IMG/VR virus record: IMGVR_UViG_3300009011_000001
Coordinates: 62,001 to 126,000 of that record
Direction: 5' to 3' (one strand)
DNA length: 64,000 nt
Shown here: positions 1 through 64,000 of the stretch, in pieces
Position numbering within the stretch: position 1 is the stretch's first letter
Layout: each line of letters begins with the position of its first letter
Program-made: the position numbers and the translations under genes
The notes under the pieces: generated by a model
What the model was told of the DNA's origin: nothing
What the model saw: the letters and a program-made list of their open reading frames with translations, nothing else
Databases searched by the model: none

Positions 1-251
1 ATAACAACAGCACTGCGTTAGATGCCATGGATCGACTGGTGTCTGACACAGGGCTGGCTCAGCCATCTCAGTCCGCAGGGCTGCTTGGCGAAATGCTTGT
101 ACTTAACAACGTATTCCGCAGTAGTTATAAGCATCACGACGGTATTCTGGACGAACTTGAGCAGCTAATGCCCAACGACCCCCGCTGCAATATCGAGGAA
201 GTTTTCAACGTGGAGTTCTCTCCCGATGGGAATTTTCTGAGGATACGTTAG
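1..251 (+). CDS. Hypothetical protein, probably 5'-truncated by the window edge
   Basis: Frame is open from position 3 to the TAG at 249-251, which overlaps the GTG start of the next gene. Confidence 0.55.
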   Translation, partial: NNSTALDAMDRLVSDTGLAQPSQSAGLLGEMLVLNNVFRSSYKHHDGILDELEQLMPNDPRCNIEEVFNVEFSPDGNFLRIR

Positions 252-643
252 TGCCAGCATACATCATCGACATAGACCTTCCGGCGATCAGCGACCTTGA
301 GTTGGTCGCTGATCGTCTTATGCACCTGCAGGAATATGAGGAAGAAACTCGAGAGGTTGCGATGACCGATGTTACAGACGCTTTGTTGCATTATTGGTTG
401 CTCGCAGACTTTGACAGACTGAACCTCTTGCTTGACGACATCAGGGCCGACCGGCCAGGATTCAGGGATCATGAGATCTTTGAAGCTTTTGAACGTCTGG
501 CCAATCCCTTGAAAGCAGGATACCGCCAACTTAACAGTAGCTCTAAAGCCATTCAGCGCGAACTGCTTGAGGTCGATGAAATCATCACCTACGAAGTGAA
601 AGTTGACAAGAACTTTAGAACTATTGGGTTCTCTATTTATTGA
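251..643 (+). CDS. Hypothetical protein (small-gene chain upstream of DNA polymerase)
   Basis: 130-aa ORF with GTG start coupled to the previous stop. Confidence 0.7.
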   Translation: MPAYIIDIDLPAISDLELVADRLMHLQEYEEETREVAMTDVTDALLHYWLLADFDRLNLLLDDIRADRPGFRDHEIFEAFERLANPLKAGYRQLNSSSKAIQRELLEVDEIITYEVKVDKNFRTIGFSIY

Positions 644-652
644 GGAGCTGTC

Positions 653-973
653 ATGGAGTCAGCGCAGAACAAGTTCATTTTCGATACGCCCAAAGATGGT
701 GGACTTAATCTTGAAATGCTCCAAAAGACTATTGCCTTCTTCGCCACAGAGCTGAACGATCAAAACCAATTCCTCAGCGACTATCAGTATACGTTTTTGA
801 GGGAGTCCTTCGGTGCTAATTCAAAGGCCATTGAGGACGTCTGCAACAAAGCCCTGGACATTTTGGAATATAGTGGCGTCATGAGAGAATTGATCGTGCC
901 CGGTCAAATCCTTAATGATGTAAGCTGCGATCTGAACGAAGACTGCGGTAGAATAATCTTGGAGTGGTTATGA
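653..973 (+). CDS. Hypothetical protein
   Basis: 106 aa; GAGGAG RBS upstream. Confidence 0.75.
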   Translation: MESAQNKFIFDTPKDGGLNLEMLQKTIAFFATELNDQNQFLSDYQYTFLRESFGANSKAIEDVCNKALDILEYSGVMRELIVPGQILNDVSCDLNEDCGRIILEWL

Positions 974-1335
974 ACGCATTAGCCAAGGTAGATAAAGATA
1001 CGGTGTTCCTGATCGAAGAGAACGCCTTCAACCGATTCAAGACCAAGGAAGAAATGATGGGTCATCTCGCCATCCTACGTGGCATGGCTGAACAGATCAC
1101 CGAGAGCGTACCCGTCAGTCTGGAGATTGCCATCTGGCCATCGACCGACCTGTTCCTTATGGGACACCCTGCGAAGTCCCCTGTTAGAACCTTGTACTCT
1201 GTACTTTCAGAAGTCCTCGCTTCTTCAGGATTCTCGATAGGGGTGCTCATGACCCTTGAGGTTGAGAACCATGAACCATACGACACCACCGCCATCAGGG
1301 TGGAAGGCCGCTACAGAATCTTTACCGTCCACTAA
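964..1335 (+). CDS. Hypothetical protein
   Basis: About 121-123 aa; GGAG RBS and ATGA overlap with the previous stop. Confidence 0.7.
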   Translation: MVMNALAKVDKDTVFLIEENAFNRFKTKEEMMGHLAILRGMAEQITESVPVSLEIAIWPSTDLFLMGHPAKSPVRTLYSVLSEVLASSGFSIGVLMTLEVENHEPYDTTAIRVEGRYRIFTVH

Positions 1336-1765
1336 TGTCCATGTAGAGCGCTTCCTCTTTGATATCACGAAGGAGGTCAGCGCATTCGTGGACAACTCTG
1401 ACTATGGGGTAGAGGACTTAACTTACGATGTTCCGCGAATCGTAGCTTACTTCCAATTCGCCACAACCGACGTCGAGCTGTTAGCGGAGTATTTCTGGAC
1501 AAAGTACATTGCCGGTACGCCGAAGGATTCGATCATTCTTGCGTCACAGGCCGATAAGCAATTGTACCCGGATATGAACGAACAGTTTGAATCACAAGGA
1601 ATTGTGAAAGCCGACATTGTCGGCATAGACGTCGATTATACGGAGCATTCAACTAAAGGCCTTATCGAATGTTTTGTATTTGTCAGAGCCAAAGTTCGGA
1701 GTAAACCAGATGGTCTACCAGCGGGTAGTGGGCTTTTGCCCCGACTTAGTCACAAGGATCGATGA
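1271..1765 (+). CDS. Hypothetical protein (start uncertain)
   Basis: ORF overlapping both neighbours in a tightly packed operon. Confidence 0.6.
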   Translation: MNHTTPPPSGWKAATESLPSTNVHVERFLFDITKEVSAFVDNSDYGVEDLTYDVPRIVAYFQFATTDVELLAEYFWTKYIAGTPKDSIILASQADKQLYPDMNEQFESQGIVKADIVGIDVDYTEHSTKGLIECFVFVRAKVRSKPDGLPAGSGLLPRLSHKDR

Positions 1766-2129
1766 GCTCGTAGCCGAGAAATTCGAATACGAGTATTTTG
1801 ATGATCCGATCAGTGATGCCAGAGCTGAGATGATTCGTGAGATGGACAGCTACTGGTACCGCCGGCAGCTTTTCGAGGCCTTTGGTGGCATCAATCACGT
1901 TGCTCTGCTCCGCAATGAATTGCAAGAGCTTGCTAAGGTCGTTGAGGGCCACGAGCTCCTTGAGGCATGTTGTCTCATGTATCGTCCATTCATCCTGCAC
2001 TTGTCGGATGAAGGCTTCTTTGCAATTGACTGCATTGAAGCAAATAGCAGTAAACTGTCGGTTGCTCTTCAGGTTGAAGAGAATAATAAAAGGAAGTTTA
2101 TTAAACCATCAGTTGAGAGCAGTCAATGA
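1674..2129 (+). CDS. Hypothetical protein (start uncertain)
   Basis: 151-aa ORF; ATGA overlap with the next gene. Confidence 0.6.
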   Translation: MYLSEPKFGVNQMVYQRVVGFCPDLVTRIDELVAEKFEYEYFDDPISDARAEMIREMDSYWYRRQLFEAFGGINHVALLRNELQELAKVVEGHELLEACCLMYRPFILHLSDEGFFAIDCIEANSSKLSVALQVEENNKRKFIKPSVESSQ

Positions 2130-2518
2130 AACTTGATTCGAGCGCACTACAGGCGACGCTGACGTTTGAAACCTACGCCGGCGTCAAATACAACAACCTC
2201 AAGTTCCTCGCTATCCTCGACGCAGGGTCTGTGAGCGATCTGGGCCAAGATCCTTTTGGTCTGCATCTTCAGAACCTGCCGTACCTGCCCGACCCGAAAC
2301 CCGAAGCTTACACCGATTATAGCTACGCCCTGTTCCGCGACGCCGAGGGAAAGAAAACCTACCTCGGCATTCCGTGGGTCCGTGAAGATTCGATTGTGAA
2401 TAAGGGGCAGCCGGATTATCTGATGACGATCCTTGCCCCGACACCAGCTCAGCTGGACTCTCTTCGCTCCATGGCCATCGCCTCGGGCATCGAGAACTTT
2501 ACGCTTAAAGCAATTTGA
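2126..2518 (+). CDS. Conserved phiKZ-like protein (gp49-like position)
   Basis: 130 aa, LGIPWV motif, lies immediately upstream of the DNA polymerase gene. Confidence 0.65.
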   Translation: MKLDSSALQATLTFETYAGVKYNNLKFLAILDAGSVSDLGQDPFGLHLQNLPYLPDPKPEAYTDYSYALFRDAEGKKTYLGIPWVREDSIVNKGQPDYLMTILAPTPAQLDSLRSMAIASGIENFTLKAI

Positions 2519-2522
2519 AGAC

Positions 2523-2572
2523 GACATAAGGCCGGCCCGCAGGGGCTGGTTTTATGCCGCATTTTCTTTTTT
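2523..2572 (+). terminator. CATA-hairpin-TATG element with U-tract
   Basis: gacataa-ggccggccc-gca-ggggctggtt-ttatgcc followed by ttttctttttt. Confidence 0.8.
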
Positions 2573-2621
2573 CACTCGATGCACTAATGTTACATACGCC
2601 GAGCCCCATGGATGTAACGAA

Positions 2622-4751
2622 ATGTCAAAGAGTGCGAATCCTTTCATCCGCGATCTGGACGATTACCAGCGCGATATCGATATCCTCCCCGGTGCAAAAG
2701 AACAGATTGCGAAGTATGTAAGCCTACGACTGAAGATTACGTTTGAAGAAGCCTACGAATGGCTTGAGAAAAAGCTGAAAGATCCGCAATGGAAAATTAA
2801 AGACCCAGCAATGGAACGTCTGCTTCGTAAAGGACCCGGCAATCGGGTCGAAGACGAAACGACCTTCCTGCAGTACATCGAAGAGATCATCGACAACAAC
2901 TGGATTCTGTCGCCCGCACTGGTAGCGTATCAGCGTCCTGAAGTTGAGCTGTCTCCGATTGCTGAATGGCAAGAAGATAACATTGCTGCACGTAAGAAAT
3001 CCAAGACCAACATGTTCGTCCTGAAACAGGCCGGTCAGTTGCTCAAGTCTGCTTTGGCGGACTATGACCAGAACGCACGGAAGATTCGGATCAACGCCGT
3101 ATCTGGGCAGCATGGTTCTGAAGCTAACCCGTTGTATCAAGCTACCGGTCACTATAGCCTCACAGCTCTCTGCCGAGCTGCAGCGGGGTACGGTAACGGC
3201 ACCGTTGAACGCTTCCTCACGGGATCTAAACATTATCACACGCCCGAGATAGCCAAGGCGAATCTTGTCGCGATTCTTACCATGGAAGATAAGAGTCGCT
3301 TTCAAGAGGCCATGGATTTCTACGAGCTGACATATCCTGAAGTAGACGACGTGCTGGCAATGGTTGAGCATTCGACCAGCCTGTATTGGAAGTCTCCAGA
3401 AGAGTCTGCCATCATCCGTGATTGCATCACCGGCATGACGCCACTGGAGCGAGCCATTGTTACCTACTCGGGTGACATGTTCCACTTGGCTAAGCACAAC
3501 CCGGACATCATCCGTGAATTCATGGGTGAAATGATTGTCGACAATATCGATGGCATGGAAGATGTCGATACTGACGCTGAGCTGAAAACCATGAACTCCA
3601 CAGATGTTGCGTACATCAACGCCCTGTGTGCTGACGTGATGATCGGTTCCGACCACAAGCGGGTAAAGGCAAACGACCCAGCTGGGTGGCAAGTCATCGG
3701 TAAGACAGCTCGTCGCTTTAAGGACGTGATGCAGCGATTCCAGTTGCTGATCTCGACCTTCTTCGTGCCTCGTCACCTGCCGCCGACTGTGGCTTCTCTG
3801 AAAGGCATTCAGCGCCGCGCTTGCCTGGCAGCAGATACCGACTCCTCCATCTTCACCTGCGAGTCGTGGGTTAAGTGGTATTCGGGCGACTTGAAACGCG
3901 GTCGCACACAAGACCGCATCTGGTACCTGACCACCTACATGGCGTGTCAATGCATTGCGCACTCTTTGGCAATGTTGTCGGCAAACGTCGGTGTGGAAAG
4001 AAAGAACATCTTCCGCTTGGCTATGAAGAACGAGTACGCATTCCCAGTGTTTGCACTCACGAACTTGGCCAAACACTACTTCTCGCTTATTTCTATGCGC
4101 GAAGGTAACGTGTACAAGAAGATGGACTTGGAGATCAAAGGCGTTGAGCTTCGTGGTTCCACTGTGCCAAAGGAAACTTTGGATGCAGCCAAGGACCTGA
4201 TGCAATTCATCCTGAACACTGCAAATGCCGGTGAGAAGATGAACGCCAAGAAGATGCTCACTGAAATTGCTGAGCGTGAGATCGAAACGATTCGTTCGAT
4301 TAAGCGCGGTGAGTACAAGTACCTGAAGTCTGCACAGATCAAGCCGAACAGCGACAAGATCATCCACTTCGAACTCTGGCAAGAAGTGTTTGGTCCAAAG
4401 TACGGCGAATCCGTGCTGCCACCTTTCCCGGTGGTGAAAGTAACAACCGAGCTGACCAACAAGACTCTGATGAAAGAGTGGTTGGAAGGCATCGAAGACA
4501 AAGAGTTGGCTGCACGCATGGTTGCTTGGCTGAACCGCACTGGTCGTGACAAGTTGCCTACCATGTATCTGCCTACTCAGGTTGTTCGAAATTCTGGCCT
4601 GCCAGTAGAGATTCAAGAAGCGGCAAACGTACGCAAGCTCGCTTACCAAATCAACTCCGGCTTCTACCGGATCCTTGAGTCCACAGGTTTGGCTATCGTC
4701 GACCGCAATCACCACCGTCTGGTGTTTGACTTCTTGAGGATGGCGGCATGA
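2622..4751 (+). CDS. Family B DNA polymerase, subunit carrying motifs B and C (phiKZ gp50-like)
   Basis: KIRINAVSG (motif B), AADTDS (motif C), KHYF and IKGVE; likely start MSKSANP at 2622. Confidence 0.9.
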   Translation: MSKSANPFIRDLDDYQRDIDILPGAKEQIAKYVSLRLKITFEEAYEWLEKKLKDPQWKIKDPAMERLLRKGPGNRVEDETTFLQYIEEIIDNNWILSPALVAYQRPEVELSPIAEWQEDNIAARKKSKTNMFVLKQAGQLLKSALADYDQNARKIRINAVSGQHGSEANPLYQATGHYSLTALCRAAAGYGNGTVERFLTGSKHYHTPEIAKANLVAILTMEDKSRFQEAMDFYELTYPEVDDVLAMVEHSTSLYWKSPEESAIIRDCITGMTPLERAIVTYSGDMFHLAKHNPDIIREFMGEMIVDNIDGMEDVDTDAELKTMNSTDVAYINALCADVMIGSDHKRVKANDPAGWQVIGKTARRFKDVMQRFQLLISTFFVPRHLPPTVASLKGIQRRACLAADTDSSIFTCESWVKWYSGDLKRGRTQDRIWYLTTYMACQCIAHSLAMLSANVGVERKNIFRLAMKNEYAFPVFALTNLAKHYFSLISMREGNVYKKMDLEIKGVELRGSTVPKETLDAAKDLMQFILNTANAGEKMNAKKMLTEIAEREIETIRSIKRGEYKYLKSAQIKPNSDKIIHFELWQEVFGPKYGESVLPPFPVVKVTTELTNKTLMKEWLEGIEDKELAARMVAWLNRTGRDKLPTMYLPTQVVRNSGLPVEIQEAANVRKLAYQINSGFYRILESTGLAIVDRNHHRLVFDFLRMAA

Positions 4752-4788
4752 TTGGCTGGACAAAACCATTAGAAAATCAAAAGGAGGC

Positions 4789-5322
4789 GTGATAATGATC
4801 CGCAGTATCAATGAACCGTTTGATGCACTCGAACTGACATTCCCGAATGGGAGTGTGGAAATGTGGAAGAACAGCGCTGAAACCTACGAGCAGTATTACG
4901 AGCGCGTGGCTTACGAACTGAAGACATCCGGCAGTTTCAAAGCTGCCGAGATCTGCAAGGTCCAGATCCTGGTCGGCGCAAGCGCAACCGTTTACGAAGT
5001 GACGGACCCAGATCTTCATCGCGTTATCTGGGAACTTCGCGACCTTTCGATTGCTGCCGATAAGTTCAAAGCGGTCATTACTTTCGAAACGGCCGTTGGC
5101 GAAGAAGGTAGTGAGAAGAAGCCAATCTTCATCGAGGTTTATCTCGTTGCCGATACCCCGGCCGCTGCAATGCGCAAAGCAGCCGATTATCTCGAAACGC
5201 GTCCAGGCACTGTGGTGAAGAATGTAGTTATCCAGCCGATCTATCCGCTGGATAGTAACGCTACCCAGACCTACAGTCTCGAAATGATCCAGACCCCTCA
5301 GGTGTTCACACCACCAGCTTAA
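4789..5322 (+). CDS. Hypothetical protein
   Basis: 177 aa; AGGAGG RBS. Confidence 0.75.
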   Translation: MIMIRSINEPFDALELTFPNGSVEMWKNSAETYEQYYERVAYELKTSGSFKAAEICKVQILVGASATVYEVTDPDLHRVIWELRDLSIAADKFKAVITFETAVGEEGSEKKPIFIEVYLVADTPAAAMRKAADYLETRPGTVVKNVVIQPIYPLDSNATQTYSLEMIQTPQVFTPPA

Positions 5323-5334
5323 AAGAAGCATTGC

Positions 5335-5376
5335 GGCATACAGGCAGGGCGCAAGCCCTGCCTGTCACCTATGTCG
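5335..5376. terminator. Bidirectional hairpin (GCAA loop) with CATA/TATG flanks
   Basis: acaggcagggc-gcaa-gccctgcctgt between convergent genes. Confidence 0.8.
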
Positions 5377-6451
5377 GCATGCGTTCAAAAACGTACTTGT
5401 TCAGACGACCTTCGAGGAATACGGAAGCTGCGGTCGGAAGTCCATTGGACATGACCTTATCTTCTTTATTCACGATAGCCATGCGCCTGATCACAGTCAG
5501 CTCGTGGAGCATCTTGTCGTAACCTGCCCGCTTACCCACCTCAAGCATTACCGAGGCTGCATCGACCTTGTGGGAGATCAGAGCCCACAATACCTGAGCA
5601 GTTGGTGAAGTCAGCGGCAGGGTAACGCTGTCGAGGTAATTGTCTCCAAAGATGGCCGGAATCGTAGAGAGGATCTGGTTAGCCCCCATCTCTTTACCCA
5701 GCATTTTGTTCAACACATCCTCGGCTACCTCATCACCTACTTGGTTCGCGATATTCTGAGCAAACAGCAAATTGCTCTTAACGCCACACGGATTCCGGAT
5801 ATCCAGATACGCCATGATCTTGTTAAACAGCGCAACGTTCAGGTGGCTCTTCATCATCTGTGGTAGGACGTAGCCGGTAACGAACGCTTCCATGTTCTTT
5901 TCAGGGAAGGTCGCTTTAAACATTCGCCACTTGGCCGCAAGTAGAGGAATGTCGATAGCCACCACTGCCAGATCTGAAACGTCGATCTTTGCAGAGTTCA
6001 TCACAGCTGGTTCAAAGATCGTAAGATCGGAGATAGGGTGGTTCACTACCCAGACTGGCTCCACGTCCCGCCAGTTAGTCCACAGGTCCATCATTTTGAA
6101 CCGTGGGTTACGGGCGTACATGATGATCTCAGGACAGCCGTCGTAGAAGACGCTCTCCGTAAAGAGACGACCTTTGCTAAAGCTGGACGTCATCTTTAAG
6201 GTAGGGACCAACCGTAGACTCGCACCCTCGCAGCGCTCAAGGTACTTGACCATGTCCCCATCGAACTCAACGCCGAGGCTGTTGATGATCTTGAAGAGGA
6301 GGTGGGAGCTATCAACACGTCCGGGAAGCAAGGCACGTTCATGGACGTACTTCAGATAGTTCTCTTCCACGCGTTGCCGAAGGAGGACCATCTTGGCAAA
6401 CTGGAAAGGGGAGTTGTCGAACCGGTTCTTCGGATTTAAGATGTTGTACAT
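5369..6451 (-). CDS. Conserved phiKZ-like protein (gp52-like, probable virion protein)
   Basis: 360 aa; divergent from chmA as in phiKZ-like phages. Confidence 0.75.
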   Translation of the reverse strand: MYNILNPKNRFDNSPFQFAKMVLLRQRVEENYLKYVHERALLPGRVDSSHLLFKIINSLGVEFDGDMVKYLERCEGASLRLVPTLKMTSSFSKGRLFTESVFYDGCPEIIMYARNPRFKMMDLWTNWRDVEPVWVVNHPISDLTIFEPAVMNSAKIDVSDLAVVAIDIPLLAAKWRMFKATFPEKNMEAFVTGYVLPQMMKSHLNVALFNKIMAYLDIRNPCGVKSNLLFAQNIANQVGDEVAEDVLNKMLGKEMGANQILSTIPAIFGDNYLDSVTLPLTSPTAQVLWALISHKVDAASVMLEVGKRAGYDKMLHELTVIRRMAIVNKEDKVMSNGLPTAASVFLEGRLNKYVFERMPT

Positions 6452-6603
6452 GGGTTGGAATCCCGGCCGTGTAAAAAGTTACTGAGGGTATCTACTATAT
6501 GTAGACAAACGACCTGCCTTGTGCAGGTTGGGTCTTGGTGCCCTGCTGTTGAAGTTCATCTGATAGTGTTCGCCCAGGATTCGATCCTAAGAAATTCTGG
6601 CCC

Positions 6604-6618
6604 TACATTACTACCTTG
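6604..6618 (+). promoter_or_regulatory. Putative early (vRNAP) promoter TACATTAC-N5-TG upstream of chmA
   Basis: Same motif recurs at 16870, 21898, 56132 and 63574; resembles the phiKZ early consensus TATATTAC. Confidence 0.7.
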
Positions 6619-6829
6619 ATATTTAGCACGCCTTGTATTTAATCACATGGTAGCGGTATCAGTTGAGCAGCCAATGGCGTGAGCCACTGGGTACCCGGAT
6701 GATGAGCTGGGGAACTTAAGCCCAAACGGATATGGCCGTATCCAGAGTGTTGGGAATTCCTGACGCGATAGGGAACCATTAAAGGCATTTCGCCACAATC
6801 GCAAACTGTGTACACACCAAGGAGTAAGC

Positions 6830-8791
6830 ATGTCTGACGATAATCTGTTCAAAGACGGTAACAACGACCAATCTCACGCAGGTACCGAACAACGTCAAAA
6901 CGAACGCACCACCCACGAATCTGCGCAACAACGCTACGAACAGCCAGCACCATCGGCCTGGACTCTGGCTGATCTGGGTAACGTCCAAGGTCGTCCAAGC
7001 CTTGGCGGTCTGACCGACGGCGCTCTGTCGCTGATGATCGAAACCTTCGAAGAAGCCAAGGACCGTGCAAGCGGCCGTGTTCCCGAAGAAATCAGCTCCA
7101 AGCGCTTCAAAGCTCTGCCGCTGGTTGGCCAGCGCATCGGTAGTCAGATGTCGGCTCTGCTGATCGCTCTGCCTGCGACCATCGCCAACAAGCTGTACGC
7201 AATCGTCTACATCGCTCTGATCGAACCGGCTGGCCCGATGGCTACCCGTTCTCTGTCCGACGGCCAAGGCACTTACGAAGCTCTGTACCTGCCGGAAGAC
7301 CGCCTGACCGAGAAATACGTGAAGGCCATCCGTGACGAAGTGTCGGCCAACATCCCAGGCGCGCAAATCGTTATCGCCGGTCGTCAAGTGATCACCCAGG
7401 GCACCGTTGCTGCGCTGAACGAAAAAGAAGGCGTGGGCATCATCGAGCGCATCTTCGACAACGGCTTCGACGCAATCTGCGGCTACCGCCAGAACATGAT
7501 CGATGCCATCACCGGTCAGCGTACCAGCGATCGTCGCATCAACCCGGACGCCGTCGGTCGCCGTGACCGTCTGGAAGCCAGCTTCGACTTCTCCGGTGCC
7601 CAGCCTCTGGACACCTCGGGTCTGCCGATCGCTTCCGACGCCGCAATGACCATCTGGTACTCGGCCGCCGACCAGGACGAAGAAGGTAACTACAACCGTA
7701 TTCCTCTGGCCGAAGCGCGCATGTCGCTGAACCTGTTCCTGGATCAAAGCACCAAGCAAAACACCCTCGGCTTCGGCCGTCGTCGTGATCGCAACAAAGA
7801 TGACCCGGCTCCGTTCCAAGCGGTGCTGACCATCAACAACGTGACCTCGCCGCAAGGTGTTCCGTTCTCCCTGGAACTGGCGCAGCTGACCATCGCAGCT
7901 ACCGCAATCCTGTCGAACGACTACCGCTGGGCTGAAATCCTGCGTCCGCGCGCTACCATGCCTTCCGGCCTGAAGCCTGCGTACAACATCAAAGACCTCG
8001 TGCATTTCGCCGACGTCACCGATGAGCAGCGTGAAAAGATCCTGCAAGCCGTTACTCCGAACATCAGCGACGCCGACCTGTCGAACTACCTGGACCTGGT
8101 CGTTCAACCGCAAATCGCTTTCGCAATCGTGGCTCCAAGCTCCTGCGAGAAATCGTGGGTTCTGTCGATCTACGAGAAGATCGCAATGGCGAAGAACGAT
8201 GCCGAGCGCCGTGCTCTGACCACCACCCTGTACGACAGCGCCGACGTCGTGACCGGCAAGCGCTTCCGTAAGGTTCTGCGCGAACTGGGCGGCGACGACA
8301 GCACTCCACCAGTTGTTCTGACCGGCAACCCGACTCTGGTCGGTACCTGGGTCGACTCCGACGGTCGCGAGCGCGCTCTGAGCGAAATTCAGAACGTGCC
8401 TGCGGTCCTGAGCCGTGTCGGCGCGAAAGGTCTGGAGCTGGTTGAAGACTTCCAGTTCACCATCCAGGACGATCGTCGTCCGGTTCCGGCCAACTTGGCG
8501 GACCGCTTCGGCATGTTGAACAAGTCCTTCGGTTCGATCCACGTTGTGACCACTGCAGAACAAGTCGGCCTGGTGCCGATCTACCTGCAAGCGCTGAACA
8601 TCTCCCTGCAACAGGCCAACATGACCTGCGTACCGACTTCCCTGGAAGGTACTCAGACTCGTCGTCGTCCTGCTTCGGGCGGTTACGGCGGCCTGGCCAC
8701 CAACGATATCGGCGCCACTCGCCGTCAAGGTTCCGGCTTGTCCGGCCTGAACACCCGTGGCAACGATCCGTTCGGCGGTCGCTACTTCTAA
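6830..8791 (+). CDS. chmA: Chimallin, the major phage nuclear shell protein (phiKZ gp54/PhuN-like)
   Basis: 653 aa, strong codon bias, AAGGAG RBS, low-complexity N and C termini, located between the gp52-like gene and the nvRNAP beta' gene. Confidence 0.85.
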   Translation: MSDDNLFKDGNNDQSHAGTEQRQNERTTHESAQQRYEQPAPSAWTLADLGNVQGRPSLGGLTDGALSLMIETFEEAKDRASGRVPEEISSKRFKALPLVGQRIGSQMSALLIALPATIANKLYAIVYIALIEPAGPMATRSLSDGQGTYEALYLPEDRLTEKYVKAIRDEVSANIPGAQIVIAGRQVITQGTVAALNEKEGVGIIERIFDNGFDAICGYRQNMIDAITGQRTSDRRINPDAVGRRDRLEASFDFSGAQPLDTSGLPIASDAAMTIWYSAADQDEEGNYNRIPLAEARMSLNLFLDQSTKQNTLGFGRRRDRNKDDPAPFQAVLTINNVTSPQGVPFSLELAQLTIAATAILSNDYRWAEILRPRATMPSGLKPAYNIKDLVHFADVTDEQREKILQAVTPNISDADLSNYLDLVVQPQIAFAIVAPSSCEKSWVLSIYEKIAMAKNDAERRALTTTLYDSADVVTGKRFRKVLRELGGDDSTPPVVLTGNPTLVGTWVDSDGRERALSEIQNVPAVLSRVGAKGLELVEDFQFTIQDDRRPVPANLADRFGMLNKSFGSIHVVTTAEQVGLVPIYLQALNISLQQANMTCVPTSLEGTQTRRRPASGGYGGLATNDIGATRRQGSGLSGLNTRGNDPFGGRYF

Positions 8792-8799
8792 GTAGCAGC

Positions 8800-8858
8800 G
8801 GCATAGAGCAGCAGGCGGAGCAATCCGCCTGCTAGCTCACTTTTTCTTTTTATGTTGC
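8800..8858 (+). terminator. Hairpin and U-tract after chmA, with CATA/TATG flanks
   Basis: agcaggcgga-gcaa-tccgcctgct followed by tttttcttttt. Confidence 0.8.
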
Positions 8859-8875
8859 TAGGGGGTTAAGCGAGA

Positions 8876-10375
8876 GTGGAAATAATCACCTATGACATCC
8901 ATGAGCCAAGGCTTCGATACGAAAATCGCACGGGTATTTATCCGTCGATCGTAGACTTCGACGACCTCTATAAGACACTTGAAGTCAAGCCGATTCTGGC
9001 GAACGACATCGATCTGTCTACGGAACAAGGGCGAGATCTTTTCACCCGTCTGGTCTATAGCCGTCACGATGGCGATATGTTCAGTAACGTTCCGTCCTGC
9101 GCCTGCGGGTTTACGACTCGTGGTAGCCGTATCAACACACTCTGTAAAGAATGTGGACAACCGGTACTGCCGCTGACCGAAATGCCCATCCAGCCGATCA
9201 TTTGGATCCGATGTCCTGACAAACTGCCAGGCTTCATGAACCTCATGATCTATCGTCACCTGAAACTCGAGTTTACAAAATCGGGCTTTAGCGCATTGGA
9301 TTACATCATCGATCCAAGCTATCGGGCTCCCAAAGCCGACAGTGACGAAGAAGCCGTGGTTGTAAATATCCTCGGCAACAGCCGCAATCGAGGGCTGAAG
9401 TATTTCCATGACAATTTCGATGACGTCATGGACGCGCTCTGTGCAAGTCGGTTCTACATCAAGACCGCACAGTCGCTGATCGTCAAGAAGTATTTGGCGA
9501 AGTTCAGGCATCTGGTGTTCTGCAAATACCTGCCCTTCCCATCGAAGGTTGGGTTCATCATTGAGAACGTGGGCGAGCGTACGTTTGCCGACCCTCGGAT
9601 GGCACCAGCAATCAGTGCTCTGATCTCGTTGTCCAACGCAGCTTTCGGCAAGAACCTCCCGCTGAAAGATCTGGAGAAGCGTGTCGGTCGTTCGATTGGT
9701 AAGCTTACCCAGTACTACATGGACAATGAAAGCAAGAACCTGTTCGACAAGTCCGGTATCTTCCGGAAGCTTGTCTACGGCACTGACCCGCATTTCAACG
9801 CCCGGACTGTAATTACACCGCTCCATCAGCCGCACAACCATGACTCTATTGAAACCCCTTGGGGTGTCAGTATTCTCATGCTGAAGCTGCACATCGCAAA
9901 CAAGCTACTCAAAGAGGACTACACGCCGAACGAAATCTCGACCCTGATCTACGACAACATCACCCGAACTCAGCCTAAGCTCGAATCGATCATCGATGAG
10001 CTGATTGCAGAAACACCAGGCGGTAAAGGTATCCCCGTAGGCTGGACGCGTTTCCCGGTATTGCTCAGGGGTAGTACGAGCCGTAAGTACATCACGGCAG
10101 TTAAACGTAACCCGACGCAGTTGTCGACCTCTACCAGTCCTCTGACGGTTAACGCCAGTAACGCCGACTTTGACGGTGACTACATGACGATTCAGATGGC
10201 TCTTGATGCCGTGGGCGCAGCAATGTACGACCGCTTGGCCGACCACACTGGCATCATGGATCTTAAGCATCCGTTTAAGATGAGTAACCATGCTGCGATT
10301 CCAGCACCAACGCTGACAACAATCAACGCACGGCTTGAGGAGGGTATTGCAATCTCTCGACCCGTGGAGGTATAA
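8876..10375 (+). CDS. Non-virion RNA polymerase beta'-like N-terminal/catalytic subunit (gp55-like)
   Basis: Zn finger CACG...CKEC and catalytic NADFDGD motif. Confidence 0.92.
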   Translation: MEIITYDIHEPRLRYENRTGIYPSIVDFDDLYKTLEVKPILANDIDLSTEQGRDLFTRLVYSRHDGDMFSNVPSCACGFTTRGSRINTLCKECGQPVLPLTEMPIQPIIWIRCPDKLPGFMNLMIYRHLKLEFTKSGFSALDYIIDPSYRAPKADSDEEAVVVNILGNSRNRGLKYFHDNFDDVMDALCASRFYIKTAQSLIVKKYLAKFRHLVFCKYLPFPSKVGFIIENVGERTFADPRMAPAISALISLSNAAFGKNLPLKDLEKRVGRSIGKLTQYYMDNESKNLFDKSGIFRKLVYGTDPHFNARTVITPLHQPHNHDSIETPWGVSILMLKLHIANKLLKEDYTPNEISTLIYDNITRTQPKLESIIDELIAETPGGKGIPVGWTRFPVLLRGSTSRKYITAVKRNPTQLSTSTSPLTVNASNADFDGDYMTIQMALDAVGAAMYDRLADHTGIMDLKHPFKMSNHAAIPAPTLTTINARLEEGIAISRPVEV

Positions 10376-10996
10376 ATGGCCCGCTTAGTAGACTGTGACG
10401 AAGATGTCATGCACGCCCGAACGCATGGCATTATGAGTACGTCGGACCTGAGCTTCTTCAGAGATCGTGCTGAACGATCGATGCGGGAGATCGGGCACTT
10501 CAGATCAGCCTATGCGCAAGAATCCTTCGATGCGATCGCATCGTTTGACCTTGCAGGCTTGCGTGATCGTGTAGAAGCCACCAACACTCGTTATGAGCAT
10601 CGGTGGTATCGCAACGTCGTCCAAGAACTGGATGACCTTATCGCTATCCGCAATGCTTCAGCAATCAACCGCCGGTACATCATGTCGGATCCTCGGATTC
10701 GTCGCCTGCATCAATTGGGGCGTACTGACGGTTATGGCGATCTGTATAACGACGAAGATCCTTGGGCAACCGCTCTGGAACATCAAGCTAACCGTGAGAT
10801 CATCACGGGAGGCTACGTTGAGGAAATCGAAGAAAAAGATACCTGGCGCATGTGCATGGGAACCACTGATGAAAATGGTGACCAGATCGCAAGCTTCCGC
10901 CAGCGTGAAATCGTGCGCGAGAACCGCCGCAAGGTTCACGGCCTCCTCGATCTGGGCGGACTTGATCCACTCAGCCCTCTTGGCAAGACGCTGTAA
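10376..10996 (+). CDS. Conserved phiKZ-like protein (possibly gp59/Imp3-like)
   Basis: 206 aa, GGAGG RBS, directly after the nvRNAP gene; the gp59 assignment rests on synteny only. Confidence 0.6.
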   Translation: MARLVDCDEDVMHARTHGIMSTSDLSFFRDRAERSMREIGHFRSAYAQESFDAIASFDLAGLRDRVEATNTRYEHRWYRNVVQELDDLIAIRNASAINRRYIMSDPRIRRLHQLGRTDGYGDLYNDEDPWATALEHQANREIITGGYVEEIEEKDTWRMCMGTTDENGDQIASFRQREIVRENRRKVHGLLDLGGLDPLSPLGKTL

Positions 10997-11023
10997 TTCT
11001 CTAGCCCTAGAGAACCACCATTA

Positions 11024-11058
11024 AACATAGGGCCGGCCTTCGGGTCGGCTTTATGCCC
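11024..11058 (+). terminator. CATA-hairpin(TTCG)-TATG element
   Basis: catagggccggcc-ttcg-ggtcggctttatg. Confidence 0.75.
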
Positions 11059-11080
11059 TTCAATCCCTGGAACCCCGTAA

Positions 11081-11290
11081 ATGCCACAATACCAAGGCGG
11101 TCAAGAAGTTTTCGCAGCAGTCGACATTTACCTGACAGAACGAGATGGAACTCAAACCAACCACGTCCTCGCCCGCCAAGGTGAGCGGATGGTGGTGCGT
11201 TGCGCAAGTCCGCTCGAAGTATCTTCCTATTCTAATCCGCTGCTCGCATTCGACGTAGCGCCAAACCAAATTACCGACCGGGAGTTTTAA
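11081..11290 (+). CDS. Small hypothetical protein
   Basis: 69 aa; abuts the next ATG. Confidence 0.55.
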   Translation: MPQYQGGQEVFAAVDIYLTERDGTQTNHVLARQGERMVVRCASPLEVSSYSNPLLAFDVAPNQITDREF

Positions 11291-11881
11291 ATGGATCGTG
11301 CACAAATCGAATCACTGGCTAAGCTTTCAGGTTTCAGCGATCTCGGCAAATGCGAGTTCGAACAGATTCGTAACGGGTATTGGCCATCGCATCCGGATTA
11401 CGATCAGATGCGAGAACTCCACCCTTGGTGGCGCATCACTACGGAGTTCGGCACTGTTGTAGTTGGTCGCCGTAAAAAGGTTTTTGAAATCAACTGGAAT
11501 GAAACCAGTCGGCGCGGTATCGTTACTGACGATGACGTTACCAAAGATAACACCATGGTGCACGCGTGGAGTATCGGCGATGCCGTTAACTACATGCGAA
11601 AAATCCTCACCCTTCCAATTGTTGACGTCACCCTTCCAGATTTCAAAGAATACGATTGCACCAAGTTTGAAGACATCAACATGATCATCCGTCGTTTCAG
11701 CGACACCACGACGATTGAGTTCAGGCTGATGATCGCCTTGTTGGACACCTACCATAACCAGCCATCTCCGCCACCGATCAGCTTGTCCATCGCCAGCAAG
11801 AATGGCGTGAAGGTGAAAGATCGGTTTGTTCTCCATGTTGGCGATCTTCGCATCGAATGGATGACCAAACGAAATGTCTAA
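11291..11881 (+). CDS. Hypothetical phage protein
   Basis: 196 aa; GGAG RBS; aromatic-rich HPWWRITTEFG...GRRKKVFEINW segment. Confidence 0.75.
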   Translation: MDRAQIESLAKLSGFSDLGKCEFEQIRNGYWPSHPDYDQMRELHPWWRITTEFGTVVVGRRKKVFEINWNETSRRGIVTDDDVTKDNTMVHAWSIGDAVNYMRKILTLPIVDVTLPDFKEYDCTKFEDINMIIRRFSDTTTIEFRLMIALLDTYHNQPSPPPISLSIASKNGVKVKDRFVLHVGDLRIEWMTKRNV

Positions 11882-12077
11882 GCCCTATGTAGCAATTACC
11901 GCGAAAGAAGGCGTTGGGACAGAAAAGCTCTCCGTTGACGACTGGGTCGTTGAAGTCAAATATGCTAAACCGGGGATGCAAGGATCCCAGCACTTTATTC
12001 CAAAAGCACGAACGCCGTCCCCCGATAGCGTTGTCTACCAGATCGATACAGAAGCATTAAAGCTCAAGTCCGCCTGA
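11874..12077 (+). CDS. Small hypothetical protein
   Basis: 67 aa overlapping the previous stop, followed by a terminator. Confidence 0.6.
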   Translation: MSKPYVAITAKEGVGTEKLSVDDWVVEVKYAKPGMQGSQHFIPKARTPSPDSVVYQIDTEALKLKSA

Positions 12078-12095
12078 TAAGCCAGTCGTGTAATC

Positions 12096-12138
12096 GCAGG
12101 AGCCTTCGGGCTCCTGCTACCCGCCTTCTTTTTTTTTT
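12096..12138 (+). terminator. Intrinsic terminator
   Basis: gcaggagcc-ttcg-ggctcctgc followed by a long T run. Confidence 0.8.
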
Positions 12139-12177
12139 GCCTATTAGATGTCTTCTACCACCTCTTGAGAAACGATC

Positions 12178-12603
12178 ATGGCTAAGAAAGTCGCTACCTT
12201 GGGAATGGAAGGATTCCTTGAGGACATCAACCTCAAAATCGACTACCTCATGTGCTGCTACTTTTACACCAAGTTCAAGCAGACCACTCTGTACAGAGGC
12301 AGGCTCGTTTCTTTGTCTAAGACCCTGCAGATGAATGGCCATGATGCGATCGATGCCAAGAACGCCATACAGGCCGACTTGCAAGGATTTCTCGAGAAGT
12401 TCTTCACGACCACACAAGTTGAAGTGCTGAACCTGACCAAAGATAGTGACCCGGGTATTAACTTACAGATCGATGCAATAGTAAGTGAGCAAGGGTCCGT
12501 CGAAGGTAACTCCGTTAGCGTCGGCTACTCAGTCTTCAGCAAAAACTCAATGCTCAAGCAGCTCGTGAACAGATCAAATGGCACGACCATTTACAGTGCC
12601 TAA
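12178..12603 (+). CDS. Conserved phiKZ-like protein (gp62-like, probable virion protein)
   Basis: 141 aa; syntenic position upstream of sbcD. Confidence 0.65.
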   Translation: MAKKVATLGMEGFLEDINLKIDYLMCCYFYTKFKQTTLYRGRLVSLSKTLQMNGHDAIDAKNAIQADLQGFLEKFFTTTQVEVLNLTKDSDPGINLQIDAIVSEQGSVEGNSVSVGYSVFSKNSMLKQLVNRSNGTTIYSA

Positions 12604-12626
12604 CTCCCATGTCGAAGGAATAATCG

Positions 12627-13253
12627 ATGTCGACCGCAGACCAAGCTACTCCCGCACCGTTCGTAATGCCGACTACTCGCGAAGGCTTCAAAGCCCTGTT
12701 CGCCGAATTGTTCAGCGAAACCATGTCCAACCCGGCTAACGCCAACCTGCTGGCCAAGACCCTGTTCGCCGCTACCCACAACGCACTGCTCGGCGCCATC
12801 GACAAAGACTTCCGTCAGGACAACAAGCCGGTCATCGTGAAGCAGGAATACCCGGACTCGTGGCGCTGCACCGTCGTCGGTGGTCAGGGCGGCACTCTGA
12901 CTGTGACCGTTGAAGAAAAGAACGCCGCCGGCGAGTGGGCCAAGGCCGACATCTCCGAAGCTCTGGAAGCCAAGACCGCCGGCCTGGTGCTGTCGCAAAC
13001 CGCAGCTCCTGGCGACATCTTCTACCTGACCACTTCCGCCAAAATCGAAGCGGCCCGCGACAGCTTCGTTGACCAGTATCTGGCCGATGCAGAGAAAGAA
13101 CGCGACCAGCGCGGTTCCGATGCCATGCGCCAAGCCGTAGGTGCTGACCTTACCGGCGGTGAAGCAGCCCCGGTTGAAACTCGCGAAGTTCCTCGCGACG
13201 ACCTGTCGCAGAACGGCGTAGTCGTGACCCAAACGGTCGCCAAGACCGAATAA
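12627..13253 (+). CDS. Hypothetical protein, likely highly expressed
   Basis: 208 aa; strong codon bias; AAGGA RBS. Confidence 0.8.
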   Translation: MSTADQATPAPFVMPTTREGFKALFAELFSETMSNPANANLLAKTLFAATHNALLGAIDKDFRQDNKPVIVKQEYPDSWRCTVVGGQGGTLTVTVEEKNAAGEWAKADISEALEAKTAGLVLSQTAAPGDIFYLTTSAKIEAARDSFVDQYLADAEKERDQRGSDAMRQAVGADLTGGEAAPVETREVPRDDLSQNGVVVTQTVAKTE

Positions 13254-13261
13254 GTCCACAC

Positions 13262-13304
13262 GGCATACGGAGCAGGCTCGCGCCTGCTCCGTTTCCTTTA
13301 TTTC
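13262..13304 (+). terminator. CATA-hairpin terminator
   Basis: ggcat-acggagcaggc-tcgc-gcctgctccgt followed by a T-rich tail. Confidence 0.75.
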
Positions 13305-13320
13305 ACTTGAGGTTCAGAAC

Positions 13321-13944
13321 ATGACTGATGACCGCGATTTGAGTCACCTCAGCGCTGCCACCCGCGCTGGCTTGGCTGACTGGGATGATGCTGCTAACAG
13401 CATCCTGGAAATGTCCAAGGCGATGATTCGCCGTGTACCGGAAGCCTACTTCGTTCACAAGCTTCTGCCGATCATCCGTAACTGGGTACAGGGTCTGCCT
13501 GCGGAAGTAGGTCAGTGGATGAACGTGGCTGACGGCATGGAGAACGAGATCATCGTTGTCGATGAAAAGAACGTCGAACTCTTCATCTGCCCACCTCCTT
13601 TCATCGGTATTCCGCCACGCGCGCATTTCAGCGCCAAGAACCGTGATTCGGCTCACGCCATTGTTCACGCTCAAGGCCTGATGTACGACGCCGGTGAGAT
13701 CCGTAAAGCTAACGCCATTGACGAATCCCTCTTCGAAATGGTGGTCGATAAACCTGACGTCGCCATCAAAACGGCCGCGTTGGACAAGATGATCGCTATC
13801 TGGCAACGTTATGAATTACCGTTGCAGGAACTACTAGGGGCGCACACTGACGAGATCATGGCAGCTCGCGGCGCACCCAGCAATGTAGCAGCGAAAGATC
13901 AGGCGCCAACCAATGACGACCAAAACGAAACCATTAGCTACTGA
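13321..13944 (+). CDS. Conserved hypothetical protein
   Basis: 207 aa; GAGG RBS. Confidence 0.8.
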   Translation: MTDDRDLSHLSAATRAGLADWDDAANSILEMSKAMIRRVPEAYFVHKLLPIIRNWVQGLPAEVGQWMNVADGMENEIIVVDEKNVELFICPPPFIGIPPRAHFSAKNRDSAHAIVHAQGLMYDAGEIRKANAIDESLFEMVVDKPDVAIKTAALDKMIAIWQRYELPLQELLGAHTDEIMAARGAPSNVAAKDQAPTNDDQNETISY

Positions 13945-15034
13945 CGCCGTCAGGATTGCCTGGATAAGCGATGTGCATCTCGCGCATCGCCGCGTCAAGA
14001 TCAAGAAGCAGCTCGATTATCTGCGCCGTCGCTTTAATAGAAAGACGATGCACAAATATCGAGCCATCGTTTGTTCAGGCGATTTGTTCGATAAGCGCAT
14101 CCCTCACGACAGCGAAGAAGCTATTCAGATCTCCATCTGGATGACTGAGCTGTGTGAGCTGGCAAAAGAGTTCAATGTCTCTCTTGTCTTCCTTCTGGGC
14201 ACCCCTAGTCACGATCAGGGCCAGCCTCGTTGGATCGTTATCATCAACGAAGAGATTGCGAAGATCGGTGCGGACGTTCGGTATTACGACAAAGTCACTG
14301 TCGACAAGTTGTACCCGGATGGCCCAAATGCGTTGTTCATTCCGGATGAGGTCAATCATTCGTCTGACCTGACGTATAAGGAAGCAGTAGAAGCAATCAA
14401 GATGGCCGGTCTTGATAAAGTGGAGATTGCCGTCATGCACGGTATGTTCCACTATCAGGAACCGATTCGCACGGTGGTGAGTCATAGCGAAGAAAAGTAC
14501 CATGAGATCGTTAAGCACCTGATCATCATTGGCCACCACCACACGCACACCAAGTTTGGGATCATTCGTGTACCGGGCTCTATGGAGCGCCTGAGACACA
14601 ATGAAGAGGAAGATAAGGGTCACTTTGAAACTGTCTACTCTCCGACCGAAGGTGTGTTAGAAGAAGAGTTTATTGTCAACACAGACGCCGAGATCTTTGC
14701 CACTATCAATATAGAAGGCTGGCCTCTGGATCAAGTCTATGCGCATCTTAACAGCCTTAGTCACTATCCGGATGGTAGCAGGCTACGTTTAGCGATGAGT
14801 CGTCATGATGAGGCTTATACGGCGTTGCCTGGCATTAAGAACCGGTTCCCACACTTCAGCATCGAATCCAAAAACATCGAAGTGGAGAAGCAGATAAAAG
14901 AGACGGCGGATTTAATCGACCGTCCAGTCATGACCTCCATCAGACCCGACACCCTAAAGTCTCTTGTCATGCCAAGGATCACCGGCGATGCTGAGGTTCT
15001 GAAGGTTGTCGAAGCCATTTTGGATGAAGAATAA
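13913..15034 (+). CDS. sbcD: SbcD/Mre11-like metallophosphoesterase nuclease (gp65-like)
   Basis: SDVH, GDLFD, GTPSHD, MHG and GHHH motifs. Confidence 0.88.
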   Translation: MTTKTKPLATDAVRIAWISDVHLAHRRVKIKKQLDYLRRRFNRKTMHKYRAIVCSGDLFDKRIPHDSEEAIQISIWMTELCELAKEFNVSLVFLLGTPSHDQGQPRWIVIINEEIAKIGADVRYYDKVTVDKLYPDGPNALFIPDEVNHSSDLTYKEAVEAIKMAGLDKVEIAVMHGMFHYQEPIRTVVSHSEEKYHEIVKHLIIIGHHHTHTKFGIIRVPGSMERLRHNEEEDKGHFETVYSPTEGVLEEEFIVNTDAEIFATINIEGWPLDQVYAHLNSLSHYPDGSRLRLAMSRHDEAYTALPGIKNRFPHFSIESKNIEVEKQIKETADLIDRPVMTSIRPDTLKSLVMPRITGDAEVLKVVEAILDEE

Positions 15035-15048
15035 CCAAGGAGCACAAG

Positions 15049-15909
15049 ATGTCTGCTGCTCAAGACAGATCACGAGAAGTTATATCGCTCCGCGCAGTAG
15101 GACAGTTCCCACTGTCCATTGCAACGAGCCTAGCGTTTGAATCGGCTGTGGGGATCCTTCCTGAGGCCCCAGCGCCTGAGCCAGAGATCCAAAAGCGTGA
15201 TCTGATTATGGTCAATGTCAGGACGTTGATCCGTAACCTCTTGGGCTCCATTGCGAAAGAAGACAAGCCCCACCTGGAGAACTATACGCTGGCCGAAGCA
15301 ATCGTCAGCGAAATGAAGGTAATGGAGCAACTGGCAGTAGAACACTCGAATGGACAGTGCAGCGTTGAGTTCTATTCCTGCACCTACAGCGATGTTCAGC
15401 TGAAGTTCTCCAGGGCTTTGATTAAAGTGCCTACAACGCCGCTACAGGTGGCTTACATGGGTATTGAAAAGGATATCATCAAGTACCTCAAGGAAGATTT
15501 CAAAACGGCACCACCGATCGAAGACTACACCCGAGAATTTAAAGATCGTCAGAGCGATGCTTTGATTATTACGCACTTTGCAATTGATCTGTTGCAGCGT
15601 TATCGGTTCAACTCTTTGTCTCTGCTGGAATCCCACACCGGGGCTATCAAACCTCCATTGCTGTGGAATACCAAGCTGCATGATGGCCGTGAGTTCGAGA
15701 TTCTGCCATTTGACAGAATGACGCTGCAGATGTTTGGCGACGGTGTGATCTTCGCACCTATGCCGATCAAGATTCGTCAACGACTGTATTCGATCGCTGT
15801 GAAACAACAATGGACTCCGGCTTCTACAAAGGACTGGATCATTAAAGGCGTCGAGGCACATCGTGACCCAGCACTTGAGGTATTGGTCAAGGATCTCTAC
15901 CGTAAGTAG
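15049..15909 (+). CDS. Conserved phiKZ-like protein (gp66-like)
   Basis: 286 aa; AAGGAG RBS; syntenic position. Confidence 0.75.
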   Translation: MSAAQDRSREVISLRAVGQFPLSIATSLAFESAVGILPEAPAPEPEIQKRDLIMVNVRTLIRNLLGSIAKEDKPHLENYTLAEAIVSEMKVMEQLAVEHSNGQCSVEFYSCTYSDVQLKFSRALIKVPTTPLQVAYMGIEKDIIKYLKEDFKTAPPIEDYTREFKDRQSDALIITHFAIDLLQRYRFNSLSLLESHTGAIKPPLLWNTKLHDGREFEILPFDRMTLQMFGDGVIFAPMPIKIRQRLYSIAVKQQWTPASTKDWIIKGVEAHRDPALEVLVKDLYRK

Positions 15910-15968
15910 CCGTAAGTAGTTACATCAAGCGTATATTTATTGAATAACTCAACCGCAGGTGGCATCAA

Positions 15969-16754
15969 ATGTCGGACCAAAAACAAGGCTGGACTCCCAC
16001 GGTAATGGATGAGCGAAAGCTCAAACTCCACGGCGAACATGCTCTGGTGGAGGGCGGGTTCAAACCTGAGTTCGCCATCAAGTGGATTCAGAAAACCAAC
16101 GCCTTCTCCATCAAGGTCAACACCGGCACCAAGACCGAGAAAGGTTATCCGATCGTTATCGAGACCGCCATCGACTGCCTGTCGTTGATGGAACTGATGG
16201 AACTGATCGACACCATCTCCAAAGCGCCGGGCGCCGTGTCCTTCGAAATGGACAACTGGGGCCAGCCGTTCATCTACAGCAAGGAGCAGGGCAAGTCCAT
16301 CCGCAGTCCGGACATCCTGAACGTTTCTCGCTTCCAGATCGCCAAGCGCGAAGACGGCTCCATGGTTCTGTCCGTGGCCGCCAAGGGCAAGAAAGAACTC
16401 GAGTTCGAATTCAAGGGCAGCGACTTCCACCGTATCCAGAAACAGGGCGAAGCGAACAAGGCCATGGCCTCGCGTATCGCAGCTCAGACCTGGGCCGGCT
16501 TCTGGAAGAAGTTTGCTTTCGAGAAGTACACCAAGGACTGGGCAGAAACCGAGTACGACAAGAACAAGCGTATCGAGCGCATGAACAAAGCCAACAACAA
16601 TGGCGGCGGTCAGCGTAACTACAACAGCAATAGCGGTGGTGGCAGCAATAACAACTACCAGCAGCGTCCTCAGCAACAAGCTCCTCAGCAAAGTGCTCCT
16701 GCACCGGCGTCGCAGCCATTCGAAGACAGCTTCGATGACGACGTTCCGTTCTAA
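15969..16754 (+). CDS. chmC: ChmC-like nucleus-associated single-stranded nucleic-acid/RNA-binding protein (gp67-like)
   Basis: Globular N-terminus, N/G/Q-rich disordered C-terminus, SSB-like tip DSFDDDVPF; lies immediately upstream of the gp68 and picA homologues. Confidence 0.7.
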   Translation: MSDQKQGWTPTVMDERKLKLHGEHALVEGGFKPEFAIKWIQKTNAFSIKVNTGTKTEKGYPIVIETAIDCLSLMELMELIDTISKAPGAVSFEMDNWGQPFIYSKEQGKSIRSPDILNVSRFQIAKREDGSMVLSVAAKGKKELEFEFKGSDFHRIQKQGEANKAMASRIAAQTWAGFWKKFAFEKYTKDWAETEYDKNKRIERMNKANNNGGGQRNYNSNSGGGSNNNYQQRPQQQAPQQSAPAPASQPFEDSFDDDVPF

Positions 16755-16776
16755 AGCCCTGCCTTTCTAGGCAAGC

Positions 16777-16830
16777 AACATACAGAAACCCTCAATCGCA
16801 AAACGCTGCGATTGAGGGACTTTATGCCGC
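16777..16830 (+). terminator. CATA-hairpin-TATG element
   Basis: ccctcaatcgca...tgcgattgaggg flanked by cata and tatg. Confidence 0.7.
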
Positions 16831-16869
16831 GAAGGTATGTTCTCACTGGATCATACTTCTTTATGATCC

Positions 16870-16884
16870 TACATTACTAGGGTG
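16870..16884 (+). promoter_or_regulatory. Putative early promoter TACATTAC-N5-TG
   Basis: TACATTACtagggTG about 30 nt upstream of the gp68-like start. Confidence 0.7.
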
Positions 16885-16912
16885 TAGCAGTCCACCGCCA
16901 CTGGAGTGAATA

Positions 16913-18493
16913 ATGGAGTTAAGAATTGCAACTTACACAGTTCGAAGCTTTTCGATTGTGGAAGCGAGGCATGGGGATGAGCCGGAACTTGTGTTCAATA
17001 CGGCAGGCTACACATCCACAAAGCCCGGCGCAATTAAGCGTGACGACGACAGCGAACTCGGCACCAAGATCGAGCTCTTTGAAGAAATCAACGCCCTGAT
17101 TGCAAGCCTTGATCAGAAATCGCAGGACGCATTGTTCGAGGAGTACGCTCGTCTGGACAGTACGTTGACCAGTTTCCATGTTATCGGATCGACTGGCATC
17201 TCTGCGATGAAACAACTGAAAGAAAACCTGTCGGCGATCATCAAAGCGATCTACGACATCATTCCTTTCAGCGCTTTCCGCGACTACATCGTTAACAGCC
17301 CGCACATTCGACTGCCCATCGAGTTGGCGGACACCTACGTCACCACAGACAAAGTAACACCGCTGTATAAAGAGCGGACTTACCTTCGCCCTGAGTACAT
17401 CGATCTCAATGCGTATGCATTGGCTCTGCGGCTGATGATCCCAATCTGGGGCGGCTATCTCCCGATCGCCGAAACCGAGCATGGGAAGATGAAAGAGTAC
17501 GACGCGTTCAAGCTGCTCTACGGTTCTGCCTTAATGAAGACGCCGGTGTTCGATCGGTTGGAGCGTTATCTGGCAGCAAACCTCGACGCAAGCAAGTACG
17601 AGTTGTCGGTGGTCTCGAAGTTCTTGTCGGCAGACGAAGTCCCAGGGTTCCTTGCAGCGTTTGCATTGATCCGGAAAGTCAGCGTCGCGCCATTGTCGGC
17701 TGTGTCTGATAAAGACCACCTGATGAAGATCATCTATAACTACGTTATCGGTGACAAGAACCGCATCCCTCCAGCGTTCGCGAGCAACATCCGCGATAAG
17801 AAACCTGACGACTCCTCGTCTGAAGGTAACGAAAGCGTCTGGGGTATCTTCAAGATGAAAGCAAAGATCTCCACCGGGGACTTGTGCATCATTGAAGAAT
17901 ACATCGAGAAGTACACCCGAGCCGCCAAGAAGATTGCGCCGACTCTGTCCGATGAACGAATCGAGCTGTGTGTTCAGAACGCTCTGACTCTGCACGACTT
18001 CGATCCGACCTACGGCCAAGAGTGGCTGGTGATGCAAGTGTGTTCTACGATCATCGTGGGTACAGCCATCGAGTTGATGGATCGCACACCTGGGCTTATT
18101 GCAGCAGGTATTGTTCAAGCGGTATTGTGGGAATGGGAACTGCCGCAACTGGCTATTCTGACCACGGCCCGTATCGCCAAACTTAAAGAAGGAGAAATCA
18201 TTCAACCGATGCGGCGCTTACCCATTGCGCCTGCTTTGCTAGAACAGTTTGATGTGATCTACCCGTACCGGACGCCCGAGCCGAAACGTGGCGATCCGAT
18301 CCAGTCAACCAACACCGGTGTCATCGATGTTGAGAAGCATGCCGCACACTTCTATCGCCACGACTGGGTTCCGCAATGCCCGACTGAACTTGCCAAGAGC
18401 TACTATCGTTCCGACAAGACCCGACGGATCGAAGTCACCGGTGACCTTAACAGTCAGCTTGGTGAAATGCTGGTCAAGATCAACAACTTCTAA
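16913..18493 (+). CDS. nvRNAP promoter-specificity (sigma-like) subunit, gp68-like
   Basis: 526 aa; size and position between chmC and picA. Confidence 0.75.
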   Translation: MELRIATYTVRSFSIVEARHGDEPELVFNTAGYTSTKPGAIKRDDDSELGTKIELFEEINALIASLDQKSQDALFEEYARLDSTLTSFHVIGSTGISAMKQLKENLSAIIKAIYDIIPFSAFRDYIVNSPHIRLPIELADTYVTTDKVTPLYKERTYLRPEYIDLNAYALALRLMIPIWGGYLPIAETEHGKMKEYDAFKLLYGSALMKTPVFDRLERYLAANLDASKYELSVVSKFLSADEVPGFLAAFALIRKVSVAPLSAVSDKDHLMKIIYNYVIGDKNRIPPAFASNIRDKKPDDSSSEGNESVWGIFKMKAKISTGDLCIIEEYIEKYTRAAKKIAPTLSDERIELCVQNALTLHDFDPTYGQEWLVMQVCSTIIVGTAIELMDRTPGLIAAGIVQAVLWEWELPQLAILTTARIAKLKEGEIIQPMRRLPIAPALLEQFDVIYPYRTPEPKRGDPIQSTNTGVIDVEKHAAHFYRHDWVPQCPTELAKSYYRSDKTRRIEVTGDLNSQLGEMLVKINNF

Positions 18494-18519
18494 TTCCGCT
18501 AACGCCCTGAGGAATAATC

Positions 18520-20172
18520 ATGCGTCTTCTTAAACTAAACTTCGTCGAAGCTCCACCGATGGCCGATCAGTACATTCGGTCATTCGATTTCGATATGAAG
18601 AATAGCCGGATTGACGATCTGGCAAGGCTGACCGAAGACGGTACAAACATCCTTCCTGAACGACTCGCCAAAGTCAGTTCTTCGCTGATGTCCCCAACGA
18701 CCCAACGTCGTGAGAAGATCGTTTCTCAGATCGATAAGGGCTGGGGGCAGCGCCGGATCATGTTCTCGATGGTGGTTGAAACATCCAGCCGTCCAAACCA
18801 TCAGACGTACGAATACATCGTTGGCCATACCGACCACGATGGCTTCTCGATGCTCGGCATGAAGGAAGTGAAGCTCGACAACCGGATGAAGCTGTACTTC
18901 GACCAGATCACCCACATTAACCTGTCGGGCGGTATGCGTCGTAATCAAGAAATCTGGACTCCGTCCATCAAGGCCAGTGACTTGGTCTTGAACCGTGACA
19001 CGCTGCGTGGGTTTGGCCACGACGACCTAGCTAGCCATGGCGGTCACCGCCCACTCACCAAGCGCCCAACGGATCTCTTCCGCCGCGAAGGCGCAGAGCT
19101 GAACTACAACGAAAGCAACTTCAGCCTAGACAGCGATAGCAACGATCGCCGTTCGGAAACCCACACCAACAATACTGTTGGTACGTTCACAAGCACGTTG
19201 AAGCTTTCCAGTCGCGATAACAATAGCCCAACCTCGTTCCTTCATCGGACCCTGGATGGCTACGTTACGGCATCTACCGGCCTGGGCCTGGGCGCTGATT
19301 CCAGCCCGTACGGTTTGCCAGACGAACGTCAGAACAAGCTGAGTAATCTGAAGCGTGCCTACGGCACTGTGGATGAAAACGATCCATCAGCTGACCGCTA
19401 CATCGAAGAGCTCAAGGAGAATACCCGGATCCTCAACACCGGTTACATCACCTACGGCGAACTTATGGAGATGAACCCAGAGTTCGTCAAGAGCGCTCAA
19501 GAAGACTTCGCCTTCGCAGATCCAAAGAAAAGCTATCGCCATGGCGACATGGGGATGTGGCGCGGTGACGACAACGAAACCATTGCAGCGTTCCAGATTG
19601 CTTGCTCGCTTCCGGGCCTGATGATCAAGAACATGTACTCGAAGATCGATGGGTTCACCATCAACTCCTACGGGCACAGCAAACTGCAGCGGATCACTGG
19701 CGGTATCACCAGCCCGTACATCGAAGGTATCGATACTTCTGCCACATGGCCGAACTTCGAACACCAGGTATCTGAAATCATGATCCACGAAGTCACTCGT
19801 GGGGCATTCAACTTCGAGGCCAAGATCGATGCAAACGTTGACGGTTTCGTCGACATCTGGATCCGCATCGACGGTGGTCCTGAATCCTTCCACAGCTTCC
19901 CGGCATATTGCGCAGGCACTGTGGCTCCGACTCTGGATACCGACGTGACTTCGCTGAGCCGCATGAGCCGGAACATGACTTCGATCTCGAACAGCTTGGC
20001 TGACAGCCGTCTGAATCGTAGTCGAATCAGTCTCGGTGAGCTTAACCGCAATGAAGAAGGCGGTATCAAGCTTGGTATTGGCGGTAACTTCCGCCGCGAA
20101 AACAATGATCTTTTCGGTAACACCGACGATCTTCCGTCCAGTCTCGCACTTCCTTCGAAGAAGAACTGGTAA
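18520..20172 (+). CDS. picA: PicA/Imp1-like phage-nucleus protein import factor (gp69-like)
   Basis: 550 aa; follows the gp68-like gene in the conserved block; GWGQRRIMF segment; synteny-based. Confidence 0.7.
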   Translation: MRLLKLNFVEAPPMADQYIRSFDFDMKNSRIDDLARLTEDGTNILPERLAKVSSSLMSPTTQRREKIVSQIDKGWGQRRIMFSMVVETSSRPNHQTYEYIVGHTDHDGFSMLGMKEVKLDNRMKLYFDQITHINLSGGMRRNQEIWTPSIKASDLVLNRDTLRGFGHDDLASHGGHRPLTKRPTDLFRREGAELNYNESNFSLDSDSNDRRSETHTNNTVGTFTSTLKLSSRDNNSPTSFLHRTLDGYVTASTGLGLGADSSPYGLPDERQNKLSNLKRAYGTVDENDPSADRYIEELKENTRILNTGYITYGELMEMNPEFVKSAQEDFAFADPKKSYRHGDMGMWRGDDNETIAAFQIACSLPGLMIKNMYSKIDGFTINSYGHSKLQRITGGITSPYIEGIDTSATWPNFEHQVSEIMIHEVTRGAFNFEAKIDANVDGFVDIWIRIDGGPESFHSFPAYCAGTVAPTLDTDVTSLSRMSRNMTSISNSLADSRLNRSRISLGELNRNEEGGIKLGIGGNFRRENNDLFGNTDDLPSSLALPSKKNW

Positions 20173-20198
20173 CTTTCACCCACGAGGGGTAACAATGA

Positions 20199-21488
20199 AT
20201 GTCAACGAAACTCGACAGTCTACTTGATTTCTATCTGAAGCTGTTGTTGGACGTCGGTGTGTTCGACAAAGATGGCAAAGGGCTGTTGTCCTACGATCAT
20301 GGCGGAACTCCTCATCCGGTATCGCTGGCCGGCACGCGTCTGTGCCTGCCGACCCGCGAGATCGTTCGTGACGGCGAATGGACTGCCCGTACGGCATTCC
20401 ACCCAATGTCTGAGCAGATCAACCAGGGCCCATCGCCGGTACTGAATGCACTCAAGGCGTATATCGTCGAGCGCATTCGTCCGGTGTACAAACTGATCGC
20501 GTTGGAGCTGGCTGAGCTGGTGGCTGATCATAGCCGCCACAAAGGCCTGTCCACCAAAGCGGCCAAGTTCATGAAGCCGCTAGTTGGTTTCGACGACACC
20601 ACGACCAAAGCTCTGGAAAAGGTTTTCAAGCGCACCAGCACTGAAATCCCTGAAAAGCGCCTGGTCAGCATCTTCCTGCAAAGCGGTGGCGGTAATGGCG
20701 TCCTGCGCAGCTGCAGCGTTTCCTTCCCGCTGATGGATGACGCCGACAACGAAGACACCACCACGTTCTTCGAAGTCAACATGCCGCGCAAGACCAAGGA
20801 CAAAGGGCTGATCGTAGCTCTCCTGAAATACGTTCTGGGCGAAGCTTCGGATTTCACCGGTGAAGTCAAGACCGGCGATGCGCCGTACTTTGAAAGCCTG
20901 CTGATCAGCTTCCGCAAGATTGCTGAGCATCTGAACGGTCTGATCGATCTGCACAGCCCGGCATGCCCGGTGTTGAAAGACTTCCGCTTCCATCTCGAAT
21001 GGATGGATGTGCTGGATAAGTTCGGCGAGTTCTGCGAGAAGTACGGTGTAGCGGTTCCGGCATTGCCGGGTAATGTGGGTATCGATCCAGAGCCAGAAGA
21101 TGAAGAAGAAACGCCAACCCGCTCGGTCTTCGAAAGCACAGCAGACCAAGTCGGTTCGCTGGACCTCCCGTTCAGCAAAGACGGCGAAGAGCGTAGCGGC
21201 ACTGGCGGTTCTCTTTATCGCAGTAGTGCTGCCCATACTCGCGATCGCGATCAAGGTGATCGTGGCCTGGATTCTGGCAGATCTGATAGCAGCAGCTTGA
21301 GCATCTCCGACATCCTGCGTGATCGTGGCAGTCGTGATCGTGATAGCGGCCTTGATCGCCGTCCGTCTCGTGACAGCCGTGACAACCGCGATCTGTTCTC
21401 CCGTCGGGATGAAGAGCGTGGCGGTATTCGCCTGGGTGGCGATAACGGTCTGGGCGGTTTGGGCCGCGGTGGCGGTAAGCGCTGGTAA
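20199..21488 (+). CDS. Conserved core protein (gp70-like) with R/D/G-rich disordered tail
   Basis: 429 aa; LCLPT...FHPMSE...GPSPV segment; syntenic position. Confidence 0.75.
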   Translation: MSTKLDSLLDFYLKLLLDVGVFDKDGKGLLSYDHGGTPHPVSLAGTRLCLPTREIVRDGEWTARTAFHPMSEQINQGPSPVLNALKAYIVERIRPVYKLIALELAELVADHSRHKGLSTKAAKFMKPLVGFDDTTTKALEKVFKRTSTEIPEKRLVSIFLQSGGGNGVLRSCSVSFPLMDDADNEDTTTFFEVNMPRKTKDKGLIVALLKYVLGEASDFTGEVKTGDAPYFESLLISFRKIAEHLNGLIDLHSPACPVLKDFRFHLEWMDVLDKFGEFCEKYGVAVPALPGNVGIDPEPEDEEETPTRSVFESTADQVGSLDLPFSKDGEERSGTGGSLYRSSAAHTRDRDQGDRGLDSGRSDSSSLSISDILRDRGSRDRDSGLDRRPSRDSRDNRDLFSRRDEERGGIRLGGDNGLGGLGRGGGKRW

Positions 21489-21490
21489 AC

Positions 21491-21533
21491 GGCATAAAGA
21501 GGTGGGGGCAACCCCACCTCTCTTGCTCTTTTT
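21491..21533. terminator. CATA-hairpin(GCAA) terminator between convergent genes
   Basis: agaggtgggg-gcaa-ccccacctct followed by a T-rich tail. Confidence 0.8.
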
Positions 21534-21873
21534 AATTTGCCGTTAGACGAGTTCGATAAACCATCTTCATCCTGGCAACTAGATCTTTGTCTGGAATTAG
21601 CAAGGTCCCGATGTTCTCGTTGATTTCGTGCATGGAGTTAATTCCGTTCACACGCATAATCAATTGGTGGTCTTCAAGCTCAACTCCCTGTTCCAGTAAG
21701 TACCCGGCCAGGTCAAACTGAAACAGAAACCCTTCCTCTGGCGCAACGGCAACAGCGCGCGTAGCAGGGTGGGTTCTGAAAAACGTAACCAGTGACTCGA
21801 TGTAAGTGTTGTAATCGCGAGTTGTTGTGTATTCGTCAGGGCTCTCAATACGAAGATTGTCCAGCGCGCTCAT
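21532..21873 (-). CDS. Small protein, possible LysM/gpX/T4 gp53-like baseplate component
   Basis: 113 aa; GAGG RBS; LIMRVNGI...LLIPD pattern. Confidence 0.6.
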   Translation of the reverse strand: MSALDNLRIESPDEYTTTRDYNTYIESLVTFFRTHPATRAVAVAPEEGFLFQFDLAGYLLEQGVELEDHQLIMRVNGINSMHEINENIGTLLIPDKDLVARMKMVYRTRLTAN

Positions 21874-21897
21874 TGTGACCTCGTTAATTTCCAGTCA

Positions 21898-21912
21898 TAC
21901 ATTACAGTTGTG
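21898..21912 (+). promoter_or_regulatory. Putative early promoter TACATTAC-N5-TG
   Basis: TACATTACagttgTG upstream of the nvRNAP beta gene. Confidence 0.7.
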
Positions 21913-21930
21913 TAGTACCATTACCGCCCA

Positions 21931-24120
21931 ATGGAGTTGCAAATGTCGGATCCGCGATTTCCGATTCACCCTGAGTATGTTTCATTTAACGGGATGAACT
22001 CGTATTTCAAAAACGTGTCACCCGTTCGACAAGTGATGCACACCGGCGCTATGTCCCAAGCGCTGATCGTAGATGGCCGCACCCGTAAGCGTCAGCAATC
22101 GGGTCTGGAACGAGAAATTGCCCGAGGAGCTCTAAACCACACGTTCCGAAACGACGTGATCATTCGAGCCGTAATCCCACGCTTTACTGATGACATGTTC
22201 AGCCACCTTCCCAATGGCCGAACTGCAAACCCGCTCGATCTGGTGATCTTTGAAGATTACCGTACCGAGCAGCTGGACGTCATGGAGCTTTCTAAGTTCC
22301 ACGTCATGCACCAGCACTTTGGTTTCGTGTTCGACATCGACGAAGACATCTATAACCGGATGGCCAACGTCAAAGATGTCATGATTCCAGCAGGCACTTG
22401 TGTGGCTCGCTCTCCGGCCGTTACGCCGGATGGTGACTACATGCCCGGACTCGAAACCAACGTTGTGATGCTGTCTCACCCGGCAACGGATAACGACAGT
22501 ATCATTTTCTCTGAGTCCTACGCGTCAAAGCGTATCCGTTCCAACGCCTTCGAATCTCGTGGGCTGGAATGTGGCCGGCACAAATATCCGATTAACGCTT
22601 ACGGCAATGGCTCGATCTTCAAGCCAATGCCCGATGTAGGCGAGATCATTCATAGCAACGGTCTGCTGATTGCGACTCGTCCTTACGACGAACGCCTCGA
22701 TGCGGTCTACATGACGCGCAAGCAGTTGCTCAAGCCGATCTATTGGCTGGATGATCGAATCGTTGGCCACGCAGGTGCTGAGATTGTTGACATCGAAGTG
22801 ATGCACAACAGTCATCTTGCAAGTCAGCGCTTGCCGGAAGAAATGTCAAGACAGTTCCGCAAGTACTACGACGCCGATCGCCGCTTCTATACGGAGCTGA
22901 TCCGCAATACGGTATTCCGTAGCGGGCGTTGGAATGACAACGTGAACATGTCTGACCGTCTGGCTACTCTGGTCACCATGGCAATCCCTCGTGCCGGTCA
23001 CATGCTGGTCGAAGAGGGAATGTGGCCGAAGAACCAGGCTGATGAACTGGACGTGCGTCTGAACTATCGTGGCGATCTGCTCGATGAGTGGAAGGTGAAA
23101 CTTACCTACCGCTATAAGACAGAAGCAGGCGAGGGTCCAAAGGCTACGGACGAAAACGGCGCTAAAGGCGTTGCATCGTTTGTAATGCCAGACGCCGACA
23201 TGCCGGTCGATGCATTCGGTAACCGTGCTGAGATTGCTGTACTCAGTAACCCGACTGTAAACCGGATGAACCCTGGTCGTCCTCACCAGCAAATGATCGG
23301 CGCTGCCGGTCGTGATGTAATCAAACGTGTTCGCCGCACCTACGGTCTGCCGTCGATGGGCGAAGTCACGAGAGAAGGGGCTGAGCGTGCTGTTTACGAC
23401 AAAGCCAATGCTGAACTGAACTTTAAGAACTTCGCGTACATCGTTGGGTTCTACAAGATCGTCAGCAAAGATCGGATGTACATGTTGGCAACTCGCGATG
23501 ACGTCATCTCTACTGGACGCTATCTGCGACATCTCGTCGAAGTCATTCTTGACGGCAACGGCGAGCATGCTTACGGCATGTACATTCAGAAGGTCCCTGA
23601 GAGCGAAGATAAGCTCGATGAGATCATTGATGCGCTGTACTCTGGCGATTACCGCCCTGAGATGAGCCCGGTTACCTTCCGCGATTACAGCGGCAAAATG
23701 GTGACCACCAAGGAAGATGTGCTGATCGGACCGATCTACCACCTCATCCTGGAAAAGACTGCTACCGATGGCTCTGGCGTGAGTTCTGCGAAGCTTAACC
23801 ACTTCGGCATTACTTCGCGTCTGACCAATGCCGACAAGCACTCAACCGCTGGTCGTCAAACGGTGACTCGTTCTCTCGACGAGGCATCCATCCGGAGCAT
23901 GGCAGCGGCATCTGGCGCTGAAGTCATGGCGCACATCGTTGACCTGCACAACAACCCAGTGGTGCACAAAGCGGTGTGTCGCAACATCATTACGGCCGAT
24001 AAGCCTACCGACATCGATGAACTCGTTGACCGGTCGGTCTTTAAGCTGGGTGGCCACCGGCCGCTTGCGTTTGCAATCAACCAGTTCATTTGCTCAGGCA
24101 AGTTCATCACTCACGACTAA
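21931..24120 (+). CDS. Non-virion RNA polymerase beta-like C-terminal subunit (gp71-73-like, uninterrupted)
   Basis: GPKATDENGAKGV, DMPVD, NRMNPG and IGPIYHLILEK beta-subunit motifs; start may be 21943. Confidence 0.9.
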   Translation: MELQMSDPRFPIHPEYVSFNGMNSYFKNVSPVRQVMHTGAMSQALIVDGRTRKRQQSGLEREIARGALNHTFRNDVIIRAVIPRFTDDMFSHLPNGRTANPLDLVIFEDYRTEQLDVMELSKFHVMHQHFGFVFDIDEDIYNRMANVKDVMIPAGTCVARSPAVTPDGDYMPGLETNVVMLSHPATDNDSIIFSESYASKRIRSNAFESRGLECGRHKYPINAYGNGSIFKPMPDVGEIIHSNGLLIATRPYDERLDAVYMTRKQLLKPIYWLDDRIVGHAGAEIVDIEVMHNSHLASQRLPEEMSRQFRKYYDADRRFYTELIRNTVFRSGRWNDNVNMSDRLATLVTMAIPRAGHMLVEEGMWPKNQADELDVRLNYRGDLLDEWKVKLTYRYKTEAGEGPKATDENGAKGVASFVMPDADMPVDAFGNRAEIAVLSNPTVNRMNPGRPHQQMIGAAGRDVIKRVRRTYGLPSMGEVTREGAERAVYDKANAELNFKNFAYIVGFYKIVSKDRMYMLATRDDVISTGRYLRHLVEVILDGNGEHAYGMYIQKVPESEDKLDEIIDALYSGDYRPEMSPVTFRDYSGKMVTTKEDVLIGPIYHLILEKTATDGSGVSSAKLNHFGITSRLTNADKHSTAGRQTVTRSLDEASIRSMAAASGAEVMAHIVDLHNNPVVHKAVCRNIITADKPTDIDELVDRSVFKLGGHRPLAFAINQFICSGKFITHD

Positions 24121-24134
24121 TCGAGGTATCATCA

Positions 24135-26108
24135 ATGCGTACGTTTCACGTCAGAGAATTCTTTGACAATCCGCAAAGAGATTGGCCGTGTTTGAAAGAT
24201 GAGCTGTTTACCCTGCAGTTGGACGACGGGGAGAAAATCAAGACCGTTACGGCGGCGCTGGAGATCTCCAAGAAGTTGTGGTTGGTCCATGAGAAGTACG
24301 ACCGCCTGCCGATCCTTGCGCGTCACTGTGTGCAAAAGGTACCGATGTCCAATGGCGATATTTCTGCCATTGGCTCGGCGGTAGCCGAAGATATTCACGA
24401 CATCTACGGCATCGGCGGATATAACCGGGAAGAGCTCTGGTGGTATATGCAGCTGAACAACCAGCGGCTGTACAACGAGAGTATCATTGACTATCCTGAG
24501 TACATGAGGGGGTCTAACTCCTTCACGTTCCACGAGGTCTACCAACACCCGGAAATCAAGAAGATTCGGGAAACGCTTTACGATAACCCGACAGCAATCT
24601 CCATTGAGAAAGCGAACGACAAGGCAACGCACGTCATCATGACGGCACCTGACCTTGCGCGTAACGCCATCGTATCTGACCTCCGGGCCAAGATCATCAA
24701 GATGGAGCAGTTCCTGCAGGTCATCCTTGTTCGGGGTTTCAACACCGACATCGATGACGTGATCTATCGCAAGCCGATCATGGGCAACTATTACTCCGGC
24801 ATCAACGACCCTGCTGAAGCGGCCATGGACTCGACCTTGGCTTCCAAAGCGATCATCTATCAAGGTGAGCCGTTGGAGCAAACCGAATACGCCAACCGGA
24901 AGTTGCAGTTCAGTTCACAGCGGGTTGATCTGCTGATCATGAACGACTGTAACTCCCCGGTGTTGGCACCTATCGAAGTGACGCCTGCGCGCTACTCCGA
25001 CATGGAAGGGTTGTACTTCAAAGATCCGGAGACGGGGAACCTCAAGTCCCTGCGTCTGCGTGATCGAAAGAAATACGAAGGCATGACTCTGAGCTTTCGG
25101 TTACCGTTCAATTGCAAGTATCGAGGCAGTGCTTGCGTATGCCGGATGTGTTACGGCGAGCTGGCATTCAACCTGCCTTACGGTGTGAACATCGGCCATG
25201 TGGCTTCCACCATGACTCAGTCGGAAGTATCTCAACGAGTGCTGAAGGTTAAGCACTCCGAGAAGTCGACTGTGGCCGAACGTATCAACATCAACTCCGA
25301 GGAGAAGCCTTACATCGACCATGCTGAAGCGCCGAATATGATTGTTCTCAATCCTAATTTGGCGAAGAATGGCATCAAGTTGTTGCTCAAGGCTGCGGTG
25401 GTTCAGGGCGTGTTCAATGCGTCCAAGATCCCACTGCTCAAGAAGGACCAGATTCGCGAGGACGTTCCGACGTCCAAGTTCAGTCAGTTCCGCAATGTGT
25501 CGTTCGATCTGCCGACTCAAAGCAAACAACCGATGCGGGTGCACGTCACTGTCTCGAGGGGTGGTAACTATTCCTTCCTGACACACGACTTCCTACGGTT
25601 TATGCTTAAAGAACAGTTCACAATCCGGGAAGATGGGTATTATCACATCGACCTGACGAACTGGGATTTCAACAAGCCGGTATTCGAGCTGCCGAACAAA
25701 CATATCTCGATGCGTGACTTCGCTGCTGAAGTTGAGGTGTTCGTTCGTTCCACACGGGATAACTCCAGTCGCCACCTGGGTCGCCTGAAACAGCTGACCC
25801 AATACGCCGACCCAGTGGAAGCAATGCTGGACGCGCATGAACTGATCGCGAGTAAGGTTCCCGTTTCGATGACTCACGTAGCCGTGGTGCTTCTATCCAT
25901 GACTGTGGGCATGGACCGGGACAGCGTCAAGATCCCACCGTTTGGCGAGACTCTGCGTTTCGCTAAGTACGGCAAGATCCTGGCGAACGGTAGCTACGGT
26001 GCGCTGTTTGCGTACCAAGGCGCCAATGCGGTAATGGACAAGATGGAGCAGTTCCTGATTGTAGATAGGATGCAACATTTGCTCGATCCGATGATCATGC
26101 CAAATTAA
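24135..26108 (+). CDS. Non-virion RNA polymerase beta'-like C-terminal subunit (gp74-like)
   Basis: TEYANRKLQ bridge-helix-like segment, C..VCRMCYG Zn site, SQRVLKVKH trigger-loop-like segment; GAGG RBS before ATG 24135. Confidence 0.9.
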   Translation: MRTFHVREFFDNPQRDWPCLKDELFTLQLDDGEKIKTVTAALEISKKLWLVHEKYDRLPILARHCVQKVPMSNGDISAIGSAVAEDIHDIYGIGGYNREELWWYMQLNNQRLYNESIIDYPEYMRGSNSFTFHEVYQHPEIKKIRETLYDNPTAISIEKANDKATHVIMTAPDLARNAIVSDLRAKIIKMEQFLQVILVRGFNTDIDDVIYRKPIMGNYYSGINDPAEAAMDSTLASKAIIYQGEPLEQTEYANRKLQFSSQRVDLLIMNDCNSPVLAPIEVTPARYSDMEGLYFKDPETGNLKSLRLRDRKKYEGMTLSFRLPFNCKYRGSACVCRMCYGELAFNLPYGVNIGHVASTMTQSEVSQRVLKVKHSEKSTVAERININSEEKPYIDHAEAPNMIVLNPNLAKNGIKLLLKAAVVQGVFNASKIPLLKKDQIREDVPTSKFSQFRNVSFDLPTQSKQPMRVHVTVSRGGNYSFLTHDFLRFMLKEQFTIREDGYYHIDLTNWDFNKPVFELPNKHISMRDFAAEVEVFVRSTRDNSSRHLGRLKQLTQYADPVEAMLDAHELIASKVPVSMTHVAVVLLSMTVGMDRDSVKIPPFGETLRFAKYGKILANGSYGALFAYQGANAVMDKMEQFLIVDRMQHLLDPMIMPN

Positions 26109-26117
26109 CCAGTAAAG

Positions 26118-26151
26118 ACACACTGCGTAGCTTTGCGGCTACGCAGTGTGT
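26118..26151 (+). terminator. Perfect 14-bp hairpin
   Basis: acacactgcgtagc-tttgcg-gctacgcagtgtgt. Confidence 0.65.
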
Positions 26152-26161
26152 TGGAGGCTTT

Positions 26162-26665
26162 ATGTCTACATCAGAACCAAAGATTGTTGCAGGTCTGACA
26201 TTCCATGAATGTCAGCTAGACGACATCAGCAAAACAATTGACGACTTTGTTGCCGCACGGACCAAATACTACCATCGGTTCTCCGGTCGTTTCATTTACC
26301 TCCTTCAGGATAAAAATACCAAACTCTACGAAGTAAAAACCAGCACTAATGTTTCTAAAGGTCTTCGAGCAATCGCTGCCGGAAAATGCTCAGCTTGGCT
26401 CAAAATGCTTTATCCGAATCGTGTTCAGGACAATATCAATGTCTGGGTTGCGGAGTCTGTAGACGGCATTTCAGATTGGCACGTTGAGTCCGAGCTGTTC
26501 GGAAGCTGGATCAACAAAAAGAAAGAAAACGACCATGCCAAACGCCTTGCTTCACGCATAGGCAGGATGTCAGATGAAGAGATCCTTGAGTTTAGGCGAG
26601 TGAATCCGAAAGGGTTTGCAAGGGTCGGCCAGGCACTACACATCCTCGATACGCCCGCTCAATAA
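26162..26665 (+). CDS. Hypothetical protein, degenerate GIY-YIG-like
   Basis: 167 aa; GGAGG RBS; FIYLLQDKNTKLYEVKTSTN segment; more AT-rich than flanking genes. Confidence 0.6.
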   Translation: MSTSEPKIVAGLTFHECQLDDISKTIDDFVAARTKYYHRFSGRFIYLLQDKNTKLYEVKTSTNVSKGLRAIAAGKCSAWLKMLYPNRVQDNINVWVAESVDGISDWHVESELFGSWINKKKENDHAKRLASRIGRMSDEEILEFRRVNPKGFARVGQALHILDTPAQ

Positions 26666-26672
26666 AGAAAAT

Positions 26673-26710
26673 CGCCGGGTTCGTCCCGGCGGTAAGGGCT
26701 TTTCTTTTTT
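26673..26710 (+). terminator. Intrinsic terminator
   Basis: cgccggg-ttcgt-cccggcg followed by a T-tract. Confidence 0.65.
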
Positions 26711-26766
26711 GACTAAACATCCTAATGCTTTGAGAGAAACTATGCCGTAAGCTTTAGGAGTTTATC

Positions 26767-28290
26767 TTGAAGATAGATGTTTATAGCCACGGCTTTGTGG
26801 TGACTAAACTTGCGAACGCGCATGAGAAACACGCGCTCGAGAAGTTTTGCGGTCCTCTGATCCTCTTCGAAGAGAAGACGTTCGAGGGCGGCATGACCCG
26901 CATGGTGCCTTCTAAGACCTTCGCGGCTTCTAACGCAGGTCGAGAGTATTACCGATTTCACGTCAACCTGCTGAAAGAATTTCAGCACACAATGGCCTAT
27001 CACCAGATCAAGCGTGAAGCCATTGAAATCCAGCACCATCCGGTTGTAATGGATGAGAGCTTTAATGTCCACTTTGTCGAACGGGAACTGAACGTACCCC
27101 GAGACTATCAAGACGAGATCATTGACTACATCGTTCAACCCGGATCTAACAAGGTCATTACGTTGCAGGCTGGTGGCGGTAAAACGACCATTGCCCAGCA
27201 TGCAATGAAGCGCCTTGGTTATCGTACGAGCATCATGATGAAGGGTGGTTACCTTGATCAGTGGGTTGGTGTTCTCGATAACTCGTTTAAGTTTGAACGT
27301 GGTGCGCTGGTGAAGATCCAAGGGTCTACATCTCTGCACACCGTGATGCAGATGGCTATCGATGGCGATCAGTTGCCTGACGTTATGCTTATCTCTATCA
27401 ACACGTTCTCTGAGTACATCCGGGACTACGAGCGCAACGGCGTTACCAAGCTTTATCCGATTCCGCCTCATGAGTTCTTTGAGACGATGAAGATCGGCCT
27501 GAACATCTTCGACGAAGGACACCAGTTCCCGCATCAGGTGATGAAGCTGTTCGTCTACACCCACATCGAAAAGTTCGTGACACTGTCTGCTACTCTAGAG
27601 ACACGCAACAAGTTCATGAACCGTATCTACGAGATCATGTATCCCAGATGTGATCGTTTTGATGCGGGGTATAGAAAGGTTTATATCTCAGCGTCTGCAG
27701 TGTATTGGCAGCTTAAAGATTCCAAGTCCATCAGGTACACGGGATACAAAGGCGCCTATTCCCATGTGAAGTTCGAAGAGAGCATGTTGCTCCACAAGAA
27801 CAAGAAGGTTCTGGCTAACTACGTCGACATGATCTGCGAGTTTGCCGAATCTGAGTTTATCCATCACATGGAGAAAGGGCAGAAGATGCTGATCTTCTGT
27901 GCCACGGTTAAATTCTGTACGATGTTGCAGAAGGAGTTCAAGAAACGGTATGCAGACATGAATACCGTGCGGTACGTTTCTGCAGACAAACGAACGGTAA
28001 TGGACGATGCTGATATCATCATCAGTACGGTTCTATCGGCTGGTACGGCGGTGGACATCCCTAACCTTCGTGTAACGTGGATGACAACCGCAATTGACTC
28101 ACAACAGGCGAATGAACAAGCTCTGTATCGAACGCGTCCTCTTAAGGACTGGCCGGATATCAGACCTCGATTCATTTACTCGTGCTGTACAACGATTGAG
28201 AAACACATGCGCTATCACCGCAACAAGGAGCAGGCTTGGAAAGGTCTGGTTCTTGAACACGGTGTCATGCAATCTCCAATCACCGTGTAA
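26767..28290 (+). CDS. Superfamily 2 helicase (UvsW/Rad25-like, gp75-like)
   Basis: PRDYQ, AGGGKT, DEGH, SAT and GTAVDIP motifs; AGGAG RBS with TTG start. Confidence 0.9.
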   Translation: MKIDVYSHGFVVTKLANAHEKHALEKFCGPLILFEEKTFEGGMTRMVPSKTFAASNAGREYYRFHVNLLKEFQHTMAYHQIKREAIEIQHHPVVMDESFNVHFVERELNVPRDYQDEIIDYIVQPGSNKVITLQAGGGKTTIAQHAMKRLGYRTSIMMKGGYLDQWVGVLDNSFKFERGALVKIQGSTSLHTVMQMAIDGDQLPDVMLISINTFSEYIRDYERNGVTKLYPIPPHEFFETMKIGLNIFDEGHQFPHQVMKLFVYTHIEKFVTLSATLETRNKFMNRIYEIMYPRCDRFDAGYRKVYISASAVYWQLKDSKSIRYTGYKGAYSHVKFEESMLLHKNKKVLANYVDMICEFAESEFIHHMEKGQKMLIFCATVKFCTMLQKEFKKRYADMNTVRYVSADKRTVMDDADIIISTVLSAGTAVDIPNLRVTWMTTAIDSQQANEQALYRTRPLKDWPDIRPRFIYSCCTTIEKHMRYHRNKEQAWKGLVLEHGVMQSPITV

Positions 28291-28291
28291 A

Positions 28292-28343
28292 CGGCATACA
28301 GCCCGGCGCAATGCCGGGCTGTATGCCGCACTTCTTTTTTTTT
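28292..28343. terminator. Bidirectional CATA-hairpin-TATG element
   Basis: cggcatacagcccggc-gcaat-gccgggctgtatgccg followed by a T-tract. Confidence 0.85.
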
Positions 28344-28345
28344 TG

Positions 28346-29857
28346 TTACTGGCCGAGCTGCTGGTAGAAGTTGATCACGTTCTGGCGCTCAGGTTCGGTC
28401 ACGTACTGCAGGATGCGTTCCAGTTTGTACTGGCGGGCATCTTGAGCACGAGTGGCCGGCTGACGAGTGTTGATCAGCAGCGACAGGATGTCTTCGAAGG
28501 TACGGCCAGCTGCAACCGACAGTTTCATCTGCGCCCAGCCCTTGCGAGCCTTCTCAGGAACGAAGAGTACGTTGTACTCGGTGTTCACGAAGTTCAGCAA
28601 CTTCAGCCAGCCTTCGTGGAACTGCTGAGGGTCACGCTGCAGCACACTGCGGATGGTGTTGTACAGAACGACTTGTGCTTCGCCTGCACTGGCGGCGCTC
28701 AGGTTTGCACCCTTGCTGGTCATGGCCTGTTTATATTCGGCCAGTTTTGCGTCGAGAATCGTGTTGTCCATTGATGCCTCATCGGTGCCATTGTTCAGAC
28801 TGTCGAGGATCTTGTCTTGAGATGTGGCATTGCTCAGGCCCATCCGTTGACGAAGAACCTTGACGAGGTCTTCGGTTTTGTGGTTCAGGGTATCAATCTC
28901 ACCCAACAGGGCTGCCTTGATTTCCTTGAAAGTCCAGTGAGTCAGGGGCGCTGCAGAACGTGCGCGGTCTTCCAACAGAACGCCGTTGGCAGTTGCCTCT
29001 GGTTTCTTGCCGGTGTTGATGAACTCGATGGCTGCAGCCTCGGTCCAGTTACCCGGCAGGCGGTAACGGCGATACAGCTCATCGTGCAGAGTTTCGGCGA
29101 GGATGCCAGGAGGAGTCTTGATCTCACCGTTGGCCCAATCGACCAGAGCACCATCGGTCCAAGTAGCCATGTTCTTGGTACGGCGAATATCGACAGGCCA
29201 TTCGAGGTGGCTGGTCTTGTTCGGCATCACGCGCTTTTCGTCGAACAGCGTCAGAGCCGATTGGTCGAAAGCAGCCAGCGCATCAGCTTCGAGCTTCCCG
29301 GTCAGTTTCTTACGCAGAGAAACAGTGGCAGGTTTTTCGACTTCGGTGGCTTCAACCGGGTCTGGAACATTGACCAGCACTGCACCGTCTTGTGCGATGG
29401 TGACCGACTCGGCGGTGACAACGACTTCCTGCAAAGGCTCTTCAGCCACCGGATTTTCAGCGGCCACTTCTGCAATGGCTGCTTGCTCTTCAGTGGAAAG
29501 AATGTCGGCCAGCTTAGGTGGTTCCGGATCAGTGAGCTGAACGACTTCACCATCGGCGATGTCGTAAGGAGTCGCAAGAGCGCGCTCGCTCAGAGTGTTG
29601 TCGATTACCGGCGCCAGGTCCTGCGAGTCAGCTGGAGGTAGATCGGCAGCCAGTTGCTCGTCTGCATTTTCAGTTCCAAGCTCAGTTCCAGAGCCGCCCA
29701 CATTGCCACTGTCTTCATTGCTGTTCCCATTGGTATCTGCAACGCCTTCCGGAGCTGCCTGAGAGGTTTCGTCGTTGTCTGCAACCTGACCCACCAGTTC
29801 GGTGGTATCGTCCTGAGAAGACGTGTCAGTAGTGTTGCCGCGATTCTTTCTGCCCAT
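28346..29857 (-). CDS. Hypothetical protein with long acidic disordered N-terminus (gp81-like position)
   Basis: 503 aa; GAGG RBS; co-transcribed with the vRNAP beta' gene. Confidence 0.8.
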   Translation of the reverse strand: MGRKNRGNTTDTSSQDDTTELVGQVADNDETSQAAPEGVADTNGNSNEDSGNVGGSGTELGTENADEQLAADLPPADSQDLAPVIDNTLSERALATPYDIADGEVVQLTDPEPPKLADILSTEEQAAIAEVAAENPVAEEPLQEVVVTAESVTIAQDGAVLVNVPDPVEATEVEKPATVSLRKKLTGKLEADALAAFDQSALTLFDEKRVMPNKTSHLEWPVDIRRTKNMATWTDGALVDWANGEIKTPPGILAETLHDELYRRYRLPGNWTEAAAIEFINTGKKPEATANGVLLEDRARSAAPLTHWTFKEIKAALLGEIDTLNHKTEDLVKVLRQRMGLSNATSQDKILDSLNNGTDEASMDNTILDAKLAEYKQAMTSKGANLSAASAGEAQVVLYNTIRSVLQRDPQQFHEGWLKLLNFVNTEYNVLFVPEKARKGWAQMKLSVAAGRTFEDILSLLINTRQPATRAQDARQYKLERILQYVTEPERQNVINFYQQLGQ

Positions 29858-29863
29858 CGGTAA

Positions 29864-31156
29864 TTACCTCAAGAAGTTCTCAACATCGAGATCGGTTGTC
29901 TGAAGAGCCTTGGCGTGAGCAGAAGCCATCATCCTCGCCATCATGACCGACGGAATGTCCCCAATCATAGAGCCAAGGCTGTCAGGGTACTTGGCGAGCT
30001 TAGCGCCAGCGCAGATTGCGCACATGTCCCCGTTAGGCGTCTTGCAATAGCCAGGGGAGTACATTGGATAGATGCGACCCTCGTACTCCGGCAGGTTTTC
30101 TTCAGTGATCTGAACGATCTTCCCATCGATCAAAAAGTTCCGGCCAACACGGCGGCTCTCAACCTTCTGAATGAACTGCTCGTCGGTCTCGCAGAACTCT
30201 GGGACAATCTTGGCGTTCTGGAACACCCGGTTCATCAAGTCAACGTCTTCACCCGCCAGAGCGGTCAAAGCACCACGGAAGAAGGAACCAGCCCGCAGGC
30301 TGTTTACCATCTCAGGGTAGTAGTTGACGTCAAGACCTTCAAGCAGGCTGTTAGGGATCAGTGTTGCACGACCACCTTCTTCGAACCCGCCCTCAGGACC
30401 GTGAATAAGGAACATCCGCTTAATCGCCGTCTTGAACGATTTGGCTTTCAGCAAGAAGCCTTCAGCTGGGTTGCCCTTGATCATGTCCATGTAGTTCTTG
30501 ATCATGATGTCTTGGATCTTCGCCTGAATAACAGGATCGTCCAATTGACCTTTATGCTCTTCGAACAACTTGTCACGTAATTGCTTGTTGTCAGGCGGCG
30601 GCTGGAGCGACAACTCAGTCATCGACGGGATGAAGATCTCATACCCGCACAGGTCACCGATAGCGCGACCGAGGCGTTTATAATGCTTCACGTAAATCTG
30701 AGCCGGATCTTCTTCGGCTTCAGGCACGTCAGAGATCATCTTGTCGCAGACGATCTTGGCGATCTTCTTGATCTCGACCTGACCTGCTTGATAAGGATAG
30801 CGATCACCCAGTGCGTAAACCAACACGCGACTGTTGAAGATCAGGTCGCCCCAAGTGTTATCCTCAGGACGATCTTCTTTCAGGTTCTCTACATCACCTG
30901 CCCGAAGAGGGCCGCAGTCATCGTGATAGATGAATGGGATCTCATAAGGCTTGGTGTCTTCGAGAACCTCCCAGTCGAACCCGTTGTTGCCGTTCGGGAC
31001 GTAAACCTCAACAGCCTTGTCGGTGTGGCGCAATGTCCAAGGTTTGGGCTCCCCGGGAATCTCACCGATAACAGTGGTCATCGCCCGGAGAATCCATTCT
31101 CGGTTGTAGTGCGCCTGTGCCTTCATAGACCCGACGAAGTAGTCATGCCTATTCAT
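29864..31156 (-). CDS. Virion RNA polymerase beta'-like middle subunit (gp80-like)
   Basis: SLRAGSFFRGALTALAGE segment and SPGYCK...MCAICAG Zn motif. Confidence 0.85.
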   Translation of the reverse strand: MNRHDYFVGSMKAQAHYNREWILRAMTTVIGEIPGEPKPWTLRHTDKAVEVYVPNGNNGFDWEVLEDTKPYEIPFIYHDDCGPLRAGDVENLKEDRPEDNTWGDLIFNSRVLVYALGDRYPYQAGQVEIKKIAKIVCDKMISDVPEAEEDPAQIYVKHYKRLGRAIGDLCGYEIFIPSMTELSLQPPPDNKQLRDKLFEEHKGQLDDPVIQAKIQDIMIKNYMDMIKGNPAEGFLLKAKSFKTAIKRMFLIHGPEGGFEEGGRATLIPNSLLEGLDVNYYPEMVNSLRAGSFFRGALTALAGEDVDLMNRVFQNAKIVPEFCETDEQFIQKVESRRVGRNFLIDGKIVQITEENLPEYEGRIYPMYSPGYCKTPNGDMCAICAGAKLAKYPDSLGSMIGDIPSVMMARMMASAHAKALQTTDLDVENFLR

Positions 31157-32039
31157 CTACGTCTCCAAACATCGGTTGATAATGTGGCGTAAGCTTCACG
31201 CGTAACTGTTCTGCCTGCCGACGCATTTCGGCGTCGTAATACAAATCATCCAGCCAAGTGGACACGCCGATCATGGCGCTTTCGAAACTCTCGCACGAGA
31301 TAACCGACAAAGAGAAAAGGTCCTCAACAGCTTTCTCGACGGAGCAATCCATCAGCGTGACAACGTTAGCGGCGTAGAGCGATTCGAGACTCAGACCCAA
31401 CCCTCGGTCAGCCTTACCCAGCTCCGCACCCAACGTCCCAGCGTTAGATTTTACCAAATGATTCAATCGTTTGAGTAATGGAGCCGTTGCCAAGCTGGCC
31501 GAACGGTCAGAAATGTCCTGCTCCATCGATTCTGCGCAGAAGCGTCTGACCCGTCCACTGAAGGCATCGCTCACACGAGCAACCTGAGTGAACCAGTCAT
31601 CTTCTGAATAAGTGCCCATGAGATCAAGAATCGCGATGAGTGTCTGGACGGTATCGTCACTTGCATCAATCGCATCAATAACCAACTGAGGGAATTCGGT
31701 CGGATCAAACTTGAGAATGATGTCACAGGCTTCCGTCAACATTGCCAGTGGGATGTCGGGATCAAACTCGACTCCGCAATTGTTGAGGCAGGTCTCGGCG
31801 CCGATGCGCAGGATCTGATCTACAGAAACAACGATTTCTGCCTGATCGACAATCTGTGAATCCATTTGCTGATAAAGAACATCAAGCTCCTGAAGGTGAC
31901 CTTGAAAGTTCACGGAAGAGAGGAGCATGGCAAGCTCTACAAACTCTTCTTCCAATTCTGGAGTACAGCGCCCACGGACGATTTCTCGTACCGTGGACTC
32001 TGTGACATTATCTTCAACTTCAGCTTGTACATCACTCAT
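31149..32039 (-). CDS. Conserved acidic protein (gp79-like)
   Basis: 296 aa from MSDVQAE, which has a GGAG RBS; the longer start would overlap the divergent gene. Confidence 0.75.
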   Translation of the reverse strand: MSDVQAEVEDNVTESTVREIVRGRCTPELEEEFVELAMLLSSVNFQGHLQELDVLYQQMDSQIVDQAEIVVSVDQILRIGAETCLNNCGVEFDPDIPLAMLTEACDIILKFDPTEFPQLVIDAIDASDDTVQTLIAILDLMGTYSEDDWFTQVARVSDAFSGRVRRFCAESMEQDISDRSASLATAPLLKRLNHLVKSNAGTLGAELGKADRGLGLSLESLYAANVVTLMDCSVEKAVEDLFSLSVISCESFESAMIGVSTWLDDLYYDAEMRRQAEQLRVKLTPHYQPMFGDVDE

Positions 32040-32132
32040 GTATAAAGACTCCAGAAACGTCGTATAAATCTTATTGATAATTCGGCCCACATTCGGGCGT
32101 TTGACAAAATATTCATAATAGAGGTCGAGGAC

Positions 32133-32621
32133 ATGGGTAAAAAGAAAAGTAAGCAGGGGGGATTCCAAGCGCGCGGAACATCACCTCTTCAAAATTGCAT
32201 CCGTAATGAGCGGTCAGTTCTGAAAAGCAGCAGTAAGCTGGATGCGTCGATTGCAGACGCCGCTAAAATTCTGGTCGAGTTGCCGGCCGGCATGAGCGAA
32301 CTGAAACGCTCAGGTCACGAAGGTCGCATCCCGGATCTCATCGCGCTGAACCGATCCACCGCCCGTGACCTCGACGGTTTTGTTGCTGAGAAAGTAAAGC
32401 TGGATAAGACGCTGCAGTCTCACGTCGCCAGCCGTCCTTCCGATATCTCCGAACTGGCTGATTATAATAGCCGTACGCTGAGCATCGGTAATGACTTCGT
32501 TCAACTCGGCCAGAAGATGATCAGCACCGTCGGTAAGAGCACCGAGCAGATCATCAACATCCTTACACCAGAAGCTGACGAGCCGAGTGTCGCGCCCGTC
32601 CTTGAAGAGGCAGTAGTCTGA
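32133..32621 (+). CDS. Hypothetical helical protein
   Basis: 162 aa; TGATG coupling to the next gene. Confidence 0.8.
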   Translation: MGKKKSKQGGFQARGTSPLQNCIRNERSVLKSSSKLDASIADAAKILVELPAGMSELKRSGHEGRIPDLIALNRSTARDLDGFVAEKVKLDKTLQSHVASRPSDISELADYNSRTLSIGNDFVQLGQKMISTVGKSTEQIINILTPEADEPSVAPVLEEAVV

Positions 32622-34453
32622 TGACCGACGAAACTACCGGCATTGGCGCAGAAGGCGCCGATAACGATACCGGCACTCCTTTGAACGCAGCGGAGGGTAG
32701 CTTCCATGCCGACGATGTACATGATCCGGCTAACGCCTCCGACGATGATTTCAATGTTGCCGCTGCCGAAGAGAACCCACCCGAAGCTCCGGCACCAGTT
32801 GCATCTGCGCCAGTCGGTGACAACATCCAGGACGAACTTCCTCAACTGCCTGAAAACCCGGCGGATGACGAACCAGAAGAAATCTACTCCGGCGACTGGA
32901 ACCCAGTCCCTGGCGTAAGTATCGATCAGGCTCCGATTACTGAGCCGATGACCGATGAGCTTCTGGCCCAGTTCGCCAAGTTTGGTAAAGTAGTTCTGAC
33001 GAACATGAACCTGCCGGAAGTTCTGCAGCTCGATCAGATCCTGCGTCTGCGCATCATGGTCGCTCAGCGCGATCGCTACGACCGTATCAACAAAGGTCTG
33101 CCGGCTGACAGCTTCATCGAAATCGATATGCCGCAACTTGGCAAGATCTACATGACCGATGAAGAGCAGCGTGCTCTGAATCTGATCAACGATTTCAAAC
33201 GTCAGGTGGCGTTCAACCACATCGGCGACATTATCGAAGACGACGAGAAAGCAACGAACCGTCCGATGGTCGATGGCCAGCCCATCATGATGGGCCTGGC
33301 TTCCAACCCAGGTAATAACGATGGCCTCGCCGCCATTCGTGAAGATCTGGGTCTGGGCCACAAGATCGCCGTTCCTTTCTGGGCAAGTGGTTTCCACGCC
33401 CGCATGGCAGCGCCGGGTGCGTTGGCGCAGATCAGCCTCGATACCCAGCTGGGCCAAGAGAAGATCCGTGAAGCATTGGAATCGGCCGGCTACGCTTTGG
33501 CAGCGCCTGCGGTATTCCTGAACCGCGAAATCACCGATCATGCGATCAAGCACTTGATCTCGACTACCCTCGGTACTGTCGATGCGAAGACCATCAAGGA
33601 AACGCTGTCGATCCTCGACTTCGATCAGATCGTTACGTCGCTGGCTTATGCCACGTATCCAAAAGGTTTCCCTGTTACTCGCCGTTGCGTTAACAGCGCA
33701 CTGAACTGCGATGGCGAAATCACCGACCTGATGAACATCAACCGTATGGTTATTGTTCTTGAAGAACGGCTGGATCAGAACCAACTGCGGTTCATGTCCA
33801 AGCGTGGCGGTAACAGCGTCGTTGACCTGAAGAACGTCAAGGCGTATCAGGAGAAGATGCGTCCGAACATCAGCCGCTACGTTGAGCTGAAGCCGGGTAT
33901 TCGCCTGAAGCTACGCATTCCGACTATTGCTCAGTACGAAGCTACCTCCACAGCGTGGATCGACAACATGACGGCGGAAGCCAAAGCGTTGATCGGCACC
34001 AATGCTCGCGAAGAAGATCGTCAGAACTATCTGGTTCGCGCACAGGCCGTTTCGACGGTGATGGCGTACGCTCACTGGGTTGAAGCAATTGTCCGTCAGG
34101 GCGCTGAACTGGAAGACGAGCCGATCGTTGTTAAAACCCGTAACCTGGGTGAGAACGCAACGCCGGATCAACAGTTCGAAGCCGATCGTGAGATCGACGA
34201 GTTCCTGCGTGACTTCGCATCCAGCCCTGAGCTGACTCAGTTGTTCACGGCCGCGCTGGAGAAATTCATCGCTGCAATGACCATTACCTGCGTCTGCCTG
34301 CCGAAAGTGCATTGCCCGAAATGTGGCCAGCCTATCGACAAGGACACCGGCTCCAAGCAAGACCACCCAGAGCTGGTTACCATTAACCCAACCGAGTTTT
34401 TTTTTACCCTACTCCGCCGCAAAATCGCAAGTGCATTGCGTACGACCAACTAG
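32621..34453 (+). CDS. Conserved protein (gp77-like), candidate tail/baseplate assembly chaperone; 0-frame product of a putative frameshift pair
   Basis: 610 aa; acidic N-terminus; C-x6-C and CPKC Cys motifs; T9 run near the 3' end. Confidence 0.8.
   Translation: MTDETTGIGAEGADNDTGTPLNAAEGSFHADDVHDPANASDDDFNVAAAEENPPEAPAPVASAPVGDNIQDELPQLPENPADDEPEEIYSGDWNPVPGVSIDQAPITEPMTDELLAQFAKFGKVVLTNMNLPEVLQLDQILRLRIMVAQRDRYDRINKGLPADSFIEIDMPQLGKIYMTDEEQRALNLINDFKRQVAFNHIGDIIEDDEKATNRPMVDGQPIMMGLASNPGNNDGLAAIREDLGLGHKIAVPFWASGFHARMAAPGALAQISLDTQLGQEKIREALESAGYALAAPAVFLNREITDHAIKHLISTTLGTVDAKTIKETLSILDFDQIVTSLAYATYPKGFPVTRRCVNSALNCDGEITDLMNINRMVIVLEERLDQNQLRFMSKRGGNSVVDLKNVKAYQEKMRPNISRYVELKPGIRLKLRIPTIAQYEATSTAWIDNMTAEAKALIGTNAREEDRQNYLVRAQAVSTVMAYAHWVEAIVRQGAELEDEPIVVKTRNLGENATPDQQFEADREIDEFLRDFASSPELTQLFTAALEKFIAAMTITCVCLPKVHCPKCGQPIDKDTGSKQDHPELVTINPTEFFFTLLRRKIASALRTTN
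34397..34405 (+). other. Putative programmed -1 frameshift or slippage site (GAG TTT TTT TTT)
   Basis: T9 in register as T TTT TTT; the -1 frame is open from 34387 to 34890. Confidence 0.65.
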
Positions 34454-34527
34454 GAAAGGCGCACATCAACCACGTCGTCTCAATCGACTTCGGGGAAGAT
34501 GTTTCGCCGTATACGCCGGGCACCCAC

Positions 34528-34890
34528 ATGTACGACGTCATCTTGAATACCAAGATCGACGATTCAAAATCCAAGCGCCTTGTGTGGCTTGAAGCATACG
34601 ACCAAACCTTCGGTCTGTTCGACCATGAGAAAGATGGCCACCGGCCTGAAAATCAAATGGCAGTCATGCGCATGCATCCGGCTGAGGACATGGCTACGGG
34701 AAACCGTTTGCGTGGATTGATGAAAGAGTTGGTTGCCTGTCGTATTCCCGAGATCACCAACGAACCCCTATCGAGACTCCTCCATTATCCTTTGGATATT
34801 TTGGAAGAGTATTTGGTAGAGGGGCGTAAAGCTCGTGCGCATCAGCAAAAGCTTCAGGATGATCTTGAGGCGGGGTTGAAAGAGAAGTAA
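34528..34890 (+). CDS. Conserved protein (gp76-like), probably the C-terminal extension of the frameshifted product
   Basis: Frame extends upstream to 34387 without a stop; ATG 34528 has no clear RBS. Confidence 0.7.
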   Translation: MYDVILNTKIDDSKSKRLVWLEAYDQTFGLFDHEKDGHRPENQMAVMRMHPAEDMATGNRLRGLMKELVACRIPEITNEPLSRLLHYPLDILEEYLVEGRKARAHQQKLQDDLEAGLKEK

Positions 34891-34892
34891 AC

Positions 34893-34929
34893 GACATAGA
34901 CCCCGGCACTGAGCCGGGGTCTATGCTGT
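34893..34929. terminator. Bidirectional CATA-hairpin-TATG element
   Basis: catagaccccggc-actga-gccggggtctatg between convergent genes. Confidence 0.85.
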
Positions 34930-34931
34930 CA

Positions 34932-36257
34932 TCAGAAGAGCTTACGAACGTTGTCCCGATACTTGCTGATGTAGTTGTTGGCAGAGATGTTGATCTTGCC
35001 TTTATTAGCGAGCAGGAACTTGTCGACCACCTTCGTTACTTCCAGACCACCTTTGGCAATCTTCAGCGTCGCTTCGTTACGGGCTTCAACCAACTGAGCC
35101 AGAGCGTTCTCCAGTTCAGTGAAAGCCTGCACCGTCGACGTGATGTTGCCGAAGAAGGAAGTCAGGTGAATAGCGTAGGCATCTTGCAGGCCGGGCTTCA
35201 ACGCAGTCTCGCTGAAGTTCGCCAGACGATCCAACACAGGGCCAGTTTTTGCACTCGACCATTTGATCGTTTCGATGATCTCTTTGGACCAATCGTCGAT
35301 CTGCATGTTCAAGATCAGTTCGCTGTACTTCTCTTTGGAGAGCTGGCCGTGGCGGCTAGACAGCGACTTCATGTAACCCTGGATGTAGTTGGTGACCGAT
35401 TGGAAATCAGACATCCGCTTGTCGACGTGAATGTCACGGCGAGAGTAGCCATAGCTGGTCGCCAGATTGGTCAGGTTACCATTCGTCAGGTTCAGCATCT
35501 TCAGCGTTTCGATCGCCTCACGGATGTCCACTTCAGTCTCGGCTGTAACCAAGTCATTCATGAACTCATCGACCGCCTGAATGAACGGAGGAATCGTTAC
35601 CTTGAGAGCGCCAGAGATTGCATCCAGTGCCCGGTTCCGATCCTCAGCCTTCTCGATGAAGAACGTGTGGATTTCACGCCAGCCTTTGTTCAGGTTGTTC
35701 AGCGAGTTGACGATAGCGCCTTGGCGCACCTTGCGGTAGTCGTCAGCCACAGGCAGGTTGTGCAGGGTCTTGTCGACATTGATCAGGTAGTCCTGAACAG
35801 CCGCTACACGATCAGCCAGACTGTCAATGGCAATCGTACGGCGTTCGTTACCGTTCAGGAATTCCCACAGGCGTTTGAAGGAACGCACGATGAAGTTCAA
35901 GATATCGCGCAGCACCTTAACCACGGCGTTGTACGCAGTGGACACGAAGCCTTCAGTAGAGACGGCGTAGTTGATGCTGCTCGGATCCGAGGTGAAACTA
36001 CCCACGGGATATTTCTGGAGGAGCTTCTTCAGAGAGGGGTATTTCTCAGCCAGGTGCTGAACTTTCTGAATGTCGTCACGACACACAACGCCACGGTTCA
36101 GAATCCCGCTATAAGAAGCGAAGACCAGATCCATGTCGTTATAGTCCTGAGTGTACAGGGGATTATCGGGTACCACTCGGGTTTGTTCAAACAGTTCGGC
36201 ATCCGGAATGACCTCATCCGACTCGAACGATGCGTCTTCCAAAAATACAGTGCTCAT
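34932..36257 (-). CDS. Internal head protein (gp86-like)
   Basis: 441 aa; SFE and STE prohead-protease-type sites. Confidence 0.75.
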   Translation of the reverse strand: MSTVFLEDASFESDEVIPDAELFEQTRVVPDNPLYTQDYNDMDLVFASYSGILNRGVVCRDDIQKVQHLAEKYPSLKKLLQKYPVGSFTSDPSSINYAVSTEGFVSTAYNAVVKVLRDILNFIVRSFKRLWEFLNGNERRTIAIDSLADRVAAVQDYLINVDKTLHNLPVADDYRKVRQGAIVNSLNNLNKGWREIHTFFIEKAEDRNRALDAISGALKVTIPPFIQAVDEFMNDLVTAETEVDIREAIETLKMLNLTNGNLTNLATSYGYSRRDIHVDKRMSDFQSVTNYIQGYMKSLSSRHGQLSKEKYSELILNMQIDDWSKEIIETIKWSSAKTGPVLDRLANFSETALKPGLQDAYAIHLTSFFGNITSTVQAFTELENALAQLVEARNEATLKIAKGGLEVTKVVDKFLLANKGKINISANNYISKYRDNVRKLF

Positions 36258-36296
36258 TTCACGTCCTTCTTAACAAATTGTTTTAGTGAAGCCGCC

Positions 36297-36740
36297 TTAG
36301 GCAGCTTCTTTCTCGATGTGGCTCTTGAGCAGGGCTACAGTGTCCGAGATCTTGCCGGAGTCCAGGCAGAGGTTGTCCATCTCAGGAACGAGGTTGCGGA
36401 AAACATCGCCGAACATCTTGTCGCCATGGAGCAGATCCATTGGCTTGCAGCAGTAGGCAATCTCGTAACGGCGCTGGTAGATCTTGAACGCCAGTTGTTG
36501 GGCACGATCGACTTCGAACGGGAGGATCTCGTTGATGTCGTACATGCAGGCCTGATACTGCTCGATGTTCTCGAAGAAGTATTGCTGCAGGCCTTGCTCA
36601 GGCACGTCAGCAGGAGGCAGGTGTACTTGGCTACCGACGGCCAGTGCGATGCACAGAGTAACGTGCTGACGCAGGCAGGACTGATCAAAGCCGGCCGGCA
36701 AGTTGTTGAAGTGGTTGTGGACTGCGATCGGATTGAGCAT
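36297..36740 (-). CDS. Virion structural protein (gp85-like)
   Basis: 147 aa; operon context. Confidence 0.7.
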   Translation of the reverse strand: MLNPIAVHNHFNNLPAGFDQSCLRQHVTLCIALAVGSQVHLPPADVPEQGLQQYFFENIEQYQACMYDINEILPFEVDRAQQLAFKIYQRRYEIAYCCKPMDLLHGDKMFGDVFRNLVPEMDNLCLDSGKISDTVALLKSHIEKEAA

Positions 36741-36745
36741 GGTTC

Positions 36746-38044
36746 CTACCTTAGGTCGGCTGAGAATTCAAAGAAACGGTTGTTAGCAAGGTTTTCCTTC
36801 ATCTGATTCGCACCAAGTGAATGAGCCTTGCCCGAAATCATATCCAGCGTGTACGTCGTGAGCTGGTTGATGACGTTAACGAACGGGTGGATGTTGCTGG
36901 CTTCTTCGTCGATGATCTTGAGGTCAGCGAGAGCCTGCTTGCGCAAGTCTACTGGCAGATCACGATCCTTCAGAAGGTTGACGATTTCGTTACGGATAGC
37001 TCGGATGCGTTGCTGCATCGGAGGGTACACGTCGGCTTTCAGGCCGTAGAAGCTGCCGCTAATAAAGAAGCTAGCGGCAAAGCCAAACGCCAGACGACGC
37101 ATGACGTGCAGGGTCAGTTCTGCAATACCTTTCGACAGAGCAAAACCGTAGGGCAACATAACAACGGTCAGGAGGTTGCTCATCACACCCACCCACATGT
37201 TGTCGTAGCCAGGCTCCGCATCCATCCAGCCTTTTGCTCGTTCCAACTTGCTGAGCGCACGAACCAGATCTTTACCAACCATCCAGCGGGCAGCAAACTG
37301 ATCGGCCATTGCTTCAGCCAACCGTTGATCGTACCAACGGGTGTTGTAGGCGCGCTGCATGCGCTTGACCTGACCTTCCAGCACCAGTGCCGTGATCTCG
37401 CTACTGGACACGTCGCTTGGAATCTTCTGATCGTTCTCAGAGAGCTTCAAGGCACAGCGGGCAAGGGCGAACTTACGGGACTCGCTTTCCTGCATGTCCA
37501 TCCGACCGACCAGCTCGGCGAGGATCACGTTGGTCAGAAGCGTCTGACCTAGGAACTCACAGATCGACCAAGGATGGCCAAGTTCGTGAGTGAAGATGGC
37601 GGCCAGTTCAGCGGCTTCGAAACTACCGTCGAACATCGTGTGGGAAATGCCGCAGCGGAAAGGGATCTTCGAATAGAAGCCAGACACCTTGCCATTCTTA
37701 CGGTCGATCGAACCATTGAGGATCTCGATCGTTTCGAGCTTACCCAGCTCGTACTTGTCCATCATCTCCGACGCCTTCACGTTGATCGGAGAGTAGGCGT
37801 TGAAGTTTGGATCAAGCACGAACATGCTGAAAGCTTTTGCAGCTTTGCTTTCAAGCAGGACTGGAGTAACGAACAGCCCGGTTGCACCACCGACGATCGG
37901 AGTGATCTGTTCGAACAGGGCATCGGATTCAGGCCTTGAGGCTTTTATGTCGATGATTTTCTGAAAAACAGCAGCAATGGCCTTTGGAAGATTGCTATTC
38001 GTTTGAAATGCAATAGCCTCCATCGACTCTTGGAATTGACCCAT
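36746..38044 (-). CDS. Virion zincin-like metallopeptidase-family protein (gp84-like)
   Basis: HELGH (HExxH) and downstream EAMADQFA; hydrophobic segments; N-terminal SME site. Confidence 0.75.
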   Translation of the reverse strand: MGQFQESMEAIAFQTNSNLPKAIAAVFQKIIDIKASRPESDALFEQITPIVGGATGLFVTPVLLESKAAKAFSMFVLDPNFNAYSPINVKASEMMDKYELGKLETIEILNGSIDRKNGKVSGFYSKIPFRCGISHTMFDGSFEAAELAAIFTHELGHPWSICEFLGQTLLTNVILAELVGRMDMQESESRKFALARCALKLSENDQKIPSDVSSSEITALVLEGQVKRMQRAYNTRWYDQRLAEAMADQFAARWMVGKDLVRALSKLERAKGWMDAEPGYDNMWVGVMSNLLTVVMLPYGFALSKGIAELTLHVMRRLAFGFAASFFISGSFYGLKADVYPPMQQRIRAIRNEIVNLLKDRDLPVDLRKQALADLKIIDEEASNIHPFVNVINQLTTYTLDMISGKAHSLGANQMKENLANNRFFEFSADLR

Positions 38045-38120
38045 GACCGAACTCCAGTGAGTGGGTAGTTATCTACATAATCTGCCTATGATTTAATAGG
38101 TACTGGAACGAGAACAGCCC

Positions 38121-39941
38121 ATGAAGAAGTTTCAAACCCCTCAGGAGATTGATGCCTACTTACGCACAATCCCAAAAGAGCGGATCGTTGCTAAAGAAAT
38201 CAAACATGGCACCTACACCACTCACTCTGAAGAAGGCGTCTTTGATGACGCCATTGTTGCCAAGATGTGGGTTACCTTAGACAATGGAGAACGTTACCCT
38301 ACAATCGTAATTCCCGAAAACTACGAACGCCCCTTTTGGATTACCAAACCAGATTTCCGTCGTAACCAGCCAGAAAAGATTCAGTTCGAATTCCTTCATC
38401 GGCTAGACAAGTTCAAAGCAACTCAACGAAATCTTCGCCGTGAGATCTGCAGCAAGTTAGGTTACGGTTCACCCGGCCTCCCTTTGCGGCAGATTGCGCG
38501 CAGCCAATACCTGTACGGTACCGACCCAGGTCCTGAGGTCTTCCTCAAGCAGGCTTACATGGATCGCTGGCCGACAGCCTTCCAACCAAACGCTGTGTCT
38601 GTAATCGACGTTGAGACCGATGTGAACGGGTTGCTGGATCCAGTCAAGCAACTCCCGATCCTTTGGTCTGAAGTAAACGACGATGAGGTTATCGTCTACG
38701 TTAACGAACAATGGTCGTACGACGTTCCGAACTACGAAGAACTGCTGCGCGAAGATTACAATGCCATCATTCCGCAATGGGTAGATGGTTTGCGTAATAA
38801 GGTCAAAGACAAAGAGACCGGCGAATACCCGGATTGGGTAGATAGCATCTTACGGATGAAGTTCACCGTACGGATGTTGCCAAGTCAGTATCACATCACC
38901 GATAGCATGTTGCAGCACTTGCACATGACCCAACCGGACATCGTGACTGGCTGGAACGTGTTCTTCGACTTTAAGCGCGCTGCTGAATCGATTGAACACG
39001 CTGGTCGAAATGTTAGCCAGGCGTTTTCCGATCCTCGCGTTCCAATGCATTACCAGCGACTGACGTTCCGTGAAGGTCCGCAATCTAAGCTGACGTCTTC
39101 CGGTAAGTCGATGCGACTCGACCCACAGGAACAGTGGCACGTTGTACTGTCGACCTCCTCATTCCGCATCCTGGACTCGATGCAGATCTACTGGCAGCTT
39201 CGTAAGGCTAAAGGTAAAGAATCGGGTGGCTACGGCCTGGGGGCGGTTCTTGACCGTCAATTGTCTATTGGTAAGCTGCATCACGCAACCGAAGACAGCT
39301 CGATCCCAGAAGGCACGCTCCACTGGCACATGGAGATGCAGCTCAAGTACAAAGTACGGTACGGTTCCTATAACGCCGTCGACTCCATTGGCGTATGGGT
39401 ACTGAACAAAAAGAACGATGACCTGAGTAGCCAGATCTCTACCTTGGCTGGTTCGCTCGACTATTCGAACTTTAACTCTCAGCCAAAGATCAACTCGACT
39501 GACATGCTCTTCTCCGTAATGAAGAAGAGTAAACGTGTAATCTGTTCGACGTCCGACCAGATGAAAACGAAGTTGGATGAGAAACTCATTGGTCGTGATG
39601 GATGGATCGTAACGTTTCCTTCCCACAACGTTGAGAGTACCGGCCTGTTCCTCTTCGAAGACATGCCTGAAGTGCAGTCCATGCTTCACATGTTCAACGC
39701 GGATGCTGACGTGGAGACCACTTACCCGATTGCAGGTATCATTCAGAACGTTGCAAAAGAAACGACTCTGGTGGAACCTTGCCGTATTCAGGGCGTGCCT
39801 CCATCCGTACAACGACTCATCTCGGTCAACATGTCTGGTGGTCGAGTCAATGCCATTGAAATCATGCAAGCAACCTGCAAGATCCCAGCTCTTGATCTGT
39901 GGGTAGAAGAAGCTCGTAAGGATTTCGCTAAGGCGGCGTAA
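38121..39941 (+). CDS. Family B DNA polymerase, exonuclease plus motif A subunit (gp82-like)
   Basis: IDVETD (ExoI), GWNVFFD (ExoII), YNAVDS (ExoIII) and DADVETTYP (motif A). Confidence 0.88.
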   Translation: MKKFQTPQEIDAYLRTIPKERIVAKEIKHGTYTTHSEEGVFDDAIVAKMWVTLDNGERYPTIVIPENYERPFWITKPDFRRNQPEKIQFEFLHRLDKFKATQRNLRREICSKLGYGSPGLPLRQIARSQYLYGTDPGPEVFLKQAYMDRWPTAFQPNAVSVIDVETDVNGLLDPVKQLPILWSEVNDDEVIVYVNEQWSYDVPNYEELLREDYNAIIPQWVDGLRNKVKDKETGEYPDWVDSILRMKFTVRMLPSQYHITDSMLQHLHMTQPDIVTGWNVFFDFKRAAESIEHAGRNVSQAFSDPRVPMHYQRLTFREGPQSKLTSSGKSMRLDPQEQWHVVLSTSSFRILDSMQIYWQLRKAKGKESGGYGLGAVLDRQLSIGKLHHATEDSSIPEGTLHWHMEMQLKYKVRYGSYNAVDSIGVWVLNKKNDDLSSQISTLAGSLDYSNFNSQPKINSTDMLFSVMKKSKRVICSTSDQMKTKLDEKLIGRDGWIVTFPSHNVESTGLFLFEDMPEVQSMLHMFNADADVETTYPIAGIIQNVAKETTLVEPCRIQGVPPSVQRLISVNMSGGRVNAIEIMQATCKIPALDLWVEEARKDFAKAA

Positions 39942-39952
39942 ATGGAGGTTCT

Positions 39953-40180
39953 ATGAAACTTGGCTTCTATCAAGTAATGGCAGGGTCGATAACTGATCAA
40001 AGCGATCAGATCCGGAAAGCGTTTACCCACATGTGTCGCGGGCGTCATGAAGGCGTGCTCATGTGTAGTGATGAAAAACGCTGCCGCTACTGCACTCCGA
40101 TCGAAGAGCATGAAGAAGACCATCCTCTGTTCTGGAAAGGCAACAGACCGGTCTACAACGAAGACGGTAGTTGGAAGTAA
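39953..40180 (+). CDS. Small Cys/His-rich hypothetical protein
   Basis: 75 aa; GGAGG RBS; followed by a terminator. Confidence 0.65.
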   Translation: MKLGFYQVMAGSITDQSDQIRKAFTHMCRGRHEGVLMCSDEKRCRYCTPIEEHEEDHPLFWKGNRPVYNEDGSWK

Positions 40181-40187
40181 CCAAAGC

Positions 40188-40226
40188 GACATACAGCCCG
40201 GCCATTGCGGCCGGGCTGTATGCTGT
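40188..40226. terminator. Bidirectional CATA-hairpin-TATG element
   Basis: catacagcccggcc-attgc-ggccgggctgtatg. Confidence 0.85.
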
Positions 40227-43175
40227 TTACGTGCGAGAAGTGTGACGACGGAAGTTGACCTCGATGCCATCAACAACTGCGTACGAGCCATCCGGCTGGT
40301 AGGTCAGAGACTTAGCCAAGCACAGACGAGAAGTTTCATCCAGCAGCGTGATGATGTTGAAGTTGTTCTCTTCACCACCAAGACCGCTCAAGTCAGCGCT
40401 GATCATGTCCTCGCCCAACACTTCACGAACAGAAGCTTCGAGAGCATCGCGAGCAATCTCAACGCCGTCAAGGCCATCGACAATCTTCTGAATAGCTGCC
40501 TTCTCCATGGCATCGCGCAGATCGTTGTCGGCGTAGACTTCTTTCGTAACGTAGATGTCGAGTTTCAGGAACTGAGCCGTGTGCAGAGTAATCCGCTGAC
40601 TATCCTCAACCAGACATTCGACAAACTTCAGCGTGTTGCGAGGCTGGAAGAAGATCTCGGTCTCATCGAGGGTTGCTTTGCGGATAGGGCCCAGCGTGTC
40701 ATTGATCCATTCCACAAGGATCTTCGGCACCTCACGACGGTACGACACATCGTTTACGTCAGATGCGTAGCGGTAGACGCCGTCGAACAGCACGATGTCC
40801 CACCAACGAATGACGTTACGTTCGGACTCCATGATTGGGTTGCCATGCTCATCCATGATGGCAGAACCTTTCTCATGCAGAACAATCGGCTGACCATCCG
40901 AGTTGATCTTCTGCGTGCCTTTTGCATACTGGATCTTCAGACGTTTAACGCCATCTACCTCTTCGATGATTGGCATCTTGGTCACTGGGTCTTTTTCGTA
41001 AACGTCCACATCCCAGAAAGCAAACACATCGGCAGGGTAGGTCAGGAACTTACGCAGACCGATCATGCTTCGTGCCATTGCCCACAGGCCGGTGAGTTCG
41101 TCACCGAAATGGAGGCGCAGGGTTTCGTAGTAAACGCCTACGGTATTGTCAGGCAGAAGGAATTTCCCCAGCACGTCATCGACGACACCACGTTCAAACC
41201 CAGGGACTGTGTAATCAGACACCGACCAGATGACAGACATGTCGTTGATCAACGGCGTTGGGTAGTCGCGTTCAATCGGTTCGAACATGTTGAAGTTGGT
41301 GGTGATCAAACGATGCTCGTCGACATTGACAACCTCGACGTCCCAACGCGATTTCACCACAAACTCAAACACACGCTCACCGCCATCGCCAACGATTTGC
41401 GTGCCGTTGATGTACGCCAGAGATTTCTCACCTGGAGGCATGTACGCCATCTGCACATGCACCTGATCGTCACGCAGGGCTTTCCACACATCGTTGGAAA
41501 TCGACTGAATGCGAATCACGAAGCCATCGTCGGTGTAGGTGATCGAACGGGTCGTGCTACTGCTGATGGTCAGGCCGAGGGTATCGTTGCTGCCCTTGTA
41601 CGAACTGGACTCGATCTCAGGAGCGGAGAAGAAATAAGGCCGCGCCCTGAAACTGTTGTTCGTCGTATCCAGCACGTAATGCAGAGGCGTGTAGAGATAC
41701 GTGCCATCGCTCACAGTGTTCACCAGAGCGTCGCCAGACAGCGCTGCCAGTTTGGCAAGGTCATCATCGGAAACAATGGTTAAAATGCCGTCAATGTAAC
41801 GATAGAGCGTTTTAGGCAACACTGTGAGGCGCTGCCCATTGTCGATGATGGTGGAGTGCGTCAACAAATCCGTAATGCTAGACTTGTAGGTCACCACCGC
41901 CGTATCGATCCCCGTCGTTACTTGCCCTTGAGTGTTGTCGGGCATTGCGCGAGTGGCGAGGTAGGTCCGATGGCTGAGGTCATCGATGTTCATCGAAGCT
42001 TCAAAGCCCAGCGTGCTCAATGCAGTGCCAACCTGAGCGTTGCTGATCGGGAGAACCTGCGGACCTGTAGCGTTCGTTTGAATGCGCTGACGACGTTCGG
42101 CAAACGTTGGAGCATTTGCACCACCGCTGGCAATGTCGCTACTGGCTACAGTGATGGTGCTCATCTGTGCCAATGGAGCGATGTAGATGTTGTTCTCGTC
42201 GTTATCGAGGTCACGCCAGTTGCTGATGTACGATGCCGGAGTCAGACCACCCAATGCCAAGTTCAATGGACCCTTGGTGGTGTAGACGTCAACCCGGATA
42301 TCGTGAGTCACCAAGCTGGTGGCGTAGTACACGTACGGCAGCTCAATAGTCAGCTGATTATCAGCCACGGTAAGTAGCAGGGTCGGATCAGTTGGATCGA
42401 ACGACTGTTGGCTGTGGGTCGTCTTGATCTCTTTCCAAACGCCCTGATTGTTGTTGACGAAAGCTCGACCGTAGTAGAACGAATCAGTCAACGGAACAGT
42501 GGTCAGCAGAACCTTCGAACCTACCAGACTGTACTTGTAGGTCGTCAGCAACATCTGCTTCAACTTAGTACGAACTCGGATCAGGCGAACAGGACCCTTG
42601 TTGTTCTCAGTGATGAAGACCGTGACCGGTTCCCAGTCGACCTTGTTACCCGCCAGAGATTGCAGCGGGGAAGGCTGACTGCCGTCGTAGACCACATCGA
42701 TTGCACCGTGGGCCTTGACGATGAAGTTGATCGGGTACTGGAACGTGAACGTCATTCCGTTCGTGGTGATCTGCGAGTAGCGCGGCAGAACCAAACGACG
42801 GGTAGACGTATCACCCACCTTAACCGCGTACTTCAGAATTTCTTCTTCGGCGATATAGATGTCGAACCATGCACTGCCCGGAGATGCGAACATCCCTTCA
42901 TAGTCAACGTCAGATGCGTGCAGGTAGATCTCTTCTTCCGACTGAGCCGTTTCAGGATACTGGCGCCGGTCAAGGTTCTCGTCTTCCTGAATAGCAGCGT
43001 AACCGGTCAGGATCGAAACCTCTTCCAGATAAGGAAAAGGCATCGAAGGATCGAGCACCATGTCTTCGCCATCGAACAACCGGTTCGTGTAGTTGGCAAT
43101 CAGAACTGACAGGCGAGTGGGCTCGTAACGGACGGCTGCCATGTCAGCCAGAATTTCAGCACTTGTAATCGTCAT
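40227..43175 (-). CDS. Large virion tail/baseplate protein (gp87-like)
   Basis: 982 aa; beta-rich; ASGGANAPTFAERR segment reminiscent of baseplate wedge proteins; synteny. Confidence 0.75.
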   Translation of the reverse strand: MTITSAEILADMAAVRYEPTRLSVLIANYTNRLFDGEDMVLDPSMPFPYLEEVSILTGYAAIQEDENLDRRQYPETAQSEEEIYLHASDVDYEGMFASPGSAWFDIYIAEEEILKYAVKVGDTSTRRLVLPRYSQITTNGMTFTFQYPINFIVKAHGAIDVVYDGSQPSPLQSLAGNKVDWEPVTVFITENNKGPVRLIRVRTKLKQMLLTTYKYSLVGSKVLLTTVPLTDSFYYGRAFVNNNQGVWKEIKTTHSQQSFDPTDPTLLLTVADNQLTIELPYVYYATSLVTHDIRVDVYTTKGPLNLALGGLTPASYISNWRDLDNDENNIYIAPLAQMSTITVASSDIASGGANAPTFAERRQRIQTNATGPQVLPISNAQVGTALSTLGFEASMNIDDLSHRTYLATRAMPDNTQGQVTTGIDTAVVTYKSSITDLLTHSTIIDNGQRLTVLPKTLYRYIDGILTIVSDDDLAKLAALSGDALVNTVSDGTYLYTPLHYVLDTTNNSFRARPYFFSAPEIESSSYKGSNDTLGLTISSSTTRSITYTDDGFVIRIQSISNDVWKALRDDQVHVQMAYMPPGEKSLAYINGTQIVGDGGERVFEFVVKSRWDVEVVNVDEHRLITTNFNMFEPIERDYPTPLINDMSVIWSVSDYTVPGFERGVVDDVLGKFLLPDNTVGVYYETLRLHFGDELTGLWAMARSMIGLRKFLTYPADVFAFWDVDVYEKDPVTKMPIIEEVDGVKRLKIQYAKGTQKINSDGQPIVLHEKGSAIMDEHGNPIMESERNVIRWWDIVLFDGVYRYASDVNDVSYRREVPKILVEWINDTLGPIRKATLDETEIFFQPRNTLKFVECLVEDSQRITLHTAQFLKLDIYVTKEVYADNDLRDAMEKAAIQKIVDGLDGVEIARDALEASVREVLGEDMISADLSGLGGEENNFNIITLLDETSRLCLAKSLTYQPDGSYAVVDGIEVNFRRHTSRT

Positions 43176-43178
43176 TTA

Positions 43179-44249
43179 TCAGAGCCCCTTAATCAGGTTC
43201 TTGTACGTTTCGTTTTCCACCCACCACTCGAACTCCATGGTTGCAAGGTTGATCCATGGATATCCGTGGTAGTTGGTAGCCGCCGTGTAGGACCTGTCAA
43301 CTTTGGTGTAATAGAGTTTGCGCTTGTCGTCACCCATCAAAGGGTTTGCGCGAGCAATGCGGAGGTTGAACTCGTACAGCTGAATAGGGTCGTTATAAAC
43401 AGCCCCCACACAAGCAAACTGCACAGAGTAAGATTTGTTCTCGAACTCGTAGCCCTCCTCTCGGTTGTATGCCATCCCGGCACCCATTGAAAGGTTGGTA
43501 GGGAACGAGGCTCCGGTGTGGAACCATTGTTCGATCTTCCGTCCTGTCGTGTCGAACTTGAAACGCTCGATGCGAGTGAAGTAGTCCATCTTGTCAAGAC
43601 GACGACTCTCAGGGTGAGGAATGATAGGACCCACCCGCAGATAACCGATGTAGTTGATCCACGAATGCAGAGCCAAGCCGATGCAATTACCGCGAATGTT
43701 ATTGAGGGTGACGGTCAGGTCGTATCGGCCGTTGTATTGCGAAATGCCATCGTTCATGATCCACACTTCTTTAGCCATGCCCTCAGGCGAGCTATAGACG
43801 TTAAGCGCAATGTCCGGAGGAGAAGACATTGTCTGGATCAGGTTTGTGAACAGCGTCAGGTACGGCATCCGACGATCCACCAACGGAGATTCTGCAGCTC
43901 CTTTATAGGTGGTGGGGTCGAGCATCATCCGAACAGCGTACTGATAGCTGGTGGGGTCCTGAACGTACAAGGCCGCCAATTCCCGCACTGTGGCAATGTT
44001 ATCGTATGACAAATTGAGATTGGGTCTCGTGAATAACACGAGGCCTTGATCTTCTCGATGCAATGGCAGAGGCGGTAAGTTCGAAAGACGGTTAAGTCCG
44101 TAGAACACATCCGCATATCGACCGTACTCACTACCCCCACCCATACTGCGGGAGATGTTATCCATGACCGCGTATTGATCGGCCAAGCCCTGGTTGTCTG
44201 CAACGTATTGCATCAGCTTGGAGTAGTAGAAATCTTCAGAAGCACCCAT
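43179..44249 (-). CDS. Virion structural protein (gp88-like, possibly tail-tube/baseplate fold)
   Basis: 356 aa; LFTRPNLNLS segment; synteny. Confidence 0.75.
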   Translation of the reverse strand: MGASEDFYYSKLMQYVADNQGLADQYAVMDNISRSMGGGSEYGRYADVFYGLNRLSNLPPLPLHREDQGLVLFTRPNLNLSYDNIATVRELAALYVQDPTSYQYAVRMMLDPTTYKGAAESPLVDRRMPYLTLFTNLIQTMSSPPDIALNVYSSPEGMAKEVWIMNDGISQYNGRYDLTVTLNNIRGNCIGLALHSWINYIGYLRVGPIIPHPESRRLDKMDYFTRIERFKFDTTGRKIEQWFHTGASFPTNLSMGAGMAYNREEGYEFENKSYSVQFACVGAVYNDPIQLYEFNLRIARANPLMGDDKRKLYYTKVDRSYTAATNYHGYPWINLATMEFEWWVENETYKNLIKGL

Positions 44250-44310
44250 AAACCAGCCTCACTAAGTTGCAAATTCGTTTGAACACAAAATCGGGGTATG
44301 AGGAGAAACG

Positions 44311-45576
44311 ATGAATATCTCTGGAATTCTTTCGGCAGCAGGTTCTGCTGCTAAAGTTGGCGGTCTCGCGCTGGGTGGGCATTTGGCTTATCGGGCCAGT
44401 GAGAAGCTGTTGGAAAAGACCGTCGACACTACCGTCGATAAAGCCATCGATGCGATCCTCAATGCGTGGAGTCGTGGCGCTGGTCAGAGTCTGGCAAGCT
44501 ACGGCCAGTCCCTGCGCGTTGAACCGTACACGCTGCTCGATAGCCGCGTTGTTCGCCTGCCGTACATGAAGGACATCCTGAACGTTGGTCAGCGTCATTT
44601 CAGCTGCCTCTACCTGATGGCTCAGGCCAGCGACAACACCATCAACGGTGTTAAAGTTTCTCAGCGCATCGACAAGTTTTCTCCTGACCGCAACCTGCAA
44701 ATGGCGACTGCCGACTTCCTGCAGGGCAAAGGCGGTAAGAACTGGCTTTCGACCGAGTCATATCAATTCGGATTGCCATTCCCGTCTGAGGCTGACGGCT
44801 TTGCCCGCTTCGGCACTTACAGCAGCGAAGCCGCAATCCCTGGCCAGAAAGACGCCGGTTCTCAGAAAGAGCGCGAAGAAGAGCAGCGCAAGAAATCCGT
44901 TGCTTTCTCGAACAACACCGCAAAAGCGATTCAGGATGTTTCCGACCTGTCCATCGGTCAGGTAATCGACGTCAACGTTACCGACGGCAAGCATAGCACC
45001 GTGCTGCCAGTTCAGATCCGTCTGCGCACCATCGGCATGGAACCTGTGTCCCTGGCTGAACTGCTGGCTCTGGGCGGTGAAGACAACAGCTTCGATGCTC
45101 GCTGGATGCGTTTCCGTGTGGGCGACCTGACCGGCTGGCGTAACCTGGTATTCCAAGCCGACCGTATCGACCGTTATCGCCGTGCCGCTCTGGCTGACAA
45201 GTCTGGCTACCTGCGTAAAGCTGTGAGCCGTGACAACAAAGCCCTGCTGGCCACTGCGCTGACTGGCGAACCTTCGGTAGGCGCCGCTTCGTCGATCTGC
45301 ATCATCTCGAAAGAGACTGCACGCGAAGCAGAAGAACTGATGAACGGCCGTCTGAACGACTTCGCTACTCGTCAGTCGATCTTCGACCAGGGTCTGATGC
45401 TGTTGCTGTTTGTGGTTGACGCTGACCACGAAACCCTCACCATCTACACCCGCGATATCGACCATCACGCCACCTACTCGATTCGTGACGTGAAGTCTTC
45501 CAGCAACGAAGCGAAGTCGGATCTCACCGACGTTATGCGTTCGTACCTGGAAGGCCGTATCCCAGGCCGCCTGTAA
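44311..45576 (+). CDS. Head/inner-body protein (gp89-like)
   Basis: 421 aa; STE and SSE cleavage-type sites; TATG and GAGGAG upstream. Confidence 0.75.
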   Translation: MNISGILSAAGSAAKVGGLALGGHLAYRASEKLLEKTVDTTVDKAIDAILNAWSRGAGQSLASYGQSLRVEPYTLLDSRVVRLPYMKDILNVGQRHFSCLYLMAQASDNTINGVKVSQRIDKFSPDRNLQMATADFLQGKGGKNWLSTESYQFGLPFPSEADGFARFGTYSSEAAIPGQKDAGSQKEREEEQRKKSVAFSNNTAKAIQDVSDLSIGQVIDVNVTDGKHSTVLPVQIRLRTIGMEPVSLAELLALGGEDNSFDARWMRFRVGDLTGWRNLVFQADRIDRYRRAALADKSGYLRKAVSRDNKALLATALTGEPSVGAASSICIISKETAREAEELMNGRLNDFATRQSIFDQGLMLLLFVVDADHETLTIYTRDIDHHATYSIRDVKSSSNEAKSDLTDVMRSYLEGRIPGRL

Positions 45577-45602
45577 TCACTTCCTGAAGAGCACCTAAAC
45601 TC

Positions 45603-46505
45603 ATGAACATTGTCGAGTTCCTGAAGAACATCATGCCGTCCTTTGGTAAAAAGGATGTGCGTGAAAAAATCCGCGTCACCATCAGCAAGATCACGGAGAT
45701 TGCCCAGCCTGCCGCTGAAGCAGCCTTCGACGATCTGGACGAGCGTAAGCCAAAGTCCAACTACTTCAAGGTGTTCATTCGCGAACTGCTGAATGAATCC
45801 TCGGCATCGGTGCGTAACCACGCATCGCCGTTCAAGCTGGTCTTGATGACAGCTCTGAACAACGGCCAGAAGTTGATGACGATGATCGAGTCGTACGTTG
45901 ACAAGAACGTGCCCTCGACCGTCCACATCGAAGGTACGACCTATCAGACGGGCTCCGTGCTCAGGCTGATTGAGTTGTTGGACTTCCTGGCTGACTACAC
46001 CCTCCGAAACCTGAACATGATCGTGGCTTCGGAAACCGAGATCGAGGCGTTCGATAAACCGGATATGAATCCGTCGACGCCTTTCGAACTCAAGTACCTG
46101 CTGGCCCACCGTGACGCTTACTTCAAGGTAATGTTCCTCCTCGCCAAAGATCCGAAAGCGATCATGGCGATGATTAACGATCTGCCTGAAATCACGATGG
46201 GTGACGTCGACGGCTCCACCATGCCGGCTTTGGCCGGTGCTCAGGGCGATCCTCTGCAACTGGGGATCATCCCGGTGGTTTCGACGATCTTCCACAAGAT
46301 CGGCATTGTGCTAGTTAACTATGAGCTCGATCGTTACGACCGTGCTCTGAAAGACAAGCGCGTTATCGAGATGCGTCTGGAGTCGTTGCGCAACCGCCGT
46401 AACGGTAACCCGGACGCCGCTGTCGAGACGGTCATTGACGGTTACGACCGTGAGCTGATCGTTCTGCGCCAGAAGATCTCCGACTATGAGGAACGTGCCA
46501 AATGA
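45603..46505 (+). CDS. Head/inner-body protein (gp90-like)
   Basis: 300 aa; C-terminal coiled coil; synteny. Confidence 0.75.
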   Translation: MNIVEFLKNIMPSFGKKDVREKIRVTISKITEIAQPAAEAAFDDLDERKPKSNYFKVFIRELLNESSASVRNHASPFKLVLMTALNNGQKLMTMIESYVDKNVPSTVHIEGTTYQTGSVLRLIELLDFLADYTLRNLNMIVASETEIEAFDKPDMNPSTPFELKYLLAHRDAYFKVMFLLAKDPKAIMAMINDLPEITMGDVDGSTMPALAGAQGDPLQLGIIPVVSTIFHKIGIVLVNYELDRYDRALKDKRVIEMRLESLRNRRNGNPDAAVETVIDGYDRELIVLRQKISDYEERAK

Positions 46506-47017
46506 GCATCGTCTATACCCATCGCGGTTTCCCGGTGGTGTTGGCGTTCTCAGGGCATATCGAAACCCTCTACGAGTCGCCGGACATCAGCGAGATCTAC
46601 CGCTCTCGCGCCAACCAGATCAGACCGAACTTTGATCTGGAGCTGCAACAAGTGGCTATTATGACAAAAGAGTGGTCGGTCACTCGTGGTTTCTTTGTCG
46701 GCGCTTTGGATCCGTCCTGCCGGATCGGTGGATCGGTTCAGGCTTTCATTGGCGAGACCGCCTTGTACCTGACCGGTCGCATCACTCGGCGCCGGATCTC
46801 TTTCCAAGATCGCGGAATGCTGATCAAGGAAGACTCGGTAACTACTGTGCGAGCGCCGTCGTTTACCGAAGCTGAAAGACTGGCAGTAGCTGAACTGGCT
46901 GCCATCGAACCTGAAGCTCTTATCCAGCTTTGGATCACCCGTGTCGGCGTGGACGACCTGTCGAGCACCCTACAGTTATATGTAGGCGACCGTTCACGCG
47001 CCTCGACGTTGCAATAA
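46502..47017 (+). CDS. Virion protein (gp91-like)
   Basis: 171 aa; 4-nt overlap with the previous gene. Confidence 0.7.
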   Translation: MSIVYTHRGFPVVLAFSGHIETLYESPDISEIYRSRANQIRPNFDLELQQVAIMTKEWSVTRGFFVGALDPSCRIGGSVQAFIGETALYLTGRITRRRISFQDRGMLIKEDSVTTVRAPSFTEAERLAVAELAAIEPEALIQLWITRVGVDDLSSTLQLYVGDRSRASTLQ

Positions 47018-47070
47018 GCGTATACGCTGCCGGTCTGCAACCGGCGTCAATCTCCAAGGGAGTTAAGTAA

Positions 47071-48417
47071 ATGAGTTCAGCTTTCGCTCGTGCGATGATG
47101 CAAATTTCGATCGAATCCGGTGAAGTACCGAAGCCGGAAGAAGATTACGATCACAGTGCCGTCGGCGCTGAAGAGTTCGTAGTCGTCACCGACGAAACCC
47201 AAACCGAACTGGAAGAAGCGGTTCAGGACACGGCTGAAAAAGTCGAGAAGATGGTTGAACACGACACTGCCGCCGAGAAAATCGTCGAAGCCGTGGACAG
47301 CCTGGAATCGATCTCCCGTCAACTGGACGCCGAACACGCCGCTGGCCGCCCACTGGTAGGCTTCGCCGTGCCTCTGACCAACCAGCTGATCGCCAGCTCG
47401 CTGGAAGGCCGCGACATCCCTGCCGGTATCTTCGAATCGGCGGTCATGTCGATCCAGGAATCCTTCGAAAACAACCGTTTCGAAGACTACTACACCGAAG
47501 CTGAAGAAAAGACCGAAGGTCTGATCGGCAAGCTGATGAACATGCTGCGCACCGCGTGGCAGTCGGTATGGACCTACGTCACCGAATTCTTCACCACCAT
47601 CGGCCGCTCCGGCACCGCCATCAAAAACGGCGGTACTCAGATCAAGCGTCTGGCTGCCAAGCTGGAAGGTGAAGTGAAGAAAGAAGAACTGAAGACCTCG
47701 GGCTATAATCTGCTCACCGTCGGCGGTTCTTTCAGCCCTGCTGCAGCCGTCAAGGCCGTGGACGACGGGTATACCAGCATCGCTCTGGCAGCTTTCGGTG
47801 AAATCACCGGCCTGGTGAAGCCATGGATCAACGGTGTCAGCCTGACCCCAACCGTCAAGGCCGTCAACCTGCAAGCCATGAACGGCACCCTGAAAGGCGC
47901 TTCCCACGCTCTGCCTGGCGGCTACACCGCCGAGCTGAAGCCTGGTGCTGGCGAAGGCGTTGCTGCCGTATCCGGCGCCAAGTTCGTGATCGCTGCTCCT
48001 GAAAAGAAAGCTGGCGTCGAGAAATCGGCTCCGCTGAGCAAGAGCGAACTGGAAGCTCTGGGCGGCGCGCTGGAAGCTCTGGGTTCCCGTCTGGTGGAAT
48101 CGAAGAAATCCGGTACCGTCACCCTGAACGCTCAGAAAACTCTGCTGAGCGAAGTCGACACCAAGCTGAAAGGCATCAAGGGCGAAGACAAAGACGGCGC
48201 GAAGAAAGCTCGTGCCATCGTGTCCGAAGTGTCCAAGGCGCTCCAGGCCGGTAAGACCATCATCCCTACCTATCTGGACTTCGCTTCGAAGGTCGGCAAG
48301 CAGGGTTACAACTTCGGCAAGGCGTCCCTGGGCGCCTACGGCAAGAAAGTTGAAGAGAAAGGCACTGGCGACGACGCTAACAAAGGCGACGCCGGCAAGG
48401 GCAACGCTGCCGAGTAA
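47071..48417 (+). CDS. phiKZ-like internal head (inner body) protein
   Basis: Acidic propeptide with SIE, SLE, SFE and YTE sites, then a basic Ala/Lys-rich mature region; strong codon bias. Confidence 0.85.
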   Translation: MSSAFARAMMQISIESGEVPKPEEDYDHSAVGAEEFVVVTDETQTELEEAVQDTAEKVEKMVEHDTAAEKIVEAVDSLESISRQLDAEHAAGRPLVGFAVPLTNQLIASSLEGRDIPAGIFESAVMSIQESFENNRFEDYYTEAEEKTEGLIGKLMNMLRTAWQSVWTYVTEFFTTIGRSGTAIKNGGTQIKRLAAKLEGEVKKEELKTSGYNLLTVGGSFSPAAAVKAVDDGYTSIALAAFGEITGLVKPWINGVSLTPTVKAVNLQAMNGTLKGASHALPGGYTAELKPGAGEGVAAVSGAKFVIAAPEKKAGVEKSAPLSKSELEALGGALEALGSRLVESKKSGTVTLNAQKTLLSEVDTKLKGIKGEDKDGAKKARAIVSEVSKALQAGKTIIPTYLDFASKVGKQGYNFGKASLGAYGKKVEEKGTGDDANKGDAGKGNAAE

Positions 48418-48434
48418 TTCGGTGCGCTGAGCTA

Positions 48435-48472
48435 AACATAGAGCCGGGCTTCGTGCCCGGCTCTATGCTGTT
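48435..48472 (+). terminator. CATA-hairpin-TATG element
   Basis: catagagccgggc-ttcgt-gcccggctctatg. Confidence 0.8.
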
Positions 48473-48506
48473 CTCTATGGTATAACCCACAAATAGGACA
48501 CCGGCC

Positions 48507-49673
48507 ATGCCGCTGAATTACAGAGATCAGACAGGAGATGACCCACTCCTTGAATTGATGGAAAGTGATCGTGCATTGCAGATCAGCTTTGAAAGCATGC
48601 AGCGTACGATTCAATCGGTTGATGCCATCAGTCAACTGACCAGTCTCTCCCCTGAAAGTTTCCGGACTGCGGTAGGTCCGGTGATGACTGCTCTGGCAGC
48701 AGGTGCCGATGTTGATCTGGAAAGTTTCGATTACAGCCAAGAGGCGATGAGCTCGAGCGCCGCTGGCATTCTCAAGTCGATTGGTAAGGCAATCGCCGAA
48801 TTCTTCAAAGCCGTCCTCGACTATTTGTCTAACCTCGATCTGGCAGCTGTCTGGTTGGGGCGTAAGGTTTCTCTGCTGGCTAAGACCGTGCCGACTACAG
48901 CCGGCATGCGAGCTGAGCAGAACACCATCGAGATCGGTCGTCAAGCCAAGTATCTGCGAGTGGGTGCAAAGTACATCCGCGAAGCAGGCCGACTTGAAAA
49001 TGAGCTGAAATATCTGGACAGCGCTATCAAGGCGATCTCCACGACTTACGCTCACGGTCTTCTTGATGCAGCCACCCACATGGCCGGTGCTGTACGCGGT
49101 AAGTCTGGCAGTGTCCTTGAACTGGCGCTGGTTGAAACGGTTGAAACGATTCCGTTCGACCGAGTAGCGCAAATGCTCGACATGGGCGCTGCCCCTCAAG
49201 ACCGTTTCAACCGCAGTGGCGTTCGCATGAGCAAACCACTGTTGGGCGGGCACAGCATCTTTTATCTGCAGGCTGACCTGTTGAAGAAAGGTGTGTCGGG
49301 CTTCACCTTCCACGGTCTGCTGTACGAAAACACCTTCGGCAATGAATTGAAGATCGACAGCCATGTCGAATTCGACGTTCTGCAACCGGGTCAGTTTGGC
49401 CACATCCCGGATGCGCTGAAAAACATCTTGGCCAGTTTGTCTCACGCTTCAAACCTCCCGATGCGTAGCTCCATCAGTCGGGCCAAGGCTTCTCTGAACA
49501 ACCTGACCAGCAACATGCAGGGCACAGAGCAAGACGTCAGCAATGTACGCCGTACGGTTTCTGCGCTGACTTACTGGATGGGTAATCCGTCCAGACAGTT
49601 GTACTCCAACTCCATGTCCGTAGTGAGAGCCGCGTTGGCTTACTGCGAAGGATCAATCAAGACTTTCAAATAG
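48507..49673 (+). CDS. Internal head protein paralogue
   Basis: 388 aa; SFE, SPE and SQE sites followed by an amphipathic helix. Confidence 0.8.
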   Translation: MPLNYRDQTGDDPLLELMESDRALQISFESMQRTIQSVDAISQLTSLSPESFRTAVGPVMTALAAGADVDLESFDYSQEAMSSSAAGILKSIGKAIAEFFKAVLDYLSNLDLAAVWLGRKVSLLAKTVPTTAGMRAEQNTIEIGRQAKYLRVGAKYIREAGRLENELKYLDSAIKAISTTYAHGLLDAATHMAGAVRGKSGSVLELALVETVETIPFDRVAQMLDMGAAPQDRFNRSGVRMSKPLLGGHSIFYLQADLLKKGVSGFTFHGLLYENTFGNELKIDSHVEFDVLQPGQFGHIPDALKNILASLSHASNLPMRSSISRAKASLNNLTSNMQGTEQDVSNVRRTVSALTYWMGNPSRQLYSNSMSVVRAALAYCEGSIKTFK

Positions 49674-49681
49674 GTGGCTCT

Positions 49682-50980
49682 GTGACCAGGTTTCTTAAGG
49701 ACTTCAAAAACAGTCTCAACGGTGTAAGTTTCGAATCGGCAGAAGTCCCTCTGGTGGCTGCGCCTCCTGCTCATGAAGGTCCTATCACTCAGGAAGATAT
49801 CGACAGCGTCAAAGAGCACCGTGACGAAGTGGCTGATGTCATTTCTGACGCGAAAGAAGTACATGCCGACGCTGTAGAGATCGGTGCTGTGACCAAGGCT
49901 ACCGATCAGGTGGTTGCGGCCGTCGACAACGCTGAGCACATCACCAAGGATCAGGCCGAGACCTACGTCAACCTGGCCAACCTCGGCATCGATGACGCTT
50001 CCCATCTCCTCAAGTCCGAGATCCCTCGTTTGTCTGCAACTGCAGGCAAGATCGACAGCGAGTCGATGGAAGGCGTGATGAGCTGGTTGGCCACTGCATC
50101 GAAAGGTGTGTGGAACGCTGCCGGTACTTTCTTCGAGCGCGTTGGTACGATCTTCGTTCGTCTGGACAAAACCTCCAACGGTTTCCACAACCGCATCGGG
50201 CGTATCCAGGGCAAACTGAAGAACCGCAAGGGCGATGGCGGCAAGCCACTGTCTCTGAGCAAGGGCGTTAAAGTCCTGCTGGTCGAAGGCAATGGTTACG
50301 TCAATGCCCACGATGCTGGCTCTGCACTCACCTCGTTCTCTGCCATTGCGCTGGGCATCGTTGCCGAACTTGAGAAGTATATGCTCAAGGTCGATAGCGA
50401 GGCCAAGAAAGAGCTGATGGCCGCTCTGACCAAAGACTACGATCGTGGCGAATCGATCGTGGATAGCGCTGAGTTCTCCAACAAGATTCAGTCGCTGCTG
50501 AGTTCACAAGGTCAACACCTGCTGGGTAACGTGCGGTACGAGTTCAAAGAAGCGCGTGGCCGTTCCCGCATTCTGAACTGCGAACTGGTTGAACAACAAC
50601 CGCCTGCCTCGGCGATCATCAAACACCTGGACAACCCGGTGTCTCTGACCGATGCTGAAGTTGGCCACCTGCTCGTGCAGATCGGTCAAGTGGTCTCCCA
50701 CCAGACTACCCAGCTTCAGCAGATCATCAAGTCCACCCAAAAGTCGTTCAGCCAGATCAAAGGTGTTATCCGCGATCTGACCGAAGAGAAGTTTGGTGAC
50801 GACGGTACTGAAGTTCCGCACAGTCACGGCGCTGATCAACATCGTCTGATCCGTCTCGAGAACAGTTTGGTTGATGAGCTGGGCGGTATCGCCAAAGCAA
50901 TGACCCGTCACCAGACCGACCTCATCGAGCGTATCGATGCTGCTCTGACTCTGGTTGAAGAGTCTGTGTTCCAGGATTGA
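49682..50980 (+). CDS. Internal head protein paralogue
   Basis: 432 aa; SFE and SME sites; acidic propeptide. Confidence 0.8.
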   Translation: MTRFLKDFKNSLNGVSFESAEVPLVAAPPAHEGPITQEDIDSVKEHRDEVADVISDAKEVHADAVEIGAVTKATDQVVAAVDNAEHITKDQAETYVNLANLGIDDASHLLKSEIPRLSATAGKIDSESMEGVMSWLATASKGVWNAAGTFFERVGTIFVRLDKTSNGFHNRIGRIQGKLKNRKGDGGKPLSLSKGVKVLLVEGNGYVNAHDAGSALTSFSAIALGIVAELEKYMLKVDSEAKKELMAALTKDYDRGESIVDSAEFSNKIQSLLSSQGQHLLGNVRYEFKEARGRSRILNCELVEQQPPASAIIKHLDNPVSLTDAEVGHLLVQIGQVVSHQTTQLQQIIKSTQKSFSQIKGVIRDLTEEKFGDDGTEVPHSHGADQHRLIRLENSLVDELGGIAKAMTRHQTDLIERIDAALTLVEESVFQD

Positions 50981-50988
50981 TCAACTGA

Positions 50989-51025
50989 CCATAGAGGGAG
51001 GGGTCAGCGACCCTTCCCTCTATGA
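50989..51025 (+). terminator. CATA-hairpin-TATG element
   Basis: catagagggaggggtc-agc-gacccttccctctatg. Confidence 0.8.
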
Positions 51026-51040
51026 CGTATGGGAGTTAAC

Positions 51041-52723
51041 ATGCCGCGCATTACGACAAACCTAGCGGTAAATTATCAGAACATCCAGCTGCCCGTTGCA
51101 ACGCAAATTGCACGGGATGTGATGCGGGTGTGCGATATTGATCCAAACACTCCGTTGTACATGAAAGACGAATTTGATAGCGTGAAGCAACCAGGCGGCA
51201 ACCCAAATGCCGATAGCGTGGTCAAGTTCAACAGCGACTCTCAAATTGTCGTTGTGGCTCGCGATACCTTGCAGAATGATTCGATCACGAACCAGACTGT
51301 GCGCACCAATGACCAACCTCCGTATCTGGAAGACCGCAAACTCGGTTTCAGCATTCGTCCAGTGATGCTGGTGTCCAACCTTCAGCTGACGTTTACTTAC
51401 CGTGCAGCGAGCCGTCAGGAGGCCATGGCATGGCGAGACGAGCAGGCTATCCGCAAGGCTGAGTATCGTCAGGCGATGCACCACGAAATCAATTACAAAG
51501 TGCCTATCCACGATAGCGTGCTGGGTCTCGTTGCGCACATCCACGAGTTGCGTGAAAAGATCGCGGGCTATGGCGACACGTTCCCGGAATACTTCAAATC
51601 GATCTCCTGTGTCGAGACGTCGTCCGATGGCACCTACGATGGCGACATCGAGAAGACCACGATTACCGTACCTCACAGACAGGATGAGATCACGGGTTGG
51701 TTTGACTTCGATGAAATCCCTCAAGAGACCAAGAAGGATCAGTCGACTACGTGGGAAATCGAATTCACGTACAACATCCGCTATAAGCGTTGCACCCACT
51801 TGTATCTGGCGTACCCGCTGATGGTTCACCAGACGCTGATCAACAGCCAGCACTTTTCCAAGGAACGCAAGTACGATCTTGACGACTTGGAGATGTATGG
51901 CGGCATTGGTATTGCTGCTTTGCACCAAGTGCTGAAGAGAACACAGCTACCGCCGCTTGAGGCGTCGTGTGGGATGCGTTTCCCTCATTGGGATGAATGG
52001 ATGCCGGGTTACCGCACACAGCCTGCATGGACGATCCCAGCAGCGACGTGGATGATTGGCCTCGATCCGAAAGATCCTCAGGACATCATCAATCTCGATC
52101 AGATCCCCGATGTTCGCTTCACGCTGGAGATGCTCCAGTATTTGAAGGACAGCCACAAGACGCTGAACGTTCGTGGTGGGGCCAGTGTGTTGTTTACGCT
52201 GTACGCTGATTCGGTTCCGATGGCTGAGAAGATTCTGACCATTGATGAAAACCTGAATGTCAGGGCAACCGTACCTCTCGACCTGCGCAAGCAATATCAC
52301 CTTCGGATGAACTTCCCGACGTTCTACGGGGACTTCACCGAAGAGGCACTGATCGGTATTTCCGACCACCCTATTGCGACTCTCCAGATCTTCCAATCGA
52401 TCCTCTACAAGCTGAACGTGGAGGAGGCCCTCAGGCTTTACGTTGACGATGGATGGATGGATCGCGAATACGTGAAGTGGTTCTACGGTTGGTTGTTCGA
52501 TCACGGGATTGGTGGAGGTGTTAGTCCTGGAAACAATGGGACTGGTAGCTCAGGAGGAAACGGTGGCAGCGGCGTCGATAACGGCCGGCCTGGCGGTGGT
52601 GGCACCAATGGTCCTGGCGGTACAGGATCAGGTGGAGGTGGCGGGACCTACTTGTGGGTAGGCGGTCGCTGGGTGCAATGGCTCACTGTCATGGTTAAAC
52701 GAAAAGCAAGAGAAGGTAACTGA
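51041..52723 (+). CDS. Virion structural protein (gp98-like) with Gly-rich C-terminal insert
   Basis: About 560 aa; GGAG RBS before ATG 51041; synteny. Confidence 0.75.
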   Translation: MPRITTNLAVNYQNIQLPVATQIARDVMRVCDIDPNTPLYMKDEFDSVKQPGGNPNADSVVKFNSDSQIVVVARDTLQNDSITNQTVRTNDQPPYLEDRKLGFSIRPVMLVSNLQLTFTYRAASRQEAMAWRDEQAIRKAEYRQAMHHEINYKVPIHDSVLGLVAHIHELREKIAGYGDTFPEYFKSISCVETSSDGTYDGDIEKTTITVPHRQDEITGWFDFDEIPQETKKDQSTTWEIEFTYNIRYKRCTHLYLAYPLMVHQTLINSQHFSKERKYDLDDLEMYGGIGIAALHQVLKRTQLPPLEASCGMRFPHWDEWMPGYRTQPAWTIPAATWMIGLDPKDPQDIINLDQIPDVRFTLEMLQYLKDSHKTLNVRGGASVLFTLYADSVPMAEKILTIDENLNVRATVPLDLRKQYHLRMNFPTFYGDFTEEALIGISDHPIATLQIFQSILYKLNVEEALRLYVDDGWMDREYVKWFYGWLFDHGIGGGVSPGNNGTGSSGGNGGSGVDNGRPGGGGTNGPGGTGSGGGGGTYLWVGGRWVQWLTVMVKRKAREGN

Positions 52724-52725
52724 TT

Positions 52726-54096
52726 ATGCCATTCGTTGAGATTGAAGAAGATAAGCCAGTAGAGCAGCCGAGTCTGCTGGTTAGCAAGGAGCCTTTCAAA
52801 GGCCCTGTCGTCGACACCAAGAAAACTCAGTACAGCACGCTGTCGACCTTCTATCAGGGTCAGAAGTGGGCTGTCGATTACTACCGTCAGGTGAACGGCC
52901 GTGATTCCACGGTTGCCTCGTTCAGCAAAGATACGCCAGTCACCTACGGCACCTATCGTTTGGTTCGTGGTTTCGAACTGGTGGTTGAATCGGCTATCCA
53001 GAACGACCAGAACTCGGGGGAGGCAAACGGCTTCGACTCGACCGGTAGCGGCATTGTTTATCACTGCATCGTTCCTCAGAACGGTGACCTGTTCATTGCC
53101 GACTTCGGTAACGGACGTAACGTGCTGTTTGCGATCTACAATCCAAAGAAGCTTGGCGTGTATGAGGAATCCCCTCACCGCGTTGAGTGGAAGGCTGTGG
53201 AGTTTGTTGACGATGCGTTGTTCGCTCGTCTTGAAAGCTCTCTTCAGGACACGCTGTACTTCGATCGTGAGAACTTCCGCAACAACCTGAAGTGTCTGCT
53301 GAACAAAGAAGAAGTTGACAGCATCCGTCGTTTGAATAACGCGTGGCGTCGTCTGATCAACCTGTACTTCAAGGACTTCTTCAGCGATCAGTTCTCGACG
53401 TTCCAGGTGCCGGGTCAGTACGTGGACGGGGTGCTGGTACCGACTTACGATCCAAACCTTGTCAAGTACATCCGAAAGACGATCAGTTCGGAACATCATC
53501 GCGATGTTCACAAGGTCATCGAGCTGGATTGCAGTGCCGATCCTTCCGCTGACCAGCTGTCTTTGTTCGACATGATGGCTAAGCGTGATTGGGAACTTCT
53601 GTACAGCTGTTCCCATCATTTCAACGCACAGTCTGTCGACTGCTACAAGTCGTATCCGAAACTGCATTCGGTTTACTTCTCTGGCATGCGCCGGGTGGTA
53701 TCGGCTCGGGATATCAGCTTCACGGTTAACCACCCTCGAGGTGTTATGCCGGGTTCTGTTCTCGAGATCATGAAAGCAGGACCGGAACGTCCAGAGATGC
53801 GTTCGATCCTCCCCCAGTTGACTAAGGGCGGAACCGAACCAGCGCCGTCTTACGGTCGATTCATCAAGCGCGTTCTCTGCGATGACTATTACGTCTTCTC
53901 GAAAGAGTTCTACACCGGCGATGGGGAAGTATCGATGTTGGAGCGCATGGTCCAACTTCGTATGCAAGGTAAGGCTATCGATCTTGTTGATCTGGCTGAA
54001 CTTGCAGATTACGCTCCACGGTTCGATAACCTTGAGCGTTTCTACTACATCCCAATCATTCTGACATTGATCAAATTGGCACCAGGGGTTTTGTAA
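52726..54096 (+). CDS. Virion structural protein (gp99-like)
   Basis: 456 aa; GQKWAVDYY, PQNGDLFIAD and ERFYYIPI segments; synteny. Confidence 0.75.
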   Translation: MPFVEIEEDKPVEQPSLLVSKEPFKGPVVDTKKTQYSTLSTFYQGQKWAVDYYRQVNGRDSTVASFSKDTPVTYGTYRLVRGFELVVESAIQNDQNSGEANGFDSTGSGIVYHCIVPQNGDLFIADFGNGRNVLFAIYNPKKLGVYEESPHRVEWKAVEFVDDALFARLESSLQDTLYFDRENFRNNLKCLLNKEEVDSIRRLNNAWRRLINLYFKDFFSDQFSTFQVPGQYVDGVLVPTYDPNLVKYIRKTISSEHHRDVHKVIELDCSADPSADQLSLFDMMAKRDWELLYSCSHHFNAQSVDCYKSYPKLHSVYFSGMRRVVSARDISFTVNHPRGVMPGSVLEIMKAGPERPEMRSILPQLTKGGTEPAPSYGRFIKRVLCDDYYVFSKEFYTGDGEVSMLERMVQLRMQGKAIDLVDLAELADYAPRFDNLERFYYIPIILTLIKLAPGVL

Positions 54097-54097
54097 C

Positions 54098-54718
54098 ATG
54101 AGGCCAGGCTCACTTGAAAGCATGGGGTTCGGATTTAAACGCCGGACCGATGGTGACGTACCGAAGACAACTGCGTACTACATCTTCGATCGTGCCGAGA
54201 AACACATGTACCAGTTGGATGCTGCACACTTCCGCGCCATGAACGGCCGGATGGGCGATTCCGTCATTGGTGCGCAGTCTGCTGCTGATGTTGAAGCGGC
54301 TGCTGTGGAAATGATTTCCACTGGCGGCACTATTTGGGATATCACTACCCAGTACATCGAAGGCGGGTCCATCACTTTCAGTGAGCCACTCGTGGCGGTT
54401 CGGATCTACAAGCACATCTTGAAGCACTTGGAAGGTCACTTGCGAGAGATGCGTTCGAACATCAGTTACGATGCGCCTGATCTGGAAGACTTCCGTCAGT
54501 TGGCCGAGTTTGCCACAGCGATCCGTGCGTTTGCCATGATGCACGATCCTGAACTGGATAAAACGGCAAGCACGCCTGCATTGGGTGGTTTCATGGATGC
54601 TCGTCCGGTCTTCCGTGCAGCGGCACCTTCATCTGCTCCGAAGAAACCTCAAATCGCGAAGTCCGTAAGAACACTCGATGCTATCGAGCGGTTCATGGAG
54701 ATCTGCAATGGCAGTTGA
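54098..54718 (+). CDS. Conserved protein (gp100-like)
   Basis: 206 aa in operon. Confidence 0.7.
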   Translation: MRPGSLESMGFGFKRRTDGDVPKTTAYYIFDRAEKHMYQLDAAHFRAMNGRMGDSVIGAQSAADVEAAAVEMISTGGTIWDITTQYIEGGSITFSEPLVAVRIYKHILKHLEGHLREMRSNISYDAPDLEDFRQLAEFATAIRAFAMMHDPELDKTASTPALGGFMDARPVFRAAAPSSAPKKPQIAKSVRTLDAIERFMEICNGS

Positions 54719-56117
54719 GTTACAGAGTTCGGCATTGATGCAGGATGTAGCGCCAATCCTCGCATCTCCCGGCAGTCCGTACTTCATCATCACGGCAGTC
54801 ATTCATTCTGGGGGCAAAGATATCCAGCCTCTACAGATCCCACGTCACGACATCGGTCGGGATTATCGTTCTGGTTATTTGGACGATAGCTCGATCGTGC
54901 TGACGCTGGGTGCCGGTACGGTGATGAACGACATCGCCCCTTTTGCCGACGATCTTCGAATCACCATCAGCAAGGCACCTGCTACAGACGAAGGCATGTT
55001 GATCACGTCTGCCCCTGTGCAGGTGCGGACTTACAAGGCCTACTTAGGTGATGATGTTTCGAGCAGTGTTGAGTCTGGCTCTAATCCAGCCATGCAAGAC
55101 ACCGAGACGGCCAACACCTTCTCTGTTCAACACACCCAGTTCGTTCTGGAAGAAGTAGCGATCCAACAGATCCGCAGTCAGCGGGTTGGTTTCATTGCTC
55201 GCGCCTGTCCTCCGTGGCGTGTGTTGGAAGCATTCATCTCCAGAGCGATTAAGGCTTTGAAGTTGGGTGTCGATGAGACGATTAACCGGTTCGACATTGT
55301 TGATGCCAACAATAACAACAGTCGCGACCATGTGATCATTCCTGACGGCACCCCTCTTCTTGATCTGGCTGACCATCTGCAGAACAAGCAAGGCGGGATC
55401 TATTCGACTGGTCTGGGTTTCTATATCCAGGGCGACACTGCGTACACATGGCCGATGTACGACCTGTCTCGCAGACAGACTGCCAAAAAGACGATGACCG
55501 TTATCTTGGCACCTAACCGTCAGTCGATGATGATCGATAAGACATGGATGGTCAAAGGCAGACAGCTGACTATTCTGTCGGCAGGTATCAGCAAGATCAT
55601 TGATGAAAGTGGCGACAAACTCAACACCGAAGGAAATGGTGTGAGATTCATGGATGCAAGCAAGGTTCTGGGCAACAACGGGACGGTTAAGGATAACAAG
55701 TACACCATGAACCGCAGCACGAACGTCAATGAGTTTGTGACTACCGTCGTTGGCAACGGTCAGAACACGGCCGGTGTGTCTAGCCCAACCAGCAACGTCT
55801 ATCTGGAGTCGAGCAAGTTGGCTCGTCGTGCAGTAGCGTTCTTGGCGGTCCCATGGATTCGGAGCAATCCTGAGTCTGTGTTTCCAGGCATGCCTACCGA
55901 ACTGATCTACGAGTACGACAACAACGTGCAGACCATCAACGGAGTGCTGGTCGAGGCGTACCACAGCTACGAGCTGGATGGTCGCGGCATGATCGCTAAA
56001 CGCCACAGGGCGAAGTCTTCGTTGCTGATCGCCATCGATCGTAACGATCCAGCCTACGTCAAGTACTTGCAGAACGGCGGTACTGTTTCTCCAGCGCCAG
56101 AAATGGGGACTATTTAA
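54708..56117 (+). CDS. Virion tail/baseplate protein (gp101-like)
   Basis: 469 aa from MAVELQ with GGAG RBS; GIYSTGLGFY and PGMP segments. Confidence 0.75.
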   Translation: MAVELQSSALMQDVAPILASPGSPYFIITAVIHSGGKDIQPLQIPRHDIGRDYRSGYLDDSSIVLTLGAGTVMNDIAPFADDLRITISKAPATDEGMLITSAPVQVRTYKAYLGDDVSSSVESGSNPAMQDTETANTFSVQHTQFVLEEVAIQQIRSQRVGFIARACPPWRVLEAFISRAIKALKLGVDETINRFDIVDANNNNSRDHVIIPDGTPLLDLADHLQNKQGGIYSTGLGFYIQGDTAYTWPMYDLSRRQTAKKTMTVILAPNRQSMMIDKTWMVKGRQLTILSAGISKIIDESGDKLNTEGNGVRFMDASKVLGNNGTVKDNKYTMNRSTNVNEFVTTVVGNGQNTAGVSSPTSNVYLESSKLARRAVAFLAVPWIRSNPESVFPGMPTELIYEYDNNVQTINGVLVEAYHSYELDGRGMIAKRHRAKSSLLIAIDRNDPAYVKYLQNGGTVSPAPEMGTI

Positions 56118-56131
56118 ATAAAATAGGGTCA

Positions 56132-56146
56132 CACATTACGTCCTTG
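56132..56146 (+). promoter_or_regulatory. Putative early promoter CACATTAC-N5-TG
   Basis: Variant of the motif at 6604, 16870 and 21898. Confidence 0.55.
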
Positions 56147-56221
56147 CTAACCAGCCCAATAACCTGTTCAGTAATATTTAAGGGAACAGCCTAATGATGT
56201 TGAAGATGAAAGGACCTGAAT

Positions 56222-56875
56222 GTGAACACAGCCCTATCCCCGAATACCCTTCCGGTTAAGGCCGGATCGCTGATCAACCTAATTGTGCACGGTGCCGAAG
56301 GCGGTTTGCGTCGGCGCCAGTTCCTCGTGCTCAAAGAGTTTGACCATCAGCAGATGCTTAGCAACATTCGTAATCAAGGCATCGTCAAGTCAGAGGAGGT
56401 ACTTATAAAGCTCTCTGAGCTGCTTCTGGAGCGTTCTATCGTCAAACCCGTTGAATCGTATACGTTGGACATTGGTGACCTAGGACGGCCTTCTACGGCC
56501 CTTCAGAGTTACTACAAGCATTCCCTGAATGCCGACTCGTCTACGCTGCGGGACATGATCGAATACGTCGACAAGAGCTATTACGCTTTCAAGTCTGACG
56601 AAGGGGACCTACACGTCCTCAAAGTGCAGAATGGGGAAACCATCGCACATGTACAAGTGATCTTGCAATTCCCGAACGAGCTGGCATCTTACACGATGCT
56701 GGACTTGACCGGACCACCTGATGCTGACTACCCAGCAAGCCTCGACAAAGAAATAGAGTCTGTCATCACAGAAGACCTAATGTCGAAATGGCCGAACGCT
56801 GAGGTAGTAGTGACGGTGAGAATTCGCAAGTCAGAACTTGCTATTGCCAAAGAAGCACTTCTCACACGTCAATAA
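56222..56875 (+). CDS. Hypothetical protein
   Basis: 217 aa; GTG start with AAGGA RBS. Confidence 0.7.
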   Translation: MNTALSPNTLPVKAGSLINLIVHGAEGGLRRRQFLVLKEFDHQQMLSNIRNQGIVKSEEVLIKLSELLLERSIVKPVESYTLDIGDLGRPSTALQSYYKHSLNADSSTLRDMIEYVDKSYYAFKSDEGDLHVLKVQNGETIAHVQVILQFPNELASYTMLDLTGPPDADYPASLDKEIESVITEDLMSKWPNAEVVVTVRIRKSELAIAKEALLTRQ

Positions 56876-56926
56876 CTAACCGGGGAATTATACTGGAATG
56901 GATTTTGATCTTAGAAAGGTGCTGAC

Positions 56927-57379
56927 ATGCATTACAGAGATAAACAAGATGTAATTACAACGCTTGCAATTTGCGCCCTGTTGACCCAGGATTCAGCGGC
57001 TGTTCAAAGCTGCGCACAACAATTAATGGAGGACAGCAATCCAGCGCTGCAAAAATCTGTACTGACCCCTCTCACTAACGCAGAGGCGGCTTTGGAAATC
57101 GTGTTAGACACTTACGCGTTTCCGACCAAGGAGATTTGGCTTGGCTTTGTTTGGCGAAACAATTTCGAGTACGAGATAATCGCCCACCATCACGATAATT
57201 TCAACTATGATGTCAAAGACGTTGTCACAGCCGTCGCCGACACCTTCGTTGACTGGGGAGTTACCGAAGGGCGGCTTAAGATGCGCGTGCTGCACCCAAC
57301 TGATGGGACTTACAGATATCGCTATGCTGATCTCGCACAGCAAGCGAATTATGTATTTGAAACAGCGAAAGCAGCCTAA
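56927..57379 (+). CDS. Hypothetical protein
   Basis: 150 aa; AAGG RBS; ends at a terminator. Confidence 0.7.
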   Translation: MHYRDKQDVITTLAICALLTQDSAAVQSCAQQLMEDSNPALQKSVLTPLTNAEAALEIVLDTYAFPTKEIWLGFVWRNNFEYEIIAHHHDNFNYDVKDVVTAVADTFVDWGVTEGRLKMRVLHPTDGTYRYRYADLAQQANYVFETAKAA

Positions 57380-57382
57380 CAT

Positions 57383-57436
57383 GGCATACACCGGCTCCCA
57401 TCAGGGAGCCGGTGTATGTTGCTTTCTTTTTTTTTT
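57383..57436. terminator. Bidirectional CATA-hairpin-TATG element
   Basis: catacaccggctccc-atca-gggagccggtgtatg followed by a T-tract. Confidence 0.85.
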
Positions 57437-58685
57437 ACTTGGCAGCGGCCTTGAACGTCTTCAGAGAAGCGTCGCAATGCTGAGCGGCTTTGGAGCAGGC
57501 GCCAGACAGCAGGGGCAGCACTTTGCGTGGACCGGTCATGACGTCACTCATCAGAGCGCTGGCCAGCTTCACAACGTTACCGTTGATTGGCTTCTCGCCA
57601 CCTTTGATCGCCGTTTCCATTTTCTTCTTGGTCGCGTCGATCTCAGCTTTGCCTGCCTGGAAGCGTTTCATTTCCTTGTCGATATCGTCGGCAATGGATT
57701 TGATCTCATCGGCCGTTTCGTTGATCTCGCTCAGGGTGAGTACTTTGGCTTCGAGATCGCGAGCAGGTTTGGACGTGATCTTGATTTCAAAGCGGTCGAG
57801 ATGTTCGGCATTGCGCTGAACCAGTACGACGTAACCACCGCGCCAGTCGCCGTTGTATTTCGCCAGAGCTGGAGACAACAGAGACTTGAGCGATTCGTTC
57901 AGACTATGCAGATCGTCGTGGGAACTCTGATCCATACTGGCGAAGTTGCCTTCGGCCATTTCAGTCACGGAGTTCAGGTAGTTGGTGTACCATTCCTTGG
58001 TAAAGCCCAAGGACTTGGTAGCCATGTCCTTCAGCGCCTGAACTGGACCGGTCATGATGTGCTGAGCGCCACCGCCGATGTGGGAAGCCAGATAGCTGAC
58101 CCATGGACCGGTGAGTGGTTTGTCGGCTTTCGATTCCAGATGATCAGCCTGAGCCTTGGTAACACGAGCCTTCAGGTTCTCTGCGGTCTTGCGCATGGCG
58201 CCAGTGGAACGACCGAGGAATGCGGTGAAGTTCTGGATGTTGTCCCAGAGCTTGGTCAGCATTTCCAGGAACGAAGCCCACAGACGTTTGATCACGCCTT
58301 CAGACTTGCCCTTGGTTTCGTTGCGGTTTTCTTCGTTGGTCTGGGTTTTACCAGCAGCCTCGAAAGAAGCGCAGAACACTTCGGCAGGAACCGCCACGCC
58401 GCAGGTCTTCAGAATGGAGCGCATCCCGATTTCGTACTGGTGCGCCATCCGTGGGTTCCAGTTCTCGGTGCTCACTTGCTCCAGGAACCGGGTGGTGTAG
58501 CTTTCGACGGAGGCGGCGGCATTGCCGAGTTCTTCGACGTTGCGGCTGATTTCGTTGACCTGGTCGGAGGCTTCAACGATAGCGGTGGTAGAAGCAACGA
58601 TGTCGTCCATCACTACTTCGGTAGGGCTGTCTTCCAGGATCGCATCGGCTGCTGCGACCTCGAGCGGGTTTGGATGAACGATCAT
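57435..58685 (-). CDS. Internal head protein paralogue
   Basis: 416 aa; SVE, STE and SFE sites; GVIKRLW helix after the propeptide. Confidence 0.8.
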   Translation of the reverse strand: MIVHPNPLEVAAADAILEDSPTEVVMDDIVASTTAIVEASDQVNEISRNVEELGNAAASVESYTTRFLEQVSTENWNPRMAHQYEIGMRSILKTCGVAVPAEVFCASFEAAGKTQTNEENRNETKGKSEGVIKRLWASFLEMLTKLWDNIQNFTAFLGRSTGAMRKTAENLKARVTKAQADHLESKADKPLTGPWVSYLASHIGGGAQHIMTGPVQALKDMATKSLGFTKEWYTNYLNSVTEMAEGNFASMDQSSHDDLHSLNESLKSLLSPALAKYNGDWRGGYVVLVQRNAEHLDRFEIKITSKPARDLEAKVLTLSEINETADEIKSIADDIDKEMKRFQAGKAEIDATKKKMETAIKGGEKPINGNVVKLASALMSDVMTGPRKVLPLLSGACSKAAQHCDASLKTFKAAAK

Positions 58686-59863
58686 GATGTTTTGTTATCC
58701 TGTTTTGGTGTTTCGTAACGGCGGGTGCAGATGGCAACGTATTCGACACCGGCACGAATGGTTTTGAGGTAAAAAGGACTTACCTGAGTCAGACCACTAC
58801 TGCAGAGCTGGAACGCTTTAACCAAAGCGCGTGTACGCTCGGAGAAGGCCTTTCCTTGAGCACTGTCGGTGTAGCTGCTGGCCATAGACGCGGCTTCTTT
58901 AGCGGCGCTCTGAGACAGCTTGTCGAGACGATCGATTTCACGCGACATCTTCTTGAAAGACGCCAACGCCTGTTCGGCAACTTCGAGACCGTGTTCCATC
59001 TCGCTCAACGTCAGTACCGGACCTTCAGCTTTCGGTGCCTTGACGCTTTGAGAGATCTTGACCTTGGCCCCATTGAGAAGACCAACGCCAGAACCCGGAA
59101 CGATTTCCAGAACTCGACCTACCACAAACTCGATCTTGACAGCAGACAGGTTTGGAAGGTTCTTGAGGACGTGGGTTTCTTTATCGAAGATCCCGTACCA
59201 CTCATGCAGGAAGTCAGAGAACCGTGCATCGGATTCGACGATCTGACGATCTGGTTTGGAGATAGACCCGGAGCGCCCTGTCATGTAGTCAGCCGAAGCG
59301 CCCAACTTGACCGGTTCTTTGCTCTTTGGATCGCCTTTGAGCGTAGCGACCTTAGCGTTGACCTTGTCGACGTACTTGCCGACAGAATCCGCAGTAAGAG
59401 TCAGCTGCCCCCACCAACGCTTGATCGCGTCAATGATGCGCTTAAGAGCTTCAGCCAGCCAAGTCCCGATCCTCGAACCATTAGACTTGCGGTTGTCCTT
59501 GAGTTCCGTCGAAAACTGCTCGGAGGATTCAAAGGACGGAGTCCACACATGTCCTGGAACGTAGAGACCAGCGGCTCGGAAATAACACTCAACAGAGACA
59601 GCCAACTGCTGCGCAGCTTCTGGAGTGATTTCCTTTCCTTCATGAATAGTAACGAAGTTGTCGAAAATGCCGTCAAGGTTGTTTTGACCTTCTACGACTT
59701 CTACGATCTGGTCTGCATCGGATGCCGCGCTGAGCGACAGGTCATCCAAACATACGAACTGCGTATCGCAGTAACCGGAAGCATCGACGATGTCGTTTTC
59801 CAGACTAAGGGCACTTGCGTGCCCTACGCTGCGACTTGCCAGACGTGACAAGACGCTATCCAT
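58682..59863 (-). CDS. Internal head protein paralogue
   Basis: 393 aa; SLE, VSVEC, PSFE and FSTE motifs. Confidence 0.8.
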   Translation of the reverse strand: MDSVLSRLASRSVGHASALSLENDIVDASGYCDTQFVCLDDLSLSAASDADQIVEVVEGQNNLDGIFDNFVTIHEGKEITPEAAQQLAVSVECYFRAAGLYVPGHVWTPSFESSEQFSTELKDNRKSNGSRIGTWLAEALKRIIDAIKRWWGQLTLTADSVGKYVDKVNAKVATLKGDPKSKEPVKLGASADYMTGRSGSISKPDRQIVESDARFSDFLHEWYGIFDKETHVLKNLPNLSAVKIEFVVGRVLEIVPGSGVGLLNGAKVKISQSVKAPKAEGPVLTLSEMEHGLEVAEQALASFKKMSREIDRLDKLSQSAAKEAASMASSYTDSAQGKAFSERTRALVKAFQLCSSGLTQVSPFYLKTIRAGVEYVAICTRRYETPKQDNKTS

Positions 59864-59866
59864 TGA

Positions 59867-61216
59867 TCACTCCTCAGGCTTTTCTTTTTTGTCGTCCGGT
59901 TGGACGTCGTCCTTGCCGCGAGTGTCATCCGGCTTTTCTTTGGACTCATCCTTGCCGTAGCCGTTGGCAGACTTGGCCACGTAAACCAGATTCGAACGCA
60001 GAACACGCAGCACTGGACCGAAGGTGGCGTTGAAACCATCCAGCGCCAGACGGGAACCGCCAGACAGCATCTGGCCAGCTTTGCGCATTTCGGCACCGCC
60101 GTTATCGGCTTCACCTTTCTTCTGCAGACCATGGGAGACCATGCCAGCAGCTTTACCGATACGGCCAATGCTGCGAATGCGCTTCAGGGTATCGTTCCAC
60201 TTGCTGACATCTTTCTCGATGTTCACCAGGTCCAGCAAAACGGCATCGACGGCATCGATGGTTTCTTTCATCTGAACTTCGCTCAGATATTTGAAAGAAG
60301 CATCCTTGGCCGTACCCTCACCATCAACCACTTTCGCCTTGGCGCCGACGATCGGACTGTCGCTGGAAGCACCCGGGGTGATTTCCAGATCGTGGAAAGG
60401 CGTGAACTGATACTTCAGAACCGGTGGCATTTTGGCCGAGGCGCTGCTGAGGATGGTGCGCATGCGATCGGGCTTGTTCGAGGCTATCGCAGAAACGTTT
60501 TCTTCGTTCAGCAGGCCGTCGAAGTGCTTGGACCACGCGTCGATAAACTTCTTGTAGTCGGTGTTGGTGGTGTTCACGATCGACTGGGCTTCGCCAGATT
60601 TGGTCAGAGCACCATCAGAACCCAACTTCAGCTCACCGGTAGGGGTTGCGCCCTTAACGGTTTCTACGCGCTCACGAACACGCTTGCTGTAGGCCTGGAT
60701 CGAGTTGATGTTGTTACGCAGCTTGGCGATAACGCTACCAACAAATTCGCTGAACGAGGCGAAGGCTTTCTTGATGCTTTCCCAGATGCGGTCAATGACG
60801 CTCTGAGACTTCTCTTCGGCTTCGGTCGAGTACTGAATGCGGGTCTTACCTTCGAAAGAAGGCAGAACGACCGACGCAGGGATGTTCATGCCCATGGCGC
60901 GCAACACGCACTCGACAGACACTTGGAGAACTTCAGCGGCTTCCTGAGGAATGCCGGCATCGCCATAAACAGCGATGGTTTCATCAACCAGACCAGCGAG
61001 GCCTTCAGCACCGTTAGTCGAGGCGACGATGTTGTCGGATGCGCCATTGGCTTCGGCAACGAGCTGTTCTTGCTCAACGATCTCGGCGTCCATGGTGTTG
61101 GCCATTTCGACGATTTCGCTTTCAAAGCTGTAGGAGGCTTCTTGTTCAATTCGGGCGGCTTGAACGCCGTGGTTCGCCAACGAACGGCGAGCCAGCATGG
61201 TAGTCATGGTGGACAT
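59867..61216 (-). CDS. Internal head protein paralogue
   Basis: 449 aa; ASDNIV, VSVECVLR, VLPSFE and QYSTEAE motifs. Confidence 0.82.
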   Translation of the reverse strand: MSTMTTMLARRSLANHGVQAARIEQEASYSFESEIVEMANTMDAEIVEQEQLVAEANGASDNIVASTNGAEGLAGLVDETIAVYGDAGIPQEAAEVLQVSVECVLRAMGMNIPASVVLPSFEGKTRIQYSTEAEEKSQSVIDRIWESIKKAFASFSEFVGSVIAKLRNNINSIQAYSKRVRERVETVKGATPTGELKLGSDGALTKSGEAQSIVNTTNTDYKKFIDAWSKHFDGLLNEENVSAIASNKPDRMRTILSSASAKMPPVLKYQFTPFHDLEITPGASSDSPIVGAKAKVVDGEGTAKDASFKYLSEVQMKETIDAVDAVLLDLVNIEKDVSKWNDTLKRIRSIGRIGKAAGMVSHGLQKKGEADNGGAEMRKAGQMLSGGSRLALDGFNATFGPVLRVLRSNLVYVAKSANGYGKDESKEKPDDTRGKDDVQPDDKKEKPEE

Positions 61217-61227
61217 GGAAATACCTC

Positions 61228-61264
61228 TATAAAGCAGGAGGTCCGAAGACCCCCTGCGGTATGA
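61228..61264 (-). terminator. CATA-hairpin(TTCG) element on the minus strand
   Basis: Minus strand reads cataccgcagggggtc-ttcg-gacctcctgcttt. Confidence 0.7.
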
Positions 61265-62560
61265 TTAAGCAGCGGCTTTATCAGCAGGCTTGCCCTTGCC
61301 GTGGGCGTTGGCCGACTTGTTGACGTAGGTCAGGTTGGCACGAACCACGTCGAGGACAGCAGGAACCGACTGGCTCAGGCCATCGATACCGACACGGGCC
61401 AGACTCGAGAGAACCTGACCAGCCATGGAAGTTTCCTTGGCGAAAGCTTTGTGCGCGTCGTCTTTTGCCTGCAGGCTGTGAAGAGCACCGCTAACGCGCT
61501 GGCCACGACCGGCGCTTTTGAGGGTGTTCAGGTTGGCGCGATATTTCTCGAAGTCCTTGGTCAGGTATTCGAGTTCCGCGATCAGTGCGTCGACGCCTTC
61601 CAGCACCTGATGCATGGTGGCTTTCGAAAGAACATCGTGACTTTCGGCAACTTTCGCATTGGCGTCGAACTCGACCTTGGCTTTCGCCCCGACCAGCGGG
61701 TTCTCTGCGTTGGTGCCTTTGGTGATGTGCAGGATGTGGTACGAGGTTACAGGGACCTTTTCCCACTCAGGCAGTTTCTTCTGTTCGGCCATCATCAGGG
61801 TGGTGACAGCTTCGCCGACCTTTTCGGGATCTTTCATCGCAGCTTTCGACAGGTCGGAGCTGAGGACCATACCGAAGTACTCTTCCCACTTGTGCACGAA
61901 CGCAGTGAAGTAGCCCTTGCTGGTGGTCAGGTTCTGAACCGGCGCTTTAGGATTGGCAAGTTTGCCATAACTACCCAGACTGACGGTGCCAGTAGCGTCG
62001 GCGCCTTCGAGCTTGTTGACTTTTTCTTTCAACTTCTCGGAGAGCTTTTTCAGGTTGGCCGTGGAGTTGCGGACCTTGTCGATCATGCTCATGAAGAAGT
62101 CAGCCATTTGGGCGAAGATCTTCTTGATCCATTCCAGAATGCGGTTGACCACGCCTTCTTTCTTGGCTTCGGCTTCGGTCGAGTATTGCGCAGGAGTGGC
62201 GCAGGATTCGAACGACGGCAGGACGGTGCAGAAACCGCCTGGGTGGCCCATGATGCGCAACACGCATTCAACGGAGACTTCCAGTTGCTTTGCAGCATCT
62301 TCTGGAATGCCGTTCTCGCCGTAGATGGCGATGGTGTTGTCGACCAGATCCGACAGGCTATCGACGCCAGTGTCGCTCTGAACGATGTTATCAGAAGCTT
62401 CGGTGATCTGACCGGATACTTCGGCTACTTCAGCAACGTCGCCGTCGACCGCTTCGGTCAATTCAACGATGTCACTTTCAAGGCTCAGCAGAGAAGCCTT
62501 GTCTGCGGCGTTGCGTGCATCGGTAGTACGTTGAGCCAACGTGCCCATGATAGTGCTCAT
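61265..62560 (-). CDS. Internal head protein paralogue
   Basis: 431 aa; shares ASDNIV, VSVECVLR, VLPSFE and QYSTEAE with 59867..61216. Confidence 0.82.
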   Translation of the reverse strand: MSTIMGTLAQRTTDARNAADKASLLSLESDIVELTEAVDGDVAEVAEVSGQITEASDNIVQSDTGVDSLSDLVDNTIAIYGENGIPEDAAKQLEVSVECVLRIMGHPGGFCTVLPSFESCATPAQYSTEAEAKKEGVVNRILEWIKKIFAQMADFFMSMIDKVRNSTANLKKLSEKLKEKVNKLEGADATGTVSLGSYGKLANPKAPVQNLTTSKGYFTAFVHKWEEYFGMVLSSDLSKAAMKDPEKVGEAVTTLMMAEQKKLPEWEKVPVTSYHILHITKGTNAENPLVGAKAKVEFDANAKVAESHDVLSKATMHQVLEGVDALIAELEYLTKDFEKYRANLNTLKSAGRGQRVSGALHSLQAKDDAHKAFAKETSMAGQVLSSLARVGIDGLSQSVPAVLDVVRANLTYVNKSANAHGKGKPADKAAA

Positions 62561-62679
62561 TCCATTCCCCTAACTGTTTAATAGATCTTTGGTTGTTCGC
62601 CGCAGTAAAAATAGAGTAGTCAATAATAACCCTGATACCCAGTCGTATGACCACCACATAAGATCGAAGGTTACCCTAC

Positions 62680-63108
62680 ATGATAGACTTTCTGTTGGCC
62701 GACTTTATGTTTGATGCGCCTCTAGATAAGTACGTCGACACCGCGATCACTTACCAACTCGAGGACATCAGGTTCGACGTTACTGAGTACGGGAATCTTC
62801 AGCCAACGTGCATCCTCTACAACGACAGTACCGATCCGGACCCAACCACATTTGTCCAGTTGCCCAATATCGACGTCTTGTTTAAGAAACGTCTATTGAT
62901 TGGCGATATTGTTGACCATGATCTGAACCTGATCACTAGACCTGAGGATGCGTCGCCAGTACCCATCCCTAGGTGTTGCAAGCGTTGCGGGTTTAAGTTG
63001 TCCATTACCCATCAGAGAAAACTGATCATCAAATGTTTATACTGTCAACGGCAGAAGGAACGCCTAAATGAGTTTCCGTTTACTGAGTCCCGTCGGAATC
63101 ATTCCTAA
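62680..63108 (+). CDS. Hypothetical protein with C-terminal Zn ribbon
   Basis: 142 aa; CKRC...CLYC. Confidence 0.65.
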   Translation: MIDFLLADFMFDAPLDKYVDTAITYQLEDIRFDVTEYGNLQPTCILYNDSTDPDPTTFVQLPNIDVLFKKRLLIGDIVDHDLNLITRPEDASPVPIPRCCKRCGFKLSITHQRKLIIKCLYCQRQKERLNEFPFTESRRNHS

Positions 63109-63505
63109 GGGCTCACTCATCGGCATGAGCGTTAACATGATGGGGACTGCAGGTACTGGACTTGCACTCTCTATCAGGGAACATCAACGATCTGTGTTTG
63201 ATCAGTACGTGAAAGCTTGCAGGCGAGGGACTATCAATACCGACACCATTGTCCTCGATGGTCTGCATCAGAAACTTCTATTGATGCCTATTAAAACGGG
63301 CTGTGTAAGTCATCCATCTCTGGAGATCATTGAAACATCTATTAAACGGTTGTGGCTCTACATGACCGAGAACAATATCGATACCGTCTATCTTCCAAAG
63401 CTGGGTTGTTCTGAAGGCCCACGCAGTCTTGATTTTGATGAGGACATCATTCCTTTACTTACGAAATACTTCCTCGATACCGACTTTACGATCTACATCT
63501 ATTAA
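63068..63505 (+). CDS. Macrodomain protein, TARG1/DarG-like ADP-ribose hydrolase fold
   Basis: SVNMMGTAGTGLA, LMPIK, SLEIIETSI and YLPKLGC match the macrodomain pattern (N..G.MG.G.A / FPTK / P.LGCG). Confidence 0.7.
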   Translation: MSFRLLSPVGIIPKGSLIGMSVNMMGTAGTGLALSIREHQRSVFDQYVKACRRGTINTDTIVLDGLHQKLLLMPIKTGCVSHPSLEIIETSIKRLWLYMTENNIDTVYLPKLGCSEGPRSLDFDEDIIPLLTKYFLDTDFTIYIY

Positions 63506-63506
63506 C

Positions 63507-63544
63507 GACATACAGCCAGCCCATAGGGGCTGGCTGTATGCTGT
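63507..63544 (+). terminator. CATA-hairpin-TATG element
   Basis: catacagccagccc-atag-gggctggctgtatg. Confidence 0.8.
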
Positions 63545-63573
63545 ATTTATCACATCTAAAAAATCTTCAGTCA

Positions 63574-63588
63574 CACATTGCACAACTG
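63574..63588 (+). promoter_or_regulatory. Putative early promoter CACATTGC-N5-TG
   Basis: One-mismatch variant; upstream context (cagtca) matches the 21898 copy. Confidence 0.5.
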
Positions 63589-63634
63589 AATCAAACCCAC
63601 CCTGTTCTTAGGGTTCCGTTGTAGGAGTATAGAC

Positions 63635-63748
63635 ATGAAAGAAGTTACCTTCTTGGCGATCGGTCTCTGTATCGGTCTGTACATTGGCCGTCTGAAAAAC
63701 GCAGTCAATAAGGAGGTCAAGCAACCTTGCCCATGTCCTAAAACTTAA
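63635..63748 (+). CDS. 37-aa small putative membrane protein (absent from the ORF track)
   Basis: AGGAG RBS; MKEVTFLAIGLCIGLYIGRLKNAVNKEVKQPCPCPKT. Confidence 0.6.
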   Translation: MKEVTFLAIGLCIGLYIGRLKNAVNKEVKQPCPCPKT

Positions 63749-63800
63749 GCGCTAAACTGCGGGACGCCATACCGTCCCGCATATTCAGAGGAGTTCCACC

Positions 63801-64000
63801 ATGTTTACAGTTACTCAGAAATACCTTGTAAAGCTGCGTGCCGAGTTCGCACGACTGGATCCGGCTGTCTTCGATAAAGGCATGTGGCAAATCTGCCGTG
63901 CTCTGAACAAGATGCCTGATCTCGTTACCGCGTCCTGCTGCTCGGGCCATGGCGAGCCTGAAAGCACCGCCACTGGTGATTTCTACATCGTCCTGCATGC
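63801..64000 (+). CDS. Hypothetical protein, 3'-truncated
   Basis: GAGGAG RBS; open to the window end; DKGMWQICRALNKMPDLVTASCCSGH. Confidence 0.65.
   Translation, partial: MFTVTQKYLVKLRAEFARLDPAVFDKGMWQICRALNKMPDLVTASCCSGHGEPESTATGDFYIVLH

What the first reader, a model, noticed from the sequence alone, without database searches (positions are those of the whole stretch)
2523..63544. Family of about 15 intergenic hairpins with variable stems but conserved CATA and/or TATG flanks
Seen: CATA lies shortly after a stop codon and 5' of a GC-rich hairpin at 2525, 5337, 8802, 11026, 13264, 16779, 21493, 28295, 34895, 40190, 48437, 50990, 57385 and 63509, and on the minus strand at 61260. Most copies also have TATG on the 3' side. 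Stems and loops differ while the tetramer is fixed, even where it is separated from the stem by unpaired bases (5337, 8802, 16779), and several copies lack a U-tract. Established: TATG is the phiKZ late-promoter core recognised by nvRNAP/gp68. Inference: this is a sequence-specific cis element rather than a plain terminator. It could be a phage-RNAP-specific terminator, a hairpin/cruciform-assisted late promoter (firing antisense at convergent junctions), or an mRNA 3'-end tag for processing or nuclear export.
Basis: partly seen in the sequence, partly recalled or inferred. Interest (0 to 1): 0.72.

Follow-up and report, generated by a model that had tools for sequence, protein, structure and literature searches.

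The report
PhiKZ-type two-way transcription terminators
The repeated CATA-hairpin-TATG elements are real, but they match a terminator signal already mapped by RNA sequencing in the giant phages phiKZ and 201phi2-1, found here in an uncultured soil relative, so the finding is solid but not new.

Summary
The window is part of a 248.6-kb nucleus-forming (phiKZ-like) jumbo phage from a rhizosphere metagenome. Fourteen of the 15 listed sites are genuine GC-rich hairpins flanked by CATA and/or TATG, and about 40 such elements occur genome-wide, against about zero in shuffled sequence.

CATA and TATG are reverse complements and usually form the outer four base pairs of the stem. The conserved unit is a hairpin followed by TATG-Y-Y-G-T. 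This matches the phiKZ terminator motif (GC hairpin plus TTATKYYGT) that ONT-cappable-seq defined at 61 terminator regions. PhiKZ copies also carry the 5' CATA arm.

Context points to termination:
- The element sits at 18 of 22 convergent gene junctions, on both strands at 15 of them.
- It sits at 0 of 21 divergent junctions.
- It lies a fixed ~37 nt after the upstream stop codon.

Orthologous copies in a 237-kb relative keep the tetramers while the stems change by compensatory substitutions. CATA is therefore best read as the mirror image of the tail for the opposite strand, making a two-way terminator.

A promoter, cruciform or export-tag role is not supported, although a secondary restart role at tandem junctions is not excluded. 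No transcript data exist for this phage. Verdict: new member of a known kind, modest interest.

The parts
2525..2560 (.). CATA-hairpin-TTTATGCCGC after gene 2126-2518(+), at a tandem junction. The mirror tail TATGTCGT lies on the minus strand.
   Evidence: -27.6 kcal/mol. The ortholog in G001 keeps CATA/TATGCCGC with a changed stem. Three G.U pairs on the + strand.
5337..5373 (.). Hairpin at the convergent junction between 4795-5322(+) and 5369-6451(-). The minus-strand tail TATGCCGC abuts the stem. The plus-strand TATG lies 5 nt beyond it.
8802..8854 (.). Hairpin after the chimallin gene 6830-8791(+). The minus-strand tail is TATGCCGC. The plus strand has a T-rich run followed by TATGTTGC at 8851.
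   Evidence: Conserved in G001 with stem substitutions.
11026..11055 (.). CATA-hairpin-TTTATGCCC after gene 10376-10996(+).
   Evidence: The G001 ortholog is CATAACGCCAGCC..GGCTGGCGTTATG.
13264..13305 (.). Hairpin after gene 12627-13253(+). The sense tail is TTTCCTTTATTTC (the K=T form of the motif). The antisense tail is TATGCCGT.
16779..16830 (.). CATA, a 6-nt internal loop, a 12-bp hairpin, then actTTATGCCGC, after gene 16005-16754(+).
   Evidence: Both tetramers are conserved in G001.
21493..21540 (.). Convergent junction between 20199-21488(+) and 21532-21873(-). The minus-strand tail is TTATGCCGT. The plus-strand tail is T-rich.
28292..28345 (.). Perfect 16-bp palindrome CGGCATACAGCCCGGC..GCCGGGCTGTATGCCG at a convergent junction, followed by T10 on the + strand.
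34891..34929 (.). Palindrome at the convergent junction between 34528-34890(+) and 34932-36257(-). Tails are TATGCTGT (+) and TATGTCGT (-). No T run.
40184..40228 (.). Palindrome at the convergent junction between 39953-40180(+) and 40227-43175(-).
   Evidence: G001 shows the compensatory change CAG/CTG to AAG/CTT.
48437..48471 (.). CATA-hairpin-TATGCTGT after gene 47071-48417(+), at a tandem junction.
50990..51024 (.). 16-bp CATA..TATG hairpin after gene 49682-50980(+), 17 nt before the next start codon.
57383..57437 (.). Palindrome at the convergent junction between 57026-57379(+) and 57435-58685(-), followed by T10 on the + strand.
   Evidence: The G001 ortholog changes CACCGGCTCCC to CATCCGCTCCC, with compensation.
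63505..63544 (.). acgaCATA-hairpin-TATGctgt after gene 63068-63505(+).
61234..61263 (-). Weak or doubtful member. A 10-bp hairpin between two minus-strand genes, with CATA unpaired and a sense tail TTTATAG.
   Evidence: The tetramer is not conserved in G001.
12096..12138 (+). Second terminator class, for comparison. GC hairpin with a UUCG loop, an 11-nt spacer and T10, with no tetramer.
8876..10375 (+). Homolog of the phiKZ non-virion RNA polymerase subunit gp55. Part of the enzyme presumed to read the signal.
   Evidence: tblastn E 1e-54.
21943..26108 (+). Two adjacent split RNA polymerase beta/beta' genes, corresponding to phiKZ gp71-73 and gp74.
   Evidence: PHROG 3295 and 3015, E 1e-152 and 1e-136. 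tblastn to phiKZ 071-073.

Best explanation
These elements are the factor-independent transcription terminators typical of phiKZ-like (nucleus-forming) jumbo phages.

Proposed mechanism:
1. The phage's own multisubunit RNA polymerase transcribes past a stop codon.
2. The nascent RNA folds into a GC-rich hairpin.
3. A conserved tail, U-A-U-G-Y-Y-G-U, follows the hairpin and takes the place of the usual U-tract. The transcript is released in or just after this tail.

The 5' CATA is the reverse complement of the same tail on the other strand. Two consequences follow:
- The element terminates transcription arriving from either direction. This is why nearly every convergent gene pair has one.
- The hairpin can extend into the tail, which should help pull the RNA out of the RNA:DNA hybrid.

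Shown here: sequence, structure, covariation, genomic context, and identity of the motif with experimentally mapped phiKZ terminators.

Inferred: that termination actually occurs at these sites in this phage, which polymerase responds, and how the tail acts.
For: 1. The host genome is a chimallivirus. It encodes chimallin, split RNA polymerase beta/beta' genes, and gp55- and gp123-like subunits.
2. The 3' logo over 63 units whose upstream gene runs in the same direction is [C/G]T[G]TATG[C/T][C/T]GT[T]. The published phiKZ terminator motif is BCCYCCCCHWWDGGGRRGGBYTTATKYYGT, found at 61 terminator regions by ONT-cappable-seq (PMC10914365). The 201phi2-1 motif A (n=59) resembles it, and adding motif B elongates the hairpin (PMC11512511).
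3. PhiKZ DNA has the same two-sided form, for example aacagCATAaGCCCTCCC..GGGAGGGCatTATGtcgt. So do DT01, Burkholderia FLC9, Xanthomonas Xoo-sp14 and Erwinia pEa_SNUABM_54.
4. Context:
   - 18 of 22 convergent junctions carry it, 15 on both strands.
   - 0 of 21 divergent junctions carry it.
   - 36 of 245 tandem junctions carry it.
   - Stop codon to TATG: median 37 nt, IQR 33.5-47.5.
   - TATG to the next start codon: 13-264 nt.
5. Structure is under selection. Nine of 13 consensus pairs show double compensatory changes. Orthologs in a syntenic relative keep the tetramers while the stems change.
6. Non-Watson-Crick pairs at tandem junctions favour G.U on the sense strand, 28 against 14, with no bias in coding hairpins, 34 against 37. 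This points to an RNA hairpin.
Against: - There are no transcript 3' ends for this phage. No RNA run holds it, and contigs of relatives gave no end information.
- The tail is less U-rich than in phiKZ. Position -1 is mostly G, and K is almost always G.
- In most copies the tail is drawn into the stem, so the physical mechanism may differ from a U-tract terminator.
- Eight tandem junctions carry the tail only on the antisense strand, and 12 carry it on both strands. This needs an extra assumption, such as blocking antisense transcription or copying of whole palindromes.
- Some copies also have a T8-10 run 8-14 nt downstream, whose role is unknown.
Confidence: 0.8

Rival explanations
1. Dual-function element. 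The hairpin terminates upstream transcription, and the adjacent TATG is also a late-type promoter core (G = +1) that restarts transcription of the next gene. At convergent junctions it would fire antisense RNA.
For: - TATG is the phiKZ late-promoter core, read on the single-stranded non-template strand.
- This genome has a gp123 homolog.
- TATG and CATA are strongly counter-selected inside genes on both strands, with observed/expected 0.39 and 0.41 against synonymous shuffles. This suits a minimal signal.
- 31 tandem units lie 13-264 nt upstream of a gene running in the same direction.
Against: - 0 of 21 divergent junctions carry the element, while 18 of 22 convergent junctions do. There a promoter would only make antisense RNA.
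- Its position is fixed relative to the upstream stop codon, not the downstream start.
- P119L has no hairpin, and its TATG is followed by TAGA, not YYGT.
- TATGs without hairpins exist upstream of genes, mostly followed by A, T or G rather than YYGT.
Confidence: 0.1
2. RNA 3'-end tag. The CAUA/UAUG-closed hairpin is bound by a phage protein for mRNA stabilisation, processing or export from the phage nucleus. Termination would be secondary.
For: - The tetramers stay conserved even where they are unpaired (5337, 8802, 16779).
- G.U pairs are biased to the sense strand.
- Nucleus-forming phages must export mRNA (general knowledge).
Against: - No data link any protein to the element.
- The same motif marks transcript 3' ends in phiKZ, where it was interpreted as an intrinsic terminator.
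- The mirror symmetry at convergent junctions is explained more simply by two-way termination.
Confidence: 0.07
3. DNA-level palindrome, acting as a cruciform or a binding site for a dimeric DNA-binding protein, nuclease or recombinase.
For: Perfect 13-17-bp palindromes with invariant outer tetramers.
Against: - Stem sequences vary and covary, so no fixed duplex sequence is available beyond 4 bp.
- One-sided copies have G.U pairs that would be A.C mismatches on the other strand.
- Placement strictly at gene 3' ends.
Confidence: 0.03

Closest known systems
PhiKZ conserved intrinsic terminator motif, 5'-BCCYCCCCHWWDGGGRRGGBYTTATKYYGT-3' (Putzeys et al. 2024, Microlife, PMC10914365)
   Same: - GC-rich stem-loop followed by TATKYYGT.
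- Location at gene 3' ends.
- Two-way copies between convergent genes.
- Phage with its own split multisubunit RNA polymerases.
- PhiKZ copies also carry the 5' (aacRR)CATA arm.
   Different: - Stem sequences differ: CAGCCCGGC-type here, GCCCTCCC in phiKZ.
- K is almost always G.
- The base before TATG is mostly G or C rather than T, so the tail is less U-rich.
- The tetramer is usually inside a 13-17-bp stem.
- There is no transcript mapping for this phage.
201phi2-1 terminator motifs A and A/B (PMC11512511)
   Same: Motif A resembles the phiKZ motif. Adding motif B elongates the hairpin, as the 5' CATA arm does here. Fifteen bidirectional termination sites were reported.
   Different: The motif sequences appear only in figures that I could not read, so the equivalence of motif B with the CATA arm is inferred.
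Bidirectional intrinsic terminators of bacteria (A-tract, hairpin, U-tract) - from general knowledge
   Same: The 5' flank is the complement of the 3' tail, so one hairpin serves both strands at convergent genes and the stem can extend into the tail.
   Different: The tail is a specific heteropolymer (UAUGYYGU) rather than a U run. Many copies fail a 5-of-8-T criterion on one or both strands.
PhiKZ late promoter core TATG, G = +1 (PMC4666361; PMC12809450)
   Same: The same tetramer, in a genome encoding homologs of the polymerase that reads it.
   Different: The context is a gene 3' end with a preceding hairpin and a YYGT extension. The element is absent from divergent junctions. P119L has no hairpin.

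Membership tests
PhiKZ-type conserved terminator (GC hairpin + TTATKYYGT) | GC-rich stem-loop | tested here: met
   Stems of 9-17 bp, -21 to -39 kcal/mol. Nine of 13 consensus pairs show compensatory changes.
PhiKZ-type conserved terminator (GC hairpin + TTATKYYGT) | 3' tail TTATKYYGT directly after the stem | tested here: met
   Logo over 63 units, taking T of TATG as position 0: TATG invariant by selection of the units, position +4 Y in 61 of 63, +5 Y in 60 of 63, +6 G in 47 of 63, +7 T in 41 of 63. Deviation: position -1 is T in only 12 of 63.
PhiKZ-type conserved terminator (GC hairpin + TTATKYYGT) | Lies at the 3' end of genes in the direction of transcription, and is two-way between convergent genes | tested here: met
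   18 of 22 convergent junctions, 0 of 21 divergent. Stop codon to TATG median 37 nt.
PhiKZ-type conserved terminator (GC hairpin + TTATKYYGT) | Carried by a phiKZ-like phage with its own multisubunit RNA polymerases | tested here: met
   Chimallin and split beta/beta' genes. gp55 and gp123 homologs.
PhiKZ-type conserved terminator (GC hairpin + TTATKYYGT) | Transcript 3' ends map to the element | not testable with these tools
   No RNA run holds the phage. The runs that hit hold only relatives, as contigs.
Canonical bacterial intrinsic terminator | U-tract (at least 5 T in 8) starting 0-2 nt after the stem | tested here: not met
   In window 26000-45999, each of the three palindromes passes on one strand only. 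The + strand fails at 34895 and 40190, and the - strand at 28295. 48437, 50990 and 63509 have no T run.
PhiKZ late promoter (TATG, G = +1) | Positioned upstream of the gene it drives, including at divergent junctions | tested here: not met
   0 of 21 divergent junctions carry the hairpin-linked element, while 18 of 22 convergent junctions do.
PhiKZ late promoter (TATG, G = +1) | Primary 5' end at the G of TATG | not testable with these tools
   No transcript data.

The most novel reading that the evidence does not exclude
The terminator tail may work through the polymerase's promoter-recognition pocket. In this reading, the elongating enzyme reaches TATG and the single-stranded non-template TATG docks under the beta-lobe of the gp123-like subunit, as it does at late promoters. 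This would cause a sequence-specific pause. The GC core of the hairpin ends 6-7 nt upstream of that G, which is the classic distance for hairpin-driven release. The outer CAUA/UAUG pairs would then zip up and strip the RNA from the hybrid.

One tetramer would then serve as start signal and stop signal for these polymerases, and possibly as a restart site at tandem junctions. This would also explain why TATG is purged from coding sequence on both strands.
Probability: 0.15. Interest if true: 0.65.

Novelty: new member of a known kind. Interest (0 to 1): 0.3.

Why it matters
It gives a reliable way to mark transcription-unit ends in uncultured nucleus-forming jumbo phages, where ordinary terminator predictors miss many sites because there is no U-tract.

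The motif survives across phages with only about 30% identity in their polymerases and with genome GC content from 37 to 58%. This implies that the tail is read in a sequence-specific way by the phage transcription machinery.

The tail contains the same tetramer as the late promoter core, and that tetramer is depleted about 2.5-fold inside genes. Together these raise a testable question: is one recognition pocket used for both starting and stopping?

Tried and rejected
- **Transcript data.** Two run searches found only DNA metagenomes holding the phage (rhizosphere and soil). The RNA-labelled runs hold relatives of about 88% identity. Laying their contigs on 6800-9000 gave no end information, and one contig simply bridges the terminator.
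- **Supplementary tables.** The TSS/TTS tables of the phiKZ and 201phi2-1 papers are not held. I therefore could not check whether any phiKZ TSS coincides with a terminator TATG.
- **Rfam.** No family matches in the window.
- **Nucleotide search.** Megablast against GenBank phages found nothing. The nearest named phage has only about 35% amino-acid identity.
- **Hairpin-independent TATG promoters.** TATG is about 6-8 times denser upstream of genes than inside them. Counts at divergent junctions are not asymmetric (18 sense, 19 antisense) and no extended motif emerged, so this is suggestive only.
- **First hairpin criterion.** My first loose criterion gave only 4-fold enrichment because of a 4-6% background. 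I replaced it with stricter tests.
- **Window 26117-26164.** The TATG after this hairpin contains the start codon of gene 26162, so I did not count it as a member.
- **Bacillus phage AR9 as out-group.** It was uninformative, with only 2 GC-rich hairpins in 45 kb.
- **Covariance model.** None was built. Anchored pair counts and RNAalifold already showed covariation.
Full report
**What the window is.** The window is bases 62001-126000 of a 248,574-bp virus record with direct terminal repeats and 52% GC. It encodes:
- a nuclear-shell (chimallin) protein at 6830-8791;
- two adjacent split RNA polymerase beta/beta' genes at 21943-26108;
- two DNA polymerase genes;
- homologs of the phiKZ non-virion polymerase subunits gp55 (window 8933-10177) and gp123 (genome 215672-217129).

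The nearest named phage, Pseudomonas phage pPa_SNUABM_DT01, shares only about 35% identity in the polymerase, and phiKZ about 29%. The DNA comes from a rhizosphere metagenome.

Genome-wide, about 40 palindromes of the form CATA-[C/G]AG-GC core-loop-GC core-CT[C/G]-TATG exist. Three tests exclude chance:
- The window has 13 perfect stems of 10 bp or more, against 0.47 in dinucleotide shuffles. Six carry CATA, against none in shuffles.
- Hairpins chosen without regard to sequence have TATG at their 3' base in 36 of 59 intergenic cases, but in only 2 of 33 coding cases.
- TATG[CT][CT]GT is intergenic in 42 of 47 occurrences, although only 8.9% of the genome is intergenic.

Some details need correction:
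- CATA and TATG are reverse complements and normally form the outer four pairs of the stem.
- The conserved flanks extend to aacRRCATA...TATGYYGTt.
- Site 61260 is weak. Its tetramer is unpaired and is not conserved in the relative.

**Where the elements sit.** I oriented each hairpin+TATG unit by strand, which gave 95 units, 85 of them intergenic. At the level of junctions:
- 18 of 22 convergent junctions carry the element, 15 on both strands.
- 36 of 245 tandem junctions carry it: 16 sense only, 12 on both strands, 8 antisense only.
- None of the 21 divergent junctions carries it.

The distance from the upstream stop codon to TATG is tight (median 37 nt, IQR 33.5-47.5). The distance to the next start codon in the same direction is loose (13-264 nt). 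This is the signature of a signal that ends transcription units, not one that starts them.

**Structure is selected, and so is the tetramer.** A 237-kb relative, IMGVR_UViG_3300014205_000172, has a chimallin 79% identical in protein. It is syntenic with the window at 64-84% nucleotide identity in the flanking stretches that aligned.

At orthologous junctions the tetramers and the YYGT tail are kept while the stems change with compensation:
- 40190: CAG/CTG becomes AAG/CTT.
- 28295: CAGCCCGGC becomes CACCTCCGGC.
- 57385: CACCGGCTCCC becomes CATCCGCTCCC.

RNAalifold on 20 units from three phages gave 13 consensus pairs, 9 with double compensatory changes. The invariance of the four outer pairs in that alignment comes from how the units were selected.

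At tandem junctions, non-Watson-Crick pairs favour G.U on the sense strand (28 against 14), while coding hairpins show no bias (34 against 37). This is modest support for an RNA hairpin rather than a DNA cruciform.

**What it is.** ONT-cappable-seq of phiKZ found 133 termination regions. Sixty-one predicted intrinsic terminators share the motif 5'-BCCYCCCCHWWDGGGRRGGBYTTATKYYGT-3', a GC hairpin followed by TTATKYYGT. Six bidirectional terminators lie between convergent genes (PMC10914365). In 201phi2-1, 59 terminators carry a closely similar motif A. A second motif B elongates the hairpin, and 15 sites are bidirectional (PMC11512511).

The 3' logo here, [C/G]T[G]TATG[C/T][C/T]GT[T], is that motif. 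I then looked at phiKZ DNA directly. Many of its terminators have the same two-sided form, including the outer flank, for example aacagCATAaGCCCTCCCattgcGGGAGGGCatTATG and aaacgaCATAttGCCCTCCC...tttatttcgt.

The same architecture, far above the density expected from TATG frequency, occurs in DT01, Burkholderia phage FLC9, Xanthomonas phage Xoo-sp14 and Erwinia phage pEa_SNUABM_54. The element is therefore a family-wide feature of nucleus-forming jumbo phages, and the finding is a new instance of it.

**How it most likely works.**
1. The phage polymerase transcribes the hairpin.
2. The tail UAUGYYGU replaces the U-tract.
3. The RNA is released in or just after the tail. This step is inferred from the phiKZ mapping.

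The 5' CATA is the complement of the tail needed on the other strand, just as bacterial two-way terminators pair an A-tract with a U-tract. It also lets the stem extend into the tail.

Many copies fail a simple U-tract test on one or both strands.

**The promoter idea.** TATG is indeed the phiKZ late-promoter core with G as +1 (PMC4666361). The 2026 structure assigns its recognition to the beta-like subunit GP123, acting on the opened non-template strand, not to gp68 (PMC12809450).

The evidence here is against a promoter as the main role:
- The element is absent from divergent junctions and present at convergent ones.
- The model promoter P119L has no hairpin, and its TATG is followed by TAGA.
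- TATGs without hairpins occur upstream of genes.

A secondary restart function at tandem junctions cannot be excluded without 5'-end data.

**An additional observation: TATG is depleted.** TATG/CATA is the second most depleted tetramer in the genome, with observed/expected 0.55 under a second-order Markov model. Inside genes it is depleted on both strands relative to synonymous-codon shuffles:
- TATG 0.39, z = -18.8.
- CATA 0.41, z = -10.7.
- Controls TATC, TGTA and TACA lie between 0.90 and 1.12.

The depletion also appears in the relative (0.64), in DT01 (0.53) and, more weakly, in phiKZ (0.80). This suggests that the tetramer is costly wherever it occurs.

It motivates the speculative model in the novel-case field. 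There, the non-template TATG docks in the promoter pocket and pauses the elongating enzyme 6-7 nt after the GC core, which is the right geometry for hairpin-driven release.

**Limits.**
- No transcript data exist for this phage.
- The supplementary TSS/TTS tables of the two key papers were not available.
- Gene calls are my own.

**Verdict.** The terminator reading is supported by homology to mapped terminators and by context. The promoter, cruciform and export readings are not supported. The element is a new member of a known kind.

Noticed in passing
window 12129-12138, 28335-28344, 57427-57436 (and 34397-34405 inside a gene); genome-wide list: Runs of 7 or more T: 16 in the whole genome, all on the + strand and none on the - strand. 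Fifteen are intergenic. Each lies 0-14 nt after a hairpin, usually as (C)TTC-T8-10-G. At six convergent junctions only the + strand has one. This may be a second, strand-specific terminator flavour or another signal.
   Followed up: partly
window 21893-21902, 56127-56136, 63569-63578; 14 intergenic sites genome-wide: The motif AGTCACACAT (up to 1 mismatch) is preceded by an A/T-rich stretch. All intergenic copies are on the + strand, most of them 44-107 nt upstream of + strand genes, including the RNA polymerase gene at 21943. It is a candidate early (virion-polymerase) promoter.
   Followed up: partly
whole genome; also L010-L013, L014, L005-L006: TATG/CATA is counter-selected inside genes on both strands, with observed/expected about 0.4 against synonymous-codon shuffles. 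Only CTAG is more depleted genome-wide. The depletion is shared with the relative and DT01 and is weaker in phiKZ.
   Followed up: yes
L015, L016, L017 (Burkholderia FLC9, Xanthomonas Xoo-sp14, Erwinia pEa_SNUABM_54): The two-sided CATA-hairpin-TATG architecture recurs in chimalliviruses of several host genera with 48-58% GC. It is therefore not specific to phiKZ or 201phi2-1.
   Followed up: partly
window 12096-12117, 26671-26693 and others genome-wide: Many hairpins without the tetramer have UUCG tetraloops, while the CATA/TATG palindromes mostly have 4-5-nt GCAA- or ATTGC-type loops.
   Followed up: no
window 6800-8907: Contigs about 88% identical to the chimallin region occur in wastewater and other public runs. 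A second soil metagenome holds 85% of the sampled words of window 26000-32000, so this phage lineage recurs in the environment.
   Followed up: no

What the first reader, a model, noticed from the sequence alone, without database searches (positions are those of the whole stretch)
16590..16754. ChmC-like protein ends in a close mimic of the host SSB linker and acidic tip
Seen: the C-terminus is ...QQRPQQQAPQQSAPAPASQPFEDSFDDDVPF, following an N/G-rich low-complexity stretch. Established: bacterial SSBs end in a Q/P-rich linker plus DFDDDIPF (SFDDDIPF in Pseudomonas, from memory), which docks partners such as RNase HI, ExoI, RecQ, PriA and TopoIII. Inference: the phage nucleus RNA-binding protein may recruit or import host SSB-interacting enzymes, or titrate them away from the host chromosome. 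The tail may have been captured from host ssb.
Basis: partly seen in the sequence, partly recalled or inferred. Interest (0 to 1): 0.7.

Follow-up and report, generated by a model that had tools for sequence, protein, structure and literature searches.

The report
Phage nucleus protein with SSB-type tail
A jumbo phage that builds a nucleus-like compartment encodes a known RNA/ssDNA-binding protein (ChmC) whose floppy end copies the tail of the bacterial single-strand DNA-binding protein, which suggests ChmC is the phage's missing SSB-like docking hub.

Summary
ORF 15969-16754 (+) encodes 261 aa ending ...QQRPQQQAPQQSAPAPASQPFEDSFDDDVPF. It is the ChmC orthologue of a 248.6-kb phiKZ-like (Chimalliviridae) phage from rhizosphere and soil. 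The evidence is a phrog_3284 match, a conserved gene order (SbcD-like, gp66, ChmC, gp68, PicA), a chimallin gene in the window, and a Whirly/PUR fold followed by a 50-aa disordered tail.

The tail resembles Pseudomonas SSB beyond composition. It shares 32 of 61 aligned columns with an SSB tail, no composition-preserving shuffle reached that score, and 151/151 Pseudomonas genomes end SSB in DSFDDDIPF.

It is not a recent capture. Codon identity at shared residues is at chance. An SSB-type tip (acidic run, then [ILVMF]-P-[FWYLMI] at the very end) closes 117 of 150 diverse ChmC relatives that were found using the folded core alone. None of 11 chimallivirus genomes has an OB-fold SSB.

Best reading: ChmC is the chimallivirus analogue of SSB, a tetrameric nucleic-acid binder with an SSB-like linker and a docking tip. 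Whether the tip binds host or phage proteins is untested; my one complex prediction gave no answer. The published ChmC work calls this region an "electronegative cluster" and never mentions SSB.

The parts
15969..16754 (+). chmC gene (261 aa plus stop). An AGGTGG ribosome-binding site lies at 15957-15962.
   Evidence: ORF list and sequence. phrog_3284 E=1.6e-18 over the full length; phiKZ gp67 hits the same family at 6e-80. 21 homologues of similar length. Single copy in the genome.
15969..16601 (+). Ordered core, residues 1-211: two beta-sheet-plus-helix repeats (Whirly/PUR fold) and long C-terminal helices. Net charge +5, pI 9.1.
   Evidence: AF2 model, mean pLDDT 78.5, with residues 1-211 mostly above 85. 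The top 14 PDB matches by VIA-align are all Whirly/PUR/MRP proteins, Z 6.3-8.8, followed by a drop to 5.5. Foldseek gives 2gje_D at probability 0.97. BFVD hits are jumbo-phage proteins at E 1e-13 to 1e-10. Charge.
16602..16718 (+). Disordered linker, residues 212-250: an N/G-rich part with Tyr, then a Q/P/A-rich part (NNYQQRPQQQAPQQSAPAPASQP). It is colinear with the intrinsically disordered linker of Pseudomonas SSB.
   Evidence: pLDDT below 50. Score 93 versus shuffles 62.3 +/- 6.3, 0 of 300 reaching it. The likeness is specific to this clade. Alignment to the Pseudomonas sp. GM48 SSB tail.
16719..16751 (+). Acidic tip FEDSFDDDVPF-COOH (net charge -5). This is an SSB-Ct-type short linear motif.
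   Evidence: Sequence. Tips are conserved as DSFDDD[IV]PF in most close relatives (7 of 9 among P0001-P0009), with variants such as FEFEEEIPF, DDFDEHLPF and FDFDNDIPI elsewhere in the clade. Pseudomonas SSBs end DSFDDDIPF in 151/151 genomes. 117 of 150 family representatives end in an acidic run plus [ILVMF]P[FWYLMI].
16789..16818 (.). Perfect 13-bp stem with a 4-nt loop, 35 nt after the chmC stop. Terminator-like element that closes the gene.
   Evidence: Scan and sequence. Serratia phage Moabite has an annotated terminator at the same relative place.
13913..15034 (+). SbcD-like nuclease subunit (phiKZ gp65 homologue), first gene of the conserved block.
   Evidence: PF00149 and phrog_100. tblastn to gp65, E 3e-34.
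15049..15909 (+). phiKZ gp66 homologue (phrog_3229), immediately upstream of chmC.
   Evidence: 31% identity to gp66, E 1e-38. Found in 290 phage records, all jumbo phages of proteobacteria.
16913..18493 (+). phiKZ gp68 homologue (non-virion RNA polymerase subunit by my own knowledge of phiKZ), immediately downstream.
   Evidence: 22% identity, E 1e-30. phrog_3209 at 2e-84.
18520..20172 (+). PicA/Imp1 (phiKZ gp69) homologue, the nuclear import factor.
   Evidence: 23% identity, E 9e-25. phrog_3141. gp69 is named PicA in PMC13648698.
6830..8791 (+). Chimallin (ChmA), the nuclear shell protein. It marks this phage as nucleus-forming.
   Evidence: phrog_4795 'nuclear shell protein', E 7e-36 over residues 20-641. 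It lies between the gp50 and gp55 homologues, as in phiKZ.

Best explanation
The gene is the ChmC orthologue of a phiKZ-like, nucleus-forming jumbo phage whose host is probably a soil or rhizosphere Pseudomonas. ChmC is built like a bacterial SSB on a different scaffold. A basic Whirly-fold core binds single-stranded nucleic acid; the PhiPA3 orthologue is published to be a tetramer that binds ssRNA and ssDNA. The core is followed by a G/N/Q/P-rich disordered linker and an acidic tip ending in hydrophobic-Pro-aromatic at the free carboxyl end. I propose that ChmC fills the SSB niche inside and around the phage nucleus by coating nascent RNA and ssDNA. I further propose that its tip works as the SSB C-terminal tip does in two ways: (a) it folds back on the basic nucleic-acid surface, which together with the linker tunes binding and condensate formation, and (b) once nucleic acid displaces it, it docks partner enzymes. 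In this clade the whole tail is colinear with the host-type SSB tail, so it should fit the same SSB-Ct pockets.

Shown here: the sequence, fold, synteny, family-wide tip, statistical likeness to Pseudomonas SSB, and absence of other SSB families. Shown by others: nucleic-acid binding, tetramer formation, and the requirement of the whole C-terminal region for condensates, shell localisation and a late step of infection. Inferred: the SSB-like role, tip docking, self-inhibition, and the identity of partners.
For: ChmC identity rests.

Tail likeness to Pseudomonas SSB: tip DSFDDD[I/V]PF versus 151/151 genomes. Linker order-specific z about 5 for the best match and about 8 for the mean. 32/61 identical columns for this protein and 38/59 for relative P0006.

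The tip is ancestral and under selection. A profile of the core only (no tail) found 1189 representatives. Of the best 150, 117 end in [ILVMF]P[FWYLMI] preceded by at least 2 acidic residues. Linkers vary in length by indels while tips stay fixed.

No alternative SSB exists. PF00436, PF08804 (gp32), PF10991 (Enc34 type) and PF05037 (DUF669) are all absent from this complete genome. PF00436 is absent from 10 of 10 named chimalliviruses. The family's core-genome paper never mentions SSB or ssDNA.

Literature. PhiPA3 ChmC binds ssRNA at 58 nM and ssDNA at 184 nM, is a tetramer, and was found by proximity labelling from the recombinase UvsX. Deleting residues 204-251 abolishes condensates and shell localisation (PMC11077065). 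A pulldown of Goslar RNase H-clamp (Rhc) recovers ChmC together with the DNA polymerase and RNA polymerase (PMC13648698). As precedent, prophage DUF669 SSBs carry a DDDIPF end (PMC13687109).
Against: No direct evidence exists that the tip binds anything. The only complex prediction (Rhc orthologue plus tail residues 222-261) returned 'no answer'. A published AF2 all-against-all screen for phiKZ Rhc did not pick ChmC. Published data favour RNA over ssDNA about three-fold and show mRNA binding in cells, so a primarily RNA-directed role remains possible. The six basic residues mutated in PhiPA3 ChmC do not align with basic residues here, although at about 14% identity the register is uncertain. 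The terminal residue varies across the family (65 F, 23 M, 12 W, 12 L, 4 Y, 1 I) and the phiKZ clade ends in P-x-F, so the receptor may not be a classical SSB-Ct pocket in all clades.
Confidence: 0.53

Rival explanations
1. Host-directed mimicry. In this clade the tail copies the host SSB tail in order to bind host SSB partners (ExoI, RecQ, PriA, RNase HI, Topo III, the chi subunit). It either brings them to the phage nucleus or starves the host chromosome of them.
For: The match extends to the lineage-specific residues D-S-F, whereas enteric SSBs have P-M-D-F. It also extends to the order of the linker. This degree of likeness is confined to the window's clade and is absent from the phiKZ, PhiPA3 and Psa21 ChmCs. 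ChmC is abundant, expressed early and partly cytoplasmic in PhiPA3.
Against: phiKZ, PhiPA3, Psa21 and DT01 also infect Pseudomonas but have different tips: AFDEDMPSF, GFDDEIPNF, GFGDVMAF and FNFDDDVPL. Named phages of enteric hosts do not copy PPMDFDDDIPF. The host of this phage is inferred rather than known. No interaction data exist.
Confidence: 0.22
2. Pure biophysics. The tail only drives condensates and solubility: an N/G-rich 'sticker' region plus an 'electronegative cluster' that suppresses non-specific RNA binding. The likeness to SSB is convergent and no partner docks.
For: This is the published interpretation, and deleting the whole region abolishes condensates. Linker composition across the family is 33% G, 16% N and 10% Q.
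Against: A charge cluster does not need a fixed hydrophobic-Pro-aromatic triplet at the exact C-terminus, yet 117 of 150 diverse members keep one while the linker drifts freely. The published deletion removed linker and tip together, so it does not separate the two.
Confidence: 0.13
3. Address label. The tip is a targeting signal that takes ChmC to the nuclear shell or through it, recognised by PicA, ChmA or ChmB.
For: Removing the C-terminus of PhiPA3 ChmC abolishes shell localisation, and a ChmC pulldown recovers ChmB. picA lies two genes downstream in every genome examined.
Against: Goslar ChmC lacking the C-terminal region still formed puncta in the nucleus, although wild-type protein was present. 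Nothing known about PicA cargo recognition involves an SSB-like tip. Not tested here.
Confidence: 0.1
4. An ordinary phage SSB unrelated to ChmC, or a chance low-complexity tail.
For: The only sequence hits in the PDB are the tails of bacterial SSBs, and they are weak (E 0.2 and 0.89).
Against: There is no OB fold and no Pfam SSB family. The fold is Whirly and the protein belongs to the ChmC family. Chance is excluded.
Confidence: 0.02

Closest known systems
ChmC of PhiPA3 (gp61), phiKZ (gp67) and Goslar (gp176); Enustun et al., NAR 2024, PMC11077065
   Same: Same PHROG family, same place in the conserved gene block, same Whirly fold, same size (246-261 aa), and the same plan of core plus N/G-rich disordered region plus acidic end.
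   Different: Only about 21% identical to gp67. The tip here is the canonical SSB form ...DDDVPF, whereas the phiKZ clade has an extra residue before the last Phe (IPNF, MPSF) or ends in GFGDVMAF. The linker here contains a Q/P/A-rich SSB-like segment that the phiKZ clade lacks. The published basic RNA-binding residues do not align.
C-terminal tail of bacterial SSB (E. coli 1eqq/4mz9; Pseudomonas SSB, PF00436 proteins)
   Same: Tetramer-forming single-strand binder (tetramer published for PhiPA3 ChmC only) with a G/Q/P-rich disordered linker and an acidic tip ending in I/V-P-F-COOH. 32/61 identical columns to a Pseudomonas SSB tail. From my own knowledge, both E. coli SSB and ChmC form condensates that depend on the tail.
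   Different: The nucleic-acid-binding domain is a Whirly/PUR fold rather than an OB fold. Val replaces Ile in the tip; no Pseudomonas SSB sampled has Val. The published preference is RNA over ssDNA.
Non-OB phage SSBs with acidic or SSB-like tails: prophage DUF669 proteins ending in DDDIPF (PMC13687109); T7 gp2.5 and T4 gp32 acidic tails (my own knowledge)
   Same: A phage-encoded single-strand binder on a non-SSB scaffold carries a bacterial-type C-terminal docking tail. The authors of the DUF669 paper proposed mimicry of host SSB.
   Different: Different fold and family: DUF669, gp32 and Enc34-type profiles do not match this genome. ChmC belongs to a compartmentalised, nucleus-forming phage that excludes most host proteins.
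Plant Whirly proteins (StWhy2 3r9y, AtWHY1 4koo, PBF-2 p24 1l3a) and trypanosome MRP1/2 (2gid, 2gje)
   Same: Best structural matches, Z 8.1-8.8. From my own knowledge, they are tetrameric ssDNA/RNA binders that maintain organelle genomes.
   Different: No detectable sequence similarity (5-10% identity in the structural alignments). Eukaryotic organelle proteins. I did not examine whether they carry an SSB-type tip.

Membership tests
ChmC (phrog_3284; chimallivirus nucleus-associated RNA-binding protein) | Sequence-profile match to the family that contains phiKZ gp67 | tested here: met
   Window protein matches phrog_3284 at E=1.6e-18, residues 3-261 on profile positions 5-256 of 256. phiKZ gp67 matches the same family at 6.1e-80. 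The direct pairwise match to gp67 is weak: 21% identity, E 0.05.
ChmC (phrog_3284; chimallivirus nucleus-associated RNA-binding protein) | Position in the conserved block SbcD-like / gp66 / ChmC / gp68 (nvRNAP) / PicA in a chimallin-encoding genome | tested here: met
   Flanking genes match phiKZ gp65, gp66, gp68 and gp69. The same order holds in 12 named chimalliviruses. ChmA lies at 6830-8791.
ChmC (phrog_3284; chimallivirus nucleus-associated RNA-binding protein) | Whirly/PUR-type fold | tested here: met
   AF2 model with pLDDT 78.5. The top 14 PDB matches are all Whirly/PUR/MRP, Z 6.3-8.8. Foldseek probability up to 0.97.
ChmC (phrog_3284; chimallivirus nucleus-associated RNA-binding protein) | Disordered C-terminal 50-70 residues: N/G-rich region followed by an S/D/E-rich end | tested here: met
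   Residues 212-261 have pLDDT below 50. Composition and tip. The feature is described in PMC11077065.
ChmC (phrog_3284; chimallivirus nucleus-associated RNA-binding protein) | Homotetramer that binds ssRNA/ssDNA through basic residues of the beta-sheet | tested here: inconclusive
   The oligomer was not modelled. The core is basic (net +5, pI 9.1). The six residues mutated in PhiPA3 align with F, N, I, A, S and A here, at about 14% identity where the register is unreliable.
Bacterial-type SSB (PF00436) | OB-fold ssDNA-binding domain | tested here: not met
   No Pfam family at E up to 0.1. The fold is Whirly/PUR. PDB sequence hits to SSBs cover only the tail, at E 0.2 and 0.89.
Bacterial-type SSB (PF00436) | Disordered G/Q/P-rich linker and acidic tip ending in IPF at the C-terminus | tested here: met
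   Tip DSFDDDVPF versus DSFDDDIPF in 151/151 Pseudomonas genomes. Linker likeness exceeds all 300 shuffles. 32/61 identical columns.
Bacterial-type SSB (PF00436) | Tip docks partner proteins (SSB interactome) | tested here: inconclusive
   The one complex prediction (Rhc orthologue plus tail) gave 'no answer', score 0.01, which counts neither for nor against. Biochemistry is needed.
Other phage SSB families (T4 gp32 PF08804; Enc34 ORF6 type PF10991; DUF669/T7 gp2.5-like PF05037) | Profile match | tested here: not met
   None of the three profiles matches anywhere in the 248.6-kb genome, and none matches this protein.

The most novel reading that the evidence does not exclude
Within the ChmC family, the window's clade has replaced or remodelled its tail to copy the linker and tip of its Pseudomonas host's SSB. 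This lets an abundant early phage protein plug into the host SSB interactome, either pulling host genome-maintenance enzymes to or into the phage nucleus or depriving the host chromosome of them. More broadly, ChmC would be the long-missing SSB of nucleus-forming phages, coupling replication, recombination and RNA handling through one SSB-Ct-type docking motif.
Probability: 0.22. Interest if true: 0.8.

Novelty: new variant of a known kind. Interest (0 to 1): 0.58.

Why it matters
ChmC is essential for nucleus-forming jumbo phages and is currently read as an mRNA-export factor. Its C-terminal region has been tested only as a whole and is explained as a condensate driver. Recognising that the last residues form an SSB-type docking tip gives a sharper hypothesis that can be tested at once. 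That tip is kept in most of the family, and these phages have no OB-fold SSB. One small motif may link ChmC to the replication, recombination or RNase H machinery, or to host SSB partners. This would help explain how replication is organised inside a compartment that excludes host proteins. It would also add a third scaffold (Whirly), beside the OB fold and the gp2.5/DUF669 fold, on which the SSB tail logic has appeared. In the papers I could search, none connects ChmC or gp67 with SSB.

Tried and rejected
- **Nucleotide and tblastn searches of the phage collection** with the region and the protein found nothing. I used the conserved neighbour gp66 instead.
- **phiKZ chimallin against the genome** found nothing. 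The PHROG profile found ChmA.
- **Recent capture from host ssb** is rejected. blastn finds only the 30-nt tip, which is identical by construction of the pattern, and one 17-nt word. Codon identity is at chance.
- **Tight host tracking of tails across the family** is rejected. Named phages of enteric hosts and other Pseudomonas phages do not copy their hosts' SSB ends.
- **Complex prediction** of the RNase H-clamp orthologue with the tail gave no answer and cannot be used either way.
- **RecA/UvsX profile search of the genome** found nothing, probably because of divergence. No conclusion is drawn.
- **A second ORF ending in acidic residues plus DDF** (G000:C1:48210-48854) was checked as a possible gp2.5-like SSB. 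It has no PHROG match.
- **The minus-strand 264-aa ORF 15897-16691** overlapping chmC is treated as a shadow frame. It was not searched. The plus-strand frame carries all the homology.
Full report
**1. What is in the sequence**

The flagged interval 16590-16754 is the last 54 codons plus the stop of a 261-codon ORF at 15969-16754 on the plus strand. An AGGTGG ribosome-binding site lies six bases before the ATG. A perfect 13-bp hairpin follows 35 nt after the stop, at 16789-16818.

The window is part of a complete 248,574-bp virus record with direct terminal repeats and 52% G+C. The record was recovered from a rhizosphere metagenome and seen again in a soil metagenome.

**2. The protein is a ChmC orthologue**

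Four lines of evidence agree.

- **Family.** Pfam finds nothing. PHROGs places the protein, end to end, in phrog_3284 at E 1.6e-18. phiKZ gp67, published as ChmC, scores 6e-80 against the same family.
- **Gene order.** The genome is collinear with phiKZ from gp50 to gp82. The ORF sits in the block SbcD-like (gp65), gp66, ChmC (gp67), gp68, PicA (gp69). The flanking proteins match at E 1e-38, 1e-30 and 9e-25. The same order holds in 12 named chimalliviruses of Pseudomonas, Burkholderia, Erwinia, Serratia, Xanthomonas, Ralstonia, Cronobacter, Salmonella and Vibrio.
- **Chimallin.** The nuclear shell protein is encoded at 6830-8791.
- **Fold.** An AlphaFold2 model (mean pLDDT 78.5) is ordered for residues 1-211 and disordered for 212-261. 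Its 14 best PDB matches by structural alignment are all Whirly, PUR or MRP proteins (Z 6.3-8.8), after which scores drop to 5.5 (Foldseek). The best viral matches are jumbo-phage proteins.

This is the fold and domain plan published for ChmC (PMC11077065). Direct identity to gp67 is only 21%, so the gene is a distant member of the family. Its closest named relative is Pseudomonas phage pPa_SNUABM_DT01, judged by the neighbouring gene at 44.7% identity.

**3. The tail resembles Pseudomonas SSB**

These were almost all Pseudomonas, Stutzerimonas, Cellvibrionaceae and other gammaproteobacteria. Of the 120 ends, 119 read DSFDDDIPF and none has Val. The loci are PF00436 SSB genes. The pattern occurs in 151 of 151 sampled genomes of the genus of P. 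fluorescens. By contrast, E. coli and Klebsiella SSBs end in PPMDFDDDIPF. The phage tip therefore matches the Pseudomonas form, including the lineage-specific D-S-F, and differs only by Val for Ile.

The likeness continues into the linker.

- Residues 205-250 score 93 against the best SSB linker, versus 62.3 +/- 6.3 for 300 composition-preserving shuffles. None of the shuffles reached 93.
- The mean score over all SSBs is 63.9, versus 37.7 +/- 2.8 for the shuffles.
- The whole tail aligns with the tail of the Pseudomonas sp. GM48 SSB at 32 identical of 61 columns. Relative P0006 reaches 38 of 59 and shares the decamer RPQQSAPQQS.

The best matches are rhizosphere-type pseudomonads. That fits the source of the record, but the host remains an inference.

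**4. Not a recent capture; the tip is a family hallmark**

At DNA level only two things match: the 30-nt tip, which the search pattern itself selects, and one 17-nt word. Among residues identical between the phage tail and each SSB tail, identical codons are no more frequent than ChmC's own codon usage predicts. The counts are 18 versus 15.6 expected for the best SSB, and 1455 versus 1398 in total.

All 21 homologues of the window protein, down to 22% identity, end in closely similar tips. The phiKZ clade has related ends with one extra residue (GFDDDIPDF, AFDEDMPSF) or GFGDVMAF.

To sample tails without bias I built a profile of the core alone (residues 1-200, 48 sequences). I searched it against 1.84 billion representatives and found 1189 hits at E of 0.001 or better. 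Of the best 150:

- 117 end in [ILVMF]-P-[FWYLMI], preceded by at least two acidic residues.
- The last residue of those 117 is F in 65, M in 23, W in 12, L in 12, Y in 4 and I in 1.
- The region before the tip is 33% Gly, 16% Asn and 10% Gln.

In this phage's own genome, one of 2108 open frames has such a tip.

An SSB-type tip on a Gly/Asn/Gln-rich linker is therefore an old and conserved property of ChmC. The close, order-specific resemblance to Pseudomonadales SSB linkers is confined to the window's clade. The z score of the mean is 8-10 for the window protein and P0006, 4.6-6.3 for more distant members, and 1.6-2.0 for phiKZ, PhiPA3 and Psa21. Ancient exchange with an ssb gene and convergence both remain possible.

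**5. No other SSB in these phages**

Profiles for bacterial SSB (PF00436), T4 gp32 (PF08804), the Enc34 type (PF10991) and DUF669 (PF05037) find nothing in this complete genome. PF00436 finds nothing in ten named chimallivirus genomes. The paper defining the family's core genome never mentions SSB or ssDNA.

**6. How it most likely works**

Published work on PhiPA3 and Goslar ChmC shows:

- a homotetramer that binds ssRNA (58 nM) and ssDNA (184 nM);
- discovery by proximity labelling from the recombinase UvsX;
- binding to phage mRNAs in cells;
- loss of condensates and shell localisation when residues 204-251 are deleted.

A pulldown of the Goslar RNase H-clamp protein, a DNA polymerase subunit, recovers ChmC together with polymerase subunits. 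From my own knowledge, E. coli RNase HI is one of the enzymes that bind the SSB tip.

Put together, the best-supported reading is that ChmC is the chimallivirus counterpart of SSB. It is a tetrameric single-strand binder on a Whirly scaffold. Its linker and tip do what the SSB tail does: they regulate binding and condensation, and they dock partner enzymes once nucleic acid is bound. That ChmC binds nucleic acid and needs its C-terminal region is shown. That the tip is a docking motif is an inference from its conservation pattern.

I tested one candidate, the 499-aa RNase H-clamp orthologue of this phage (G000:C1:2331-3830). The complex prediction gave no answer, which is not evidence in either direction.

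**7. Rivals**

It is weakened because other Pseudomonas chimalliviruses have different tips. The family's terminal residue also varies, whereas bacterial SSBs are invariant.
- **A purely biophysical role** (the published 'electronegative cluster' view) does not explain a fixed hydrophobic-Pro-aromatic end at the carboxyl terminus.
- **A shell-targeting or import signal** is compatible with the published deletion phenotype, but nothing here supports it directly.
- **An ordinary SSB unrelated to ChmC** is excluded.

**8. Novelty**

ChmC and its N/G-rich plus acidic tail are known. Non-OB phage SSBs with bacterial-type tails are also known: prophage DUF669 proteins with DDDIPF (PMC13687109), and T7 gp2.5 and T4 gp32 from my own knowledge. 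The new points are that the ChmC tail is an SSB-type linker plus tip, that this is near-universal in the family, and that these phages otherwise lack an SSB. In the searchable literature I found no paper that connects ChmC or gp67 with SSB. I rate this a new variant of a known kind, of moderate to good interest, because it turns a vague 'disordered tail' into a defined motif that can be deleted and tested.

Noticed in passing
proteins P0134, P0160, P0183, P0221, P0223 (family hits): Five ChmC relatives are 404-466 aa long with two matched stretches. In the three whose sequences I read (P0134, P0160, P0183), two Whirly modules sit in one chain, followed by the same kind of linker and tip (for example ...QPPMDFDDSIPF and ...EPPLDFDTDIPF, which resemble the enteric SSB end PPMDFDDDIPF). 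This parallels the two-OB-fold SSBs of Deinococcus and Thermus. No Pfam match.
   Followed up: partly
window 2433-4751 (+): Homologue of phiKZ gp50 (33.8% identity over 725 aa, E 2e-135). PMC13648698 calls gp50 the C-terminal subunit of the split DNA polymerase that binds the RNase H-clamp protein. It lies about 2 kb upstream of chimallin.
   Followed up: partly
G000:C1:2331-3830 (L003:1252-2751, +), outside the window: A 499-aa protein with an N-terminal RNase H domain (PF00075, phrog_3265 at E 8.5e-102). It is the probable orthologue of the RNase H-clamp (Rhc) protein and has 72 homologues of the same length in metagenomes.
   Followed up: partly
G000:C1:48210-48854 (L141:711-1355, +), outside the window: A 214-aa ORF ending ...HEEENEADDMAVVLPSGKRIIFDDF. 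This acidic end with a terminal Phe is reminiscent of the T7 gp2.5 tail. No PHROG match; function unknown.
   Followed up: partly
L140 (Pseudomonas phage HPP-Temi, PP968062.1 255410-259458): In this phage the slot after the gp66 homologue holds a 322-aa gene on the opposite strand instead of chmC, so ChmC must lie elsewhere or be missing. This is the one exception to the conserved block among 13 phages examined.
   Followed up: no
L049 (NZ_VWXK01000011.1, labelled Pantoea sp. Ap-967): This 6.7-Mb genome has a Pseudomonas-type SSB tail (...APQPAADFDSFDDDIPF) rather than the enteric PPMDF form. The organism label may be wrong.
   Followed up: no
window 21988-26096 (+): Homologues of phiKZ gp71, gp73 and gp74 (E 2e-38, 4e-51, 9e-61). 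By my knowledge of phiKZ these are non-virion RNA polymerase subunits, so chmC lies inside the conserved transcription-gene block described in the ChmC paper.
   Followed up: partly
window 15897-16691 (-): A 264-aa open frame on the opposite strand overlaps almost all of chmC. It is probably a shadow of the G+C-rich third positions of chmC. Not searched.
   Followed up: no

What the first reader, a model, noticed from the sequence alone, without database searches (positions are those of the whole stretch)
20010..21488. PicA-like and gp70-like proteins share short motifs in their disordered C-terminal tails
Seen: the PicA-like tail has ISLGEL, NEEGGIKLG, NNDLFG and ends KKNW*. The adjacent gp70-like tail has LSISDIL, NRDLFS, DEERGGIRLG and ends GKRW*. 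The folded regions show no evident similarity, and ChmA ends with NDPFGGRYF*. Inference: these may be shared short linear motifs for shell or pore targeting or for condensate formation, and the R/D/G-rich tail might act like an FG-type barrier. This would make the gp70-like protein a candidate import-machinery partner.
Basis: inference. Interest (0 to 1): 0.6.

Follow-up and report, generated by a model that had tools for sequence, protein, structure and literature searches.

The report
Shared docking motifs in two phage-nucleus tails
Two neighbouring proteins of a nucleus-forming jumbo phage, the import factor PicA and the shell-associated gp70-like protein, carry floppy C-terminal tails with the same short conserved motifs and the same final tryptophan, which suggests that both plug into one common site on the phage nucleus shell.

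Summary
The window lies in a complete 248.6-kb chimallivirus genome. ORF 18520-20172 is a PicA/Imp1 (phiKZ gp69) orthologue. ORF 20199-21488 is a phiKZ gp70 / PhiPA3 gp64 orthologue. Both sit in the conserved ChmC-gp68-PicA-gp70-nvRNAP block. The folded parts are unrelated (hhalign probability 0.06%), and both tails are predicted disordered.

Within this one genome the resemblance is only marginal (shuffle p 0.013-0.08). Orthologues make it convincing for three of the four pairs:
- **Terminal W:** 12/12 PicA-like and 47/54 gp70-like relatives.
- **GI(K/R)LG and (N/R)D(L/P)F:** held in both proteins across orthologue pairs of at least about 59% (gp70) or 55% (PicA) identity.
- **ISLGEL/LSISDIL:** not supported as shared. 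LSISDIL is an old SLiM (short linear motif) specific to gp70.

Other lineages show the same behaviour with different motifs: GNS[LI]L in Machinavirus, and both proteins ending GLGL[LV] in phiKZ-like phages.

My best reading is that the tails dock both proteins on one shell hub. That is inferred. A ChmA plus gp70-tail fold gave only weak support (0.40 against 0.00). The FG-barrier idea fails. A direct PicA-gp70 complex is contradicted by a published negative pull-down. The proteins are known; the shared, clade-varying tail code appears undescribed.

The parts
18520..20172 (+). PicA/Imp1-like protein (550 aa), orthologue of phiKZ gp69
   Evidence: PHROG 3141, E 9e-57 over residues 1-497. tblastn to PHIKZ069 gives 23% identity, E 6e-18, 87% coverage. 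Synteny matches the other phages examined.
20020..20169 (+). PicA-like disordered C-terminal tail (about residues 501-550)
   Evidence: It lies beyond the PHROG match. pLDDT is 32-43 in a model that is poor overall. Conserved islands are visible in the orthologue alignment.
20059..20085 (+). PicA motif GGIKLGIGG (residues 514-522)
   Evidence: Kept as G[GR][ILV].L[GNS] in PicA orthologues down to 36% identity. A similar AGIRLGTG occurs in the phage Huxley PicA tail.
20101..20118 (+). PicA motif NNDLFG (residues 528-533)
   Evidence: Kept in P0056-P0060 and P0062. Absent in the L001/L002/P0061 lineage and in P0063.
20149..20169 (+). PicA C-terminal tip LPSKKNW, ending in an invariant W
   Evidence: W550 is invariant in 12/12 orthologues at 36-100% identity.
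20199..21488 (+). gp70-like protein (429 aa), orthologue of phiKZ gp70 / PhiPA3 gp64
   Evidence: PHROG 3520, E 9e-56 over residues 7-308. tblastn to PHIKZ070 gives 28% identity, E 1e-22; to PhiPA3 064, 30% identity, E 1e-25.
20199..21083 (+). gp70-like folded N-terminal domain (residues 1-295), with no known fold match
   Evidence: AlphaFold2 pLDDT is about 90. Foldseek against the PDB finds nothing below E 0.2. The best VIA-align Z is 5.5, within noise. There is no PDB sequence match.
21090..21485 (+). gp70-like disordered tail (residues 298-429), an R/D/G/S-rich polyampholyte
   Evidence: pLDDT is below 50 for nearly all of 298-429. Composition of residues 306-429: R22, G21, S20, D18 of 124.
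21156..21176 (+). gp70 motif SLDLPFS (residues 320-326), the [VI]D[LV]P[WF] element at the start of the tail
   Evidence: Conserved as DLPF or DLPW/DVPW through most of the clade. It resembles the PicA end SLALPSKKN (ungapped score 32).
21297..21317 (+). gp70 motif LSISDIL (residues 367-373), an old SLiM specific to gp70
   Evidence: Found in 48 of 54 clade members. The PSSM also hits gp70 tails of phiKZ, PhiPA3, 201phi2-1, Psa21, RTH11, DT01, Huxley and Eowyn (p 0.002-0.04). It does not hit PicA tails in general.
21384..21401 (+). gp70 motif NRDLFS (residues 396-401)
   Evidence: Kept as RD[LP]F[SQ]R in P0001-P0007 (RGLFDR in P0008). Appears as SPFSRD / NPFRRD in P0009, P0010, P0016 and P0021.
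21420..21440 (+). gp70 motif GGIRLGG (residues 408-414)
   Evidence: Kept as GI[RQ]LG in P0001-P0008 (59% identity or more) and absent in more distant relatives.
21474..21485 (+). gp70 C-terminal tip GKRW
   Evidence: The last residue is W in 47 of 54 family members. W429 is conserved in at least 90% of alignment A2.
6830..8791 (+). ChmA (chimallin, 653 aa). The N-terminal tip MSDDNLFKD (6830-6856) and the CTS2-equivalent end NDPFGGRYF (8762-8788) carry the same D-[LP]-F element.
   Evidence: Relatives carry Pfam PF25677. The alignment shows both termini conserved. A genome-wide motif scan finds this element in terminal segments only in ChmA (twice), PicA and gp70.
15969..16754 (+). ChmC/Imp6 (gp67)-like protein. 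Context gene, the known direct partner of Imp1 in phiKZ.
   Evidence: Synteny with PHIKZ067 and 201phi2-1 gp123. The tail is G/N/Q-rich with an acidic aromatic tip.
16913..18493 (+). gp68-like nvRNAP subunit. Context gene.
   Evidence: PHROG 3209, E 2e-84. Synteny with PHIKZ068.

Best explanation
**What the genes are (shown).** They are the PicA/Imp1 and gp70/gp64 orthologues of a previously unisolated chimallivirus.

**What the tails are (shown).** Each protein ends in a disordered tail that evolves fast except at a few short islands. In this lineage three islands are of the same kind in both tails:
- G-I-(K/R)-L-G
- (N/R)-D-(L/P)-F
- a basic-x-Trp carboxy terminus

They lie in a different order in the two tails, have no DNA-level repeat behind them, and are kept across orthologue pairs.

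**What they most likely do (inferred).**
- The islands are docking peptides read by one common surface, so both proteins are tethered by flexible leashes to the same place on the nuclear shell.
- The likeliest receptor is the chimallin lattice. It is itself held together by N- and C-terminal peptides that dock on neighbouring protomers. Its own N-terminal tip and CTS2 end carry the same D-(L/P)-F element here.
- A minor shell hub is the alternative receptor. ChmB in the phiKZ-like clade would be an example; no ChmB homologue was detected in this genome.
- The very tip co-varies by lineage: W/W here and GLGL[LV] in both proteins in phiKZ-like phages. This fits a co-evolving pocket.
- The long polyampholyte spacer of gp70 probably adds reach, and possibly multivalent or RNA-dependent clustering.
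For: **Identity and synteny:**

**Disorder:**

**Conservation in orthologue pairs.** Pairs are assigned by shared contig length, and adjacency was seen directly in the fetched loci. Terminal W is 12/12 and 47/54, and gp70 motif columns score 0.76 against 0.42.

**No gene conversion:**

**Independent lineages.**
- In Machinavirus, GNSLL occurs in both Huxley tails and GNSIL in both Caitlin tails. The proteins are about 62-64% identical between the two phages. The Huxley tails give Smith-Waterman z=3.8.
- In the phiKZ-like clade both proteins end [LMF]G[LI][LVI].
- With one representative for each of 16 clades, the last 3-5 residues of PicA and gp70 match better than permuted pairs (median p 0.013-0.035).

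**ChmA link.**
- The D-[LP]-F element sits in the ChmA N-terminal tip and in CTS2.
- CTS2 is a docking peptide in solved chimallin lattices (PMC9365700).
- The ChmA(45-605) plus gp70 tail(355-429) fold scored 0.40 against a best control of 0.00. The tool's verdict was 'weak support'. That mark was reached by 58/80 solved and 2/110 mismatched pairs, but a score of 0.60 or less was seen in only 7 of the 80 solved complexes and in both mismatches that passed. Partner pLDDT was at least 36 and the runs agreed in at least 21% of contacts.

**Experiments on orthologues.** PhiPA3 gp63 and gp64 are shell-localised and appear in ChmB pull-downs. The ChmC tail is needed for shell binding in PhiPA3.
Against: - No binding has been measured, and the fold result lies in the band the tool itself calls more often wrong than right.
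- In this genome alone the similarity is marginal (p 0.013-0.08).
- ChmA never ends in W in this clade, so the shared tip does not copy ChmA's tip.
- Many lineages (RAY, AH06, SA002, pEa37, Proteus10, PCH45, Eowyn) have no PicA tail at all, and about ten of 16 clades have non-matching tips. The tails therefore cannot be the universal way PicA reaches the shell.
- NDLFG was lost from PicA in one sublineage.
- phiKZ gp70 was reported as nuclear rather than shell-bound.
- Antisense oligomers against PHIKZ070 have no effect score listed.
- The covariation rests on few independent events.
Confidence: 0.45

Rival explanations
1. **Coincidence of composition.** Two fast-evolving, G/R/D/N-rich disordered tails happen to share a few short words that have no common function.
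For: - Single-genome statistics are marginal (p=0.08, 0.04 and 0.013).
- The motif order is swapped.
- One of the four pairs fails the test.
- NDLFG is lost in one PicA lineage.
- PicA motif columns are only slightly more conserved than the rest of the tail (0.53 against 0.44).
Against: - Terminal W is 12/12 and 47/54, although W is otherwise 0-0.6% of these tails.
- GI+LG is kept in both proteins across orthologue pairs while the surrounding tail diverges.
- GGI[KR]LG occurs in only these two of 298 ORFs.
- The same behaviour appears with different motifs in Machinavirus and in phiKZ-like phages.
- The clade-level permutation gives p of about 0.01-0.03.
Confidence: 0.15
2. **Direct PicA-gp70 complex.** The tails mediate binding of gp70 to PicA, making gp70 a subunit of the import machine.
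For: - The genes are adjacent in every chimallivirus examined.
- Both proteins are shell-localised and both are recovered with ChmB in PhiPA3.
- The phiKZ transposon screen shows almost no insertions in orf70 (1 site, against 0 in orf67-69).
Against: - phiKZ gp70-FLAG did not co-purify with His-Imp1 in either direction, whereas gp67 did.
- The import-escape selections reported in that preprint did not list gp70 among the genes hit.
- Like motifs point to a shared reader rather than to mutual binding.
- Many phages keep the gp70 tail but have no PicA tail.
Confidence: 0.12
3. **Condensate or selective-phase role.** The low-complexity tails, above all the gp70 polyampholyte, drive multivalent clustering with RNA or ChmC at the shell. 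The motifs act as stickers rather than as lock-and-key peptides.
For: - The gp70 tail is 120-300 residues and low-complexity in every clade, while its composition changes from R/D-rich to Q/M/P/G-rich.
- The neighbouring ChmC forms condensates with RNA through its disordered tail in vitro.
- The window's gp70 tail has R22/D18 of 124 residues.
Against: - It is not FG-like: few aromatic residues and no FG repeats.
- A position-specific invariant carboxy-terminal W and sharply bounded islands fit specific docking better than diffuse stickers.
- The PicA tail is only about 50 residues long.
Confidence: 0.2
4. **Shared terminal signal read by something other than the shell.** For example, a basic-x-Trp tip that anchors both proteins to a membrane such as the early infection vesicle, or a C-terminal stability or degradation signal tuned to the host.
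For: - Basic residues followed by a terminal Trp (KKNW, GKRW) resemble interfacial membrane anchors. This rests on general knowledge and was not tested.
- The tips vary by clade and so possibly by host.
Against: - No amphipathic helix is predicted in either tail.
- No data place either protein on membranes.
- Phages of the same host genus differ in their tips (Erwinia phages RAY, Huxley, PhiEaH1).
Confidence: 0.08

Closest known systems
PicA / Imp1 (phiKZ gp69, PhiPA3 gp63), the protein importer of chimalliviruses
   Same: - Sequence family: PHROG 3141, with tblastn to PHIKZ069.
- Position between the gp68-like nvRNAP subunit and gp70, and co-encoded with ChmA.
   Different: - Only 23-29% identical to any isolated phage.
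- Carries a roughly 50-residue tail ending in W with GI+LG and NDLF islands. Many characterised relatives have a different tail (phiKZ, PhiPA3) or none (RAY, PCH45).
- The papers read here describe cargo-recognition surfaces, not the tail.
phiKZ gp70 / PhiPA3 gp64, an uncharacterised nuclear-shell-associated core protein
   Same: - Sequence family: PHROG 3520.
- Same gene position.
- Folded domain of about 300 residues plus a long low-complexity tail.
   Different: - The tail is R/D/G/S-rich and ends in W here. It is Q/M/P/G-rich and ends in GLGL[LV] or GRLL in PhiPA3 and phiKZ.
- Function is unknown in all cases. The published localisation differs: nuclear in phiKZ and shell in PhiPA3.
Chimallin (ChmA) NTS/CTS1/CTS2 tail-in-groove lattice contacts (Laughlin et al. 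2022, PMC9365700)
   Same: - A flexible linker carries a short terminal peptide that docks on a neighbouring folded domain.
- The CTS2 equivalent in this phage ends NDPFGGRYF and shares the D-[LP]-F element and an aromatic carboxy terminus with the two tails.
   Different: - Whether PicA or gp70 peptides use ChmA grooves is untested. The fold gave only weak support.
- The ChmA tip is YF/YY, never W.
ChmC/Imp6 (phiKZ gp67, PhiPA3 gp61) disordered C-terminal region
   Same: It is encoded in the same gene block, and its disordered tail is required for shell binding and condensate formation in PhiPA3.
   Different: - Different composition: N/G/Q-rich followed by an acidic tip ending in P-[FW].
- Its tip is conserved across all clades examined rather than varying by clade.
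T4 gp45 clamp-binding C-terminal peptides shared by gp43, gp33 and gp55 (own knowledge; analogy only)
   Same: Unrelated proteins of one phage share a short hydrophobic C-terminal peptide because they dock on one hub.
   Different: - No homology, and no clamp partner is implied.
- Cited only as a precedent for the logic 'shared tip means shared receptor'.

Membership tests
PicA/Imp1 (phiKZ gp69) family | Sequence homology to phiKZ gp69 over the folded region | tested here: met
   PHROG 3141, E 9e-57 over residues 1-497. tblastn to PHIKZ069 gives E 6e-18 with 87% coverage.
PicA/Imp1 (phiKZ gp69) family | Conserved position in the ChmC-gp68-PicA-gp70-nvRNAP block of a ChmA-encoding genome | tested here: met
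   Same gene order in 30 phage records and in the metagenomic loci. ChmA lies at 6830-8791.
PicA/Imp1 (phiKZ gp69) family | Required for selective protein import, and forms puncta on the shell | not testable with these tools
   Known only from experiments on phiKZ, PhiPA3 and Goslar.
phiKZ gp70 / PhiPA3 gp64 family | Sequence homology of the N-terminal domain | tested here: met
   PHROG 3520, E 9e-56. tblastn to PHIKZ070 gives E 1e-22 and to PhiPA3 064 gives E 1e-25.
phiKZ gp70 / PhiPA3 gp64 family | Long low-complexity C-terminal tail after a domain of about 300 residues | tested here: met
   pLDDT is below 50 for nearly all of 298-429. A comparable tail is present in all 31 phage pairs compared.
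phiKZ gp70 / PhiPA3 gp64 family | Association with the nuclear shell during infection | not testable with these tools
   Shown for PhiPA3 gp64. phiKZ gp70 was reported as nuclear.
Short linear motifs (SLiMs) in disordered regions | Short islands of conservation inside a predicted disordered, otherwise fast-diverging segment | tested here: met
   gp70 motif columns score 0.76 against 0.42. PicA scores 0.53 against 0.44, which is weaker.
FG-nucleoporin-like selective barrier | Many FG (or similar aromatic) repeats spaced along a long disordered region | tested here: not met
   The gp70 tail has 3 F, 1 W and 1 Y in 124 residues and no FG dipeptide. The PicA tail has a single FG.
ChmA CTS2-like lattice-docking peptide | Terminal peptide resembling this phage's own CTS2 | tested here: inconclusive
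   The D-[LP]-F element is shared. The tip is not: W against YF/YY. The spacing from that element to the end also differs.
ChmA CTS2-like lattice-docking peptide | Binds the folded ChmA core | tested here: inconclusive
   Complex prediction scored 0.40 against a best control of 0.00, with the verdict 'weak support'. Partner pLDDT was at least 36 and contact agreement at least 21%.
ChmB-dependent shell hub (phiKZ gp2 family) | A ChmB homologue is present in the genome | tested here: not met
   No match in the window's own complete genome at E<=1. Matches were found in PhiPA3, HPP-Temi, 201phi2-1 and Psa21.

The most novel reading that the evidence does not exclude
Accessory proteins of the phage nucleus are plugged into the chimallin shell by a lineage-specific 'tail code'. 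PicA and gp70 carry interchangeable docking peptides that occupy the same grooves or hub used by ChmA's own tails, or by ChmB in phiKZ-like phages. The peptides here are a basic-x-W tip, GI+LG and D-L-F; in phiKZ-like phages the tip is GLGL[LV]. This would place gp70 physically at the PicA transport site. It would also give a simple sequence rule for predicting, and re-targeting, which proteins sit on the shell.
Probability: 0.25. Interest if true: 0.75.

Novelty: new variant of a known kind. Interest (0 to 1): 0.5.

Why it matters
How PicA and the other minor shell proteins attach to the chimallin lattice is not explained in the papers read here. No linear targeting signal has been reported for the phage nucleus.

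A shared tail code that varies by clade would give a concrete handle that can be mutated: the last residue, or two 5-6-residue islands. It could be used to test how import and export machinery is anchored. It could also show whether gp70, a core and apparently near-essential gene of unknown function, works at the same site as PicA. Finally, it would show whether ChmA's own tail-docking grooves double as receptors for accessory proteins.

If the tails prove dispensable, the finding reduces to a curiosity of parallel evolution in disordered regions.

Tried and rejected
- **Nucleotide search against isolated phages:** no match. Relatives had to be found at the protein level.
- **Whole-tail Smith-Waterman, matched against mismatched phages:** only a modest shift (mean z 0.84 against 0.25; naive p=0.004, not corrected for phylogeny).
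- **Naive permutation of C-terminal tips over 31 phages:** gave p<1e-4 but is inflated by relatedness. It was replaced by one representative per clade.
- **Recent duplication or gene conversion of tail DNA:** rejected. No repeats were found and synonymous sites differ. The exception is Caitlin, where 14 of 15 bases of GNSIL are shared.
- **Paralogy of the two proteins:** rejected.
- **Terminal W as a copy of the ChmA tip:** rejected.
- **ISLGEL/LSISDIL as a shared motif:** rejected.
- **GI+LG as a shared motif outside the close subclade:** not significant.
- **Fold of the gp70 domain:** no credible PDB match by Foldseek, VIA-align or sequence profile. PicA also has no PDB match.
- **Searching the window's ChmA protein in other phage records:** failed through divergence. 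Pfam PF25677 found ChmA in four of the five records, but not in Huxley.
- **Whole-record search of four metagenomic contigs:** not possible. Their ChmA genes were reached through a neighbouring gene instead.
- **ChmA plus gp70-tail fold:** weak support only. It is cited with its controls and not used as proof.


Full report
**What is there.**
The window is part of a complete virus record: 248,574 bp, 52% G+C, with direct terminal repeats. It has no close isolated relative at the DNA level.
- ORF 18520-20172 (550 aa) matches PHROG 3141 over residues 1-497. By tblastn it matches PHIKZ069, which is PicA/Imp1, at 23-29% identity.
- ORF 20199-21488 (429 aa) matches PHROG 3520 over residues 7-308. 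It also matches PHIKZ070 and PhiPA3 gp064.
- The surrounding order is SbcD, gp66-like, ChmC/gp67-like, gp68-like, PicA, gp70, a small reverse gene, then the nvRNAP beta subunits. This order is the same in all 30 phage records and in the metagenomic loci inspected.
- ChmA is at 6830-8791, and its relatives carry Pfam PF25677.

**Checking the observation.**
- The folded parts of the two proteins are unrelated (hhalign probability 0.06%).
- AlphaFold2 with a 51-sequence alignment gives a confident gp70 domain at 1-295 and pLDDT below 50 for nearly all of 298-429.
- The PicA model is poor overall because only 12 sequences were available. Its last roughly 50 residues are also low and lie beyond the family profile.
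- The order of the N.DLF and GGI+LG elements is swapped between the tails. The match is therefore not one collinear alignment.

**Is it more than chance?**
In this genome alone, only marginally:
- Smith-Waterman against composition-preserving shuffles gives p=0.08.
- The three best ungapped matches in any order give p=0.013, and the best single match gives p=0.04.
- GGI[KR]LG occurs in just these two of 298 ORFs, and six of the 298 end in W.
- No DNA repeat links the tails, and synonymous positions differ. The likeness is therefore kept at the peptide level.

**Orthologues.**
Word-based protein searches returned 55 gp70-like proteins (30-100% identity) and 12 PicA-like proteins (36-100% identity). 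Several pairs could be matched by contig, and two IMG/VR loci lie at 74% identity.
- *Tip:* the last residue is W in 12/12 PicA-like and 47/54 gp70-like proteins. W is 0% and 0.6% of the rest of those tails.
- *GI+LG:* PicA keeps G[GR][ILV].L[GNS] down to 36% identity. gp70 keeps GI[RQ]LG only in P0001-P0008, at 59% identity or more. A PSSM built from the PicA motif is significant only in the gp70 tails of P0001-P0006.
- *D-L/P-F:* the motif is kept in PicA P0056-P0060 and P0062 but lost in the L001/L002/P0061 lineage. In gp70 it reads RD[LP]F[SQ]R in P0001-P0007 (RGLFDR in P0008), and SPFSRD-like in some more distant members.
- *ISLGEL/LSISDIL:* this pair is not shared. LSISDIL belongs to an ancient gp70 motif, roughly [GK].S[LMIVW].[DE][FLIM][LM]. 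It is found in 48 of 54 clade members and also in phiKZ, PhiPA3, 201phi2-1, Psa21, RTH11, DT01, Huxley and Eowyn. PicA tails do not score beyond p=0.04 (window) and 0.12 (L001).
- *Island contrast:* in gp70 tails the motif columns show 0.76 pairwise identity against 0.42 elsewhere. In PicA the contrast is small, 0.53 against 0.44.

**Other lineages.**
Across 31 PicA/gp70 pairs:
- The phiKZ-like Pseudomonas clade has both proteins ending [LMF]G[LI][LVI]. Examples are PhiPA3 LGLL/LGLL, HPP-Temi LGLV/LGLV and 201phi2-1 LGLL/MGLI.
- RTH11 ends GSL/GAL, FLC9 ends WKL/YRL, and DT01 ends KFKF/RRRY.
- In Machinavirus, Huxley has GNSLL in both tails and Caitlin has GNSIL in both, at about 62-64% protein identity between the two phages.
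- Many enterobacterial phages have no PicA tail at all, and about ten of 16 clades have non-matching tips.

With one representative per clade, chosen from a gp70 tree, the last 3-5 residues match better than permuted pairs (median p 0.013-0.035). This is suggestive, but it rests on few independent events.

**Relation to ChmA.**
In solved chimallin lattices the last ten residues (CTS2), CTS1 and an N-terminal segment dock on neighbouring protomers (PMC9365700). In this clade:
- ChmA's CTS2 equivalent reads DPFGGRYF, NPLGDSYF, SFFND.., GLFGDAY or RPYSG..YY.
- Its N-terminal tip reads MSDD.LF.D.
- A genome-wide scan for [DN][DNR]D?[LP]F[GSKNQ] gives eight hits. The four that lie in terminal tail segments are the ChmA N-terminal tip, ChmA CTS2, the PicA tail and the gp70 tail.
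- ChmA never ends in W, so the shared tip is not a copy of ChmA's.

A fold of ChmA 45-605 with gp70 355-429 scored 0.40 (runs 0.29, 0.40, 0.42), against 0.00 for all three controls. The tool's verdict was 'weak support'. Its calibration was 58/80 solved and 2/110 mismatched pairs reaching the mark, but only 7 of the 80 solved complexes, and both mismatches that passed, scored 0.60 or less. Partner pLDDT was at least 36 and contact agreement at least 21%. I treat this as a lead only.

**Relation to ChmB.**
PhiPA3 gp63 and gp64 were both recovered with GFP-ChmB. Homologues of phiKZ gp2 (ChmB) were detected in PhiPA3, HPP-Temi, 201phi2-1 and Psa21. None was detected in this genome, Noxifer, RTH11, FLC9, DT01, Huxley or RAY. 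The GLGL[LV] tip thus roughly tracks ChmB. This suggests, but does not show, that the receptor of the tip differs between clades.

**Literature.**
- PhiPA3 gp61 (ChmC), gp63 (PicA) and gp64 are early, shell-localised proteins proposed to serve transport (PMC10643120).
- ChmC's disordered tail drives condensates, and its removal abolishes shell binding in PhiPA3.
- phiKZ Imp1 binds gp67 but not gp70 in co-expression pull-downs, and gp70 is listed there as a nuclear protein.
- Import signals are surface patches, not terminal peptides.
- The phiKZ transposon data show 0 insertions in orf67-69 and one site in orf70.
- Antisense oligomers against PicA score +++, while those against PHIKZ070 have no score listed.
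- None of the papers read mentions the tails of PicA or gp70. The published Nature version of the Imp1 study was not in the library.

**Interpretation.**
- *Shown:* the two tails are disordered. They carry conserved islands, three of which are of the same type in both proteins in this lineage. Analogous sharing recurs with other motifs elsewhere.
- *Inferred:* the islands are docking peptides for one common receptor on the shell. ChmA grooves are the leading candidate here.
- *Rejected:* the FG-barrier idea fails on composition.
- *Open:* a condensate role for the gp70 spacer remains possible and is compatible with docking.
- *Contradicted:* a direct PicA-gp70 complex is contradicted by the phiKZ pull-down.

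**Verdict.**
The genes are new members of known families. The shared, clade-varying tail code appears undescribed and is readily testable, but its function is unproven.

Noticed in passing
window 15969-16754 (+); also L001 1418-2194, L003 1463-2203, L035 7469-8263 and others: The ChmC/Imp6 (gp67)-like protein ends in a G/N/Q-rich linker followed by an acidic tip closing in P-[FW] or similar. Examples are FEDSFDDDVPF here, FDEDMPSF in phiKZ, and FDNDIPW and FDSDIPF in others. The tip is conserved in almost every clade examined. From my own knowledge it resembles the C-terminal tip of bacterial SSB (DDDIPF). The published work describes the region only as N/G-rich plus S/D/E-rich.
   Followed up: partly
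window 6830-6859 (+), ChmA residues 1-10: The ChmA N-terminal tip MSDDNLFKD is conserved (acidic residues followed by [LF]F) across 16 ChmA relatives of 33-89% identity. This holds although the roughly 40 residues that follow are hypervariable. The published 201phi2-1 work found the N-terminal tail dispensable for incorporation into the shell.
   Followed up: partly
window 21156-21176 (+), gp70 residues 320-326; relatives P0009-P0040: The gp70 tail begins with a conserved [VI]D[LV]P[WF] element: DLPF here and DLPW/DVPW in most relatives. Similar LPW elements occur in Noxifer, Psa21 and PhiPA3. This is a further gp70 SLiM of unknown role.
   Followed up: partly
window 21532-21873 (-): A small gene (113 aa, PHROG 3455) lies on the opposite strand directly after gp70. 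The same gene is present in the same place and orientation in nearly all the phage records inspected. In phiKZ it is PHIKZ070.01, which has no transposon insertions in one published table. Its function is unknown.
   Followed up: no
L035 17534-20089 and L038 17703-20258, against L036 17579-19099 and L040 17230-18747: The gene downstream of the second nvRNAP subunit is 851 aa with a LAGLIDADG_3 hit in two relatives, but about 505 aa without it in others. This probably reflects an inserted homing endonuclease or intein.
   Followed up: no
window 6779-8728 (-): A 649-aa open frame runs antisense across nearly the whole ChmA gene. Similar long antisense frames lie over other genes, for example 22846-23841 (-). 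They are probably a by-product of codon composition rather than real genes.
   Followed up: no
gp70 tails of RAY, AH06, pEa37, SA002, Proteus10 (L018, L016, L019, L023, L027): In the clade whose PicA has no tail, the gp70 tail is Q/P/M-rich and ends in a conserved aromatic-then-basic tip: FQFQPR, MFQFGR, PFTFVR, FQFVQGR, GMKFR. Several other clades end in aromatic residues followed by R or RR: FFR, YYRR, WRR.
   Followed up: no
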